Below, piece after piece: positions 1 to 64,000 of a DNA stretch of 64,000 nt. Both the position numbers and the translations under genes were made by a program. Origin of the DNA: Pocillopora damicornis (Eukaryota). Under the pieces are notes generated by a model. It was not told the DNA's origin. It did not search any database and worked only from the letters and a program-made list of their open reading frames with translations. Numbering within the stretch: the first letter of the stretch is position 1; each line of letters opens with the position of its first letter. Where the stretch lies: assembly GCF_003704095.1 (NCBI RefSeq), contig NW_020846753.1, positions 186,001-250,000 of the forward strand. The letters run 5' to 3'.

Positions 1-1170
1 TTTTAGGGAATTTTGTTTAACACCTGTTTTTTTGCAATTTTTCTTTGCTGACCTCATAAAATCAACTTCTTCAATTCGAATAAAAAGTAAAAGCTTGATG
101 CACTTTCAATGAGCACTTTTTGACAAGATATTGGATGCGTTGATTTCCAATCTTCTTTCATTTTCTCCTTAAAAGTTCAATCACTAATTGAGAAAAGGAA
201 AGAAAGAAAACACAAGCTCTCCTTCTTCATCAAAGTTAAGTTAAAACTCCCTTTTGGTGTCTTCAATATTAATTTGATTATTACTTGACAAAGTTAACGT
301 TATTATAAAGATCAATTATCTTGATAACACTTTTTTCCAAATTTTTTGTAATTCCGTTATGTTTATTGCTTAATATAGCTTCATTATTTTATACTCATAT
401 TTGAATATGTTTAAACCGTGAGACCAGTATAGGAAAAAAATCGATCAAAGCGGAAAGCTCCAATAGGAAAAGAACCTGCTATTGTCATACGTTTATAAGG
501 CGTTGGCACCAAATGCTTTAATGGTTTTTAAGTGATCAATGTGACTTAGTTCATCTATCTCCTGTCCTTTTTCTCCTTATTTATAATGATTGTTTATTAT
601 CCATTTTTACTTCGAAGAAAAAAATCCCGCATATTACAACGTGTAAATACTTCTGAGATTGCAGACGAGAAAGCGGTTTGTTTGTATGGCCTCTTTTCCC
701 GAGAATTAAAGCAAATGCCTCAAAGTTCGAAATATCAGGAATGAAATAGAAAAATCAAGAATCCGCAGCACAATATAACTCCTCTGGCAAATGTGACTCA
801 GATATATGAATACATTCTATTGCCTGTCGCCTTAACCTTGTCTATACGATATCTCAGGGCAGATGTCTGTTATGAGCGAAATAAAACATGAACAATGTTA
901 AGCACACAAAACCAAACGTGATCGTTTTGTTTTTTTTCTCCTAATATCAATATCCTAATATCAGTAGAAGGAAATGACAATCAAAACTATATTTTTGTGG
1001 AGCGAGTCAATACAGGCATTCCGACGTGATGTCTCCATGAAAGCACTCGCTATTGGCTGGAAAATGTGAACGTGATAATCAATATTTGACCCAAAGTATG
1101 TGGAGACATATACATCTATAATCATTCTTAAAAGGGAGCCACAGCAGTCGATTGAGTCCAACGATTCAAG

Positions 1171-4100
1171 ATGAAGAGTTCTCTTCTTTATCTAACGGTA
1201 GGTCCTTTATAGCTGTCAGCTAATTGAAAATCTTTGTGGATATTAATTTTTATCGAGTTCTTGGCGGATACCTTCAGCAAAATGGACGGTTTTTTCAAAA
1301 CATTGCAATTTGATTCTCTATATAACTAACATGCCACAGCTGCAAAAAGTATGCGATGGCAGAGCAGCGCCATAAACACAGCAAGTTGCACCTCTTCGGT
1401 AACACTGTTAGATGCATAACTCTGAGACTCCTAAAAAGTTAGTGATATAAACGTATTTATATATATAAACGTATTGTGATGCGAACGCTTCGAATAATCA
1501 TTACGAACATTTTCTTCTGCTAAATCAATTGTGGCGATATGTTTGTTAAAGAATAAACTTCTTCGTATATTCAACTGATAATCAGTTTTGCAAATATAAT
1601 ATTTTCATAAAAGACATTTCACCTTTGCGAACCTAAGGTATATATTTTGTAGTGCTAGAAATATCTGTTTCTACCGATAAAACAACACAACAAATCAAAA
1701 CTATATCTTGCCGCACTTGTTCATTGCTTAGATAGTGAGTTACCATCTCACAGTCCAAACAAGTTAAAATGCAAGATGCCCGCATAACTGAAACCTTATG
1801 GGTCGTTTACTCACTCTTCGATATTTCCAACTGCCCCAGGGTCTTTATCGTGTAAACATTGTTCTCAATCAACACATGGGAATGCCTTACATATCTGACA
1901 AAGTTTTGTAGTTGTGCACGCCACGCAGGTGATTTTGAGCGGCGACGCTTAATGAGTTCAAAGCCAATCTACAACATTTAGAAATTTTGTTCAATTAGGA
2001 AACAGTTTTTAATTCAGGCGTATACGAAGGAGACTATTTCACACTGGAGTACATCACAATACGACGAAATTATTTTAATGTCCTTTAAGGTAATAAATTT
2101 CTTTTCCCTCTGCTATCTGCTAAGGCAACATTTTCAGTTACATGCAAGAAGTCCAATATATGACCAGTATATCCTTAACTAGGGTAATGACAGAGAATCA
2201 ATTTCATCTCCCTTCTTCCTTCCTTTATGGGTATAATTTTTCTTCCTTTTGCTCTTTAATCATGCAACTTTTTTCAGTTACATGCAAGGGGTCCAATAAA
2301 TAACAAATAAATCCTCATCTAGGGTACTAACAGAGAAACATATTACTACCTTAGGTGCTGTTGATATGCATTACAGAAATTGAGTCTTTGCCAAACCCTA
2401 AAATGCTGACAGAACTTGGAAGCTTAGCAAGCTGGGAGGCCAAACAAAACTTTGGAATTGAAACCCGAGGTATTTGAAGATTTATGATTTAGTTAATCGG
2501 ACCAAAAACTTTAAAAAAAATTAAGAATTTAAGAACCGCTCCACTCAAGTTCATCCAAGTTTGTCGTTGTTTTTTCGCGAGGGAACTTGTTAGTGCTGTA
2601 GGTGAAGCATATAGACAAGGGTCTGGCATTAGCGACGGCAACAGTCTCAAAGAAAACCAATTGCTTAACTTCACAACTCATCAACATCTCAGTTTTCAAG
2701 ACCAGACGTTAAGTGCCTGAATTAGCTAAAAACTCTTTACCTCACCCTGATGATGAAATATGACTCCTGCAAAAGTTGCTAGAACGTCAAACCTCACTGC
2801 CACCAGCGACAGTCCTTTTCAAAACTTTTCTCAGTCGCATGATCAGATTATATAATCAACTCTTTAGAGCTTGAATTAAAAGTAAGTGGGTAAGGTGTGT
2901 GCTCGAGCCAGGTGGCCCGCTCATCCAGCCCGAGCCCAGCCCGGTTTCCATCGCATGAAGTGAATAGCAGCATTTGTAATTAGTACTTCTCCCCGGATGG
3001 CATACCAGTGCATCGCAAAGTTCNNNNNNNNNNCTTCCCCCTGCATATCATTTCACCAGGCTTTCCTGAAAAGAGGAAGTCAAAAGTACAGCCCTTCAAT
3101 TTTTTCCTTTAGTTTGCCTTTATGTTTAGGTTTTCTTTTCTTGCTTTTTTGTTTGAGTATTGTTTTTTTCTTATTTGTTGTTTCTTTTTTCCGTGTTGTT
3201 GCTTCCGTTGTTCTTCTTGTTCTTGATTTCAGTCAAAATTACGACGGCAGTATTCATCCAGATTTTCTATCCTTACTTAATGAATAAAATTATTCCTTAA
3301 GACTATTTTGTAGTACGATAGGATCACGGGCAAATCTTGCTAGACGCGAAATAATCGTGGAGTAAAGCACTTTTTTGTCTCACTCCTATTCAGGGCCTCG
3401 TCTTTCGGTCAGTAGAGGCGCCTAACTAACAAATTTAAATCCCTTTTCTGCAATTGCTAAAATTGCAGTCCACCCACCAGGATCATCTTCTTTCTTGATT
3501 AAAGCTTCCTGGCTAGAATCAATCATTGATTTGTATATTTCTTTTGATAGAGTCCAATCTGATGTGCGCCGCTTGCGTGGATAATTCTTGTTCTAATGAA
3601 CGCGTGGACAACTGTGATCCAGGATTTTCCTGTGTGACTATAAATACGGTTGATAATCAAAATCAGCCAGGCCTTCTTAAGTTTTGTTTCGCGACAATTT
3701 TTTGCTCTGGAAACACTTTATGCAATTCGCGTAACGATACCTTGGAAGGAAACCTGACATCTTGTATGTTAGAATGTTGCTCTACCAATTTATGCAATGC
3801 AGCAGTTACGCCGACCACAATGACCGAAGGACCGAACACTACTACATCAACAACCACAGAGGCTCCGACCACCACCGAGGCACCTACGACCACTGAGGCG
3901 CCGACGACGACAGAGGCACCAACGACCACCGAGGCGCCGACGACGACATCGGCACCAACGACTACCGCCGCACCTACCACACCCGCACCGACAATGATTA
4001 CAATTACACCAGGTGACTAAAATCTCTAAGTACAGCTTTTACCCAAACAGGACGTTTATCAGTTACCTTTCGAGTAAGAAAATTCATTTAAGTAAGAGAA

Positions 4101-5037
4101 AGGAAAGAGAGGGCGAGATCAACCAACAACATAGATCTAATTAAGCAAAAAAAAAAAAATGGGCATGAGTAATTTCTGTTTTCCTAATTCATACTTTAAA
4201 GTGTGCATAAGTAACGTGAAGATCTACAGGGCCACGTACAAATTTTGCAGATGCTGAGAAAATAATTTTTTGAGTATAAAGTAAAGATTTCGTAATGTCG
4301 ACGTTATGCTTTTGAAAATGTCGCTGAAATTGCTATTTATAGAATCATTAACGGAATTAGTGTCATTCGTCAACGGTCAGTTGAAAGAAAGAAAAATGGA
4401 AAACAGACACGCGGAAAGGAAAAAGCTTATCGTGATTAGGAATAATTTTTCAGGCATGGAGCCACTGATTAGCATTCATATCAAAACATCAGAAACGGTG
4501 AAAATCTCTTACAATTAAAAATGTCTATACATGTTTGTTCACAGGCCAAACTGTAGTCCTTAGATCGCCTGGTTACCCTGACAGTTATCCACCTGACACC
4601 ACCAGAACCTGGGATCTTGGTACTCTTGGAGAACACCGTTATCTTAGACTAGAGTTTCGGAGGTTCGACCTTGGACCAGGGTAAGCGTTTTGTGTGTGTA
4701 TATCATTATTATCATCATTATAATTTCTTTATCACAACCAACAGCATGAATATACGCCCGTCAACTGATGGCTGTTCTTCTATGAAGCAATAATGGACCA
4801 TTCGAGTATGGTAACTTTTCTATACCCAATCGGGATAAAAATATGTGGTCTGAATGGAAAATTTTGTTTGAAAAACTTACATCAGTAGAGTGCTAAACAT
4901 GGTTTTATACAAATGTTTGTTTATTTATAAATTATAATTCTTTTGCAGGGATACCTTAACTTTCGAGCAAGGGGGCCGAGAACTTTTAAGCCTAAATGGT
5001 GATTCCCGACTTAAGCGGTCCAAATATGGGTGTAGCA

Positions 5038-5068
<31 letters not shown>

Positions 5069-5568
5069 CGATGATGAAGTTGCTGGCCCTAATTCTCCTT
5101 ATGGTTTTTCCCAATTTGAAAAAATTGAATTAAATGATTTGGAGAAAGCCTATGACGAATACTTCTCATCCATTTATCCAAGGGCGCCGAGAAATAGATT
5201 TGAACACATTTGTGGATCTCAAAGTAATGAACCCATAATAGTTACATTTACTTCCGATAGCAATGATGGCCAGAACGGAGGATTTTATCTCAAAGTCACG
5301 AATAAAAAACGTAAGAATTTAAGGTTTATTTTTTAATTAATTAATTTTATCGATGAGTTGATAGATCCTTGTCGTATCTAATCTGTATCAAACCAGAAGC
5401 CATAACTAAACTTATAGGCCACCATTTTCAGTGTATCTAAACATGTCAAAACCAAGGGATAATGATCACAATTTGATCATCTGGAACCAATGCTAAACCT
5501 ATCCGGCATCTACTAACCCAATGCCGTTTTATCAATTTTCAGGTCGTGAAGACGACGACGATCGTTGA
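1171..5568 (+). CDS. Gene A: secreted LU(three-finger)-mucin-CUB protein with Asp-rich insert in a single degenerate CUB (~375 aa)
   Basis: Exons 1171-1197 (MKSSLLYLT), 2355-2469 (VLLICITEIES-LPNP...), 3551-4012 (12-Cys LU ending CCSTNLCN + TTTEAP repeats), 4545-4680 (LRSPGYPDSYPP..W), 4949-5310 (RLKR..C..D12..FTSDS..GF) and 5543-5568 (RREDDDDR*). All are GT-AG, total 1128 nt, open frame. Confidence 0.85.
2131..2340. repeat. Local ~141-bp-period tandem duplication in gene A intron 1
   Basis: TTTTCAGTTACATGCAAG..GTCCAATA..CTAGGGTA..ACAGAGAA occurs at 2131 and again at 2272. Confidence 0.7.
3853..3990 (+). repeat. 18-bp coding repeat (TTTEAP x5 + variants), mucin stalk
   Basis: Protein-level repeat with diverged synonymous codons. 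Confidence 0.9.
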
Positions 5569-6921
5569 TGATTCCTACTAAGCTTTTCCCTTACCTATTT
5601 CTGATACGTTTTAAAGAGGTCTATCTTTTTAGTCCGATAGACAGCAAGTTGTACTGTAACTCGCACTGAGATTTCCCTAATATTGTAATAAGCTTTGCTT
5701 GATTGTCCAGAGAGCGAAAAGACCGTAAAAAGCAAGAGGATATAAGCACAATCATATTATCTTGTGACAAGATATGTATTGATTCATGTATTTGAGGCTA
5801 AACCTAGCTTTCTTACAAACGTTTGTCTCTCGTTCCTTGTTTTGTTTATGTCCCTTTAAACGATTAGAAGACATACACTGACAGATGCAATAAATTGTGA
5901 TTTGCAAAAGTAACGGGTTCAATGATGTAAAACGAAACATAGCAAAAATTATGAGCGCTTGAGGGAGAAGGGAAGGGGGAAGGAAGGAGAAAGGAAGAGG
6001 GATTGGGGAGTTATAGTCGGTATCCTGCTTTAGTCTCTCAGCCTGACATTACTGCAAGATTCTGGTGTGTGATCAATTATCTCTTTACCATTTGTTCCAT
6101 CAAAGACTTGAGAATGAAACTGAGAGCCTTGCAACTGACAGAATTAAATAAACTTCGATGATATTGGTAGTCAAATCTGAATTATTCAAATCCAAATATA
6201 TTACAAAATAACAGCGATATAATAGGTATTATAATGCTACCTTGAGTAACACAGAATGCATACCTTCAAACACCTCACAAGCCCTCTTAGCTTGTTCGTC
6301 TTCTATTTCTTCGGCTGCATCCTTTATTGGTTATTTCTTTCACTGGGGCAACTTGTCCATCGAAGAGATGCCTTTGAACTCAAGGGTATAATACACGCAG
6401 AAAAACAGAGGCTGAATCGTAGATTGCAATTTAGCATCAGTGACAATATGCTGGTGAGAAATTACCTCTCAGAAATAGTCTGCTAACTGAAGTGTGCATC
6501 GCCCTCGGCAACATACGATTCATCAAGGTTGTCGTTAGTTTAATTATTCATTTCTCATTAGCGCCGCTGTAAGTTGCCTTTTTATTACTCATTTGAGTTT
6601 GAATACAATGCACGTTACATCTCTACTGTGCCCTTTTTCTTTCAACAATTTTACAAGAAGGGTGGTATCTATTTCCAGATTGAAAACTTTGACAGTAAAT
6701 CTCGCACGTCGCGTAAATCTCATATGCAAGAAAACTGGATAAAAGTTGTTTTTTTCACATTAGTTCAACATATATTGTCAACAACATGTAGGAAGAGAAA
6801 CTTTTGAAGGTCACATAAAAGCGAACAAAGAACAACCGATATTTAAGGGCAGAGACATAAACATCGAGAGAAATCTTATCACGTCATTGATCAAAAGTGT
6901 TCGTTCTACAGGCATCACTGA

Positions 6922-9900
6922 TCACTTTCCTTCCACTGGACCTGAAAAGAAAACGCATGAGTCAAGTTGAAGTTTGTGGAGGAAATAATGCGATGTTACG
7001 CTTGCTTTGATTAGTCAGAGCCAATCCAAAGGTCATGTTTTGGGAGGTCATGTGATCACCCCAATAAACCAATAGAAATTTCTTTGTATTTCATTAATAC
7101 TAGAACAGTATTTAAACCCTGCCATTCTTTCTGTTGTCGTCAACTTCATCTTCATTTTTCCTTACAATTTTTTAGCAACTGCTAAATACATGATTTAATT
7201 CATAGAAAAGGTCTTTTGGTTTCGCAGCGTATCAAAAGACCCAAGCAATGGACAATGCTCGGTTTTGTACCACGTATTTTCTCAGATACTGTCCATAGTT
7301 AGGGGGGGGGGGCAAGAAAGTTGGGCTCAATATACTCTCAGTAGGCAAGAAGTCCAAAACCAACCTTTCCAAAGTAATTGCCGAGTCAATTATTTACTCC
7401 TATTTTGCTAAAAATAAAGAAAAGGAAATTAAACCCACCAGCGTCCTCCCCTCAATAAACTATTGCAGCCATATTGGTTCTAATGTTTTACAATCAGCGC
7501 TGCCTTTTTGTGCATAATTTTCTTATTCTTATTTGTACCTTCAGAATATCAAGAACGAAGAGCACGTTACCTCGTACAACTCGATAAGTGGCATCAAATC
7601 CTTTGAAGGTGATTATCTTGTCGGACTTGAAATTAACCGATATCTGTTCGCCATTTCCCAGGATGTAAACTCGAGGCAGGAATGGAAAACCATAAAATCT
7701 TGTCATTCCGAATCCAAAACGGAATTTTTTCTTCCAGTCTTCATCGTCATCGTCGTCGCCATCGTCATCATCATCGTCGTCATCTTCACAATCATCGTCT
7801 AAGAAATCGTCGTGTCTCCCTGTAAACCACGAATAAGCCCCGTATATGCCACTTAAACTACGTATCTCTCGAAAGCCACGGAGAATCTTGACGTGATCAA
7901 AACTGCAAGAAAAAAATGTAACTACCGATACAAAAGGGGAAAAAGCTTTTGCTAACAGCTATAAGATATGCTGAACTGAAAGCTGATGACAACAATCAGC
8001 AAAGTTTTCAACACACAACCCTTAATCACAATTCGACTTTCTAAGTAATTTTTATGAAACGAGATTACATTACCCAGAATTTTATTCACTCTTTTGCTTT
8101 CGAAATTTAGATAAAAGAGGAAAATTGACGCACTCACCCAAACGATAAAAGCGTGGAACCTTGATACGATTTGACTGTAAAGTTTTCGATTTAACCTCTA
8201 GTTCAGCCAGGTTACGTTAAACAAACACGAAGGGAAATAGAACCATACTTACAATATGTCGCTCATAAGAAAATGACGATACAAGGATACAAAGCCTTTT
8301 TGCTTATTGTTGCCAATGTAAATAAAGTTTACCTCTTTTAAAGAAGTATTGAAAAGATTAAGGTTTTATTTTCTCCTTTGCTAGGGTCTAAATAGTTCTT
8401 GTTTGAAATTTTTTAAGAGTAACTTTTTTCCTTTTGTTTCCAAACCTTGAACTGAAACAGAAACATTCGCTTTAACTAATAACAAAAGCCGCATCACTTC
8501 ACATGGATGGTTTCTATTAGCTCCCTTCTCTACAACTTGATGAAGAACAGTCGACTCACCACCGCTCAGTTTCAAAGGCCCGAAAATTTAAAACCAATGT
8601 GGATCCAAGAGGAACTCTGATAGTCCATCTACATTCAACATCGTTCGGATAATTTGCTGGAAAACCGGGAGAGGTAATGTTCCCGGATGCTGGAGCCAAA
8701 GGACCGCCACAAAGGGCTAAAAGAGAGAATAGATTGTTAGGTCAAGGAGATTCAGGAGATTAAAAGTCAATATGTTATAACAAACCTCTACATCCTAAAA
8801 TAAGTACTCATACTCTTCATACAGTTCCCAATAAATTTCCTAGGGTGTTTACAAGGAAAATTTGTTCAACAACCTTCTTTTGTTAGAGATCATTTCCTTT
8901 ATTCTTGTGACAATAAAGTCGGATCTACGCGATATTGTTCACGTATCGTTATTATAGGTCAAAAAGTTAGCAGCAGATATCCATTGAGCCCGTTGATAAT
9001 AAGACTAAGGATAGCTGCATCTTTATTGAATCGGATGATATCTTGATTTGATTAATGTGCGCACGTGTCTTACCTTTCCCCATAGTGTAGTGGGCAAAGA
9101 ATCCTCTCCTTGTCACCCATGGATCGGATTTGAACACAATTCTCACGGGTTCCCCATTACCATGAACAGAGACGACTTTCGCTTTTCTGTCTGCTCTCAG
9201 AGGCTCGGCAAACATGTAATTTCTTTTTCCATTTTTATCGTTGTCGTCATCGTAGTCGTCGTCGTCATCATCATCATCGTCATCACACTCGTCATCATCG
9301 TTATCATCGTTTTTATCCTTGAAATATTTATCGTCCTCAGATTCTCCTCCTCGTGTCAGACGACGGATCAGCCTCCTTCCCTGATAGACTTTAACCAAAT
9401 CATAGCTGCAATAAAATGATCAATAATGATGATGATAATGACAATGATAATGACAATGATCAATAATAATGATCAATAAAAAATGATCATTGTCAGGATA
9501 ACAATAATAATGATTATAGCGACCACTAAAGCAACAAATGCACAAGCAGGCAAAGCACAAATCCATTGCCTCAAAAAATTTCAAATTTCAAGAGAGCGCA
9601 ATATTGCAACCCCTTCGACGCTCTATAACCTCAGTGATAATGCAAAGAAGAAAAAAAAAGCTGACAAAGAAAAAAAGGCTTAAAAAAAACCTGAGGTGTT
9701 TACCAAAAAAAATTTTAACTTACCAAGGTTCTGTTTCAAAGAAGAGAAAGTCAATCCTGAATTGTGAGCCCGGAGGCACTGTTACGGTCCACACACAATA
9801 AGCGTTGCTGGGGTAGTTACCAGGGTAATTAGGAGATGCTAAGTTCCCGGATGGGCCCACTAAAGCACCGCCGCATTGCCCTGGTGCCACTGAGAAATTT

Positions 9901-12318
9901 AAAGAAGATTTGAACGTTAATAAGAGGAATAACATATTTTCCCATTCAGCAAACAATCTCATAATTTACAAAATATATTATTCTGAGAGTGTATCATTAC
10001 TCCTGATAAATGATCAGTTTTGATCGAGTTAACTGGCTCAATCCTGTAATGGAAGACACAGGACACTTCACAACTAAAACACAACTTCATGAACCTATTG
10101 TTTTCATTGTTTTCCTTATTGTTTCATAGTTTTGTATTTTTGTTCTCTTTTGTTTTACGTCAACTGTATCTTCCACACTATGGATTCATGGATTCTAGCT
10201 TGGATTTTAGGTCCCTGAACCTTTCTAAAACCTTCGCAGCCTATGTTAAGCTTTTTTTGTTGATAACCAGTGGAGAAATGAGTATTGTGAAAAGCCATTA
10301 ACTGTACTGGATTTTTTAACGTAACATGCCCAGCGACATTTGTGCGATTCATAAAATCACCCCACAGCTTCACCTGGTTTAGGAGGCGGTCTCGTGGTTG
10401 GACTAGGAAAAGGTAATGACTGTGTCACTGTAATGCATGCCAGCACTAACTACGGAAAAAAAAAAGATAATTGATTATTGCTACCCCACACTGTTTGTCA
10501 GAGACAATATGATATATCACTTTATATTGTAATTTTAACCAGGCCAGTGGTCTAATATCCCAGTTATCACTGATGTCAACAATTCTGGGAAGACGAATAT
10601 TGGCTCACTTACGTGTTCGTTTCGTATATTAAGTTATTCTGCGCATGGCAGTTAGAAGTTTTTTAATAGAAATTCAATACAGTCCAAGAGTCTCTAGGTC
10701 CTATAGCAACGTGCTGAATCCAATCTTTTTCGCGCAAAGGGTTAAGTGAGCGACTAAAAGACCAGAATGAGAAGAATTTTCACGGACGAAGTTTTAAAAG
10801 CAGTTGATGTTCAGCTCACGTACATCACACCGACGCCTGTTAGGGAAGGATTTCACCAACCATCTTGTTCTTCTGTTTCATTGTAATAAGTAATCAATAC
10901 CGTATTGTTTTCAATTTTGAAAGCTATCCTCAATATGTCTTTAAGTTATCTGAAGGCTTTTGCTTTCGACAGCAATTTCAGTTCACTGGGCAATACGAAA
11001 CATTGTATGATGGTCAACACCGTGGATGGTCAACACCGTGGATGGTGAACACCGTGGATGGTGAACACCGTGGATGGTGAACACCGTGGAAGGATCTTGT
11101 AATTACTCCGACATTCCAATCTATTCAAGTTGTTTTATCTTCATATCCTTATGCTGACACGTTAAATTTCTCAGGCTAAATTATCCTTTCTTGAAGTCAA
11201 GAGGCCAAAAAATATAAGGAAAGGTAAAAATCAACGAATATTGAAGGGGATTGATCAGTCACTCTATAGGTCTAAAAACAAATATTAAGCTTTCTCATGT
11301 GGATGGAAACTTTAGGGTCTTTTTGAAAGCTTACGTTGTTAATTATACGCTGGAGAAACCAATGAATTACCGGCGCCTTTTAGTTCCTGTGAGAAGTAAT
11401 TATGCTTTAGGGAAGACTACTAGTTAAGTTCTCTCAAAGGTGAGATACTTTGAATTATATGTTTAATTAAAGCAACTTTGTTTTAAGCGTGTGTTAAGAT
11501 ACGGTAACACTGTAGTATTTCGCTCAGAATGGCAACGCAAAATGTTCATTATCTCACACACATCGGCTTCATATAATCAGTCAAATATCGCTCTCTCTCT
11601 CTCTTTTTTTTTTTTTTTTTTCACTTATACTTTTGAAAGTAAAACGGTTATATTGCGAACCTGTCCATTTTTATTTTTTTTTAGTCTTGGCGTTGTACAG
11701 TTGTAACAATTCAACTTTGAACTAACATACTGGGGTATGACATTGATTGGCGATGCATGTTTGAATTTTATGATGTTTACTACGGAAAATGGGGAGCTAA
11801 TACTGTGTTGTGATAGGTTCAAAACAATCAGTGATTGTTCAAACTACAAACAATCAGGCACTCTAAAGCTGAGCTGATTAGAATAATTTATTTATAAAAA
11901 TGCCTAAAAGGCGCAATTCTGCGTAAGAACTAATATCTTCAGAGAGACACGTCCTGAACTCCCCCGCTTATCTCGCTTTAAATTGTTTCTTTTCTGATTA
12001 GTAACTGCTATTTCTGTGATGATGCTCCAAACGGGACAACAACTTAAATTGAGAGCTTCATGAAGTAAAACAACTCTGAATGTAGGTTCCTATGGGATAT
12101 ATTATAATAGTAGCAGCAGCGAGTTATCCTTACTAAAAGACGGTTTACCTCTACACCAATGTTTGCTCAACGTTATCCTTTATCCACCTAAAGCTAATTG
12201 ACAACTGGGAATTCGTGAGAAATGTTTACGAGCAACACTTCCAAAGTTCCTCAAAAACAATCGGAGAGAAATAATATATTTTAAGGCTTACCGTCAGTGC
12301 AGTTGGGGGAGCCTTCAT
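6922..12318 (-). CDS. Gene B: secreted 2xCUB protein with Asp-rich inserts, no LU exon (~369 aa)
   Basis: Minus-strand exons 12318-12292 (MKAPPTALT), 10449-10374 (LVLACITVTQS-LPFPSPTTRPPPKP), 9889-9724 (CGG..SPNYPGNYPSNAYCVW), 9405-9074, 8716-8560 (CGG..SPGFPANYPNDVECRW), 7902-7571 and 6941-6922 (GPVEGK*). Total 1110 nt, open frame. Confidence 0.87.
11009..11088. repeat. 16-bp minisatellite x5 (GATGGT[C/G]AACACCGTG) in gene B intron 1
   Basis: Five head-to-tail copies with no spacers. Confidence 0.95.
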
Positions 12319-12385
12319 TTTTGCTTGACAACTTGCTACGGTTCCTTGTTTACTCAGTTTTCTAAAATTTGCCAATTAACTTGCG

Positions 12386-12407
12386 TTTTATATGCTCAAC
12401 AACCAAT
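12386..12407 (-). promoter_or_regulatory. TATA box and CCAAT element upstream of gene B
   Basis: ATATAAAA on the minus strand ~70 bp upstream of the ATG, and CCAAT at 12403-12407. Confidence 0.5.
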
Positions 12408-15400
12408 GATATGGTTCTCCAATGCAACAGCAATATGAGGCGTGCTTTCCTCCACTTAAAAATTCAAGTGTCGGTCTGGCCTTTGCAGATCCGTTGTACC
12501 GCTACAAACTAAAGATAGCTGCATCAACCCTTAAATTCTAGCAATTATTTCACGGCAGACAATATGGTCACTATGAAGAAATGATTTCATTGTCCTTTGC
12601 ATAACATCATTTCTCTCTGTAATGTATCTAACATTTTACGACTGTTAGAGTTCACTCAGGGTTAGGGGGAAAACACTATTGTTTACAAAAGCTAATACTA
12701 ATTGCCAAGTGCACGGAATGATTTGATCAACTGCGAACTTGAGGAATATCCTCTCGCTAAACCCATTAACGTAAACCATGTCGACATATAGTCTCTGCTG
12801 TTTCCTTCAAAACCTAAAATATTTCATACTTAACTATATAGTTGAAGATTGGAATGGATGGCTTAAATTTCTGATAAAGAATTGTCAAGCCGTCAAAAGG
12901 TTTTATATATTGCGCTATCAAAGTCCAAAAACGTACATACTTTTTTTTTTTCTTCAACTTCATTAATGACATCATTCCTCTTAAAATGATGACGCAAGCC
13001 TCCATTTGCTTTTTTTTTCTCATAAATCTGATCTCGTTGAGGCCTGAGTGTCTTTAAAATGTTAAAAAGCTAAGGTGAATCGATAAGAGAATTGCTAATA
13101 TATTACGCTATAGATGTTAGGAGTAGAAGTTGTTGAAAAGCAAAACTTCATAAAAAGGTTTTTATAACGAGCACATAAAGAGCGTAAGACAATGATTCAA
13201 GGGGCAGGCTACCCTCCAAGCTCCTGAGGTGACGTTTCTCTTTAAAATAAACGCCAAGACGTTCAGGAGGAAGGTTGGAAACGCGATGTAAACTATTTTT
13301 CACCCTTTTCGGCCCTACGAGACAAATATCCAAGGATTTTATCGGCCTCTTATGTCTTAGGTTGAATTTCCGGACGCTATTTTTGGCCTTATCATGAATA
13401 TCACTGGAAGACAATTGGTTTTTACCTTATCGCAGCATAAAAAATATACGATACAGCCTTAAACTTCGTAATTTTTGTTTTGCAAAGATTGTAAACAAAA
13501 ATGTTCCCAAGCACATCCAGTGCTGGTGGGACAAAAAGTCACTAAAATATCAACCTGAAGAAATGAGAGAACCACTCGAAATGTTGTACCTTGATATCCA
13601 GTCAAACGAAAGTTTTGTAGAGAGCATGTCACGGCTAAAAAAATTGATCTTAAATAATCGAGCAAGAAACTCGTGAAGGTTTCAAATAAATTAAGGTCAA
13701 TTTAACTACAGAATTCTGAGAAATCATAAGTCCACCGGTATTCAGCTCATTCACAGGAAAATGAGGAATTCTTCAATTCTGGGAAAGGAGACATAGATAA
13801 ATGATGAATAAATAGTAATAAATATTATTAATAAGTATTATTAAAAGTAATGTAGACTGTTGACTAGACATTTAACTATCAAGATTAAAAAAAGCAAATA
13901 ATTATGAAAAATTTGAAGGAAATTGTATTTGTGTCAGCTTGTAAAACGTCGTTGAGGCTAATATTTTTTTTGTCTTCGTCTCCAAATCTTAATGAATAAT
14001 TTTGAAAGACACTTTTCCCGAGAGATTTTCTATCTAAAAATAAATTGGAAGTTAAGAACTTAAATCAGGAAAAATGAGTCATTTTATCTTTTGTTGCATT
14101 TTTTAGAAGAGCTTACTATGCTGAGATGTGACAGAGTTACTGAAATTCGATTGACTATTATGCTCTTGTCTAAAGTAAAGCCAAGACAAGATTAAATATC
14201 ATTAATAACATAAAAGATCTGTCGGATCACAGAGGATAGATCTCTCTATAGCTGAATTTCTGCACAAAAAATTATTTGTCTTTTTTTACTATCCATGGTC
14301 AAATTACATCATAACAATCAGAAAAAATAGTCTTATTCGAGCTTTTGCAGACCGAAGCAGTCGGAAAGGAAGAAATAACATTTTGACCTCAGTAGACCCA
14401 ATAGTTAAGAAGAGTCTGCAATTAGCAAGCCACGAACTTTACTTTAGTGAAATGTCACTTCTCCTTTATTCTGAGCACATTTGTAGTCCAGCTTGTTTTA
14501 ACCAATTTATCTTTGTTAATCACATCAGCTAAAACATGTAGCAGCTACTTACATTTGAAACTGAATATTTAATGATCGATATAAAAGCTCTATACAGAAA
14601 CATTTTCCTTTCTCCATAAATTGGTGCGATCTAAAACTCTCGATTTTTACTGAAATCAGTTGAATGAAAGGCTATACAACCGTAATTAAGTTGATAGATC
14701 CAAGAGCAAGCAGAGCCTTTGCCTGATGAAGCACTATTCACTGTACACAATTATGCACACTCCTTTTATGAGCAATACATAGAATTTCCGCAACTTGTCC
14801 AGACAAAAAAAAATTAAAAAGGCTCTTATAATTCAATCTATGACAAGAGTTTCTTAGAGTAAGGAGGTTAATTAGACGTGTTACGAAGTAACGACTCAAG
14901 CAAACTCTAATACATTAATTACGTCGAAGCATGTTCCCATGTGCTTTAATTTAGCTCGGTGAATTGAAGGAAACTGTAAAGATTTTCATTATTAGGTTAA
15001 TTCTAAGCTTCATTTTTTGTTTAAATTGTTCTCACTTGTGAGAGTGAAGGGAGAATAGGCCGGTCATGCATGCATGTTAAAGGAAGGTAAAAAAATCAGA
15101 ACAAAAAAGCGATTGAAATAAAGAACATCTTGAAAAACGATATTGTTAAGACTCTTGCAAATGAACAGTATGACGAAGATGTCTGAATTTTAAAATTCGG
15201 CTTGACTTGACTTGCTCTGGCTTTGGGTACAACAAGTGGGTTGTAAATTTTGCAAATTTAATATATGCTCGTTTACCAGTCTTAACTGGGGTATGAAGAC
15301 ATTCTCAAAGCAGAAAGACTTGTCAGATGTCAAAAAAAAAGAAGAATTTTCAAAAAGTCAAAGGCAGAGACCTGTTTATTCATACGGCATGTTATTCAAT

Positions 15401-16421
15401 CCAATCCAACCTGGTCCAACATAAGGTGAAGCATTTTCAATGTTTGCGTTCTTCTTTTGTCTGAATCTTACACCCAAATAAACGATCTAAATATAGTTGA
15501 TGATTTTATATTTCTCGATGAATTGTTATGGAATGTTTATATCTAAAGGTAAATTTGTACCAGCAATTTCGCCAAATATAGATATAAACTGTTGAAATGC
15601 TCAATTGAAAGTGTAACCTTGATGTTTAGATCATTATCAGAATTAATTATACTTTTGGAGTTAGAGAAAATTTAATTTAGTTTGTGAAATCTTCCCAATA
15701 TTTTTCTAAATGAGGATATGCTTGCACGGAAGTCCTCGAGAGGGTTGATTTGTTTAAGTGGAGGGATGTAAAAAAATCCGATGGCCCTCGTTAGGCAGTA
15801 AGTGGATATTTGTTTTGAAGAAATGTGGCGCGCTTTAGATCAAAGAGATCTTCCCAAATGCTACTTAATTATACTAGCTCGGTGGCAGTTGGGATATTTC
15901 AATGATTTCTTTGTTAAATTTAAATAAATTGCAATATTTCTACAATTAAGGCATTTCTATCTCTTACGGTTTGTTAAATGTCTACTCCAGGAAAAATAGA
16001 TATAGTGTTAAGTAATTAAATTAAATTTAGTGATTAAATTGTTAGTTTCAGTAAATCCGAACAATTTAAAGCAATTTGGTATAATCTACCAAAGAAACAC
16101 AAACATATGTAAACTAATGTCAATGCCCTTTGGTCATGTTTCCTTCCATGATGATATTCATCCTCGCTAGCTTAAAGAGCTACAGAGATTTTTATGTAAA
16201 TTATTTTACGCGGCAAAAAGTGGCAAAGCCCCTTTTCAGTATTGATGTCGGTGATGCGTTTAAGTTTGTCGCTTGCTAAGTAAAATATTAGTGACGCCGA
16301 TTAAAACCTACTTAAGAAAAAAGAGTCAACTAAAAATAACACTGAGGAGCAGGATTGGTGGCGATTAATTCGGTATTGCTGCACAAATTTGTAAGAGTCC
16401 CTCAATATCATCAAAGTTTCT

Positions 16422-16460
16422 GATTGGCCGATAGAGACTATATATATCGTGTTTATAAAT
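16422..16460 (+). promoter_or_regulatory. Reverse CCAAT (GATTGG) and TATA box upstream of gene C
   Basis: GATTGG at 16422-16427 and TATAAAT at 16454-16460, ~75 bp before the ATG. Confidence 0.5.
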
Positions 16461-16530
16461 CGAGTATCAAACCTGGCCATCTCCAGAAGACCTGAGGTGT
16501 GTAACGAGACAATTTTACGGACAACAGAAG

Positions 16531-19500
16531 ATGAATTCTTTCCTCCTCGCCTTGACGGTAAGCAAAAAAGTTCATCACGTTCTTGTCGATTGTTTGTATG
16601 AAAACTTCAACTGCACTCTTCTACTTTAGTATCAATCTATTTTTTGACACAAACTGCATGGCTATGCACAATTGCTATCGATAGTTTGTGCTACATATTA
16701 CCTATTCCACTTTAGATGAAAGCAGTTGTTTTCTTTTTTCAGTTTTGCGACTGTAGAGAATAGAGTTTTCTGATAACAGATTTTTCCATGCGAGACTCGT
16801 TAAGTCCAGCCAGTCTCATAACTCTTGAACTCAGTTCTTTGATCACTTATTTGCCAAACACGTACTTCCTTCAAAGCCGCTACAATCCAAATAACAATAT
16901 AATTATAGACAATGCATTTTTTTTCAGTCTCGCCTAACTTAAATCATTCATCATTTTTCTTTTCTATCACAATATTTGAAATCTATCAATTTGTCATCGA
17001 GGCAATAAACAGCCCCTTTTCTTGTACAACTTTTTCCACGCATGCAGCGCGCGGAAACTTCATTCGCTCATGATCTGCTCACTTGTATTTTTTCAAGTGT
17101 AAAACAAAAAAAGTAAACTTGATTAAATGGCAACAGCAATAATTTATCTGCCCAAAACTATCGAGGAATTTTCATTTACCAGAAGTTTTAATGCTCGTTT
17201 TTATATTACAACTGGGCAAGTTTTGTAAACTTTCTCTTCCTACCTTATGAATTTTGGCACGCCCATATCGTTATATGTATATCGCCATAAGGACTTCTGC
17301 TTTAATGGCTAAGCATTTTAGGTAGTTATTTATATTTTCTGGCAAAGAATTCAAATGCAAAATTATAAAATGTAGTTTGGAAGAATGGTTTAAAGTAACG
17401 ATTCTTGACTCTGACCTAAGCAATGCATTATATAGTAGAGGTAACAGCACAACTTTTCCTTCCAGACACCATGTAGACTTCATTCCATAACTGTCGGCAA
17501 TTCTAATGAAAACTTTCAAATTTTGGTAGGCGGTGATAACATTCACATGTACCGTAGAATCCGCACCACATCCTAATTTGGTGGATACGGATAATGATCA
17601 TTTCCTTAAACACCAAGAACAAGGTATGAAATCACAAATGGAATTGAACCAATATAAAAACACGAGTTGCCTTGAGGTTACGTGTTTATTCTGTGTGTTA
17701 GATCATTGGACCCTTTTAAACCCAAAATCTGGTCAGTTTATTTCCCCTCAAATTTCTACTAAGTATTTGGGAGAGTTTTATTTCAAATCAAGATAACCCA
17801 GTCTTATGCAAAGTAACTTTACCCATACCTTTTGACTGCCTGTTGGTTTATGTTTGAAATTGATACTAAAGGTCGCATATGAATCATGTCTGAGTGTTAT
17901 TGTAATTTGGCAGTGACAACACGCAGTTTTCAGCAAAACATTTTTTTGTTTTTTTTTTTGTTTTCTGGTTTTTGTTTTCAAGTTGTTATCAAAATGACAC
18001 ACAGGTAATGGCAAAACAAGGCAGCGTGAGTTTGTGATCCTTTCAAGTTTCTTCTTCCCAAATTATCCTTCTTTCTTCATTTTACAATTTTTTCTGTTAC
18101 AATTATTCGTCAAACTCGTTTTCCAGCTCCAGTAGCTCCCACAGGCTTGAAATGTTACATTTGCTCCGAGAATTGTTCCATAACTCAGACTCCAGGTAGT
18201 GGCTGCAGACCCGGCCGTAGCTGTTACTCCGTACATGCTTTTGATACCGCCCTGAACAAGTCTGTGACAAGAAAAGGATGTATTCCTGAATTCTTCTGCA
18301 CTCAGAACCGAGCATGCGTGTTTTTGAACCAATCTCGATCTGGTGCATTGAGATCGTGTTCCATCAGTTGCTGTAGTACTCCGTTATGTAATGGTCCACC
18401 TCTTCCGACGACTCAACCCATAACGACCACAGCACCACCAACCACGACCACTGCACCTCCGACGACACTCCCGACGACAGTTCCGACAACTGTGCCGACC
18501 ACAGCACCAACTACAGCCCCAATTCTACCCGGTAATTATGAAACTAATCACCGGTTGAAAATTTTGTTTGCTGTAAATTATAAGATATCGGATGAGCATT
18601 TCTTGGCAGTTACATTGGCTTGTATTACAGTAACACTCCAAGTCGGAAAGGTTAAATGTTGATGCCCAAACCTTTTTTGTAGGTCGTATGGATTTCCGAA
18701 TATTCCTTCACAATTCGTCCACTTTGGGACTATTCAGTTAAAATTCAATATCGCAAATTAATTAATCAAAAGAGGAGGATCACGGATCAGTTATAAAAGA
18801 GGCATTAAAACAACCCTTTATAGAAACATTGCCGAAAATTCGAAATTATGAATACAACATAAAATTCCTTAACTATCAAACACGCCACACAAATCTAAAT
18901 GATTCTCTAGCCATCGAACTGAGTGCATGATAAACGAACTTTTGTTTTGATATTGTTTTTCTTTTATTGCACGACAATATTTTTAAGATATTGGAGATTA
19001 TTTATTTCTGTTTTTCAGGGGTATGCGGAGGTCCACTTGCTCCTCCATCTGGATACTTTTCCTCTCCATTTTACCCACGCAGTTACCCCAACAATGCTAA
19101 TTGCGTTTGGACGATTATGGTTCCACGCGGGTCTGTTTTAAAGATAGATTTTCTCGCCTTTGACACCGAAGAATGGTGAATGAATAGATTTTCCTTGTTT
19201 TATTGCTTGAAACTCAATATATTTAGCCCTCTTTCATTTTCGTTGAAATGGTTTCGGTGACCTTCTTGGCATATCCTAAATTCTCTAACAGACTAGCCTA
19301 GGCGTAAATGGATAAGCATAGAATTAGCGTAAAGAAATACAAGGGGAAACAATCGTCGCCAAAAAAGGTTTAACTGTGGGGACTTNNNNNNNNNNNNNNN
19401 NNNNNNNNNNNNNGGGGAAAGAAAATTACAGTGCCTTATTTCTTCATCAAAATAAATTTTGTTGTGACGCAACCCAAATCCTCTGACACCACTACCGCCC

Positions 19501-22144
19501 GGGTGATGAATAATGACCGGTACCTAAATGGAATGAGATAACTGAAGGACTTGGGTGCTCTAAAACTGTTTTTATTTCATGTTATCTAATAGAGCCATTC
19601 AAAGACTGTGGCATCATCTTCACAGTATAGTCTATTTTTTTCTACAGCTTTGATTCCCTTCATATATATGTGGGTAGAAGGTTGGTTCATCGTCTTTCCG
19701 GGGACGACGCTGACGATGATGATGATGATGATAGATTTGAGAAATGTGAGAAGGATGACAAAGATGACGGTGATGACGGAGAAGGTATATTTGGCTGGTA
19801 CTTCAACCGAGATGAGGAGCTTGAAGATGAATCTGTCACTATTCAGGGAACAGGAGAGATGATAAGACTCGTTTTTATGTCAGATTACAGCATTACCAAG
19901 AGAGGATTCTATGCTAAATACAGTGTAATGAAAGGTAATTTCATGTGGCGTAAATAAAGATTAAGCCTTCTAGATAAATGGTTAGAGTCTGAGTAGCACT
20001 TCGAGAGGTATTTGAGGAACTTGCGTTGAATTTTGGGACACCATCACAGATCAAACAGTTTTTGAAGCAATCCTCAATGAACTGTAATTCATCAGCACCC
20101 ACCGAGGGTTTGGATACGATATTGCTAGGTTCATTATGTTTCGAGATTTTTACTTAAGCGAAGATTTCACATTAAACAGGTAGAAAAAAATATTTTATTG
20201 TGTTTAGGAAAGTAAATATACACTGCATATTGTTAGGATTATGATCTTTTAGGTTTAAAGGAGATTTGATTGAAAGACCATATGCATTGTTTGATCCCTG
20301 GTCCTTAACTTCTGAGGATGGATACGCTGTTGGAATGAGACTTGAACATGTCCACATGTTTCGAAATATTGACACATGCCATCGACTGAAACACTAGCAC
20401 TAACATCATATCTTTGTGAATTACAAAATGAATTTCAAATTAAACCAATGTTGAAAATTATAACCAGTTATCACTATCACCGTGGCCACTTATCGCTGAT
20501 CATTTAGAAAAAATTCAACATTTTGTTTTTCCTTCGCATTAGCGATTTGTGGAGGCCCATTGGCGTTGCCATCCGGAACCTTCAGATCCCCTGGCTACCC
20601 CGGCAAGTATCCGGACGACGTTAAATGCATCTGGACAATTAGAGTTCCACCAGGATCTACACTGGAATTAGATTTTCGATTCTTCAAAACTGAAAAATGG
20701 TAAACATTAGTGCTCTAACCTTGTTAGAGTGCCTTCCCCCACTTGAATGTCGTGAGACCAAAAGACAAAAAGAGGAAAATATAAAAAAAAACTTAAGAGC
20801 GGTAAACGCGCATGAAAAAGACATGTTTGGCTTTAGAGATGCATTAGAGAGAGTAACGTTAATTTTCTGAATGAATCATTAGGCGAAGTTCATTATAATC
20901 GTTCTCTCTTGGATTGTTTGGGCTGTCAATTGGATTCTAGGACTGTTAGCGACAATCGGTTGAGTTTCGAGAATTTAAAAAATTTAGAACCAAGTTGCTA
21001 CTTCATTCAGAGCCGAACAAAAGTTTTTTTGTTGTTTTTTTGTTTCCCAGCGATGATTACCTCAAAATTTTGCAAGGGGGCCGCAAAATACGAAAACTAA
21101 GTGGTGTTTACAGATACAGCTTGTTTGGATGGGGGAATAATGATGACGACGATTGTGACGATGATGACAAGGATGGCGAAGATGGCGAAGAAGGTGAAGA
21201 TGATGAATATGTTGGTGAAGATCGTTCCAAAAGGTTCATCTTCCCAGTACAGAGGTTTCCCTCTCCAGTAAGGAATCGTCTTGGTTTTCCAACGAGAGGC
21301 CGCATTGGCGCCCCATATGTTACACGAGTCCTTATTCCAGGAACGGGAGAGCTGATATCGATTGTCTTCAAATCCGATGACGACGATGTCACTGAAAAGG
21401 GTTTTGAAGCAACGTATCGTGTTAGACCAGGTGTGTTAATGTACACTGAAAGTTTCCTATCTTTTTATGCTTGGAATTGACTCTGTTTGTAACCATGGCA
21501 CTTTCTACATTGCTGATCAAGGACACTCGTCATTAAGTTCTCTATAGCACTATAGTAGAGTATGGGAGAGGAAAATTACAACGTCGATTCATATAAAGGG
21601 ACTAAGATGTTATCTTTAACATTTCGTTCGAAATGCAAAGAAACACAACTATGTTTTCTTCTTTTAAGGTTTTACCATTGTTCGTACCCCTGCGATGCGT
21701 CGCCTTCTTCTGTATTTCTTTCCCTCAATGTCACTTCACCAACATAAGAATTTCGTCCAGTTTAGATGAATGTTTAAATTCAGTCTTTCGTATAATAGAC
21801 TCTCTTTCCCCTTTTACTTCTTGATCCTTCAATATTTATCTGTATTGGTAAGAAAAACACGAGCTGAAATTCATTCAATTGAAGATATAAGACAAAAAAA
21901 ATTAATGTCTTTCATCGAACATTTTATTATTTTCATCTCAAAATTCACTTACAAATCATAATTTTAAACGAATTACCGATTCGTCGAATATCAAAATTTT
22001 TATTTATCCTTTCAAAAACCAGCAACTGAAGAAAAAAATTCAATTGAAGCTTCAAGTTCTATATTCTTGCTTTTGAATTGTAATTTGCAGTTATTAAATG
22101 TCATCTGTTCTCTATCTATTGCAGGGTCAGCTTTTCACGGTTGA
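16531..22144 (+). CDS. Gene C: secreted LU-mucin-CUB-CUB protein with acidic inserts (~508 aa)
   Basis: Exons 16531-16557 (MNSFLLALT), 17530-17623, 18127-18531 (12-Cys LU, CCSTPLCN, Thr/Pro stalk), 19019-19175, 19648-19934, 20543-20699, 21051-21430 and 22125-22144 (GSAFHG*). Total 1527 nt, open frame, with CUB motifs CGG..SP.YP..YP....C.W and F.SD....GF.A.Y. Confidence 0.88.
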
Positions 22145-22915
22145 CCAGAAGACACGAAGGAAACAGAATTTGAAAGATGTTTTATCTGATCACAATTCTG
22201 GAATTACATCTCATCCTCTAATATTTTAGTAAAATTTTCTTCGTATTTTTGTTCAAAGTACTAGATCTGGTGTTGTAACTTGCTGTGGAAAGCCCATATC
22301 AAGACTGAGATCTCTTCACGTACATATAATTACTGTGGATCTTCTTAACAGTGGATCGAGTTCTATGTGTTTCTTGCCAATTAACAATTGTACAACTATA
22401 CAGTTTGTCACTTTTAGAACTTTGACAACGTCACCTGGCGTGAAAATGATGCAGTTTGGGGCGAAGCTGTATAAGAATATATATATCTTTAATGCAGGGG
22501 ATTTCATTCTAGCAAAATTTTGGATTTCAACAATTAAACTTTACAAAAAAAAAGTCAGTTTTGTATTTTTACTCACAGATTATAGTGTATCAGTATCCTC
22601 ATTCAATACTTAACAATATAGAAATATCACCATCAGCCGTTATTCACAATAGTGGTGATTAAGCACCTCAGACAGACAACACAGATTCAATTTTAAATCA
22701 AATCCCAACACGTATTGTATGTCTAAAAAGCCTAAAGGAGTTAGAAATTCTTATAAGAATATTTTATTTTCAGTCGGTATTTTGTTGACGCATAAAAGTA
22801 TTTACTTAATCAATGATATTTTACTTAAGGGTAGCGTCAGTGAATGACTTACATCTAATTGGAGTTGTCTTAGCTAAACCGCAACAATTCACGTGACTCT
22901 TCTCCCGGTCAATAT

Positions 22916-22923
22916 TATATAAA
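22916..22923 (+). promoter_or_regulatory. TATA box upstream of gene D
   Basis: TATATAAA ~120 bp upstream of ATG 23037. Confidence 0.45.
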
Positions 22924-23036
22924 GAGATCATGCAATCACTGTTAGTACGAAGAATTTTATTTGCTGACGGAGCCGGAACATGCTGTTAATTTGAGGAAAC
23001 AGAAAGTTTGGGAAGAGACGTAAAAACCAAATTGAT

Positions 23037-26000
23037 ATGAAGAAAATCCTGCTTGTCCTGGTAAGGTTCTCATCGCTTGGGACACGTTATTTTCTGTGTA
23101 TCATTGAGCCTATCAGCTCGTACAATAATCATTCGTACCTGGGTAAAACAGTTTTGAACTTAGGCATAATTGCCTTTGAGATAGGAAATGGCGCCATTCA
23201 ATATATTCAGTATAAAAAATCATACCCCCAACCAGGTCCCGCATTACACATAGATGAAACAAGGGTGTAAGGTACTAAAGAAACTGTGGGACTGGGTCTG
23301 AGAGTACTGTAAGTCAATTTGGTTTTGTCAGCTGAGTTGATGATGTAAAATGGCCACCGTAAAGAAAGCAGCTGACGTTTCGAGCTTTACTCCTTCGTCA
23401 GAGCAAATGAATTTCAAATGAAATCTCTCTGAAAAAGGACTAGAGTTCAAAACAAAAACTTTAGAATCTGCTTGCGGTGGCCAATTTGCATCATCACCTC
23501 AGCTGAAAAAAATTAATTAGCCATCACTGATACAGCGACGTTTGATTGAGTATTTTCATTACCGAGACTAGTGCTGCTGGATCTATCAGTTTGAGGGAAA
23601 CTGGAATCATTTGCGCTCACTGAGTTGCTTGAAAATGAAATTTTATGGATAGCCCATCTAGAAAATGAAGGGGAAAAAAGCTATCCATATTACTTCTTTT
23701 AACTGGTTCAAAAACAGTCCCTCATTTAAAACACATTTATGTTTCACGATGCCTATATAAGTTGTTTATCCAATGGTATTGCACTTAACGATTAAACTCC
23801 CTTTTCCTTGTATTGAATGTCAATATATCTATTCCCTCCACCGACAAAACTTTTGTGACCACTTTGACTAAATGCGCTCATCTAAAGTTACATGAATAGA
23901 GTTAGTCAAAAATCATTTGATGATTCTATGGAAATTTCAAAACTCCGGCGGACGACACAAAGAAAAGTGAAGCATAGAAAGCCATTATTCTGCTCTATAG
24001 CAGAGATCAGTACAAGTCATTGTGATGAATTAACTGTGTGCCAATGTAGTTGTAAGACTGGATAGTTTTGTGTGCACATTTGTATCCACATGTCTAGCGG
24101 CCAAGTACATTAAAGCTGACAGAAGATATTTAATTTAAACGCGTATAGCTTGGTCGCAACATCAATATCACCATATGCATGCCCATCATGATCACGATGA
24201 AAATTCAATTTTATAGCAATTTTGTAGCATTGTAGTCGAAGCTACTCTCAGTTTGCACATCAATGAAACATTAACTCAAATCTTAAGCTTTGGACTCCTT
24301 AAAATTGTTTCTGAGTATGACTGTTTCCGATGTAAACGACACTGGTTATGTTGTTCATGTGATTTCAGTCTTCTTATATTTTCTTCTCACAGGAGTTGGA
24401 AATAAAAAACCAAAACTTTCCACATAAATGCTTAAGCTTCTACTTTGACTATGTAATGTAGGATTGGATGTAGATTCACTCGGTTCCGGTCGCGATTTTA
24501 TGTAAATCGTTTTTGACTACACCGATTAAGAAACTGATGCATTATGGCACGACGTTAAGAAACGCAAAAGGGCAATAACTGTGAAAATTTTTTGGCTAAA
24601 TAAAAAGCTCAAAACAAAACATGACGGCTCCATAGGGAGAAACGGTTACTAAGTAGCATGAGCGGTCACCAAACAGATTCTCTCTTAGAGATTTTATGTT
24701 GTGTTAAGTTTGATGCAAGAAATGAGATGTAAAGAGGTAGTTTGAACCGGGGAATTACTTTTGATCTTGTGGTCTGATCGCCTAGGTGAGAGTAGTCTTG
24801 TGAAGGACTGATGTCGGTAGTAGTGACTGACGCATTGAGTTCGACAACATTAGCGCAAGTTATCACCAGAGACGAGGGCTCTCGTGCGCCACTTAAATTC
24901 TTTGTTCTTCTATTTTTTTTTTCTTATTCCACTGAAGTGTTTATCATATTGCTAGTTTAATAACAACTTGAGATGATACGTTTTGGTAGATGCTGATGAC
25001 ATCATATTCAGCGGAAGGTGACTCGGTGCACGCTTCTATTCATAACTGGACAACTGATCTCGAGGACCTGGAGCTGAAAACCTTGCGACAAATTCAAGAA
25101 CAAGGTAGAAAGTACGACAGATTCATGTATTCTTGGGCATCAAGTTTAAGTGTATTTCTGATCGTGTTGATCGATTAAGAGGCTAATTTGCTCCTTCCCA
25201 GCTCTTTTGAAACACAAATAATTCTGCATTGAACATACTTAACCATCCATTAAAAAAAACAGTGATGATTACATAAAAACGTATGTTTCTTTTGATCCTT
25301 AACTCAAAAGATCCAACAGAAAAAGAAGAAAATTTATCCCAGCCACAAGTAAAGCAAACATAGCATTCTCACCCTCAATTTGGCACAATATTTTTTTGGA
25401 CCTGTTTGTTGTCGTTGTTGTACAAGGGAAGACAGGCAGTAAATGTTAGTCTGTTGTCGTGTCTTGTTCGAGTAAGCCTGCTCTTTCTCTCTTTAACTCA
25501 AATCCAACACCTGTTTCAGCTCCTATGCGTCTTAGATGTCACGTTTGTTTAGAACCCGTTTCATTGGAGAATTGCACAACTGCAGAAACACTGCGACTTT
25601 GCGAAAGAGGCTTTCGCTGCTACAACCTACAGGCATTTGACACTGCTCGGAACGCCCACATCTTTGCTAAAGGATGTCTTCAAAGTATTCTTTGCGCTCA
25701 AAATCGTGGATGTGATTTCCTTAACTTATCTCGTAATGGTTCCATTGGGTTCTGTTCGTTGGAATGCTGTCATACACAAGAGTGCAATGCTCAACCGAGG
25801 GTTTCATCTACAGCTCCACCACCACCGATGATCACAGAACGACCTACAACTGCAGGGTCAGTTCCTGTGACTCCATCAGGTAAATTCGTCAAGTGCAAGC
25901 AGCAGTTTCATCTGCTGTATATTGTAAATGAAGAATAATGGAAGCATCTCATGCATGCAAACAGCATCAAACAAGAGAGAAGATTAAGAGAAAGGTTTTG

Positions 26001-29000
26001 GTAAAATTTGAAACGACACCATCAATTGGGTCAGTATTCAAATCTTTCAGTTCTGCCCTTGATATTACCATGGTTAAATTATGAAAATAGTTGAATTTTA
26101 AAAAGCGCAGGCTTTAAATTCTTACGTTTTAACCTGTCAAATATCATTGTTTAACATGTTAAAAATTATTAGAATACTGCAAAACCACGTTATATTTTTA
26201 CTTAATTGTCACGATATAATACTCTAAGAGTTCATAGACAGACAGAAAAATGAAAAATGACATGAGATTTCACGTTTTTCCTATTTCGACGATCGTTTGT
26301 TTCTCCTTTCGTCATCTCAGCTTCGGTTTTCGCTTGTTTACCATTCATTCGCTGTTTCTTCAAAAATTGATAGCCTGAATTCACACGTTTCAATGAACAG
26401 GCAAATGCGGTGGTTCGCTATCTGCTTCATCTGGGAACTTTGCATCTCCAAATTATCCCAGTAAGTACCCCGACAATGCTGACTGCATCTGGATCATTCC
26501 TGTACCAAAAGGATCAACGTTAAAGATACAATTCGTTTACTTTTTTATGGAGCGAAGGTTAGTCATAATTTATTTTCTGAAATAAATAGTGGAGGGGGAC
26601 TCCGACAAGGAAAAATGGCGCAGCAGCGTTTTCGAATGACCATAATTGACCTTAGCTTCCGCGTTGGCACTTTTAATAATAAACGTATTTCTTGAGATTA
26701 ATTAAGAGGAGATCTTGAGAAAACTGTTATTTCTAAACTGTTTTTTCTTTGTAACATTTACCTTTTTTAAAACGCTTTCACCGAAACGTGTCAAAAATAC
26801 CGTTCCTAACTGTGATTTAACGCGAGTTATAAGCATTGCTTTTATTATTTTGCCAATCTTTTTTTAGATATGATTATGTAAAAATCTCTATGGGCCGACG
26901 ACTGCTTCGCCGTTTGACTGGAAGTCCTCGAAAAAGGGATAAGGTGATTTCCATAAAAGGAACTAGCGAGGTGGTTCGTGTTGCTTTCAAATCTGACCGC
27001 AGCGTTTCGAAGAGAGGGTTCTTTGCCAAATACAATGTGATGAAAGGTGACTCACTCTAAAAATCCTATATCAAAATCAATCTGTTAAATGGGGCACCTT
27101 GACGTTATAAGAACCAATAATTATCTTAACCTCTGAGTTAACAACAACGCCCTAAATGTCCCCTTATTTTCTCCTACATCACAGTATCGTGTTTTGAAAA
27201 GTAAATTTTTTATCTCTAATCACCTATTGTGCGAGAAGCTTTGCAGAGGTTTTATTTATTCTTCTACATCCATCCAACCTTGTCCAGTAGATTAATACTG
27301 TTCATGATAATGATAGTTATGTGATTAGTAGGAACCGAACCTGGGAATAAGTTCAACCGTCCTCTGGTATTCCATTTCATCAAAGCAAGTCATATAAACC
27401 CTCTCGATTGATAATGGTAATAGGACTTATTGGAGTCGAATTTGGTCTGTAATCTTACGAGTGATTGGCAAAGTCGGACGACCGCGAAGCCGGAATCCGG
27501 TTTCTTAATCACGACTATGATTACAGACAGAATTGGACGACACGAAGTCTTGTTACCAATTAATCAAAACTATGACAAAAATTTGAGAAAGAAACTAGAC
27601 GTAGGTTATACATTTTCACAAAAAACACAAAGTTAACTCAGTTAAATGCCTTCCGATGAGACAAACCGCACGCACATGACATGACGTGTTAACTGTCTCT
27701 TAGCTGTTCTATTACACTGTTCAATTACAAGCATGACGCGTGTACTATTCTATTAGTGCTCAAATCGGGCTGGTGATAACCAATCACGTTCGAGAATTTT
27801 TTTATAGTTTTGATTAACGTTTAAATTTACATTCATTTCAGCACGCAGCTGTGGAGGAACTTTACCTGGTTCCTCTGGTAGCTTCAAATCTCCAAATTAC
27901 CCTGCAAACTATCCAAACGACGTCCACTGCAAATGGACCATACATGTTCCGCGTGGAGCACTGCTTAGACTGAATTTTCGAACCTTCGAAACTGAACGCT
28001 GGTAAGTAATAAGAAATAATGGATACCGATTGAGGGCATGTTTTAAGTCACTCATCTTAACGTTTGTGTTTGATTTCTTTTCAGTAATGATTACGTAAAG
28101 ATATACCGAGGTCGTCGCTTGATTCGTCGACTGACGGGTCGATATGATCGCAACGGCAGGTACAGAGGCGGCGATGATACAAGATCTGTGTTTCAGCATG
28201 ATGATGATTGTGGCGATGACGATGACGATGACGACGACGACGACGACGACGATGATGATGATGACGACGACGACGACGATGATGATGAACGCGACAAGGA
28301 TGATGATATTGACGACTATAATGATGTTATAGATGACGATGATAGTAATATCCTACACGAAAATCCTGATGATGCTGTTAGCTTTTCAAAGAGGAAGTAT
28401 AGTAGATATAACCGTGTCCAACGAGCAAAGAATCGCTATAGGTCCAGGATAAGAAATCGCAAAGGATCCCGAATGAGAGGCCATCAACGCTTCTTGTATA
28501 TAACTCGGATTCGGGGAACGGGCGAGAAGATATCGATTATATTTAAAGCAGATCGCCGAAATACCGGAAAGGGCTTTTATACAACGTATTATGTTTCAAA
28601 AGGTAGTGAAAAATAAGTAATTTAATTACTCAACTCCAATGAATTTTTTAATACATTCTACCAAAATACACCATACAGGAATCTTTATCAATAATATAGA
28701 GCAGGAAAGCTGCTGACCTATTGTTATTTAATATTACCTAAAATCAATAATCTTTTTCACATGTTTATCATTGAGGTTAATAATATTTATTTGCAATGAT
28801 AATAAGCCGGAGTGGAGTCCAGTTAATAATAGTAATTGAACTGAGTGGAGTGCAATTTGGGCTGAAATCACAAGTATGATTTCAGGTCAAAAGTGCACGA
28901 CACTAGGTTCAATTATCCCTTTATTACATCCATTTTGAAATCGCCCAAATACAGGAATTGGTCAGTTCAAATATTTTATTGATGTAGTACTGAGCCGGTC

Positions 29001-29477
29001 TGAAATTAAATTCATCCATTTTTTGGGAGAAAGAGTAAATTTTTGGAAACAAAATTTGCAAAAATTTGGCACATGATGCTCTTTGTCTTTTATTTTCCTG
29101 AAATTTGATCGGTTACTTTAAACAAGCCTTGAAATCTGATTGGTTGTTTTGTTCTTAGAGTAGCCTCCTCATTGACTGGGAAGAAGGTGCGATTTAAAGC
29201 AAAAAATGGTGCGATTCGTGAATAAATCGCATCAATTAGAGCCAATTAGATTACAGGGACCACCAGTGTTTTCAAAATGGGTGTAATGAGGCCTGTAATC
29301 ATAGGAGTGATAGGAGAAATCGAACGAACGCGAAGCACGGAATCCGATTTTTTAATCACTAGTATGATTACAGACAAAACCAACCACGTTCGAAAATTTT
29401 GTTACGGCTCTGATTAAAATTGAAATACTGATGAAATCATTTTCTTCAAATTTCTCGCAGTTCATTCAGGCCGTTGA
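23037..29477 (+). CDS. Gene D: secreted LU-mucin-CUB-CUB protein; CUB1 has no insert, CUB2 has a D24 + Arg-rich insert (~509 aa)
   Basis: Exons 23037-23060 (MKKILLVL), 24990-25104, 25520-25879 (12-Cys LU, CCHTQECN), 26401-26557, 26868-27046, 27842-28001, 28085-28602 and 29461-29477 (VHSGR*). Total 1530 nt, open frame, same intron phases as gene C. Confidence 0.87.
23329..23505. mobile_element. Inverted-repeat element with hammerhead-like core (Penelope-like/retrozyme-type remnant)
   Basis: 34-bp arms at 23329-23362 and 23472-23505 (4 mismatches). The minus strand of 23371-23404 reads CTGACGA-AGGAGTAAAGCTC-GAAAC-GTCAG. Confidence 0.5.
27412..27817. repeat. Interspersed repeat (MITE-like) in gene D intron
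   Basis: Shares blocks (GGAATCCG..TTAATCAC..TATGATTACAGACA; CAxCACGTTCGA..TGATTAA) with 28795-29417. Confidence 0.6.
28795..29417. repeat. Second copy of the same repeat, interrupted by a ~460-bp related element
   Basis: The 5' end (GAGTGGAGTCCA, ~28809) and its continuation (CTGTAATCAT, ~29293) match 27412-27817 and flank an insert that begins GAGTGGAGTGCAATTTGG. Confidence 0.5.
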
Positions 29478-30659
29478 GTGGTCGAGTCCTCGGAAAAGTG
29501 AATCCTCTGGAGGTTTGCGGATGGTGTTGTCAGTATCAAGCTGATTTTCGTTTACTTTAGGTTTCCATCTAATTTACTGTATGATTTCATTTTAGCTTCA
29601 AAAAAACAAAAAAAAGAAAATAAATATTTCTAGTCCTTTATGAGAATTTCTCCAAGGTATCATGAAACTGATCCGAATGTTTTCTACTTACTTTTCTGCA
29701 TATGTCTGTGCTTGAATTGGCCATGGATAAAAATGTGAGCCAGAATGCAATTCGCCTTTTCTACAAATTTTCAATTTTCTCCTCTCTTCCTTTGGCCTAT
29801 TTTTCCTTAATTATCCTTCGGTTTCAGGCCATGAAAACGATAAATTACTCTTATAATCAACTGATTAGAGTTTACATTACATATGATATGGTATTCATTA
29901 GGTAAAATGCGAAACACCTTTAAGAGACCTAGTCAATTACCTAGGATGAAAAATAACTCTGGGAAAGTTCTACAAATGTCTTATTTAACAAATTGTGATT
30001 TTCATATAAACACAAACAGCTAGCTTAGAAGCTCATCGTTTCCATATAGTACCGGTCTACTCAATGCTGTTATGAGTAATCGATGTCTTTCGACATAAGT
30101 AAGTTTGGTTCAAACAGAATTTTCATTAAAGAGAGGGTGATACTTCCTACCTATTTTAATACGATTAATTTAACACTTGCACAATTCCTTTTTCCATGTT
30201 ATTCGTACATTTAACAAATGGACTCCTTCTTGCTGTGCCAAGGATGTACTTGACACATTTTGATGTATTTTGTGATCTATTCCTGAACGGAACCACGACA
30301 ACATGAATTCCATTTGTTTTATCTTATGACGAAGCAAACAACTGTTAATTGCGATGTCATTTATGTGTTTGTCCTCCAAAACAACATTAGCATAAACCAA
30401 TCAAAATGTGTGCGTCAATTCAGCTGCTTACATAGATGTCTTCTGTTATGTTTATTTTCCGATAAACCCACGAATTTACTTTCATCTATTATTAGTTCGT
30501 TCGCATTGGCTAAATGAAGAGAAGAGACGGTAAACATTTAGTAACCGGATTACAAAGTTTACACTGGAGAAAACCGAATAATTGAGAGAGAGCTCATAGT
30601 CATATGAACGTTGTCCTGGCCTCCCTGGATTGTTTCTTCGTTTTGAACTGCTTTGCAGG

Positions 30660-31583
30660 ATGATCAACTTTACTGAGAAATTGAAGGACGAAGAAGACAA
30701 CTTAAACGAATACAAGAGAATCATTCTCATTAGTAATGGATCCTTCTCGATTTTTCTTGCAACATTCATCTGTGTCGTAAACGCTGTTATCATCTTTGCA
30801 ACTGCCAGACATCCTTTGCCTGCAGTTAAAGTAATCGATCAAATCCACAAGGCTTTCTTCTACGCTAACATTATGGATGCTACATTGTTTCTACCATATT
30901 TTGGAGTCGCTGAACTTTTACATGGTCTTGGTATTAGCGAGAAGAAAGATCTTTTTCCGAGCTATTTATCTTCAGCGTTCCTCGTTTTCGCGCAATCTAA
31001 AGTGCAAGTCACCTTCATCATTTTAATTGAGCGCGGTGCTGCTTTTAATTCTCCCCATTTCCATCGCCGAATAACAAAAAATAATAGAATTTTCATGGTG
31101 TTACTGACTGTAGTGTTATTCTCGTTGCTTTTCGTCGGACTATCTTTTGTAGGGATGAAAGAAACCGTCTACTTCAGCATTCATATTCATCTCTTCTTTA
31201 CCGCGCCGCTTTTGTTTATTCTCGTTACGACTTTCGTCACTTACTGGAAGCTGAAAAATAGAAACCGAATTGTGAGTAGCGAGATTCCTCCGTCTATGGA
31301 ACAGTTGGAATTCCACAAGAAACGGAGCGTACGCTCAGCCAGAAGATATTTGATCGTCATAGCCTCACTCATGATACCGATGTTTCTATGTATTTCGCCG
31401 TGGTATGTTGTCACACTCGTTAAAGTGAACGCCAACCACGTTTATTTAACAAACAATTTAAGGTTTCTCTGGCAAAGATTTTCCATAACGCTATTGTTTC
31501 TACCAGATGTTATTGGCCCCATAACTCTCACCCTTCGTTTTAAAACATATTATAACTCAGTTAAAAGCCTTCTACGAAGATAA
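30660..31583 (+). CDS. Intronless divergent class A (rhodopsin-like) 7TM receptor, orphan
   Basis: Long ORF from ATG 30660 with an N-terminal NFT sequon and ~7 hydrophobic segments. It has IER at the end of TM3 and PWY in TM6, and shares LPYFG and KLKNR with the neighbouring paralogues. Confidence 0.75.
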   Translation: MINFTEKLKDEEDNLNEYKRIILISNGSFSIFLATFICVVNAVIIFATARHPLPAVKVIDQIHKAFFYANIMDATLFLPYFGVAELLHGLGISEKKDLFPSYLSSAFLVFAQSKVQVTFIILIERGAAFNSPHFHRRITKNNRIFMVLLTVVLFSLLFVGLSFVGMKETVYFSIHIHLFFTAPLLFILVTTFVTYWKLKNRNRIVSSEIPPSMEQLEFHKKRSVRSARRYLIVIASLMIPMFLCISPWYVVTLVKVNANHVYLTNNLRFLWQRFSITLLFLPDVIGPITLTLRFKTYYNSVKSLLRR

Positions 31584-33376
31584 CAATTCGTCGCAGTATG
31601 AATGATTTTGCTTCTCTTAAATGATCATTAAGAACTTCCACAGAACCACTCGTTTTAATTCTATCATTGCTTCCTTGAAAATTTCCGTTCTTTCTTTCGT
31701 GAAAGGATCTCCGCATTCGTGAGAGATTTTCCCCCATTCGGGAGTCTGATTAATAATATTGATAGAGATGCCAACCTTGCCGCATCAGCTTCATTCCTTT
31801 GTTAGAGATTAAAAATAAAAAACGATGGCTGTTTTTGTTTTCAAAACATCTAAAATACAGACTTGGTCGGTAGTGATGGCGCCAATTCATTTGAAAGGAG
31901 GGAACATGTCTGTTCTCTTCAAGAGCTTTTATTTGATTTATCGATTGACAGTCAGGGAAAAATTACAATTTAAATATTGAGGGTTAAGACAGATGTTGGG
32001 AGATAATTTTTTAACAGGTTAGTGAAAGGGATTTGGCCCTTTACAATGATGAAATAATCCATCAAAACATGAAGCTTAATTCCACCTAGAAAAGAAAAAC
32101 ACAGCGCTTTTTGTTATCGTTCATAGAGGGTCCTTGACTGGACATTCATTTTTGACTTTTGGAATTGATATCGATCGTTTGTATTTTCAACAAAAGCCAC
32201 CTTGAAGGGAAAGACGAAGGCATCAGACGCAGTTCTAAAAATTATCATATTGCTTCTGATTTAGTGATAAAACTAAATATATTGGTAAAACAGATAAGAA
32301 ACATTCAAAGCGAAGCATGGATAACCCATGATTGTTCGTTATTTTTTTTTACATCTCTCGCCGTGGGGAGAATCCCTTACATGGAATTTTACATGCTATA
32401 CGCCTCTAACAAGATTTACGGGCAGATGACATTCGAAACATAAAATTATTGTGAGACCCCTGCTGGTTGTTAGGAGGGACTACTGTATTGAGACAAGCGA
32501 TTAGTTTATAATCTCCTTATGGAGGTCGATAAACCTTAGCCAGTTCACCATTGCACAGGATAAAAATAACCCTTTCCATTGATCTGATTCATTTTATCTC
32601 ATTTCTTTCATTTTATTTTACTTTTGGTTGCAGATTCAAAATAAATTTGAAAGAAACATTGATGGTGAAAATAGATAACAAACTTCCTAGTGTCCAGAAA
32701 CAAATTAAACTGCAGACGCGAGGCTCCAGAAGCTGACAATACTTTGTTTACTAAGCTTTTTATTTTTAATTTTAAACAAGTGTGGTTTTTCCCATCTCCT
32801 TAATTCTGGCGTACAAATGCTATTCAAACGGCTATTGCAGCTACAAAATTTGCATCATGAATCGCCATGATGTTGATGCAATGAATGTGGAGGTTAAAAT
32901 GGATGGACTTGGGTTAATTTATAGCACAAATTGTACCTTCTTATAGAAAATAATGAGGGCCAAGGAAAGATGAAACTTTTGGTTGAAATGGAGTTTTATT
33001 TGCACAAACGGATTCTGGTCAATTCAAGTCTCCATTAAGGAATTTATTTCTTATGCTTCACAGATTTACTTTTCGTATGTAAACATTTAAAATTCACCCA
33101 GAAAAAGGTATAGTGATCTCGACAGTAATTTAATTGATCGACGTTTCAGGGATACAGACTACTGGATTTTGTGTGTCAAGTAATTTCTCGTTTGCAATGA
33201 GTATTTTATTTAAATAGACATAATATATTCAGATTTTCACCAAATACTGCTTTTTGAAACTGTCATAACTTACAGCAGATGCCATTTTGGTAATGAACAT
33301 CGCCTCCGAACTCTCCAAAAAACATTTAGAGGCTTGAAAAGCACTGAAGGTTTCAGTCAAACAAAATCACTTCGCC

Positions 33377-34272
33377 ATGGGATTCCATGCCACGGTTTTG
33401 CTTGTAAATGGAGCGATTTCACTTGTTTTTGCTTCAGTGGCATTGGTGGGAAGTACAATCATGATCATCGCAGTTGTGAGGAATCCTTTAAACGTGATTA
33501 GAAAACCCCTCCATAGCATCGAAGATACTGGTCTCGTGCTTTCTTTCTTGGTCGGTACAGTTCTTCTTCCGTATTTTGGCATAACTGAGATTCTTCAAGG
33601 CGTAAAAAATAACTCAGATTCACTTGATTTTCCTAGCGTCGTTTTACTGTTTACGGATTTTTTGATCGCTTCCAAGTTAGCAGTCGAATTGGGCATCAAC
33701 ATTGAAAGGCATCTGGCGTACGTGCACCCGCAATTTCACCGAGCAAAAGTTACCAATCGAGCAACTTTTTTTACCTCTCTTTTGTGTGTCACATTTTTCT
33801 TCCTGTTTTCGTGTTTGTCTTTCTCAGGAATCGATGAAAAGATATACTACATCGTCTCTCTCCACGTGTGTTGCACTTGTTCGTGGTTCTTGTTCGTTTT
33901 GGTGAGCTGGTTAACCTACTAAAACTCAAGAACAGGGCAAACAGCATCAGGACAGCACCAGCTCAACCAAACCCGTTGCCCCAAGCACGAGAAAAAGCTG
34001 ATTTTGAAAGAGCCAGAAACGTATTGGCTGCTAAAAGGCATTTACAAAAGCTCGCCAAGAACTATATGCCTCTAGTAATTTCAATTATTCCGTGGTACAT
34101 AATAAAATGCGTGGCTATCGCTTGCAAAATTTGTTTGGAAAACAAGGCAGGGTTTCTATCGTAGCTTATTACTATACCCCTGGCTTTTGTTACCGATGTT
34201 TATTACCCGGTGTGGAGGATTTTCAACGGAAAATATAGCAATACCGTCAAATATATTTTATGTGGTAACTGA
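33377..34272 (+). pseudogene. Disrupted paralogue of the orphan 7TM receptor
   Basis: Collinear with 36831-37712, but has a 1-bp deletion at ~33920 (TAC T-A AAA CTC vs TAC CGA AAA CTC) and an in-frame TAG at 34162-34164 (paralogue CAA). Homology continues to ...TVKYILCGN* at 34272. Confidence 0.8.
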
Positions 34273-36830
34273 TCTAATTAATTGGGGGCATGCACGTACG
34301 ATGATCATAAGTTTCCGATGATCAGTTGTTCTCTGACATTTGTATGAAAAAATTAATGCACATAGGACCTTCCATTAAGAAAGCTAAATAGATGATAACT
34401 AAAATGAAATATTTACAGATAAGATTTGCATACAATTTAGTAGAGGTAACAACATGATTGTCCTTGAAAAATGTACTCGTGCTCATTAACACCAAATTGT
34501 ACGAGAAATCATTCTGTTACTTTTTAATAATTTACGTGAAAAACGATCATACAAAGTCAAGACGGACGAAATTTTGGCAGCGCGCGCTATTTTTAATTTG
34601 CACTCGTGTTACATGAAAAATGCACTCGTTTTCAGCCCATCAGACGGGCGTAATTTTTTCCTGTATATTACTGCGCACTCCAAAGATCTCATTAGTAATT
34701 CTCCTAACTGTCTGCCTTATAGCTCTACTGATGTTAGTTTGGAGAATTTGGTATTGGATCAACTGGTAATCCCCTCATTGATATTTTTATTCATTCACAC
34801 CACTTGTTTGCATGATATTGTATTGATATTGTTAGGAGAAATTACGTCTTGGTCACTCATGGGAGTTAAAGGGTTAAAGACAGTTAATTATGAGATTTCA
34901 TTTTCATAATTCAAAACTGTTAGAGACTCATCGCTAGCGATAGACCAGCAAAAGCAAATCTATTTTTTCTTGTGGAATAGCATTTGTTCAATTGTTTCCA
35001 TTAATGGATTACATTTAATTACACTTTCTTTATTTATATTGCGAGGAAAATTACAAAGAGCTTTAGCTTCCATTATCAAATTTTATATCAGTAATCACTC
35101 TTAAATACATCTTAAAAGATATGATGGTTATCACATTTTAACGTCTAAAATTCATAGCTGTGAGATTTTTACTTTCTGATGTTGGTCGCTTATTTAGTTC
35201 AGTTCAAATTGGCCCAATTTTAAACGTCGGTCTTGACTGTTCTGTTCTCGTTGGACAATTCACTCAGATTAATGTGAGGAAAAATTGAGAGAATTGAAGT
35301 TTTACATTTGTATGGAGGAGTTCTTAGCTATGTTTTGAAAGTATTGCATAGTGAACTTGAGCAAAATTAAGTAATTAGTACCTGCTTTGTTGTTTAAGTT
35401 GTTTCATTGAATAGTGTACCTGTTTTGTGAATTATTAAACAGGAGAATTCATCTCATTTCTGAATGCATATCGACTGTATTGCCACATTTTCTGTCCATT
35501 CCTGTTAAAATTGAACAACTCACTAAATTATATCTTATATTCTTTCTTCACTTTCGTGTGCAAGGGAAGTCTGCAACGCTTTGCCAACAGAAAAAAACAT
35601 TTTCCTGACGTTGAGGTAAATAATAATTATACCCCCAAACTTAATGATCTCAAAGTATCCCCGCGTTTTGGGTAGTCCCGAGTATCCCCGATTTCGTTTT
35701 ACTGAAAGTGAACTAAACAAGAGACTGGGGTGAGTAACATGGTGTCCAATGTTGACTCATCGTGAACTACAAAAATTGCTTTCTGAAGTCAGAGAAATTG
35801 CTCTTCTATCTAAGTAACACCAGAAATGTCCGTCACTACTGGGTTTGAGAAAAAGAGCGATCAGTCAGATGATTTTGGTCAATTGCTTCCATAAAGTCGG
35901 ACACCGAATCCGCTGAAAAGAGAGATCTTGGTACTGAATAACCAAATTTACCAAAAAGGAAATTTAATAGTTCGGTTCACCATAAGAAAATGATAATTAT
36001 GAAAATCAATGCAAAAATTGTTCTTATCAGAAGCCTGCGTATGCTTCTACCAATGATTTAAAGCTACATCTACGTTCATTCAAATGATTTATTTTCAAAA
36101 TTTTGACAGAGAAAATCGATTGTTGTTCAGCAACTGTTCATTTGCCACAAGCTTTTTATACCTTGCCGAAATGATTTTAACAAAATTTAAAGTCTTTCAC
36201 CTACCGAAAGAAAGCTGATAAAATATTTTGAACTAATGTAAGTATACTCTGTCAAAATTATGTAAATGTTATATTTTCCATCGAGAAAAAGACAGATCTC
36301 TCAAAAATGGAAAAACGAATTCAAAGTCTCTCGCCATACGTTCCTAAGCAAACATTCTCAGCTCTTTTGAAAATGGACCCTAGATTTGACAAGTGATTGA
36401 CTTAGATCCCGATGTAAACAGATCTCCCGCTAAGGAAAAGAAAAGAATTTTTTTTTTTGTAGCTTGTTGAGTTAACGTTTGAAAAACTATAGAACTGTTA
36501 ATAATTAAATTTGCCTGATCAGTTTTTTGGTTAAAGGTCGTATTTGATGGCTTTTCGTCGGAAAAGTTAATTTCCTATGCACTAATTACATTTCATAGAC
36601 ACTCCATTAATAACAACCGGGAAACATTAAAAAATATATTTGCTACTATCCATAATTTCATGCACGTACAGATGTAATATATTCAATAATTTTTCAAACT
36701 CGCAGTTCTCACTGTCATGTCCATAAGCAGATGGTTACATACTGTCAATAAAGATCCCTAACACGTAATTACAACATTTGATCATGACGGTTCGATGAAG
36801 AGGCTAAAAAATATCTCGCTTAGCTGAGAA

Positions 36831-37712
36831 ATGTCGTTCTTGTCCTCAGTTTTACTGACAAATGGCATACTATCGCTAATTTTGGCGTTAGTAACATCGG
36901 CAGGATGTTTAATCATGGGTATAGCAATTGTGAGGAATCCGTTGAATGTGACTCGTAAAGCGATCCACTGTATCGAACATGTCGGTTTAGCGCTTTCGCT
37001 TTTAGCAGGGATGGTTCTACTACCTTATTTCGGAGTCACTGAGATTCTTCAAGGCGTGAACAACAACGCTGGATCATCCGATTTTCCAAGCTTCATATCA
37101 GTGCTAGCGGATTTCCTAATCGCTTCAAAGCTTGCTATTTACTTAATTGTCTGCACCGAGAGATGTATTGCGTACAGATGTCCTCATTTTCACCGCGCAA
37201 AAGTTACAAAACGCTCAACCTTAGGCGTTTCTATTCTCTCAGTGACCTTCTGTTTCTTCGTCTCCTGTCTATCTTTCACAGGAATCGACGAAAAGAGTTA
37301 TTACAATGTCTTCATACACTTGTTTTGCTCTTCTTCGTGGGTGGTGTTTCTTTTCGTTACCTGGTTAACATACCGAAAACTCAAGAACAGAACCAGAATT
37401 GCGCCGAATGAATCAGTCCAATTACCCCAAATAAGAGAAAAAGCTGAATTTGAAAAAGCCCGCAACGCCTCGATTGCTAAGAAACATGTTCATAAAGCGG
37501 CAAAGTTTTACATGCCAGTTTTCTTAACAGTTTTACCTTGGTACGTCGTAAAATGTACCAAAGCTGTGTGCGAGGTTTGTATGACGACCGAGGCAGGATT
37601 TTTCTGGCAAAGATTCAGCATCTCCATTGCTTTTTTAACTGACGCCTATTATCCCCTGACATTTTACCGGGAATACGGTAAAACGGTAAAGTACATTTTC
37701 TGCAATCGATGA
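36831..37712 (+). CDS. Intronless divergent class A-like 7TM receptor, orphan (293 aa)
   Basis: 293-aa ORF with 7 hydrophobic segments, TER at the end of TM3 and PWY in TM6; clear paralogue of 33377-34272 and 30660-31583. Confidence 0.78.
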   Translation: MSFLSSVLLTNGILSLILALVTSAGCLIMGIAIVRNPLNVTRKAIHCIEHVGLALSLLAGMVLLPYFGVTEILQGVNNNAGSSDFPSFISVLADFLIASKLAIYLIVCTERCIAYRCPHFHRAKVTKRSTLGVSILSVTFCFFVSCLSFTGIDEKSYYNVFIHLFCSSSWVVFLFVTWLTYRKLKNRTRIAPNESVQLPQIREKAEFEKARNASIAKKHVHKAAKFYMPVFLTVLPWYVVKCTKAVCEVCMTTEAGFFWQRFSISIAFLTDAYYPLTFYREYGKTVKYIFCNR

Positions 37713-37896
37713 TTTCTGCGACTCGGTAATAATATACGATATTGACAATAACGTAACATGCACAGAGTAGCCAGGTGGTGAGAATAATGTAATATCTTGA
37801 ATATAAATGTCTTGTATCTTCGTGGAAATCACCCCTCCTTTGCTTATGGTGTGAACTGGCTGCGTCACTTTCTAAAGAGAACTAAGATGAAAATAA

Positions 37897-38078
37897 GACA
37901 AGCTGATCCTAGCGGTATGCAGGACGCGTGTCATTAGAACTTCGAAATAGACCCCGCTCACCGAAGAGTCTTTGTGGCTCAGTGGTAGAGCGCAAATCCG
38001 AAGGTCTGAGGTTCGATTCCTCATGGGGACTCAGAATTTTCCTTTGTCCCACGCTCGTGACAAGACGAAAAAACATCT
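37897..38078 (+). mobile_element. tRNA-derived SINE-like repeat
   Basis: Pol III A box TGGCTCAGTGG (37975-37985), B box GGTTCGATTCC (38010-38020) and GAGTC..GACTC stem, but the anticodon arm is truncated. Confidence 0.65.
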
Positions 38079-39466
38079 TAACTATAGTACAGTTTCAAAT
38101 CAACAAAAAATGTTCAAGTTTGTTCAGGATTAAATAACTACTTATAGGTTGGTGCATACCGAAATTTTTGTTCAATTTTGTTCAGACTTTTGGTTGCCTC
38201 TTTGTAATTTTTCAGCATCTTTCATATTTCTTTCTGGAAGCTTAAGTTTGCGTTCGACATTATTCGAAAGTTTCATGAGTTAAATATGGCATATACACAT
38301 GTTTGAATTACGCCGAAGGTGATTGTATGTTTGTGCCATGAATGAAAAGAAAGGCTTATCAATGAGAGACTTTCGGCTCGATCACCTTTCTTGTTCGCAA
38401 AACGTCACTGGACTGATGATGAAGCCAACTGTCATCTTCTTACCCAAGGTAGGACGAAAGTTTCCGTCTCAGTAATACATTTTCTGTTTCTTTAGAGTCT
38501 TGTCTCGTGTTTTCACGAACTTTACTGAAACACACAGCTATAACACATTTTTGAGTCTGTCACTTACGAAAATACTAGCCACAGTACTTTTTTTTGGAGA
38601 ATTCTAACTCGATTGCAATGCTGTGTAGATATATGCATCCACAATAGAGACTGGGCCAATAAATTTTTCCGGCCTCGAATATTCAGCCGAAAAAAAACAA
38701 ATTGCAACTAACAACACTGTTAAAAGTCACTCAAATTTTGACAATGAATTAATCCGAAAGTTTGCGAAAACAATGTGCAAGTTTTGCTCGTCCCGCTGTC
38801 ATTCCTTCTGTACAATGCTAGCTTCTGTCCAACTAATTATCGAGTAATTTTAATGTCCAAAAGTTTTTCAAGCTACATTCTAAATTGGCAAGACGTAAAA
38901 CCTTGTAATATCATTTTAATTAACTCGGCACGAAAATACGATCGACAACATTGGGTACGTGACAAAACTTCACACACATCCGTATTGTAAACAATATCTA
39001 TTGCGGTTCAAAATATCTACCAATTCAATCACTCTACTGACTCGACTGGTTTTGCGACACAACTGTCGTTGAATGCTTATTCATCAATTCACTTGATATA
39101 ATTTCCCATTGCGTATTATGGATCATTTAATCATTTGCAGCTTTGTTTAGAGTTGGAGTTGCAAACTTTTTCAAAAAACCCTCTGCTGGATTTCAGTTGA
39201 GGTATTTCATTGGCTACCTAATAAAGTTTCTATGTAACACACGTTCTTATTGGCTGGAAAAGCGTGCTTTATCGGATTACGGATGAAAGGAGTACCGGTG
39301 TCACGCTATCGACCAATTTGTGCCATGGCCGACCATTTCTCCGGCTTCTCTCTAATTTTTTTTTTTTTGTTTTGACCCAAAGGTCTTGCATGAAACCAAA
39401 GAACGAACTTGAAAACGGGCCCTCGGCTGCAATTAATCGGAGCAACCTATAAGTAACATTAAAGAT

Positions 39467-39720
39467 TAATAATAACAATAATAATAATAATAGTAATAAT
39501 GGGAATCTAGTAGTGAGTATTCCACGAGGTCTCTAGGAAGTGGTTCTTCTTGTCCAGGTCGAACTGAAATTTGGAATGTTGGTAGGAACCCAGAGAAAAA
39601 TCGTCGGTGCTAGGACGAGAACCAACAACAAACCTACAAATGACACCAGGTCCGGGAATCAAACCCGGGCTACAGTGGTGGATGACAAAAGCTCTCACCA
39701 CTGCGCCAGCCTTGCTCCCT
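39467..39720 (-). mobile_element. tRNA-derived SINE with (TAT)n tail
   Basis: Minus strand shows A box TGGCGCAGTGG and B box GGTTTGATTCC, then a body and an ATT-repeat tail at 39467-39500. Confidence 0.7.
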
Positions 39721-40245
39721 TCCACGGAGATAGAAAGTGAAATTTGGGAACAAGCTAACGATGAACAAGACCAGCCGGCCAGGCAGGTAGCGACAGAAGA
39801 ACAAACAATGTTTTGTTAACATACCAAGCGCCAAAATTGGCAAAATTATAACGCGAGCAGAGACGAAAAATATCAAAGAGAAAATGGAATACACTGTCGA
39901 CCCGAGTTTTGAAGGCTTACGCTCTACATGTAAGATTGTTATACACTTCTTTCCGCACTCAGATACAGAACCCGATAACAGACGATCTCGACATATTTTT
40001 TGAATCAATATAAAAATCTTCATTTTTCAAGTTATCCTTTTGATGTATTTTTAAATAACTTTTGTAAAAATTCACGTCGATTTGCCCCCAACAGACAGAT
40101 ATGACTGCTAAGATTGATATGTCACCATAGAAACGGTCAGTAAGTTGAGATTTCTTTTTACGGCAGTTAGTTAGTACATTCGACTGACTCGCTATTGAAT
40201 TTGATTTTCACGGCATGTAGAGACAGAGAATCGACCGAAAAGAAG

Positions 40246-43200
40246 ATGAAAGCTATTCTGTGTATTGCGGTAAGAAGAACAATTTTTAACCTTATAAGCT
40301 TACATATTACATTGAACTTATCATAAACGCAGTTCCAACAATCTTTTCTAAATTATCATCCGATGCGAGCGTAAAATTGCCGATTTTGACGTGATGATTT
40401 CATCATAGACAGTTTGTGAAGGGAGATTACCACCGTATCAAAGATGACATTAAAGTATTACCGTTCGCCTCTAAATTTAGTCACTTAAGACGTGGATCAC
40501 AATGTCTCGATACACACTACTAGTCTTCTTCAGCCGGTTTATCCCTATTCCTTCACGGAGGTTTTTTTCAATAGACGGTGCATTTTCTTTCAATTTTGTG
40601 ATGCCTTTGTCCTATGAATGGCGTTATACTAAAGATTCCTTTTTACGCGAAATTTCTAAGACAAAAACAATTGAATTTACTCCGCTCTGACTCTTGCACA
40701 GCGCTTCTAAAAGAGATTTTACATAATTTCGCGTGAAAAAAAGCTAACTTGACCTCATTAATAACAAATAAGAGCGCTATGATCTATTCTGTCTACTTAA
40801 GGGGGAAAGTATTATCTTGCCCGCCGCCATTTTACATTCTGTTGGCTAGTTTTGTTATTTTTTAAAGGTTTTTTCAGTCTCAGAAAGAAAAAAAACAAAG
40901 CAAAAGAAGACTTTAAAGACTTCTTCCCCTTTCAGAAGTATGAATACCCAAATCGCCCTTAGTAAAGCAAAGTTCCATGGTAACGAATGTGTTTTAGTAA
41001 GAATGTGTTCGTCATGAGAGTGTATACTTTTAAAAGCCGATGGAGAAACATTCATTGTATTTCGTTAGACAAGGCTATCTGTTTTTGTTATCGCGTCAGA
41101 TGTTTTACTTTTTTTATGTACGAGTCATCTTTACAGACTAACAATAGATACATATGCTTTCGTGTTTCAAGTTCAAGGCTTCCCTGTCTTTACAAAATTG
41201 TTCGATAAATTAGCTGGTGATTGACACTAAATAAATAACATCCGTTCCCAGCGCTACTAGTAACTTGGTCAGTGCAATAATGGCTGTGCCTCTCTAAAAG
41301 ACATCAGTGGCCATCTAAAACTAAACAGTTTGGTGTCTTTAAATGTAAGAGCCGATGTTAAAAACTTTTTCCAAGTGAAAGAGGTGGTAATTAACCAGAA
41401 ACTAATATTTTAACAATTCTATTTTGCCTTGTTTCAGTTTGTCCTATTAACCACCACATTACTTGCATTGTGGTATTTGCCACCAACAAGTGAGTGAAAA
41501 TGTTTTGTTACCTACATAATTTGGTACTTTGTGGGCTAAAGAATCCTAAACTCGAATCTTGTTATTAATCAAGTTGTAATTCTGATTAAAAGAAGTTTGC
41601 AGTTTTGATTGAAAAATAACTTTAAAGACTGATCACTCTTCTACTACTCCAACGAAAATCTAGTCACTTAACTCTGGTGATAATTGCGCCGAGTCTGTTG
41701 CAGGAAAGCTCTCACCTGAACAATCAGTATCACATCTTCATTTCGATTGTAAACTGCTTATTAGATGCAATTTCTTCAATTTTGTGATCAATTTGAGCAC
41801 ATAAGTTTTTCAGATCATTAACATCTGAAAGACTTCTCAAAATATTATTCCACCTCTTTATTTTTTCCAGCAGCTTTGCCTGTCAAATGGCGTGACTATT
41901 TCAGCCATGAAATAAGGGATTACTGGGCACTTCCTCGTCGAGAGAATGAACATTTACGACAGGAGCCAGACCTCGTTGAGAAATGTTGGAAAGGTAGCGG
42001 AAGTGACGTCAGTGAAGAAAGTGAAAAATACATTGGTTGGGGTGGTGAAAGAGATGATTCAGGCAGTGGCGCCGGAAGTTTAGAGGAGGAAAGTTCAGGT
42101 AGTGATGGGGAAAGTAAAGGAAGTGGAGAGGGAGGCAGCGGAGAAAATGGAGAGGAAGGAAGCAGTGGAGACAGTGGAATGAAAGAAATCAGCGGAGGTA
42201 GTGGAGAGGAAGGAAGCAGCGAAGAAAGTGAAATAGAGGGAAGCAGCAGAGAAAGTGGAGAGGAAGGAGGCAGTGCAGAGAGCAGAAAAGAAGGAAGCAG
42301 TGGAGAAAGCGGAGAAGAAGGGAGCAGTGGAGAAAGTGGAATGGAAGGAGGTAGTGAAGAAAGTGCAGAGGAAGTAGGCAGTGCAGAGAGCAGAAAAGAA
42401 GGAAGCAGTAGAGAAAGCGGNNNNNNNNNNNNNNNNNNNNNNNNNNNNNNNNNNNNNNNNNNNNNNNNNNNNNNNNNNNNNNNNNNNNNNNNNNNNNNNN
42501 NNNNNNNNNNNNNNNNNNNNNNNNNNNNNNNNNNNNNNNNNNNNNNNNNNNNNNNNNNNNNNNNNNNNNNNNNNNNNNNNNNNNNNNNNNNNNNNNNNNN
42601 NNNNNNNNNNNNNNNNNNNNNNNNNNNNNNNNNNNNNNNNNNNNNNNNNNNNNNNNNNNNNNNNNNNNNNNNNNNNNNNNNNNNNNNNNNNNNNNNNNNN
42701 NNNNNNNNNNNNNNNNNNNNNNNNNNNNNNNNNNNNNNNNNNNNNNNNNNNNNNNNNNNNNNNNNNNNNNNNNNNNNNNNNNNNNNNNNNNNNNNNNNNN
42801 NNNNNNNNNNNNNNNNNNNNNNNNNNNNNNNNNNNNNNNNNNNNNNNNNNNNNNNNNNNNNNNNNNNNNNNNNNNNNNNNNNNNNNNNNNNNNNNNNNNN
42901 NNNNNNNNNNNNNNNNNNNNNNNNNNNNNGAGAAAGTGGAATGGAAGAAAGCAGCGGAGAAGGTGGAGAGGAAGGGAGTAGCCAAGAATATGGAAGCACA
43001 GACGAAAGTGGAGGCGAAGGAAGTGGCGAAGAGAATGAAGAGGAGAGAAGCGGTGAAGAAAGTGGAGATGAGGGAGGCAATGAAGAACACCAAGAGAAGG
43101 AAGGAAACGGGGAAAGGGAAAAGGAAGGGAGTGCTGAAGAAAATGGAAACGAGCAAGGCGGCATGGAGAGTAGCGAGGAAAGTGGTGAGGAGGAAGGCAC

Positions 43201-43375
43201 TGGAATGGAAAATATCATCGCTGTTAACAATGGCCGCGTTCTTTTGGCCGGTGGCATTCCACGTAACCCTACCACCGAGCCCATTTCACCGACACCTGAG
43301 ACGACAGATGCCGTTCAGGACCTTCTAGAGATGGTTAAAGAGATAGAGAATGTAGCTGAGCTTCCATGGCCTTAA
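40246..43375 (+). CDS. Gene E: secreted Glu/Ser/Gly-rich acidic repeat protein (gap in middle)
   Basis: Exons 40246-40269 (MKAILCIA), 41438-41489 (FVLLTTTLLALWYLPPT) and 41871-43375 splice in frame. The product is a signal peptide followed by 9-aa GEEGSSGES-type repeats. N-gap at 42421-42929; ends ...AELPWP*. Confidence 0.8.
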
Positions 43376-45112
43376 TTGGGTTGGAGTGTCAGCGCTGATT
43401 ATACGACTAGTTATAATTTTGTATAGTTAAATATGATTAGAGATAAAACTAGAAACGAACATAACTTCCCATGCTTCACTTCTTCTGCGGGACAAAAATC
43501 GCAGTGCTTCAGTGAGATACAGGGTCGCTTCCAATTTAGTTAGAAAATTCGGTGACCATTTTCTTTCAAGAGGATCAGTAAAAACCTTTTTTTTTTCTTT
43601 ACACAAAAGAACGGGACAACTATGCTCCATTTGTATAACAGAATTTTCTCCGAGCAAAAGAAAAAAAAACACACTTTGGTTGGAGAGGCAGTCGGCTCTA
43701 GTTCTATTCGCTCATTTAAGCCGAGATTTCATGCCTTTTTAGACTGCAAGCGATGGAAAAAGGAAATTACCTGCAAGGAGGTCTTCAATTCTTGCCCGGC
43801 CTTGAGCAACTCAACCCGGCGAGTTCTGCCAGGGCTTGGCACTGATTACTTCAGTGCCAAAACCCGGCAAACCCTCCCCCTCTGAAATCTTCCCGCGGGC
43901 GGAGAAGCGAGCGTTCTGTAGTGTTCAAAAAGAAGATCTGCTCGCAAGCTAATGAAGTATGAAATAATTGAAATGTATGCAAAGCTGTAAAATCGAGTCA
44001 AGCACCAATCAAGTCAGAGTTAGTTTAATTGTATTTATAAACTCCTTAAGCTGGGTTCGTCAACTTACATCAAGAAAAAAGCATCGTAGAGCTTGAGAAA
44101 TAAATGGTACAATGATCGTTTGATTATTCTGTCAATAGGAAAAAGGGGAAGAACAATTTAAGGTCGTTCCATTGCATTTCCCATAAGATGAAATAGCAAA
44201 ACAGCCCTAAACTGAAGTATACGAAGATGCAGTTATCTCCTTTCGATCCTGCAATTTTTTTGGCGTAATGCTACGGATTTTTAACTTTTAGCTCATTATT
44301 AAGCTCCAATTTGAATCCTATTTGTCAAATTTGGATTAACTGACAAAGAATCAGACAGTCAGAAAAGCCATCACAGTCACGTTTACATCATTTACTGTTA
44401 GAGAAATTAAAAACGCCACCTTTTAGGATACAGGTGTAGAAAATTTGTCACCAAAACTAAACGACGTTATATTTGGGTATTAAACAAAATTGGCCTACAA
44501 GTAAATTGCATGCTAATTGAATTGCCATGTAGTCGGTAAATTATCAGGACTCTCAGGGATTCCCCCATATCTGCGCAATTTTCTTCTGCGTCGATTTGCG
44601 CGTGACCAAGCTGCTGTCTCGAGAGCCTTCTTCGATCCTCCTTCGCGAAGGAGAGTGGACTCATCAGTGGCTGGTAATCGACCCGGAGATGTGACAACTT
44701 TCAGTGTAGCCTGAATGTAGCGAAGAAAACTGTAGTAGGCCTTCCACGATTATTTTGTTACACCCGCTGGTTGTCGATTGGTCACATGACCAAAATGGAT
44801 ATCCCATGAACATTTGCAAAATTAAGCACAAGGAAACTGGACACTAATGTATTTTCCGCGCTGAAATTTAAACATGGCGACTAAGTTTAAAGCTGTTGCT
44901 TCCAAATTTATTTCCGCACTGAGCGATCCAAGTAATTTTGAGAGATCTTGATTACACCATTAAATCAGTGTTGTTAACTAACATCGGCTTTATTCTCTAC
45001 TGAACTTTCATTAAGGAAAACTGAAGGTAAAACGTAGCTTTAGCTGAGGTAAACCCGATATTGATTGATCGAGAGTGTGTTTACGCCGCTCGTTTCCGAA
45101 GTTTACTCAACG

Positions 45113-48100
45113 ATGGACGAGCTTTCATCAGAAGACAAGAAAAGCCGTTATACTGTTAAGGTTTGTATAATTTTTTTCAAGTACGTTATTAATCAGAAAA
45201 AATAGACCCCTTACTCAAGTGTTCATCTATGTACATTTTCTATGTAAGCTATTCATGTTATCTTTAACACGAAACACACAAGAAAGTTGAGTGCAATGTA
45301 AAACTTTAGACAACCCCAACAGTAAAAATGCCACTACAGAGTAAATTTTCGTTTGATAACATAAGTCAAGTCATATTTAAGAGCATTCTGTTATTGACTT
45401 GTACATACAGCCAACGAGTATGGATGACTTTAATATAATCAAACCAATCAGCCGTGGTGCCTTTGGGTAAGTCATCTTTAATCCTTCAACTTTACTCAGT
45501 TCACTGGATGCACAGCATAAGTGGGAGAGTTGTAGGTTATTATCGAGTGACACTTTCTGTAACTGCAACAGTAATGTCACAACGCTGTTGAAGATACTGT
45601 TTCTTATTTCAAGACAAATAATGGTCAACTTCAAATGGGTTCAAGAATTTGCACAGAGAATTTATTAGAAATTATTTTTTCTGGTTGTTACTGGTTTAGT
45701 TGTCTGATTTTGGAATACTTTCATCCTCGTTACATTGTGAGAACATTGCTCTTTTTGTTAATCAGTCTTCTTTGTTTATAATTTTGGTACCTTTGTGTTC
45801 AACAAATTACCTTGTTGAGTCCACATTGATTGAATTAGGTTTTTCAAGTAATTAATACATGGAACTTGGCAATGTTACCTGACATGACTGGATAGTAATT
45901 TAATATATTAATGAGAATGTTATGTGAATAGTAATAGGTGATGAAGAGTTGCTTTTCAGGAAAGTATTTTTGGCTCGAAGGAGAGACAAAGATCAACAAT
46001 TCTATGCTGTGAAGGTGGTTAAGAAGACTGACGTTGTGAACAAGAACATGATGGAACAGGGTGAGGAGCAAATTTTTAAGGCAAGACTTTTGTACAGCCT
46101 CATATTTTATTATGCACACAGTTGCTGGATAAAGGAAACAATGGTATAAAACTATGGGGTGTGTTTGGGACTATGGCATTGTTTTACAATTGTACAGGGC
46201 AAAAGGGAAACTTCTTCAATTTTTCTGTGAGAAAACATGGCGCTTTTCATTCATGTGAATTTCCTTTTATTGTCAAAACGACACTATTCTGTTATGTATA
46301 TAACAGGACTTTTTTTTTTATCCAGTGGTTGCAGAAAGAGATTGTCTGGCAATTGCAAAGAGTCCCTACATTGTAAACTTGTTTTATTCCTTTCAGTCAA
46401 AAGATAGAATATTTCTGGTGAGTTCTGTTGTATTTTTAACCTTTAGCACACTAACATCAGTAAGCATATGCATTTCCTCAATTGCTCCTCATTTCCTTCA
46501 TTGCTGACGAGGAGAATTTGTTTAACAATTATGAGCTTCTTTAGTTGGTGATCATTTCCTTTATTCTTGTGACCTTCATGTTCGACTCAGGACTCCTCAT
46601 GAGGAGAAGTTAGGTGCTAGTCACTCTTAGGGATTTAAAGGTTAATTCTCAGGTAGGTTTAGAGAGGCTGTCTTTTGTTGACTAGTTAGTTGTTTGTTTT
46701 TCTCAGTTCATGTGCTACTCAGTCCAGTTTTATCCTTGACTGGAGTTTGATTTTTAAAATCATCTTTTTGGTACATAATAAATTCTTTACTGACCAGAAG
46801 TTTGTTTGGTCAATAATACATATGACTGTTCACTTCTTGATTTAGGTCATGGAGTATTTGATTGGAGGAGACTGTAAATCATTGTTACATAACATGGGAT
46901 ACTTTGATGAAAACATGGCAAGAATCTATATATCACAGGTCAATTATTCATCCTGATCCTTTCATTATCATCCTAGACACTTTACATTTGAAGATAATGT
47001 AGATTAAAATGACTACCAATGCTTGTGCATGTTAATGTGTAACATTAGAAGTACCCTCTGTTCTTTACAAAGCAATTACTGGCCAAAAATCCAGCCAGCA
47101 GTCACCACTTTTTTTATCTACTAGCAAATTTTCCAGGAACCTGACACTTAGCAACAACCCTGTCAGCAGCTGTATGGGGAAATTAACCTGTGCTCCTCTG
47201 CTCCTCTCCCAAAATAGATGGCTCCTTCCTTCTCAGAGGATTGCAGCATGTCCTTGAGAAAACAGCAGTAATAAAGCTTACTATAAGTGATGCTGTGGCT
47301 TAATTTGGACTAAATCTGTCGTTGAGACTTGGTTGGGTTTTTTTTCCTGGGTAAGACTAATGTCACTCTCACAGTCATTCAAGAGTTGAAATGGGTACTA
47401 GCAAACTGCCAGAGGAGCCTGATGACAGGGCAGTAGCCTGCAATGGACTAACATCCTATCCAGGGAGGGGGAGAGTAGCTATGGTCCTAATCACTTCTAG
47501 CTGTCAAGACTGGTATAAGCTGCAGTACCTCCTAGGTCACATGGCTTCAATACATACCAACCCTTACCCACCTCACATGAAATACATCTCACAGTTTCTT
47601 CACTTGTCTTTTGAGTCCTATTTTAAATTATTTTTCTTTTGGCTGCAGGTAGTCTTGGCTTTGGATTATCTTCACAAACATGGGATTATTCACAGGTAAG
47701 AGAAACATCTACAGTGTATGCAATTCAAAATTGAATTACTTTCCAGAAAATGTTATGACCCAAACACCAGTCACAACAAAAATACATTCTCTTGGAGTTT
47801 CATCATGGAATTAACCAGTTTGTTGGCTGTATGTACAAGTAAATAACAAAATACTTTATCATCTGTGATTAAGAACCTGAAATATAACATCCCAAGAGCT
47901 GTACTATTTCTGGCTCTTCCATACATACAGCATTGTGGTTGTTGAATAATGTTTTTTGAATTTATCTCCCCCCTCCACCACACCAAAAAAACAAAACAAA
48001 ACAAAAATCCTTTCTGGTCATTTAGCTTCTTTTTTCTTATTTTTTATTTCTCTCTCTCTTTCTTTGTCAACTTGATGTCTTGAAAAAAAGAGTTTCTCCC

Positions 48101-51100
48101 ACAGCTAGTGTTACTCTGATGTGTTTCAAATGAGTAGAGAATAAAGAGTGTCTCCATATTAATTGTGCATACCATTAAGAATGTTTAAGGCCTGTTGCTT
48201 AGGTCACCTGTCTGCATTCATGAATTTTTCTAAAGTTCTTTTTCAAAATGCAACTTTAGGGATCTTAAGCCAGACAACCTTCTAATCTCCAATGAAGGAA
48301 AAATCAAGTTGACTGATTTTGGGTTGTCAAGGTTGACATTGGAAAGAAGTAAGTCTATTTTATCAATTGTGAATATGAATCATTCAAACGTCGAATAAAC
48401 CCACGATTTTTTTTTGGTGTTTTTTTGTTGTGCATCTGTTACCTTAACTTTTAATTTTAAATGCAGCAAGTTGTTTTTGACAACTTTCATTTATTGGAAG
48501 AAGTTGATAACCTTTGGATTGAACATGTCATAGAGATGTTCTGGTAAACTGTACCATGTAACCTCTCCCCATAATGTGAAAATGAATACCTCAAGAGGAT
48601 GTAATGGAATGTTCATTGTCTAGAGCCATCAGGAATTTGGTTTTTACTTAAAATCACTCTGTGATTGGATAACAAAACGTGCACCTCTTTCTAAGCTAAT
48701 CAGATTCAAAACTGGATATACTGGATCTATGCAGTACTGGATGTACTGGATTTATAGTAATTTGGCACGTTCACGTTTAAACGAGTCCTGTACTCACCAT
48801 GTAAAATGGATAAATAAAATACCTTCCTACCTACCAGAACCTGTCAGTTGTGCCTTTGTCACTTAAGTTTTGCCTCCCAACTTTGATATTTTACTGGAAT
48901 GAAGCTTTTTACCTTATGCTATTAGCTGCATACCCCTGACAACATAATCTTAAACCATTTTTCTTAGAACCTAGTTTCATTGATGTGATGAGCACACCAT
49001 CTCTGAACAAGAATGACAAGACTTCAGGTTCAAGTTTCTTTAGAACACCTGGTCAAGTAATGTCACTGACTTCCAATTTCACTTTTGTAAGTATACATAA
49101 TTTCATATTCAAGTTTATTTTGTTATCAGTAGTGATAATATTCGCCCAGGAGAACTAATAGATCTGAAATACTACCTAGTCGCTTCCTGCTGCACAAACC
49201 GCGGAGTTACGCTGGGGTAAATGTGCGTATACATAACAACTACATAATAAATCATCACCTGCGATGCGAACACCAAATTGTTTACATTCCGGTACGTAAA
49301 CATTTAAGCCAGCGGCGATTGTAATGAATTAATATGGCATATTCGCTTCATTATTCGCTTAGTAATACACGTGTTTCAATACCTTGTATAAGTGACATTT
49401 TCCTTTTCCTTCGAATTCATCAACACCTCAAATCAAGCAAATTCACTGCTACAGCTCGTTATTCGATAAATTTGTGACGCGACGTGCGACTGTGTAACAT
49501 TGTAGCTTAAAAGCTAATGAAAAATTCTTATTACGTAAATTTTCCGTCGTCGACTCGTCGCTTTCTCAAACCCAAAAGTTCTTTGTCTTACACAACAGTG
49601 TAACACGGCGGAAACTTATAGCTCTGAATAACAAGGGCACATAAGTCGCGCATTTTGTTCGACCGTGCGCGCACAAATATCGTATATATGCGTCTGACTA
49701 CACTACGTCTGAGCGTCTACGCAGTTAACATATGTCTGAGCGGTACTGTTGTGTGTCCCTTCCCGGATTACTCTAAACAAATTATTTTGGTGTTAAAATA
49801 ACGGGTCTTTTAGCAGTCTAAAACTAAAGGGAAACTAATGTTTGTGGTGTTAGTCATTGTCTGCGGCGAGACCAACGCAGAGGTCAAGACTAAACAGCAG
49901 TTGCTCATCACTGGAGGAACACATGGAAACCACACCCATAAGGCAGGTCACCCCGGTCTGCCGTGTTGACAAAATCCCTGGTGCAACTCCAACTGGGATT
50001 TTGGGACCTAACAGCCAAACTCCGCTCGCTGCTTCTGGAGGTAAATTCTTTAGATTTGTAAAATAACAGATTGGGGCCCAAGACTGGCCTTCTCTACTAA
50101 CGGAGTCGGATTTGTAATCAGAAGTGCACAGCAATGCGATCTGGTGAACTTCAAAATGACTGAATAGGAAGCAAATACTTATGCCGCTTATGACTCCTTC
50201 GCTCATGATCTAATGAAAACTACATCCTTGGAGTCATACAGTACTGTATCGGGATAGCCAGTGAACTTGCACTGTGGTTTTTTGACTATTTTCCTTCAGC
50301 TTGCGACTTTGACAATCGAGTTTTCAGGACATCTGCGGTGTCGCAGTCCAATTTTGATTTCAACGAGCTTATTAGTTAGATTAAAATTTAGACAAATCAT
50401 TGACTAATTTTCTTTTCTTCGTATGTTGGTTTGTACAGGTCAGGCCGTCAAAAAGCGAACCCAATTCTGCCCCAAAATCAGCCAAAAGACTTTTAACATT
50501 GACGATCCCCCTGGGACACCTCTGGTTGCGGATTTAATGCTGCACAAAAACGTGAGAAACAGATCGCCTGACGAAGAAAACCAACTGCCGGCCTCAAAGA
50601 GACTTCGACAGACTGGGCTGACCAGGGAAATCGATGCGTTAACGCTGAAGGAAATACGAAGGAGCTCGGAGAATGAGTCTCCAAGAGGCCCTTTGCAGGA
50701 GGTGTGTACACACCAACGACCCCTGGTAAAGGGAGCTGATATCATACCCGAGAATTCCCTTGTGCGCGACCAAAGCCCTCTGGAATATAAATGTGAAAGC
50801 GAGGGAAGGACAGCTTCCCGGGAGCAAGAAATTATCACTACTCCGAACCCCTCTAGTTGTGCACCGTTGGTCCTTAAGTTTTCCAGTCCACGTGAACGAG
50901 CAGGGACTATGATGGAATTTTTGAAAGAGAAAGGACAAGTAACTCCTAACAACGAATGCTTGGAGAAGGAGCAAGCCATGAGTACCTTTACACCTTTAAC
51001 ATCTATGACGCGTAGAATTACATCGCCTGGGATGCCTTCTACATCAGGTTATGACAGTGAAACGAGTAGTTCTTGTGAAGAAAGTAATGAACAGTACCAC

Positions 51101-54096
51101 AGGTATTCCAACGAAGCAGTTAACAGTGATTTAGAGAAAACTGATAAAGAATCGAGAGTAATTAGAACACTTGAACTAGCGGGAAATAGAGTAAATAACT
51201 TTGGTTCGAGAACATCTCAGAGGGCAGATACAAGCGGGAGTTCCGGTTTTAATTCAAGTGGAAGTCCATGTGTAAGAGAAGGAGAATTTACTGTTAATCA
51301 GACACCAGATAAATTGGAAATCGAAATCACAGATGAGATTTTACCAACCGTTGGTAATGATAAGAACAATAGCCTCTCGAGGCGCGAGAGCGGGATTGCA
51401 GTATTACCACCTTCACCAGATGTGAGCGACAGAAATGTAGACAACAGTTCAGCTGATGAAGTAGAGAATGAGAAGTTTTCATCACATCCTGTTAGTTTTA
51501 CGGCCGAAATTGATAAGTCCTCCTCTGAGTCGTGTCCTTCTCATCCACTCGAAAGAAGTTTGACAATCGACTTCGAAAATAAACAAAACGTAAGGCGCGT
51601 TAATTTGAAGCCAAGTGAAGATGATTATTTGAACAGAGGCGAAGTCTTTCATGGGGACAGTGAGGTGGAATCCTCGAGTCGCTCTCGTTGCATGACAATC
51701 CCTTTTGAGAACAGCGATCAAGAACACGAGGAAGAAGAGAAAAGTGTCACTCAGGCTCCAGGTTCTCACATGGACATTAGTTTACCTGTTACAATAACTT
51801 CTGAATCGCCGATGGATGTTACTTTTCAGAGTAGCTCAAGCTTGAAAAGTACCCCAGGCCCCATGGAAGTGTCCAACCAGTGGCACCACACCTCAGCCCC
51901 TCTCATTCGGACACCTTTTAGGACCCCTAAGTCTTGTAGACGAGGAAAGCGGCCCACATCGTCGCCACCCAAGAACAGAATCTTGGGAACCCCAGACTAC
52001 CTCGCACCAGAAATACTCTTGGGAAATGAGCACAGTAAGTTTGGCATAAAAATTTTTTACCTGTCATTAAGACTTTGACTGTAAGAAAGAACATCATCTC
52101 TGAGTAATTGAGGGGTTTAAGTAAATGACTTAATAAATTCTGGATAACCAATCGTTTGCAAAAGCAGAAGATCAGAATGTTACAGCTAGAAAAACTGGGT
52201 TGCATAGAAAACTCAGAAAAATTATTTCTCGAATAATTTTTCATTTCATCTCCTTCAAAACACCAGAAACATCTTCTTTTGCACCTTCTCGACCTCGTAG
52301 TTTCCATTTCTAGACCGCTTTTTACCCGATCCCTCGGTCACTTCATTTTTGAACGAAGTCAAACCACACAATAAACCGGCTTATCAAACCAGTAAAGTCA
52401 AAATCACCACAAAATCCTTAGCTTGCAAACATAAGGATGTTGAAATGATGTACATGTAACGACTTATCCCACGACTATTTTTCGAAGAAGTGTGTGGCTT
52501 TATCTGAGGTGATTTGATCAAAATCTTTTTTTTCCTAAGCCCCAGCAGTGGACTGGTGGTCCCTAGGGGTATGTTTGTACGAGTTCCTTACGGGAGTTCC
52601 GCCATTCAACGACGACACACCTGAGCTGGTCTTTAGTCATATTATGCAAAGAGGTAAGATATTTGGGGTTGTAGTTGAGTCGTGCACAAAGTACGTGTAC
52701 GAGCAAACAGCGATGCAATGTGATGTTTTAAATTTATGTAATCGTTTTACGTTGAAGAATTACTGTGGCCAGAGGGAGAAGAGGCGCTGTCCCAGAATGC
52801 AGTAGATGCTGTGGAACGCATCCTTATTCTTGAGGCAGAGCAGAGACCTGGTGCTAAAGGTTTNNNNNNNNNNNNNNNNNNNNNNNNNNNNNNNNNNNNN
52901 NNNNNNNNNNNNNNNNNNNNNNNNNNNNNNNNNNNNNNNNNNNNNNNNNNNNNNNNNNNNNNNNNNNNNNNNNNNNNNNNNNNNNNNNNNNNNNNNNNNN
53001 NNNNNNNNNNNNNNNNNNNNNNNNNNNNNNNNNNNNNNNNNNNNNNNNNNNNNNNNNNNNNNNNNNNNNNNNNNNNNNNNNNNNNNNNNNNNNNNNNNNN
53101 NNNNNNNNNNNNNNNNNNNNNNNNNNNNNNNNNNNNNNNNNNNNNNNNNNNNNNNNNNNNNNNNNNNNNNNNNNNNNNNNNNNNNNNNNNNNNNNNNNNN
53201 NNNNNNNNNNNNNNNNNNNNNNNNNNNNNNNNNNNNNNNNNNNNNNNNNNNNNNNNNNNNNNNNNNNNNNNNNNNNNNNNNNNNNNNNNNNNNNNNNNNN
53301 NNNNNNNNNNNNNNNNNNNNNNNNNNNNNNNNNNNNNNNNNNNNNNNNNNNNNNNNNNNNNNNNNNNNTCCGTACTTTTAATTCATAATTCGTTAACACC
53401 AAATGCATTTCGTTTCAGTGACGTTTTATTTTTTTCGTTCTTTTCGTTTTAGAGATAGAAAGCCTTCCGTTCTTTTCAAATATGGATTGGTCTTCGATTC
53501 ATAATCATCCCCCTCCTTTTGTGCCTCACCCAGATGACATAACTGACACCATTTATTTTCACGGTAGGTCCATTTTTCATTTCGGTCATCTCGGGTGTTC
53601 ATGCAGCAAACTAATGTATTTAACAAGTTGCCGATAGGAGAATATAATTCTAAAATGTATTGCACTCGAGCCCAGTGACCTTCACCGTTGGAGCTCATCC
53701 CAGTTTTCATGGCACAAAGCACGAAGCGGTCAGTAGGTAGTGTTGTCACTCCTTCTGGATGGTGATGAAGTGGTTTACCTCACCCTCCTCCCAACCTACT
53801 GAAACTGCTGTTCTGTGAGACATCTTTCCCTTTGAACACAACACAAATGTTACGGGCAGCATGACTCTCACTTGTACTTTTTGATCCGGATTTTAGAAGT
53901 GTAATTGCAATTTTAGGCCGCCATGTATCTTGAGGTGAATCTTTCACTTTTTCATCGGTTCAACCCAATTGAAAATTAACAATAAGGTAAGACGCAGACA
54001 CACCTAGTTAAACTTGCTCCTTTGTTCAATTGTTTCTTTGTTTTTGCAGCAAGAAACACGATGCAGAATCTTCGAATGTCGTCCTTTAGCCACTGA
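45113..54096 (+). CDS. MASTL: Serine/threonine-protein kinase greatwall (~933 aa)
   Basis: 14 exons: 45113-45160, 45411-45466, 45960-46060, 46326-46417, 46846-46938, 47649-47695, 48260-48348, 48968-49086, 49854-50040, 50439-52034, 52540-52653, 52758-52859, 53453-53563, 54050-54096. Motifs [24 protein letters not shown] and RTPGQVMSL; a very long insert between DFG and GTPDYLAPE; C-terminus [14 protein letters not shown]. Confidence 0.95.
46436..46645. mobile_element. MITE with TTAACCTTTA/TAAAGGTTAA terminal inverted repeats in MASTL intron
   Basis: 10-bp TIRs. The internal GATCATTTCCTTTATTCTTGTGAC is shared with 8783-8970, and a similar TAAAGGGTTAA end occurs at ~34877. Confidence 0.65.
47329..47545 (+). 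repeat. Degenerate SINE-body-like repeat (related fragments on the opposite strand at ~2894-3090 and ~53665-53900)
   Basis: Recognised from memory as resembling a common cnidarian SINE core; mutual similarity is weak and was judged by eye. Confidence 0.35.
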
Positions 54097-57000
54097 ACAA
54101 AATGGTTCGCTATTGAACTCGTTCTTCATTCATCAGATTGCAACGAACTGCGTAATTTCCAAGCTTGATTGAGAGTTTTTCTGTTTATGTTGCTTTGTGC
54201 TTATGAAGCCGTAAAATCACCTGTAAGAATCCATTGAGCTTACAGCAACAGTTCTGTAATCATTTCAGTTTCCATGGCATCTAGTTGCAAAAATATATCT
54301 TTCATGAATGTATTAGTGATTTTGTATGATATAATGATTATAATTATTTTCTCTCATGATAGAAAAGCGTTGACATTTCATGCACCCAGAGTGCCTGCAA
54401 TAAATCAGTCTCGCTTTGTTATTTGTTTGTTGATGTTTTTACGTTTTGTTCCACCAGTGTACCAAACAAGCCTGGTTTTTTGAAATCTTTATCCTGCAGT
54501 TACGTTCAGTGACTTTGTCCCTCTCCAGTGACTTTGCCCTAACCACCCGTATTACCCAGTGGCCCCTCCCCGCCCCTCCTACACCTTAATCTTACCATTT
54601 TGTTTGTGTACTCAGACATGTGCACAACAATCTAACTTATCACTCTCGTTTCCTTAAATCTCACTCATCCATTGTAAAGTGGGCGATCAGTATTTTAGTC
54701 AACAATGTGAGCATTGAATGGGTAAAGTTGTGTCTCTCCTCGCCTGACCTCCTCGCATGACGCTCAAACTTTTGCTCGAATTGATTTTTTTTTTCGCTTT
54801 ACGATACTCAAGGTTGAATCATGTAGGATGTAGAATGTAGACATTACACAAATTAAATTGATGATGTCTGTTTGGATAATTCGATCGTTGCTATCAAGTA
54901 ATCAGTGCTGTTGATATTTCCTTGAATATCGTATGCGTGTTATAAATATCTCTCATTTTTGTCACAATTTTCCCGTCCTCTTAGTAGAATTATTGTGGTA
55001 ATATATTGCCTTTACTCCAACTTGCAGCTTATCTCGACACATTCGCCAACAAGATATGCCTGTATGCGTTACTACGATTGTTTTTCATTTTGTTTTGCCA
55101 CTAAAATGATCAAAATACCTCTTTGTATTGGGGGAGGATGGAACTTGATGAGGAAAAATCTTGCTAAAATATTGTTTGGTTTTCCTCTTCAATCTGTCAA
55201 AATTTCTTCTTGATTCAACTTCCTTTTATCCATTGATATCTGAAGGTTTTTATGTCTTATTACAATACTGGCGAAATGCCAAACAGCTTGTCTTGCAAAG
55301 TTATTCCGAGAAGTTTTCTGTTTTTCACTGTTAATAAACCGACTTGACCCATTTTTTCTTCATGAAAGGCCAATTTTCAGTATAAATTGGGTTTTTGTTA
55401 CTCAGAAATTACTTGACGTCAATTCAAACTGATTGGTATTGATTATCAACTGATTTTTTAAAATGAAATCTCTAGTTCAGAGTTTATCGTTATCGAAAAT
55501 CGCATCAAGTTTCAGGTCAGAGCACTATTAACTCGACTTTCAGCGCGGAAGGAAGTATGAAACATTAAAAAACTCGAAGTTTTGCGAATAGGTGCGTTGA
55601 TGAATTGAAAAATGCCGAGTTTTTCTTTTTCGAGACATTGTCGATTGTCTTGAGGTAATCTAGAATTTGCTGATAACGAATGAATGATGAACAACACTCC
55701 TCTCCTCTACGCAGCTTGAGAAACTCGATCGCGGTAAGCCATGACAGTGTGTATTTGAACGTGACAAAAATTCTCCCTCTAAAAGCCAAAATCGCTCGTG
55801 ACAAATGCAACTGTCAAAGAAAGCTTGTCTTTTTAAAAGCATTATCAAAGAGAAATAATCGATGGCACTTAATTAAAAAAAATCTGGAGGTTTATTTCAC
55901 TACAAACCTTTCTAATTTCCTTCCTCTGTAAAGTCGCCACTACAAAAGAAATTTTCGTTATTTTAAGTTTTCCTTATCACGTCCTCTTATTTAAATACTG
56001 CCTCGTCAGTTTCACGATATTGAGAATTTTTGAAATAAAGTCGCTCTTTTTCTTTCACTTACACTGGCAAAGAAAATCTTTGATTATTTGAAAACTTGTC
56101 AAATAGAAATGTGACCGTTTTACAAAAATGAGGAGAGAACTCTCGGTTAGAGCTCAATTCAGTAGCAGTTACGAGGTAATAAAATATTTAGAAAAAAGAA
56201 AAAATAATAACCTCGCGTTTAACAATCACTGATGAGCTAACCTTATGAATGACAATTTTCCCGACGTCGGTTTTTATCAACAAACCTAACAATTAAATGA
56301 AACGTGATCACGGTACCCTGATTGTTATTTTATACCTTAGGGCAATTTTCAATCCATCTCTTCCTTTAAGGAGCGCCGCTCGATAGAAAATCGCCTTATT
56401 TATCAACGTGAGCCATAAGCAAACTAACTTTCGTCTTCGTTGAAATAAGCCGGCGTTTATTCTCCAATCGGTTTGGTTAAATTAGAAGGTTGAGTCGGTA
56501 AGTGAATACATTTCAATTGGAAGTGTTGTTTTTATCCGATGTACATCTCTTCCTCGTCCGTGATATTGAATGGCGTCTCTCCTCTAGCCTAGATTGGTAA
56601 AACTTTCCACATTGGCTCATTTACAAGTACCTACACCCATAACACGTGCAGAGAGTCTGTGAGGAGCTCCCACCGGCATTTTTTATAAATCCTTAGGAAA
56701 TTGTATGTAAACTAACAAGGCTAGAGAAGGAAATTTTAATACGTAGAATGTCATGTCTCTTTTCAGTGCTCTGTCATTACAGGAGGTGAGGAGTTTCGAA
56801 ATGGTTTTCTTACAACCTACTAAAGCAAGTCTAAAAAATATGCAGTCTTTCTCTTGTGACAAATTTACTTGAAGAGCGAAACTGAAGCTTTCTTAAGTTT
56901 TTTTTTTTGTTTTTTTTTTGTTTTTTTTTTGTCGTTTGTTTTTTATTACCTTTATTGATTTGGAGTTGAATGAGACGAAAATCAAAGATTATCTGGCAAA

Positions 57001-60000
57001 TTTGCCGAACTAACGGCAGCAGATGTATATTACTTTGGTGAAAGAGAGAAGTGGTGTGGGATTTACAATAAGGTATTAACTTTACAAATTCTTTACAGAC
57101 AAGCAAACGACGCTGAAGGAAAAAGCACTTGAAGATTACGAATGTTGTCAATTAATTTCTGGCCATCTGTGTAGTATTGAATTTATCTCTAGGCACAAGA
57201 AGCTCGCTGAAACTTAAAACGGAAGAAATGACTTGAGTCAGCCGCATAACTAATCTGAAATGGATAATAGAGATTTAAATTCAGACTTTTAACGAATGCA
57301 CTAATTAAAAAAGGTAAAAATTTTCGTTAAGCCTGCGTGGGATAAAAACCGTTCGATCGAAAATCGTTAAAGCTTTCGAAAGTGGCTTAAAAATGTCACC
57401 TTCACTTTTTTTAAAAGTTCTCTCCCGAATTAGGTTGAATTTTTCTAGGAAATAATTCCAGTTAATGACTGTGTTGAGAATTATCGTTTTCTTTTCCTTT
57501 CTGTTGTGTTTTGTTTTATTCTAATATTTAAATTCTACAGAAACTAAGCATTTCTATGCCTTCGAAGGATATAGTTCAATCATCACCTGAACGATGGTTT
57601 GTGCCTCTCGAGGCCAACCGGCATGCAGTTCTGTAACCATGATCCTTGGGCCGCCAGCTGCAGCCCACTAATAGCCTTCCCACCCTCCCACCCCCATTCA
57701 AATGTTCCCGTTGCCTGTGGCGGGTTATCGACATGTGTTGAAACTCTAAATTCGATAACATCGAAAGCAGATAAGTTATGAGGAGCAATAGATTTTGATA
57801 ACTGATTTTTTTTAACTGTATATTGTTAATTTGCCGCGTCGAGAGGGAACCTTTAAAACGACGAATTCCGGTTTGTTTGGTTCGATTTGATTCATAGGCC
57901 ACATAATGCTTGCGTGACCCAGTTTTTGCATCGAATTTGAACATCTTAATGATGTAGGTAAAACGAAGGAATGCACCAATGAAACCGAACAAAAACACAT
58001 AAATAGAGGATAGTCATCGCGCTAGGGGCAATCGGCAATGGCACGAATGATTCAGTTAATCGAAATCATAGCTTTACAGTAACTGAAAGCACTCGAAACG
58101 TCCCCTATCTACATTTGATCATGATATGGTAAGGTTTGGTAACTCTCTCGTATCGTTGTGGCAAAGTTAAAAAGGGCTGGTTCGAGATCGATTCATCTTA
58201 TGTTTTCAAAAAGCTTAATTCAAAGTATATTTTAGCGGGTTACTTTCTTCAAAAGGCGATGTTTCAATGGCAGTTTCAGTGTCTATAACAACTCCAATTT
58301 TAGATGGAGTGAATCAAGGTCTAGACTTAGGAAAGTTAAACCTGTTATTTGCAAAATTATGGAAAATTCGTTCGGCTGATCGACCAAATTTATTGCGCTT
58401 TACATCACAAGCCTTCTGAGGGAGGATTCTTCCTCTCTTGAAAATCGTCGTTTAAGTTAAGGGTCATACAATTTTAATTTCACGAAGGTCATCATGGAAA
58501 CGCATCCTTCAAAACAGAACGGTCCAATTTCGTCTCTCATCGTTTTTTTGTTGTTGTTGTTGTTGTTGTTGAAGAAATTGAGAGTCGGCATTCGACCGTT
58601 ACAACTTACTCAATTTATTCTAAATGAAAGAAAATTTTTCCTTACTCGAGTAAACAGCCACTAAAGGGCACAAGTGTAGGACAACCGTCTCTCTTAATTT
58701 TCATGACAATGACAGCTGGCTAATTTAAAGTTATCACAACTTCACTCGAACAAACCAAATAAACAAAACCAAAGCTCTCCTCTCTTCTTTGTTCTTTGTT
58801 TATTTATCTTTATTGACTTGACGATGATGTGTATAAAGGTTCGTAATGAACTTAGAGTAAAGCAGGCAACATGTTCCTTAGATCAGAATTATTAAAATTA
58901 TTGGATGCAAAATATCTATCTCCAGTCTTTCTGGAAAGTTTTCCTAGAAAAGTTTAAAATCAGGACTCTTAGTAGACTGATAGTTCAGCAGTTTGTTTTA
59001 ACATACTGCTGAAAGAAGAAAACTCACATCAAACAGATATGTATAAAACATCTCCCAGGTGTAAGTTTTTTTTCTCTTCCTGTCTGTCTTTTCTTTTCAA
59101 TATTTTTTACTACCGACGATCGATAAGGATGCAAAACGAAAAGTGTTAACTAGCTACGAAAATTTTCATTATAATTTCAACGCACACAATTAATTATCAT
59201 CTCACGTGAAGCTGAAAGAAATGACCCATGTTAATCGTATACTTTAGCTAGTACTTTTGTTCTTTCCAACTAGTTTGTTGATGTCTCCATTGAGAATTAA
59301 AAGAAGTAGCTAATTATTCGCAAGACTACACAATAACAATAAAAACGAGGTTTGAAGAGAAACGCAAAAGCAGTAAGCGGAATGCAGGATAAATGATGCT
59401 TTTCAAATTTCAAGATGGAAAACAGGTAGGCCCTCTGACCTTTTTAAGACATGAAAATTAGTACACTCTACTCAGTGGAAACAAAACATTTATCCATATT
59501 TCAATCCTCGTAGCAAAAGGGGGTTGAACCGCATGCCAGGTTGAGTTCTGCTTGAATTCTTTCTCTTTAACTGAACTCCACTCAGTGCAACTAATGTAAA
59601 ATACGATATGCCAAGAATCAGAGAATTTTGTATTTTCAGCCAATTTTTAAGAATTTTGTCATTATGGAAATATTTTACCATAGTGTAAAGACTTTGAATT
59701 GAGTTAAGACAGCATAGGGGATGAAAATTCGCAGTATAGAGCGTTTCTAAGAAAACATCTCGTAGTGTGATTGAACGACGGACTGAAAACAGTTTTGACT
59801 ATGATAAAAGGAAATTGATTCAAAATTTTATTAGGAAACTACTGAAGACAATGTGGAGGGTAGTTAGTAATTATGTTTACAAATTGATCGGATATTTCCA
59901 GCGGTTACACTCCACGCTCATAGAGCAGGTGTAAAACCATCCCTTTATAGTTAGCTTAGAAAGAAATCGTCTGCCGTGAATAACCAGTTCCCATCTTGTT

Positions 60001-62632
60001 TTAGCTTAACTTAGCTTGTGAAAGCTAACTTAACTTAGCTTGTTTCTTTTTTTCTGTAATAAAGAATCATAGAAATTCCTTGGAAGAGATTTTTTTTTAA
60101 TTTGCTTCTCAGTCTTCCTTTAAAAAAAAACTTTAAATTGGATCATTGGAAAAGGAATAACTTACCTACCTTTTTCCATTTTGATTGTCGCTAGGCTCAG
60201 TGCGTTTTTAATTTTTATGAGGAAGGCGGAAAACAAGCAGTCACATAGACAGACGTCTGTCATTCAGCTTGTACACAAGTCTAAACAAATTGACAGGGTT
60301 TTTAGGAGTGGATGCATGTTACGTCAAATTCTATTCGCTCGCGCGTGATTAAAAACTGACATCTTGTAAATGACATATGTAGACTGATAAAGTAGAACTT
60401 TAAAATTCTTGCCCTCTTTTAAACTTCAGTGCGTGTTGAAGTATCCGTTCTTCTAAATAATATTGTTCTGGTTACATTTGTAAAACGAGGGCTTCGTGAC
60501 AAAGGTATTCACCTTATATTCTCAAGGTAGTTAAGTGTCGATTTAAATGAAGTTTAGCTGGTGTATGCATAAGGATCAAAATAGTGAATATTTTGAGACT
60601 GTAAATTAGTTCTGTACTAATTGCTTTCTTCTGGCAAGCGCGTATAATGATAATTTTACTCATTAAGCGGAAATGACTCTTACAAAAGCCGAAATGTTTT
60701 CCGGCAACTTTAATTGCTTTCGAGGTACTAACGCACACAGTCAAATTAAAAAGCTATCGATCGAATCCCTCTTTCATGAAGACTTCTTGTCTAGCAAGAG
60801 ACGATTTTTACACAAAAATCAAGAGTCGCACATGGATAACTGGATGATCCCCAACCGGACGCCTTAAAGGAATAACATTTGACTCGGTGGGTAAAATTAA
60901 TTCGCATCCAGGTGAGCTCTGACATACTTCATCATTGGGAATTGTTTAAAACAATTGCACTGCTGGAAACGGGTGTCAAACAGGAATCGCTGCAGTGCAA
61001 AATCTAAAGCTTTTGGCAGCTTTAATTATCAGGCTGGAAATAACGCTTTGATATTACAGACTTGGTGACGCCTTGGTGATTTTATTGTGGTTAAGTGCGG
61101 ACATTATTTTAGGCCGCGAAGCAAACTAGTTAGTTTCGTTATACGAGAAACAAATTCCTCTTCAGAAGCCGTAAAATAAGACCTTTCGACTAATTCCAAC
61201 GAGGATTATAAAACCATGTTTGAAATTTGTCGAGGACAGCCATAAGATGACGATGATTCCGACTCTCTTGAGCAAATACGAGAGGCCTTCTTGGAAGAAG
61301 GCGACAGAGCATACAAATGGTACGAGGGCATCTGTTTCAATTTGAAAACAAATTGGAGCAATATTGACCATGACAGAAATTTCAATGGCTAATGCGTGAA
61401 AATTTATTCTTAACAAGTTATACAACCTTCGGTGAGAGATTTATTGAGGCCTAAACACAAAACACTGCTTTTTTGTGAAAGCTCTTAGAACCCCCTGCCA
61501 GAAAGGGGAAAATTGTTACAGCTTGAAAAAGAAAATATAGATAACCTTCTTAAATTATATTCGCCAACCTTATATAAATTTCTAACCTCTAAATAAAACA
61601 TCATTATGGAGGTTTCCAGGTAGTTGTAATCAGTTGAGCAAGAAAAGGTATTTGAAGGAAAATACCGGCCAATGAAAGCACGGGGAATTTGGGCTGCATT
61701 CACCACATGAATTTCGTGTTAAGAACGAAGACTCATGAATTAATGTTTCCGTCATTACGACTATTACAGGGCTTATTAGCCGGGCACTGCAAGGTTTGTA
61801 AAATACTAGCGAATAAATTTTTAGAAACACTTTACTTGAAAGTGAGTAGGGAATTGATCATGACTGAGCCAAGAGGATTTTGAAAAATTCAGAGCTCTAA
61901 GCTACAATAAGTTAACGATGAGCCTGTTGGAAATTGAAGATTCTTAATCAGTCGAATACGAAAAAACCTCCTACAGGCTAATCAACCTTGTGGAAATCTT
62001 CTTGTACGCAGCCAACAAAAGAAATATTTTGTTGTCTTCCAACGTGAGTGCAAAATTTATAGTAGAAATTAGTCGTAGTTGGTTGAAAAAAATTATGGTG
62101 TATTTTCAAATGTTTATTCTTATTATATCTCAAAATCCCTCAAGCAATTTCCTAATTTGAGTTTCTCATTTTAAGTTGTTTCTTAAAAAGCCTGGCAGTT
62201 GTTAACGTTAAATCTTCGAGTGAAACTTAATTTACAACATCAAGATTTTTCCTAACATCGTACAGGTTAAGTTAGTACTTACGAAGTACTTTCTGCTCCT
62301 AACAAAACTTATGATTTAAAGAGAATACAGTTTAGTGAGTGAAGCATGATGTTGCTTGGTAATGCGGAAGACCCTTCTGATGACGTTTAAACGATTTCAA
62401 GCTGTCCCTGACCCTGTCTGGTCAAATTTCACGAGATGTCATTTTTAATATCAGCACTGTGTTACCAAAAGAAATTGCTTCATCAAAGCAATTGATAATT
62501 ATGACTAGTTAGTAAAAATATTTTGAAATATGATATTAAGAATTTGAATATATATATCATTTGTTGGCCCTCGTGAGTAATGTTTCTAGCTATTTGTGTT
62601 GTTTTTTCGTGTCACAGGTATATAATCACACA

Positions 62633-63770
62633 ATGTCTTTCTATGGTCATGTGCTCCCTCTATACATCTTGGTTAATAATCTTCCCCACGTAAGCGCAAA
62701 GACGCCTCTTTACGTAGGAGCCTTATTTCCTCTGACGTCAGAACACAATGACGGATGGACAGGCGGTAATGGTATTTTACCAGCTGCGCAAATGGCGCTC
62801 GATGACGTGAATAGAGGCGGAGTATTAAAGGACTATGAGCTAAGAATGATTTGGAACGATACCAAAGTAAGGATTTCCTAAATTTGCTTTCGTTTGCACG
62901 TTATTTTTTTTGTTTTATTCTTTTCTAATTTTTTTCCTTTTTGATGCTGTTTTAATTTTTAATTTTTTTGTTTTTTTGAAGTTTGATAGCGTACTGATTC
63001 TCTTGGCAACATAAACGTTACTTAAAGCACAAAATAATAGGAACTTTGTTGCTTAATTTGCCTGGATGATGAAAGTACATCGCATTTCGAATGGTAGATA
63101 GAAAAGATGGATTCTGGCACATTTAAAAAAAAAAAAAAACTGAAGTATCCCCAATTTTTTTTTTACTGACACCACTCACTACCTTCCATAAGTCTTAACT
63201 TACTCCAATGTCTCACTTCACCGGAGTAAGCTAAGGCATGAGAGATAGTGAGTACTGTTAAAGAAAATTCCAGAAACTTCTGATTTTTTTTTTTTTGTTG
63301 TTGTTGAAAATTTGCCAGAACCCTTCTTTTCTATCTAAAAGAATCACGTTTACGCTATTTAAGAAGAAAAGAAAAGTAGGCGCAAGGTAAAATAAAATTT
63401 CGCTTTCCACGTTTGCAGTATCGTCGACTCCAATTCTATTTGGCTGAAGAACAAATCAGACCCATCAAAAATCTCACACGTCTGATTACATCATGAAGAT
63501 TTTAGACTTCGAACGTGTTAACCGACGTGAGAAAAACGTGTAGTACGTCTCCGCTAAGCAGCTCGCCCAAAAATACTCAGATCTTTAGAGAGTTATTGAT
63601 TTTTAACATGAGGTTATTAATTGCAGGGTTCACCTGGCTGGGCAGAACATATCCTTTTTGAATTTCTTCATAAAAAGCCTCGTAAAATCATGTTCCTTGG
63701 AGCTGGGTTCTCGTCGTGTAGCACGGTGGTTGCAGCTCTGGCTGGACTTGACCAATGGGCAATACCACAG
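62633..63770 (+). CDS. GABA-B receptor-like class C GPCR, 5' partial (Venus flytrap N-terminus)
   Basis: Exons 62633-62866 (signal + LYVGALFPL..GWTGG..LPAAQMALDDVN..VLKDYELRMIWNDTK) and 63627-63770 (PG..KIMFLG.G.SS.ST.VA...W.IPQ). The gene continues beyond the window. Confidence 0.82.
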
Positions 63771-64000
63771 GTATATCGTGGAGAAAATTATATTGTGAAT
63801 GAAATTGCTCCTTTATTCACGAAAGGTGACAGACAACTTGAAAATATCAGTGATGACATGATAAGCATGAAACATTTTTATGTCTAGTATATTAGTAGGA
63901 ATTTTCATTCTACAACGTTCTCGTAAGAGTTAATAGTTTTATTCGATCGCAGCTCAAATACAGCAACTGAAGTAACATGACACTAAAATCTTCCGAGCTA

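What the first reader, a model, noticed from the sequence alone, without database searches (positions are those of the whole stretch)
1171..29477. Four-gene cluster of secreted LU-mucin-CUB proteins carrying poly-Asp loops: candidate skeletal organic matrix (biomineralization) locus
Seen: four paralogues share exon phases (micro exon 1 phase 0, exon 2 0-1, LU exon 1-1, each CUB split by a phase-2 intron, tiny last exon). They have signal peptides, no TM or GPI tail, and Asp-rich inserts inside the CUB folds. The ORF track shows only fragments, so the family is easy to miss. Established: Asp-rich secreted proteins bind Ca2+ and control CaCO3 deposition in coral skeletons. From memory (unverified), the Acropora millepora skeletal proteome has 'CUB domain-containing' and 'threonine-rich' proteins with a similar Cys-rich/Thr-rich/CUB layout. 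Inference: this is an expanded family that presents mineral-binding loops on a folded scaffold at the end of a glycosylated stalk.
Basis: partly seen in the sequence, partly recalled or inferred. Interest (0 to 1): 0.9.

Follow-up and report, generated by a model that had tools for sequence, protein, structure and literature searches.

The report
Coral acidic CUB-protein gene cluster
This is a real four-gene cluster in the stony coral Pocillopora that encodes secreted proteins with long aspartate-rich loops, and it belongs to a coral-only family whose relatives in other corals have already been found inside the skeleton, so it is a sound but largely known biomineralization candidate.

Summary
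The window is Pocillopora damicornis (or a near-identical genome). It carries four tandem paralogues: A(+), B(-), C(+), D(+).

- All four share a 24-27 nt first coding exon (phase 0) and a phase 0-1 second exon.
- Every CUB domain is split by a phase-2 intron at the codon of the third cysteine.
- B, C and D end in a 14-17 nt last coding exon.
- Only A, C and D carry the three-finger (Ly6/uPAR) plus Thr/Pro-stalk exon. B lacks it.
- A has one CUB; the others have two.
- Six of the seven CUBs carry a poly-Asp insert just after the fourth cysteine. D's first CUB has none.

RNA contigs from four runs confirm D's splicing. Both assembly gaps fall in introns.

- The family includes the Acropora skeletal proteins "CUB domain-containing protein" and "threonine-rich protein".
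- A July 2026 preprint names the Stylophora orthologue of gene C as a skeletal acidic protein, alongside a two-beta-sandwich acidic protein (SAARP12) from the Desmophyllum skeleton.
- Close relatives were found only in stony corals.

The genes are already annotated in RefSeq. I rate this a new member of a known kind, of moderate interest.

The parts
1171..1197 (+). Gene A exon 1 coding part (MKSSLLYLT), phase 0, donor GTAGGT
   Evidence: Sequence read. Same length and -LT ending as exon 1 of B and C.
2550..2601 (+). Gene A exon 2 (model only), phase 0-1; it completes the signal peptide and joins straight to the LU exon
   Evidence: Splice-site and phase logic. No transcript support. The assembly gap 3024-3033 lies in the following intron.
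3551..4012 (+). Gene A LU (three-finger) plus Thr-rich stalk exon, phase 1-1, with an 18-nt TTTEAP tandem repeat
   Evidence: 10 Cys ending CCSTNLCN.
4545..4680 (+). Gene A CUB N-terminal half (lacks Cys1 and Cys2), ends in phase 2
   Evidence: Pfam CUB E 1.2e-3, below the cut-off. Splice sites.
4949..5310 (+). Gene A CUB C-terminal half with a 12-Asp run. Gly replaces Cys3, as in the Acropora CUB-dcp 'PGD' motif
   Evidence: Compared with PMC4890752 S15 Fig. The last exon was not located; a candidate starts at 5543.
12292..12318 (-). Gene B exon 1 coding part (MKAPPTALT)
   Evidence: Matches the N-terminus of P. meandrina CAH3118482.1.
10374..10449 (-). Gene B exon 2 (signal peptide end plus short Pro-rich linker), phase 0-1, spliced directly to CUB1
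   Evidence: 100% match to P0069 residues 8-32. Sequence.
9724..9889 (-). Gene B CUB1 N-terminal half
   Evidence: Pfam CUB E 1.4e-11..
9074..9405 (-). Gene B CUB1 C-terminal half with a 22-residue acidic core (18 D)
8560..8716 (-). Gene B CUB2 N-terminal half
   Evidence: Pfam CUB E 1.3e-12..
7571..7902 (-). Gene B CUB2 C-terminal half with a 21-residue acidic core (17 D)
6922..6941 (-). Gene B last coding exon (…GPVEGK, stop)
   Evidence: Matches the P0069 C-terminus.
16531..16557 (+). Gene C exon 1 coding part (MNSFLLALT)
   Evidence: Matches P0071 and P0133.
17530..17623 (+). Gene C exon 2, phase 0-1 (signal peptide end plus linker ending QEQ)
18127..18531 (+). Gene C LU plus Thr/Pro stalk exon, phase 1-1
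   Evidence: 100% identical to P0133 residues 41-176..
19019..19175 (+). Gene C CUB1 N-terminal half
   Evidence: Pfam CUB E 3.2e-12..
19648..19934 (+). Gene C CUB1 C-terminal half with a 25-residue acidic core. The assembly gap 19386-19413 lies in the preceding intron
20543..20699 (+). Gene C CUB2 N-terminal half
   Evidence: Pfam CUB E 4.5e-12..
21051..21430 (+). Gene C CUB2 C-terminal half with a D/E core followed by RSKR
22125..22144 (+). Gene C last coding exon (…GSAFHG, stop)
   Evidence: Matches the P0133 C-terminus.
23037..23060 (+). Gene D exon 1 coding part (MKKILLVL), predicted
   Evidence: Resembles the Oculina D-type N-terminus. It lies outside the stretch on which reads were laid.
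24990..25104 (+). Gene D exon 2, phase 0-1
   Evidence: RNA contigs in 4 runs, junction to 25520. AG at 24988-24989.
25520..25879 (+). Gene D LU plus short Pro/Thr stalk exon, phase 1-1
   Evidence: junctions. AF2 pLDDT 90.7, and the best PDB matches are uPAR domains at TM 0.65-0.71.
26401..26557 (+). Gene D CUB1 N-terminal half
   Evidence: Pfam CUB E 2.3e-13. Junctions.
26868..27046 (+). Gene D CUB1 C-terminal half, with no acidic insert; Arg replaces Cys3 and Cys4 is absent
   Evidence: Pfam CUB positions 55-110, E 1e-5..
27842..28001 (+). Gene D CUB2 N-terminal half
   Evidence: Pfam CUB E 1.6e-13..
28085..28602 (+). Gene D CUB2 C-terminal half with a 48-residue acidic core (24-Asp run) followed by an Arg/Lys-rich stretch
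29461..29477 (+). Gene D last coding exon (…VHSGR, stop)
   Evidence: Junction 28602 > 29462 in one run (X6). Three other runs read on unspliced to about 28861, which gives the alternative end …SKGSEK.

Best explanation
The locus is a tandem cluster of four paralogous genes for secreted, stony-coral-specific CUB proteins. They belong to the skeletal organic matrix toolkit.

**Shown**
- Each product starts with a signal peptide split over two exons.
- A, C and D then carry a three-finger (Ly6/uPAR-fold) domain and a Thr/Pro-rich stalk. B lacks that exon.
- All end in one (A) or two (B, C, D) CUB beta-sandwiches.
- In six of the seven CUBs a disordered poly-Asp loop, followed by a basic stretch, is inserted just after the fourth cysteine.
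- Glu, Asp and Asp align with conserved positions of solved CUB domains (cubilin).

**Inferred**
- The aligned Glu/Asp/Asp are the Ca2+ ligands of Ca2+-binding CUB domains.
- The Thr/Pro stalk is probably O-glycosylated.
- The insert lies next to the CUB Ca2+ site.
- The proteins are secreted by calcifying cells into the calcifying space or vesicles.
- There the folded CUB holds a site-bound Ca2+, and the adjacent poly-Asp loop binds further Ca2+ or the surface of amorphous or crystalline CaCO3.
- The proteins become occluded in the skeleton.
- Gene B arose by loss of the frame-neutral (phase 1-1) LU-mucin exon.
For: **Gene structure and transcription**
- Gene anatomy and exon phases.
- Spliced poly-A RNA for gene D in four runs.
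- B and C are identical to RefSeq P. damicornis proteins XP_027053451.1 and XP_027053432.1.

**Domains and fold**
- CUB by Pfam.
- CUB by sequence match to cubilin, PCPE-1, neuropilin and MASP, with Glu/Asp/Asp aligned to conserved cubilin positions.
- AF2 model of B shows two beta-sandwiches (pLDDT 75-90) with disordered residues 108-162 and 272-324. Best tandem match is PCPE-1 CUB1CUB2, TM 0.62.
- The LU model has pLDDT 90.7 and matches only three-finger proteins.
- The acidic insert, with a 'DDDCDDD' core, is conserved in position across robust and complex corals.

**Skeletal evidence in relatives**
- Acropora CUB-dcp and Thr-rich skeletal proteins.
- S. pistillata XP_022799127.1 and Desmophyllum SAARP12.
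- S. pistillata XP_022799089.1 in insoluble skeleton.
- CUB-dcp and Thr-rich protein are upregulated in early calicoblasts of A. muricata.

**Distribution and synteny**
- Close relatives only in Scleractinia; the next-best hits are generic CUB proteins 35-60 orders of magnitude weaker.
- The order B(-) C(+) D(+) GPCR is conserved in Stylophora.
Against: - There is no proteomic, in situ or single-cell evidence for the Pocillopora genes themselves.
- By whole-protein criteria they are not 'acidic proteins'. B has 17.4% D+E and pI 4.79. C has 14.2% and pI 4.89. D-type orthologues have 10-12% D+E and pI about 9.3.
- D-type proteins pair the acidic block with an equally long Arg/Lys block, which may neutralise it.
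- Presence in a skeletal proteome does not prove a role in mineral control; extracellular matrix proteins can be occluded passively.
- I could not confirm that SAARP12 (FUN_024181-T1) is the B-type or C-type orthologue, because its sequence is not in the held text.
- Absence from anemones rests on word-seeded searches with a length window.
Confidence: 0.65

Rival explanations
1. These are matrix-assembly cofactors rather than mineral binders. The tandem Ca2+-binding CUBs grip a basic residue of a partner such as collagen or another matrix protein, or of a tolloid-type protease substrate, as PCPE-1 does with procollagen. The acidic/basic loops tune that binding, and the proteins end up in the skeleton only because the matrix is occluded.
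For: The best tandem structural match is PCPE-1 CUB1CUB2 bound to the procollagen C-propeptide (6fzv_D, TM 0.62). Strong sequence matches include cubilin, PCPE-1 and MASP. The preprint groups similar annotations under collagen fibril organisation. Glu/Asp/Asp at conserved CUB positions is the classic ligand-binding arrangement (the mechanism is established knowledge of Ca2+-binding CUB domains).
Against: Inserts of 13-48 mostly Asp residues next to the binding face have no counterpart in PCPE-1 or MASP. Restriction to stony corals, although anemones also have collagen and tolloid, points to a skeleton-specific role.
Confidence: 0.2
2. These are secreted mucus or epithelial surface glycoproteins with an adhesion or innate-immune role (DMBT1-like: a mucin stalk plus CUBs), unrelated to calcification.
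For: [quoted passage not shown] There is an LU domain plus a mucin-like stalk. The RNA runs that hold the genes are whole-colony or metatranscriptome libraries, so the tissue of origin is unknown.
Against: Orthologues are recovered from cleaned skeleton in three genera. No relatives were found in anemones, which share mucus and immune functions. Gene B has no stalk at all.
Confidence: 0.08
3. These are luminal Ca2+ buffers or carriers of the secretory pathway or calcifying vesicles (calsequestrin-like, low affinity and high capacity). They deliver Ca2+ or buffer protons rather than acting on the crystal.
For: Long poly-Asp runs are typical of high-capacity Ca2+ buffers. The preprint proposes that D/E-rich regions contribute Ca2+ and buffer pH in vesicles.
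Against: There is no retention signal. Signal peptide, stalk and CUB form an extracellular architecture, and orthologues are found in the extracellular skeleton. This reading overlaps with the main explanation rather than excluding it.
Confidence: 0.07

Closest known systems
Acropora skeletal organic matrix proteins 'CUB domain-containing protein' (Swiss-Prot B3EX01, CDP_ACRMI) and 'threonine-rich protein'; A. digitifera CUB dcp-1 and dcp-2
   Same: They share the layout: signal peptide, 10-Cys domain ending CCxxxxCN, Thr-rich stalk, then a CUB with an acidic insert followed by a basic stretch at the same place. Gene A also shares the 'PGD' replacement of Cys3. The window's LU profile recovers them.
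   Different: They have a single CUB, and their insert is mixed D/E/Y rather than poly-Asp. LU identity to A, C and D is only about 30-35%. In the LU tree gene A does not group with them; the tree is poorly resolved and A sits on a long branch. The published descriptions say 'no other known domains', so the three-finger domain was not recognised there.
[quoted passage not shown]
   Same: Both are described as two beta-sandwiches joined by a short linker, each with a Ca2+ site at its edge, plus disordered D/E-rich segments, and are reported from skeleton. XP_022799127.1 is the orthologue of gene C. The D. pertusum B-type protein KAJ7357565.1 (70% identical to B) meets that paper's acidity criteria: D+E 19.2%, pI 4.46.
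   Different: The preprint does not call the domains CUB. It does not describe the LU-mucin N-terminal part, the gene cluster or the exon structure, and it states that no tandem topology exists in the PDB. Here PCPE-1, neuropilin and cubilin tandem CUBs match. The identity of SAARP12 with the B-type or C-type could not be checked.
Ca2+-binding CUB domains of cubilin, PCPE-1, MASP/C1r/C1s, neuropilin and TSG-6
   Same: They share the fold, both disulfides in most copies, and Glu/Asp/Asp at aligned conserved positions.
   Different: Those proteins have no poly-Asp insert after Cys4. The loop between the Glu and Cys3 is four residues shorter here. No protease, EGF or other partner domains are present.
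Coral acid-rich proteins CARP4/SAARP1 and CARP5/SAARP2
   Same: Both are secreted skeletal proteins that combine a folded beta-sandwich with disordered Asp-rich segments.
   Different: The fold differs (Ig/FN3-like according to the preprint, versus CUB), there is no sequence relation, and those proteins have a much higher overall acidity.

Membership tests
CUB domain (Pfam PF00431) | Profile match above Pfam's gathering score over the roughly 110-residue domain | tested here: met
   P0069 (B) scores 119 bits and P0133 (C) 118 bits, with two stretches each; the cut-off is 21.4. D's half-exons score 51 and 26 bits. Gene A's N-terminal half reaches only 19.6 bits, just under the cut-off.
CUB domain (Pfam PF00431) | Beta-sandwich fold | tested here: met
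   AF2 model of B matched by Foldseek: PCPE-1 6fzv_D (TM 0.62), single CUBs 6gh8_A (TM 0.75) and 2wno (TM 0.79).
CUB domain (Pfam PF00431) | Two disulfides (Cys1-Cys2, Cys3-Cys4) | tested here: inconclusive
   All four Cys are present in B1, B2, C1, C2 and D2. A lacks Cys1, Cys2 and Cys3. D1 lacks Cys3 and Cys4. Loss of a disulfide is known in some CUB domains.
Ca2+-binding CUB subtype | Conserved Glu, Asp (after Cys3) and Asp (in the F-x-S-D strand) that coordinate Ca2+ | tested here: met
   Residue-by-residue alignment to cubilin 3kq4_B puts E of '..TE', D of 'YD' and D of 'SD' at conserved cubilin positions. They are conserved across the family. That these positions coordinate Ca2+ rests on established knowledge of CUB domains; Ca2+ binding itself was not tested.
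Ly6/uPAR (LU, three-finger) domain, Pfam PF00021 | Profile match above the gathering score | tested here: not met
   15-20 bits against a cut-off of 24.8, although end to end on the model (positions 2-81 of 82).
Ly6/uPAR (LU, three-finger) domain, Pfam PF00021 | Ten-cysteine pattern with C-terminal CCxxxxCN | tested here: met
   Seven Cys and the Asn of the CCxxxxCN end are invariant in 24 sequences; an eighth Cys is nearly invariant.
Ly6/uPAR (LU, three-finger) domain, Pfam PF00021 | Three-finger fold | tested here: met
   AF2 pLDDT 90.7. All the top PDB matches are uPAR domains (TM 0.65-0.71), BMP/activin receptor ectodomains, GPIHBP1, PSCA, CD59 and snake three-finger toxins, at modest E-values of 7e-3 and above.
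Coral skeletal CUB-dcp / Thr-rich protein family | Shared architecture and detectable homology to B3EX01 | tested here: met
   The LU profile hits P0030/P0039. tblastn of P0039 against gene A gives E 1e-24. The layouts were compared. Gene B shares only the CUB part.
Coral skeletal CUB-dcp / Thr-rich protein family | Protein detected in cleaned skeleton by mass spectrometry | not testable with these tools
   Reported for orthologues or paralogues in Acropora, Stylophora and Desmophyllum. No Pocillopora skeletal proteome was found.
Coral 'acidic proteins' (CARP/SAARP) as defined in the 2026 preprint | More than 14.5% D+E and pI below 4.5 for the whole protein | tested here: not met
   B has 17.4% and pI 4.79. 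C has 14.2% and pI 4.89. D-type orthologues have 10.3-11.5% and pI 9.3 (precursors including the signal peptide). The Desmophyllum and Acropora B-type and the Acropora C-type do meet it.
Mucin-like O-glycosylated stalk | Thr/Pro-rich tandem repeats | tested here: met
   Gene A has an 18-nt repeat in 6-7 copies (TTTEAP). C and D have shorter T/P-rich stretches. Glycosylation itself is not testable here.

The most novel reading that the evidence does not exclude
At the origin of stony corals, a Ca2+-binding CUB domain was turned into a mineral-interacting module. A poly-Asp loop, with a following basic stretch that often carries dibasic sites, was inserted directly after Cys4 beside the Ca2+ site. 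The module was coupled to a three-finger domain on a mucin stalk.

The resulting cluster (single-CUB A-type, LU-less B-type made by loss of a frame-neutral exon, C-type, and net-basic D-type) would predate the split between robust and complex corals. It would supply functionally distinct matrix components. These might be processed at the dibasic sites and at the conserved C-terminal Gly-Lys/Arg.

Neither the three-finger domain nor the cluster nor the exon history appears in the papers read here.
Probability: 0.3. Interest if true: 0.6.

Novelty: new member of a known kind. Interest (0 to 1): 0.4.

Why it matters
Coral skeleton formation depends on a small set of secreted proteins, and few of them have a folded, interpretable structure.

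- This family places a disordered poly-Asp loop on a well-understood Ca2+-binding scaffold. That makes a clean loop-deletion experiment possible.
- The cluster gives four natural variants: one or two CUBs, with or without the stalk, acidic or net basic, and one CUB with no loop at all. They can be compared directly.
- It also ties three separately named sets of skeletal proteins into one gene family with a traceable exon history: CUB-dcp, threonine-rich protein, and the proteins named in the 2026 preprint (SAARP12 and 'tolloid-like 2').

However, the family's skeletal role is already in the literature and the genes are annotated. The gain is refinement, not discovery.

Tried and rejected
- **LU exon for gene B.** I looked with tblastn of the A, C and D LU exons against the whole window, and with a scan for Cys-rich minus-strand ORFs. 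None exists, and the database protein confirms it.
- **D's upstream region.** DNA similarity to the other paralogues: none.
- **Ab initio signal-peptide scan.** Too noisy to use alone; it was resolved through database proteins.
- **Homologue search with A. millepora CUB-dcp.** It was swamped by Thr-rich words and scored only 4 proteins, so no Pocillopora or Stylophora A-type protein was recovered.
- **The look-up of encoding contigs.** Nothing on record for P0069 and P0075. P0125 worked.
- **LU-domain tree.** Gene D pairs with the Stylophora D-type (100/99), but gene A sits on a long branch without starred support. Its orthology to Acropora CUB-dcp remains open.
- **Earlier findings of this scan.** Blank both by place and by words.
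- **P. acuta laser-capture paper.** It does not mention these genes.
- **Exon 2 of gene A ending in QDQ at 2706.** Rejected because its donor would be phase 2 and cannot join the phase-1 LU acceptor.
- **Joined spliced models.** I did not hand them to any search, fold or complex tool. Exons were searched one by one by reference, and full-length work used database proteins returned by the tools.

Full report
**What is there**

The window has 33-41% G+C and is eukaryotic. ORFs appear only as exon-sized fragments.

Stop-to-stop translation and Pfam show seven CUB domains in 1-31 kb, each in two pieces, and three Cys-rich plus Thr-rich exons. They form four genes:
- A on the plus strand, 1171 to at least 5310.
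- B on the minus strand, 12318 down to 6922.
- C on the plus strand, 16531-22144.
- D on the plus strand, 23037-29477.

No further family member lies elsewhere in the window.

**Whose genome**

The products of B and C match RefSeq proteins of Pocillopora damicornis exon by exon:
- B matches XP_027053451.1, named 'CUB and sushi domain-containing protein 1-like', 367 aa. Identity is 100% in four exon pieces and 99.1% in the CUB2b piece, whose alignment runs past the exon end.
- C is 100% identical to XP_027053432.1, named 'CUB domain-containing protein-like', 508 aa.

The window's assembly has 234 Mb in 4393 contigs. RNA runs that hold the exons are labelled coral or marine metagenome.

**Exon structure**

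| Element | Observation |
|---|---|
| Exon 1 | 27, 27, 27 and 24 coding nt in A, B, C, D. Encodes M-x-x-x-L-L-x-L-T-like starts. Ends in phase 0 at GTAAG or GTAGG |
| Exon 2 | Phase 0-1. Completes the signal peptide; in C and D it adds a linker ending QEQ |
| LU-mucin exons of A, C, D | 462, 405 and 360 nt, phase 1-1 |
| Each CUB | Cut by a phase-2 intron: TG\|GT…AG\|Y makes the Cys3 codon. In A it makes Gly, in D1 Arg |
| Second CUB half | Ends in phase 1 |
| Last exon of B, C, D | Only 14-17 coding nt. D's stop ends at 29477 |

**Transcription**

Contigs of four RNA runs with four different study codes carry D's junctions:
- In all four runs: 25104>25520, 25879>26401, 26557>26868 and 27046>27842.
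- In three runs: 28001>28085.
- All are GT..AG, with 0-4 mismatches per exon.

The splice to the last exon is seen in one run. Three other runs read on to about 28861, which would end the protein six codons later.

The contigs carry 40 to 1187 further 5' letters that do not lie in 23650-24988. This fits exon 1 at 23037, outside the laid stretch. The 1187-letter case may be a C-D read-through, because a Stylophora gene model (PFX33522.1) also fuses the two genes. That idea is not tested.

C is also backed by an independent RNA-derived ORF, P0071, which differs at a few residues.

**Assembly gaps**

The gap at 19386-19413 lies between C's CUB1a (ends 19175) and CUB1b (starts 19648). P0071 joins these exons with no residue missing, so the gap is intronic.

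The gap at 3024-3033 lies between my exon 2 of A (2550-2601) and the LU exon (3551). Phases agree across it, but exon 2 of A is only a model. I cannot exclude a small hidden exon. I did not try to fill either gap.

**Corrections to the observation**

- Gene B has no LU or mucin exon. Its exon 2 (10449-10374) encodes the end of the signal peptide plus a short Pro-rich linker and splices straight to CUB1.
- The same LU-less type exists in Acropora and Desmophyllum. Because the missing exon is phase 1-1, its loss keeps the frame. I infer that this is how the B-type arose.
- Gene A has one CUB, and it lacks Cys1, Cys2 and Cys3.
- D's CUB1 has no acidic insert and has lost Cys3 and Cys4. This state is shared with its orthologues in Stylophora, Oculina and Orbicella.

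**The acidic loops**

| CUB | Acidic core (residues) | Asp in core |
|---|---|---|
| A | 13 | 12 |
| B1 | 22 | 18 |
| B2 | 21 | 17 |
| C1 | 25 | 15 |
| C2 | 22 | 12 D + 5 E |
| D2 | 48 | 38, with a run of 24 |

- The Asp codons are a GAT/GAC mixture, not a pure microsatellite.
- Lengths differ slightly between Pocillopora species.
- In five of the six inserts the core starts at or around Cys4. In an 18-sequence alignment spanning robust and complex corals, that Cys and several flanking Asp are invariant.
- A basic stretch follows the core, often with dibasic motifs: RSKR in C2, KR in B1, KKK in B2, and a long Arg-rich run in D2.

**Folds**

An AF2 model of B shows two beta-sandwiches at pLDDT 75-90. 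Residues 108-162 and 272-324 are below 50; these are the inserts.

Foldseek finds PCPE-1 CUB1CUB2 (TM 0.62), neuropilin a1a2, cubilin, and MASP/C1r/C1s. A phmmer alignment to cubilin places the family's Glu, Asp and Asp at conserved cubilin positions. It also shows that the insert replaces the short segment after Cys4. From established knowledge of Ca2+-binding CUB domains, those three positions are the Ca2+ ligands. Because Cys4 is disulfide-bonded to Cys3, which sits two residues before the Ca2+-binding Asp, I infer that the loop emerges beside the Ca2+ site. I could not measure distances in the model.

The N-terminal domain falls short of Pfam's UPAR_LY6 cut-off (15-20 bits against 24.8), although it aligns end to end. 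It does have the ten-Cys pattern with CCxxxxCN. Its AF2 model (pLDDT 90.7) matches only three-finger proteins, best uPAR domains at TM 0.65-0.71.

In the window's own genome the LU profile finds only A, C and D strongly. It also finds three ordinary GPI-tailed Ly6-like genes weakly.

**Relatives and literature**

The LU profile, run against 1.84 billion representatives, gave 38 hits. They include Acropora 'CUB domain-containing protein' (Swiss-Prot B3EX01) and an Orbicella D-type protein. The nearest sea-anemone hit is an Actinia protein with three LU domains and stalks but no CUB.

Takeuchi et al. 2016 (PMC4890752) and Ramos-Silva et al. 2013 (PMC3748352) list CUB-dcp and threonine-rich protein among Acropora skeletal proteins. 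Takeuchi et al. note a Thr-rich sequence 'absent in other animal genomes'. Their S15 figure shows the same layout, including an acidic-then-basic insert in the CUB.

Searches with a D-type and with the B protein found close relatives only in stony corals: Pocillopora, Stylophora, Acropora, Desmophyllum, Oculina and Orbicella. Generic CUB proteins follow, and they are far weaker.

A July 2026 preprint (10.64898/2026.03.24.713908) reports 'SAARP12' from the Desmophyllum skeleton. It describes two beta-sandwiches with Ca2+ sites and disordered D/E regions. It names S. pistillata XP_022799127.1 as an overlooked skeletal acidic protein of the same topology. That accession is the C-type orthologue.

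Peled et al. 2020 list XP_022799089.1, a 352-aa 'CUB domain-containing protein-like', in insoluble Stylophora skeleton. By its size it may be the A-type, but I could not check this.

In A. muricata single-cell data, CUB-dcp and Thr-rich protein rise in early calicoblasts.

**Synteny**

In Stylophora the order B(-), C(+), D(+), then a rhodopsin-type receptor gene, is the same as in the window. In Acropora the B-type and C-type carry neighbouring accession numbers and share a chromosome-scale contig with CUB-dcp. This suggests, but does not prove, that the cluster predates the robust-complex split.

**Mechanism**

*Shown:* the proteins have secreted-protein architecture, folded CUBs with Glu/Asp/Asp at the conserved CUB positions, and disordered poly-Asp loops at a fixed site. 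Gene D is transcribed and spliced. Orthologues occur in skeletons.

*Inferred:* the proteins are secreted by calcifying cells. The CUB Ca2+ site and the adjacent Asp loop bind Ca2+ or CaCO3 surfaces. The stalk is O-glycosylated.

*A complication:* by whole-protein measures, B (pI 4.79) and C (pI 4.89) are only mildly acidic. D-type proteins are basic (pI 9.3), because an Arg/Lys block follows the Asp block. The paralogues therefore probably do different jobs. A role in matrix assembly, PCPE-like, is the main rival.

**Verdict**

The genes are annotated, and the family's skeletal role is in the literature for other genera.

The points this analysis adds, none of which appear in the papers read here, are modest:
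- the three-finger identity of the N-terminal domain;
- the cluster and its exon history;
- the exact placement of the insert at Cys4;
- the net-basic D-type.

Noticed in passing
window 41876-43375 (+), spanning the assembly gap 42421-42929: A long open frame encodes a Glu/Ser/Gly-rich repeat (27/54/108-nt tandem repeat, units like EGSSGESGE). This is a second, unrelated, highly acidic candidate protein about 12 kb downstream of the cluster. It explains the strong purine skew at 42-44 kb.
   Followed up: partly
window 30630-31583 (+): A single-exon 317-aa ORF has a weak rhodopsin-family 7TM match (Pfam 7tm_1, E 2e-5, below the cut-off). It is 66-70% identical to a stretch downstream of the D-type gene in the Stylophora locus, where it matches in two pieces, so it marks the conserved edge of the cluster.
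   Followed up: partly
window 27431-27828 and 28824-29420 (introns or 3' region of gene D): RNA contig depth is in the hundreds to thousands, from many contigs only 90-95% alike. There are many loose ends and odd joints. These look like interspersed repeats (transposon-like) transcribed from many genomic copies, not parts of gene D.
   Followed up: no
last coding exons: 6922-6941 (-), 22125-22144 (+), 29461-29477 (+); orthologues in alignment A2: Most family members end in Gly-Lys, Gly-Arg or Gly (…VEGK, …HSGR, …FHG, …YGK, …YGR). This resembles a carboxypeptidase and amidation signal. The meaning is unknown.
   Followed up: no
window 21051-21430, 9074-9405, 28085-28602; orthologues: The acidic core is regularly followed by dibasic or furin-like motifs: RSKR in C2, PRKR in Stylophora C, RRKR and RRKKRR in Acropora CUB-dcp. 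The loop may be cut by a proprotein convertase.
   Followed up: no
window 23650-24988 and L007 (Stylophora) 10001-22647: One RNA contig carries 1187 letters 5' of D's exon 2 that do not lie in the laid stretch. The Stylophora GenBank model PFX33522.1 fuses the C-type and D-type genes through an internal acceptor of D's exon 2. C-D read-through or conjoined transcripts are possible.
   Followed up: no
window 11009-11090: A 16-nt tandem repeat, 5 copies at 98% identity, lies in gene B's first intron.
   Followed up: no
window 5543 (+): This is a candidate last exon for gene A. It has a good polypyrimidine tract and, joined in phase 1, would add RREDDDDR and a stop. That recalls the acidic C-terminal tails of Acropora CUB-dcp. 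It is unverified.
   Followed up: no

Follow-up and report, generated by a model that had tools for sequence, protein, structure and literature searches.

A spliced and expressed gene of Pocillopora damicornis, single-copy by genome sequence search, encodes a predicted secreted polyanion with a body built on a 9-residue Gly/Glu/Ser repeat. Our leading, tentative reading is that this protein may be a proteoglycan core, bearing glycosaminoglycan chains at a subset of its Ser-Gly sites but lacking Fam20C phosphates. Because the sole Fam20 gene found is of the xylose-kinase type, S-x-E motifs in secreted proteins of this coral should not be read as Fam20C sites.

Gene structure and transcripts

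The gene lies on the forward strand of the window, that is, the whole 64,000-nucleotide stretch analyzed. It is read in three coding exons from a start codon (ATG) at 40246 to a stop codon at 43373-43375, with the following features:

40210..40245, + strand: 5' UTR, from the RNA contig start of run X1 at 40210; its extent is the reach of the RNA contigs
40246..40269, + strand: coding exon 1, encoding residues 1-8 of the predicted signal peptide
40270..41437, + strand: intron 1, GT..AG, 1168 nt, phase 0, joined in X1, X9 and X15
41438..41489, + strand: coding exon 2, remainder of the hydrophobic leader (best 19-residue Kyte-Doolittle mean 2.34)
41490..41870, + strand: intron 2, GT..AG, phase 1, with a tandem acceptor (alternative end 41873)
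41871 (or 41874)..43375, + strand: coding exon 3, running to the stop codon
41873..41992, + strand: unique N-terminal 40 residues, aromatic and charged
41993..42121, + strand: non-repetitive acidic lead-in, carrying the Gly-Ser-Gly sites of the 5' body
42122..42420, + strand: 27-bp tandem array of 9-residue Gly/Glu/Ser units, 11 units visible
42421..42929, no strand: assembly gap of 509 N; an RNA contig fills its distal ~250 nt with further diverged units that keep the frame
42930..43204, + strand: Glu-rich 3' body (36% Glu, 25% Gly, 15% Ser)
43053..43075, + strand: 23-nt stretch, doubled in other runs around 31 extra letters
43205..43372, + strand: unique stretch of 56 residues at the C-terminus, predicted to form a beta-hairpin and an amphipathic acidic helix, without a hydrophobic anchor
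43376..44104, + strand: 3' UTR, probably ending at AATAAA 44099-44104

The first-pass annotation had proposed that two small upstream exons supply a signal peptide, and these exons are confirmed: both introns are joined in three of the four RNA runs compared. The intron 1 joint comes from runs of three studies (X1, X9 and X15). For intron 2, X15 joins to 41871 and X9 to 41874, the alternative end making the protein one residue shorter, while X1 has a 381-nt skip listed three places leftward. Run X8 has no joint and covers intron sequence. The gene is real: it is spliced, and its transcript is seen in RNA runs from four studies. An ATG-TAG start-stop lies within the 5' UTR at 40215-40220. Downstream, RNA cover reaches 43650, an oligo-dT contig extends 461 letters beyond, and the AATAAA at 44099-44104 is the sole poly(A) signal in 43376-44400. 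The whole protein has 526 amino acids, provided that the gap size is correct. The claim that it is an extremely polyanionic secreted protein also holds up, since the product is predicted to be secreted and has a net charge of -68 over 329 sequenced residues, with a pI of 4.05.

The repeat array and its protein

All nine 9-mers quoted earlier for the 27-bp repeat are found in register at 42122-42418, and TRF gives 10.6 copies of period 27. The suggested 4-unit higher-order period is a hint only, with an identity of 0.81 at lag 108 compared to 0.71-0.73 at lags 27, 54 and 81, just 0.68 at lag 216, and 2.7 copies visible. The coding strand, described as nearly purine-only, is 85% purine, which is the top value among sampled 290-nt windows (mean 0.50, sd 0.05) and results from the codons for Glu, Gly, Ser (AGY), Lys and Arg. 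Summed RNA contig depth is far greater over the array than over the unique parts and is not usable as a copy number.

Stops or a frameshift within the gap had been named as grounds for rejecting the gene model. Contigs of two runs (X15 and X17) extend into the gap from its distal side and keep the frame, and the distal ~250 nt are read in frame in an RNA contig; no single contig among those compared spans all 509 N. A 54-nt in-frame segment that is absent from the window at 43053-43075 is present in X15 and X17, has matching loose ends in X1, X8 and X9, and also occurs in the ENA proteins P0002 and P0006-P0011.

We predict that the protein is disordered with short structured ends. The C-terminal fold is based on a single-sequence model of low confidence (mean pLDDT 61) together with hydrophobic moment and hydropathy. 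The mature protein, as far as sequenced, has a single Cys, which sits in the unique N-terminal 40 residues. Pfam has no known domain in either half of the protein.

Of 65 candidates scored in the paralogue search, only the gene itself matched the repeat. The unique termini, proposed earlier as search queries, gave a divided result. The C-terminal 60 residues matched one of 38 candidates; this was an almost identical ENA fragment, from a cluster of 10 unnamed members. The N-terminal region had no accepted relative, either among proteins of 275-875 amino acids (0 of 11 candidates) or, for its 66 residues, among 1.84 billion representatives; the latter set holds no self-like protein, which means that the gene is absent from it and that the empty result is not proof of an orphan. 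Two matches of these 66 residues, a carrier-domain-like repeat protein and a 3485-aa repetitive ORF, were judged repeat-inflated chance. As a control, a conserved exon recovered 7 homologues from 7 candidates. JGI metagenome scans gave pattern matches in 0 of 293 and 0 of 226. No named homologue was found, including any named CARP or SAARP, with CARP2, CARP6 and B7W112 compared by described motifs only. The protein is an undescribed member of a familiar kind, the acidic, disordered, secreted coral proteins.

Serine modification and rival explanations

The first-pass annotation had treated the S-x-E motifs as potential sites of Fam20C-type phosphorylation, a claim that we do not retain. Searches of the genome found a single Fam20 locus (contig C2200 of a gapped assembly) and no Fam20C-type kinase gene in that assembly. 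The locus scores 411 (Fam20B-type) compared to 280 bits, and by the criteria of PMC5865150 it is B-type at all three diagnostic sites: the Y-x-G-F-D loop, two residues between the Cys pair, and Lys at the third site. All seven homologues retrieved retain this loop, spacing and Lys. Basal-animal Fam20 enzymes gave no phosphorylation of casein, osteopontin or enamelin, and the Hydra equivalent yielded no protein phosphorylation (PMC5865150). Fam20C is reported from nematodes onward, but not from Hydra or sponge (PMC7948968). A literature search for Fam20C in coral skeleton found nothing relevant, as judged by the listing. A FAM198 search gave no match, and its control also matched nowhere.

Since the single Fam20 gene found is B-type, the chief competing modification falls away. 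A matrix protein hyperphosphorylated at S-x-E, similar to DMP1, osteopontin and Starmaker, modified by a missed Fam20C or an unknown secretory kinase, is improbable. The gaps in the assembly leave room for such a gene, S-x-E occurs at 26 of 55 sequenced serines, above shuffled sequences (17 compared to 9.8 and 8 compared to 5.0), and scleritin, phosphorylated by antibody blot, is a secreted cnidarian precedent (PMC3365975); the Fig 1 legend of PMC4890752 also names a column for "phosphorylation detected by MS/MS". However, the S-x-E enrichment is not above that of Ser-Gly or S-x-x-E, and in 11 of these 26 motifs the serine also belongs to a Ser-Gly site.

We speculate that, once the leader is cleaved, a Golgi xylosyltransferase would prime those Ser-Gly serines that have Glu neighbors, and chondroitin-type chains would then grow on them. 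This would give a hydrated polyanion of extended shape, with Ca2+ bound by its carboxylates and any sulfate. Its short unique ends, two in number, could tether or oligomerize it, and array length would set its charge and chain number. Ser-Gly sites number 22 among the 55 sequenced serines, and 10 of the 22 have two or more acids in the four upstream residues; in the 3' body, five have at least two acids upstream, compared to 1.8 in shuffles. The overall Ser-Gly enrichment is modest (15 compared to 10.2 and 7 compared to 3.6 in shuffles), and the shuffle p-values overstate it because tandem copies are not independent. Ser-Gly-x-Gly is at chance (4 seen, 3.4 expected), as is E/D-G/A-S-G (a single site in 233 residues), the strict motif of C. 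elegans, which may not be the cnidarian one. The general attachment rule is Ser-Gly near acidic clusters, and motifs on their own are ambiguous (PMC8418075). The Xylo_C, CHGN and Fam20 families exceed their cut-offs in the genome (G000), and the presence of xylosyltransferase and chondroitin-synthase genes makes a proteoglycan core the better guess, even though glycosaminoglycan enzymes are expected in any cnidarian and so do not point to this protein. Chondroitin proteoglycan linkers exist in Hydra (PMC5865150). In Acropora, the soluble skeletal matrix contains 3.9% glucuronic acid, 4.1% galactosamine and a sulfate band, with arabinose the dominant skeletal sugar and xylose minor; glycosaminoglycan sites on its skeletal proteins are predicted, which "remains to be demonstrated experimentally" (PMC4043741).

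The closest competitor, a somewhat less probable one, is an unmodified or lightly modified Glu-rich skeletal polyanion like CARP2, CARP6 and AGARP, whose carboxylates would concentrate Ca2+ and stabilize amorphous calcium carbonate. The low pI, the Asp+Glu content of 28.4% (over 328 sequenced mature residues, gap residues not included) and the predicted disorder with short structured ends, as described for AGARP, all agree with this explanation. In addition, Glu-rich CARPs are tied to early mineral (PMC8086859), and Glu and Gly come next after Asp among skeletal amino acids (PMC4043741). The neighborhood is a further point: as the first-pass annotation had claimed, the gene lies near an Asp-loop cluster, 11.6 kb from the last exon of CUB genes with Asp-rich loops, yet three receptor-like ORFs stand between them. 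Arguing against a bare polyanion, the acidic content is below the 30-35% of the CARP definition, acidic runs in the sequenced part are no longer than 3, neither RGD nor RGE occurs there, and Gly+Ser make up almost half of the body, compared to a Gly-poor AGARP. No peptide of the protein was found in the proteome tables or text searched, a weak result given that most tables carry no sequences, and four of its peptide strings had no literature match.

Alternatively, although this is unlikely, the protein could be a granin-like packaging or gel-forming protein of secretory granules, mucus or cnidocysts with no skeletal role, its acidic body condensing with Ca2+ and its ends perhaps released as peptides. 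Acidic prohormones of the chromogranin A type are chondroitin proteoglycans that assemble in granules (PMC8418075), and titles of cited references report chondroitin in developing nematocysts. Occurrence of the transcript across the four studies and basic pairs near the N-terminus and inside the repeat would also suit this role, but the sequenced part has no amidation signal (Gly-Lys/Arg-Lys/Arg), and no furin-type R-x-K/R-R site was seen in it. Least probable of all is that the long leader is an uncleaved type II anchor that holds the acidic body on the cell surface or in the Golgi lumen: its 19-residue hydrophobic stretch would be suitable, but its short basic start, three Thr in the core and Pro-rich, small-residue cleavage context at the end are not what such an anchor predicts.

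Skeletal role and comparison with known systems

Acidic glycans are thought to be important in coral calcification, and a role for this protein in skeleton building is possible. As its site of action the calcifying matrix is our first guess, a tentative one, ahead of mucus, mesoglea and cnidocyst. A bolder version, which we consider quite unlikely, is that the protein serves the calcifying matrix specifically, as a multi-chain chondroitin proteoglycan core, and is a carrier of the sulfated acidic glycan of the skeleton. If so, corals without Fam20C would use glycan carboxylate and sulfate where vertebrates use phosphoserine on S-x-E proteins, and charge could be tuned between colonies through array length. 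The single-copy gene, with more than 20 Ser-Gly sites and unique tryptic ends, provides a concrete target for glycoproteomics.

Among described proteins, CARP2, CARP6 and AGARP/B7W112 of Acropora millepora share with the repeat protein a signal peptide, a length of about 500 amino acids, a pI near 4, richness in Glu, and disorder with short structured ends. CARPs and SAARPs are defined by Asp+Glu of about 30% (strictly 35%), a pI of 3 to 4.5 and more than 100 amino acids; the repeat protein falls within the pI and length ranges and lies near the lower bound of composition, just outside it, with gap residues not counted. By their descriptions, CARP2 has an RGE motif and CARP6 poly-E, which set both apart, and B7W112 (522 aa) is Gly-poor, with a DEAE repeat and a single predicted glycosaminoglycan site, in contrast to the Gly/Ser/Glu 9-mer and 22 Ser-Gly sites found here. 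A Stylophora entry named "spore wall protein 2-like" is likewise an orphan with a signal peptide and no orthogroup, detected in the insoluble skeletal matrix by 1-2 peptides. Compared by description only, it differs in its length of 807 aa, in being marked as TM and GPI, and in its low log-probability (1.64, 0.46). This automatic name tends toward Gly/Glu/Ser repeats. Synteny with that entry is unsupported: a UDP-glucose dehydrogenase-like protein of nearby accession has its family match on a different contig here.

The SIBLING/SCPP proteins of vertebrate mineralization and the otolith proteins Starmaker and OMM-64 are also secreted, disordered, acidic and S-x-E-rich, and the spliced hydrophobic leader and S-x-E content of the repeat protein are features of Fam20C substrates. 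The RGD motif and phase-0 introns are SIBLING features, and SCPP introns are phase 0. The coral gene differs in the phase of intron 2 (phase 1), in having no RGD in its sequenced part, and in the kinase, which was not found in this genome.

Acropora SAP1 and SAP2 contain short Ser/Gly/acid repeats in which glycosaminoglycan sites are predicted (SG[D,6]GD and G[D,7]S; PMC4043741 Table 1), but are Asp-based and reported as Acropora-specific, SAP1 with TM/GPI features. An analogy, of function only, may be drawn with C. elegans CPG-1 to CPG-24, which are secreted, lineage-specific chondroitin cores with Ser-Gly in acidic surroundings; the nematode motif occurs at one site only in the sequenced bodies of the coral protein, in which Pfam finds no link, chitin-binding or other folded domain. 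In aggrecan, the CS domain is likewise a Ser-Gly/Glu tandem repeat of variable length.

Gene structure and transcripts

The acidic repeat gene is spliced, expressed and single-copy, with three coding exons and an assembly gap.

40246-40269, forward strand: first coding exon
41438-41489, forward strand: second coding exon
41871 (or 41874) to 43375, forward strand: third coding exon, with the stop codon at 43373-43375
42421-42929: assembly gap, 509 bases given as N

Part of the gene stretch was present in 21 of the 23 sequencing runs listed; these carry the labels coral or marine metagenome. RNA is on record for eight runs from four studies, and splicing was examined in contigs of four of them (X1, X8, X9 and X15). 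The first-pass annotation had proposed two leader exons, and their splicing was borne out in X1, X9 and X15. Contigs of all three cross intron 1 with a GT..AG joint. The intron 2 acceptor is at 41871 in X15 and 41874 in X9, a tandem acceptor with a one-residue difference, and the X1 contig has a 381-nt skip at this intron, listed three places to the left. The X8 contigs showed no joint at either intron and covered intron sequence. RNA contigs reach upstream to 40210 and downstream past 43650, and an oligo-dT contig extends 461 letters further; its end would fall near 44099, the sole AATAAA of the 3' region. The 5' UTR under RNA cover has an ATG-TAG start-stop at 40215-40220, 31 nt before the start codon. 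Both unique ends of the gene occur once each in the genome, and the repeat matched itself alone among 65 scored genome candidates.

No contig spans the 509 N from side to side. Contigs from X15 and X17 (a run whose kind is not on record) each enter 42930 via 34 letters in frame with the 5' array, and approximately 250 nt of sequence inside the gap, made of divergent 27-bp units, comes from the X15 contig. This contig has 38 differences; no stop is among the 32 listed (read by hand), and a 3-nt deletion takes out one whole codon. As to a stop or frameshift in the gap, a concern raised at first pass, contig sequence covers the distal part, which is in frame, and stops short of the middle of the array. 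A 54-nt in-frame segment, carried by X15 and X17 with a copy of a 23-nt stretch on either side, is absent from the window near 43053-43075. ENA proteins support this segment, as do loose ends in X1, X8 and X9, such that all five runs examined show it or hint at it; its absence reflects either a deletion allele or assembly collapse. The protein is 526 amino acids long if the gap size is right, and the segment would add 18.

Protein composition and motifs

After the hydrophobic leader (best 19-residue mean 2.34) come 40 unique residues, one of them Cys, then the acidic body (29.6% Glu, 25.8% Gly, 22.7% Ser and 3% Asp over 233 sequenced residues) and a unique tail of 56 residues that lacks a hydrophobic anchor. 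The earlier description of a secreted polyanion holds for acidity (net charge -68 over 329 residues, pI 4.05, Asp+Glu 28.4%), and secretion is predicted from the leader. The coding strand of the array, described as nearly purine-only, is 85% purine. What was proposed as a 4-unit period resembles a local duplication: there is an identity peak at lag 108 (0.81) and none at lag 216 (0.68). In a near-identical ENA protein, the last 115 residues, modelled from the single sequence (mean pLDDT 61), are coil apart from a hairpin and a single helix, both in the tail, and the helix is amphipathic. Among the RNA-contig differences listed (40 of 58; codons read by hand), those within 43076-43372 differ by region: the four that fall in the acidic body, at 43112-43178, all change residues, while of the four in the C-terminal tail three are silent, which hints weakly at constraint on the tail.

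Pfam gave no domain in either half of the protein, and no distant homologue was found, the largest library searched being without even a self-like protein. The window comes from a stony coral, and another gene of that genome has an Oculina patagonica homologue with 79% identity. No published description was found in literature outside subscription journals, which was searched mainly by topic and to a lesser extent by sequence.

Motif counts were compared with 5000 composition shuffles for the 5' and 3' bodies (the sequenced repeat regions either side of the gap) separately. S-x-E occurred 17 times versus 9.8 shuffled and 8 versus 5.0, respectively; Ser-Gly, 15 versus 10.2 and 7 versus 3.6; and S-x-x-E, 18 versus 11.1 and 11 versus 5.2; these excesses are overstated because tandem copies are not independent. 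Eleven serines belong to both S-x-E and Ser-Gly. On these counts, the motifs do not single out any one modification.

Fam20 and the likely nature of the protein

The first-pass annotation named S-x-E as the Fam20C kinase motif and Ser-Gly near acidic residues as the glycosaminoglycan attachment motif. A Fam20 family search of the genome gave five matches among seven scored candidates, all at one locus (contig C2200 of coral assembly G000, L009 2586-8483), and one-exon and full-length near-identical protein queries revealed no second locus in this gapped assembly. Xylose kinases of the Fam20B type and protein kinases of the Fam20C type can be told apart at three sites (PMC5865150). The coral exons are B-type at all three, with a Y-x-G-F-D loop instead of F-Y-F-S-D, a Cys pair spaced by two residues rather than three, and Lys rather than Arg at the third site; the Thr-Gln pair is retained. 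In single-exon PDB searches, Hydra xylosylkinase ranked first in three of five, was the best Fam20 protein yet below designed repeat proteins in one, and fell slightly behind Fam20A and Fam20C in one. The full-length protein scored 411 bits against the Hydra enzyme versus 280 against human FAM20C. All seven homologues retrieved are B-type, and the sole named one is 'glycosaminoglycan xylosylkinase-like'. Fam20 enzymes from Hydra and sponge showed no kinase activity on casein, osteopontin or enamelin (PMC5865150), and according to a review Fam20C is present from the nematodes on (PMC7948968).

We tentatively regard the protein as a candidate proteoglycan core. The glycan case is not strong, being largely by elimination. 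Xylosyltransferase and chondroitin-synthase families are present in the genome, which makes it plausible, although the strict nematode attachment motif (PMC8418075) occurs at only one site. In such a protein, the leader would direct secretion, the body would be disordered, some Ser-Gly sites would bear xylose-linked chains, Ca2+ may be bound, and the two unique ends could act as tethers. A naked CARP-like skeletal polyanion is a less probable reading; we do not file the protein as a CARP because Asp+Glu is just below the threshold and no orthology to a CARP is shown.

Packaging in a granule, mucus or cnidocyst is unlikely. The S-x-E phosphoprotein proposed at first pass is more doubtful still. 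Phosphorylation of secreted cnidarian proteins is on record (PMC3365975; PMC4890752), so the coral may have another kinase, but no Fam20C-type kinase was found in genome searches, and we therefore do not file the protein as a Fam20C substrate. The sole Fam20 gene found and its retrieved homologues, being B-type, would not account for the phosphates reported on such proteins. A form anchored in the membrane by an uncleaved leader seems very improbable.

Neighborhood and comparison with skeletal matrix proteins

The last exon of the Asp-loop CUB genes lies 11.6 kb upstream, in agreement with the roughly 11 kb first reported. Three receptor-like ORFs lie between, and a greatwall-like kinase lies downstream.

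3517-28616: cluster of genes that pair CUB exons bearing Asp-rich insertions with a Thr/Pro linker and a Ly6/three-finger-like exon; the last CUB exon ends at 28616
3848-3980: TEAPTT-type repeat matching, at the motif level only, that tabulated for the Acropora skeletal Threonine-rich protein B3EWZ7
30600-37712: three receptor-like ORFs with few introns; a weak 7tm_1 match in the first (E 2.2e-5) is below cut-off, and the second, which spans two frames (33338-33922 and 33838-34164), may contain a frameshift
47361-53452, forward strand: greatwall/MASTL-like kinase (weak matches: Pkinase, E 0.0044; PDB greatwall, E 0.045), interrupted by 505 N at 52864-53368
62540-62881: exon that weakly matches a periplasmic-binding-protein family (E 0.0039) and probably begins a class C GPCR

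A skeletal role is a candidate function. Glucuronic acid and galactosamine are reported as minor components of the soluble skeletal matrix of Acropora, which also shows a sulfate band but in which arabinose predominates (PMC4043741). The Stylophora skeletal orphan 'spore wall protein 2-like' (PMC7115838; PMC7902050) is a lead as a counterpart; compared by description only, it differs in that its TM and GPI marks and neighborhood do not fit. The acidic repeat protein would work much as do the disordered, acidic proteins in the matrix of corals (PMC8086859; bioRxiv 10.64898/2026.03.24.713908; bioRxiv 10.1101/2024.06.04.597398) and otoliths (PMC9496343).
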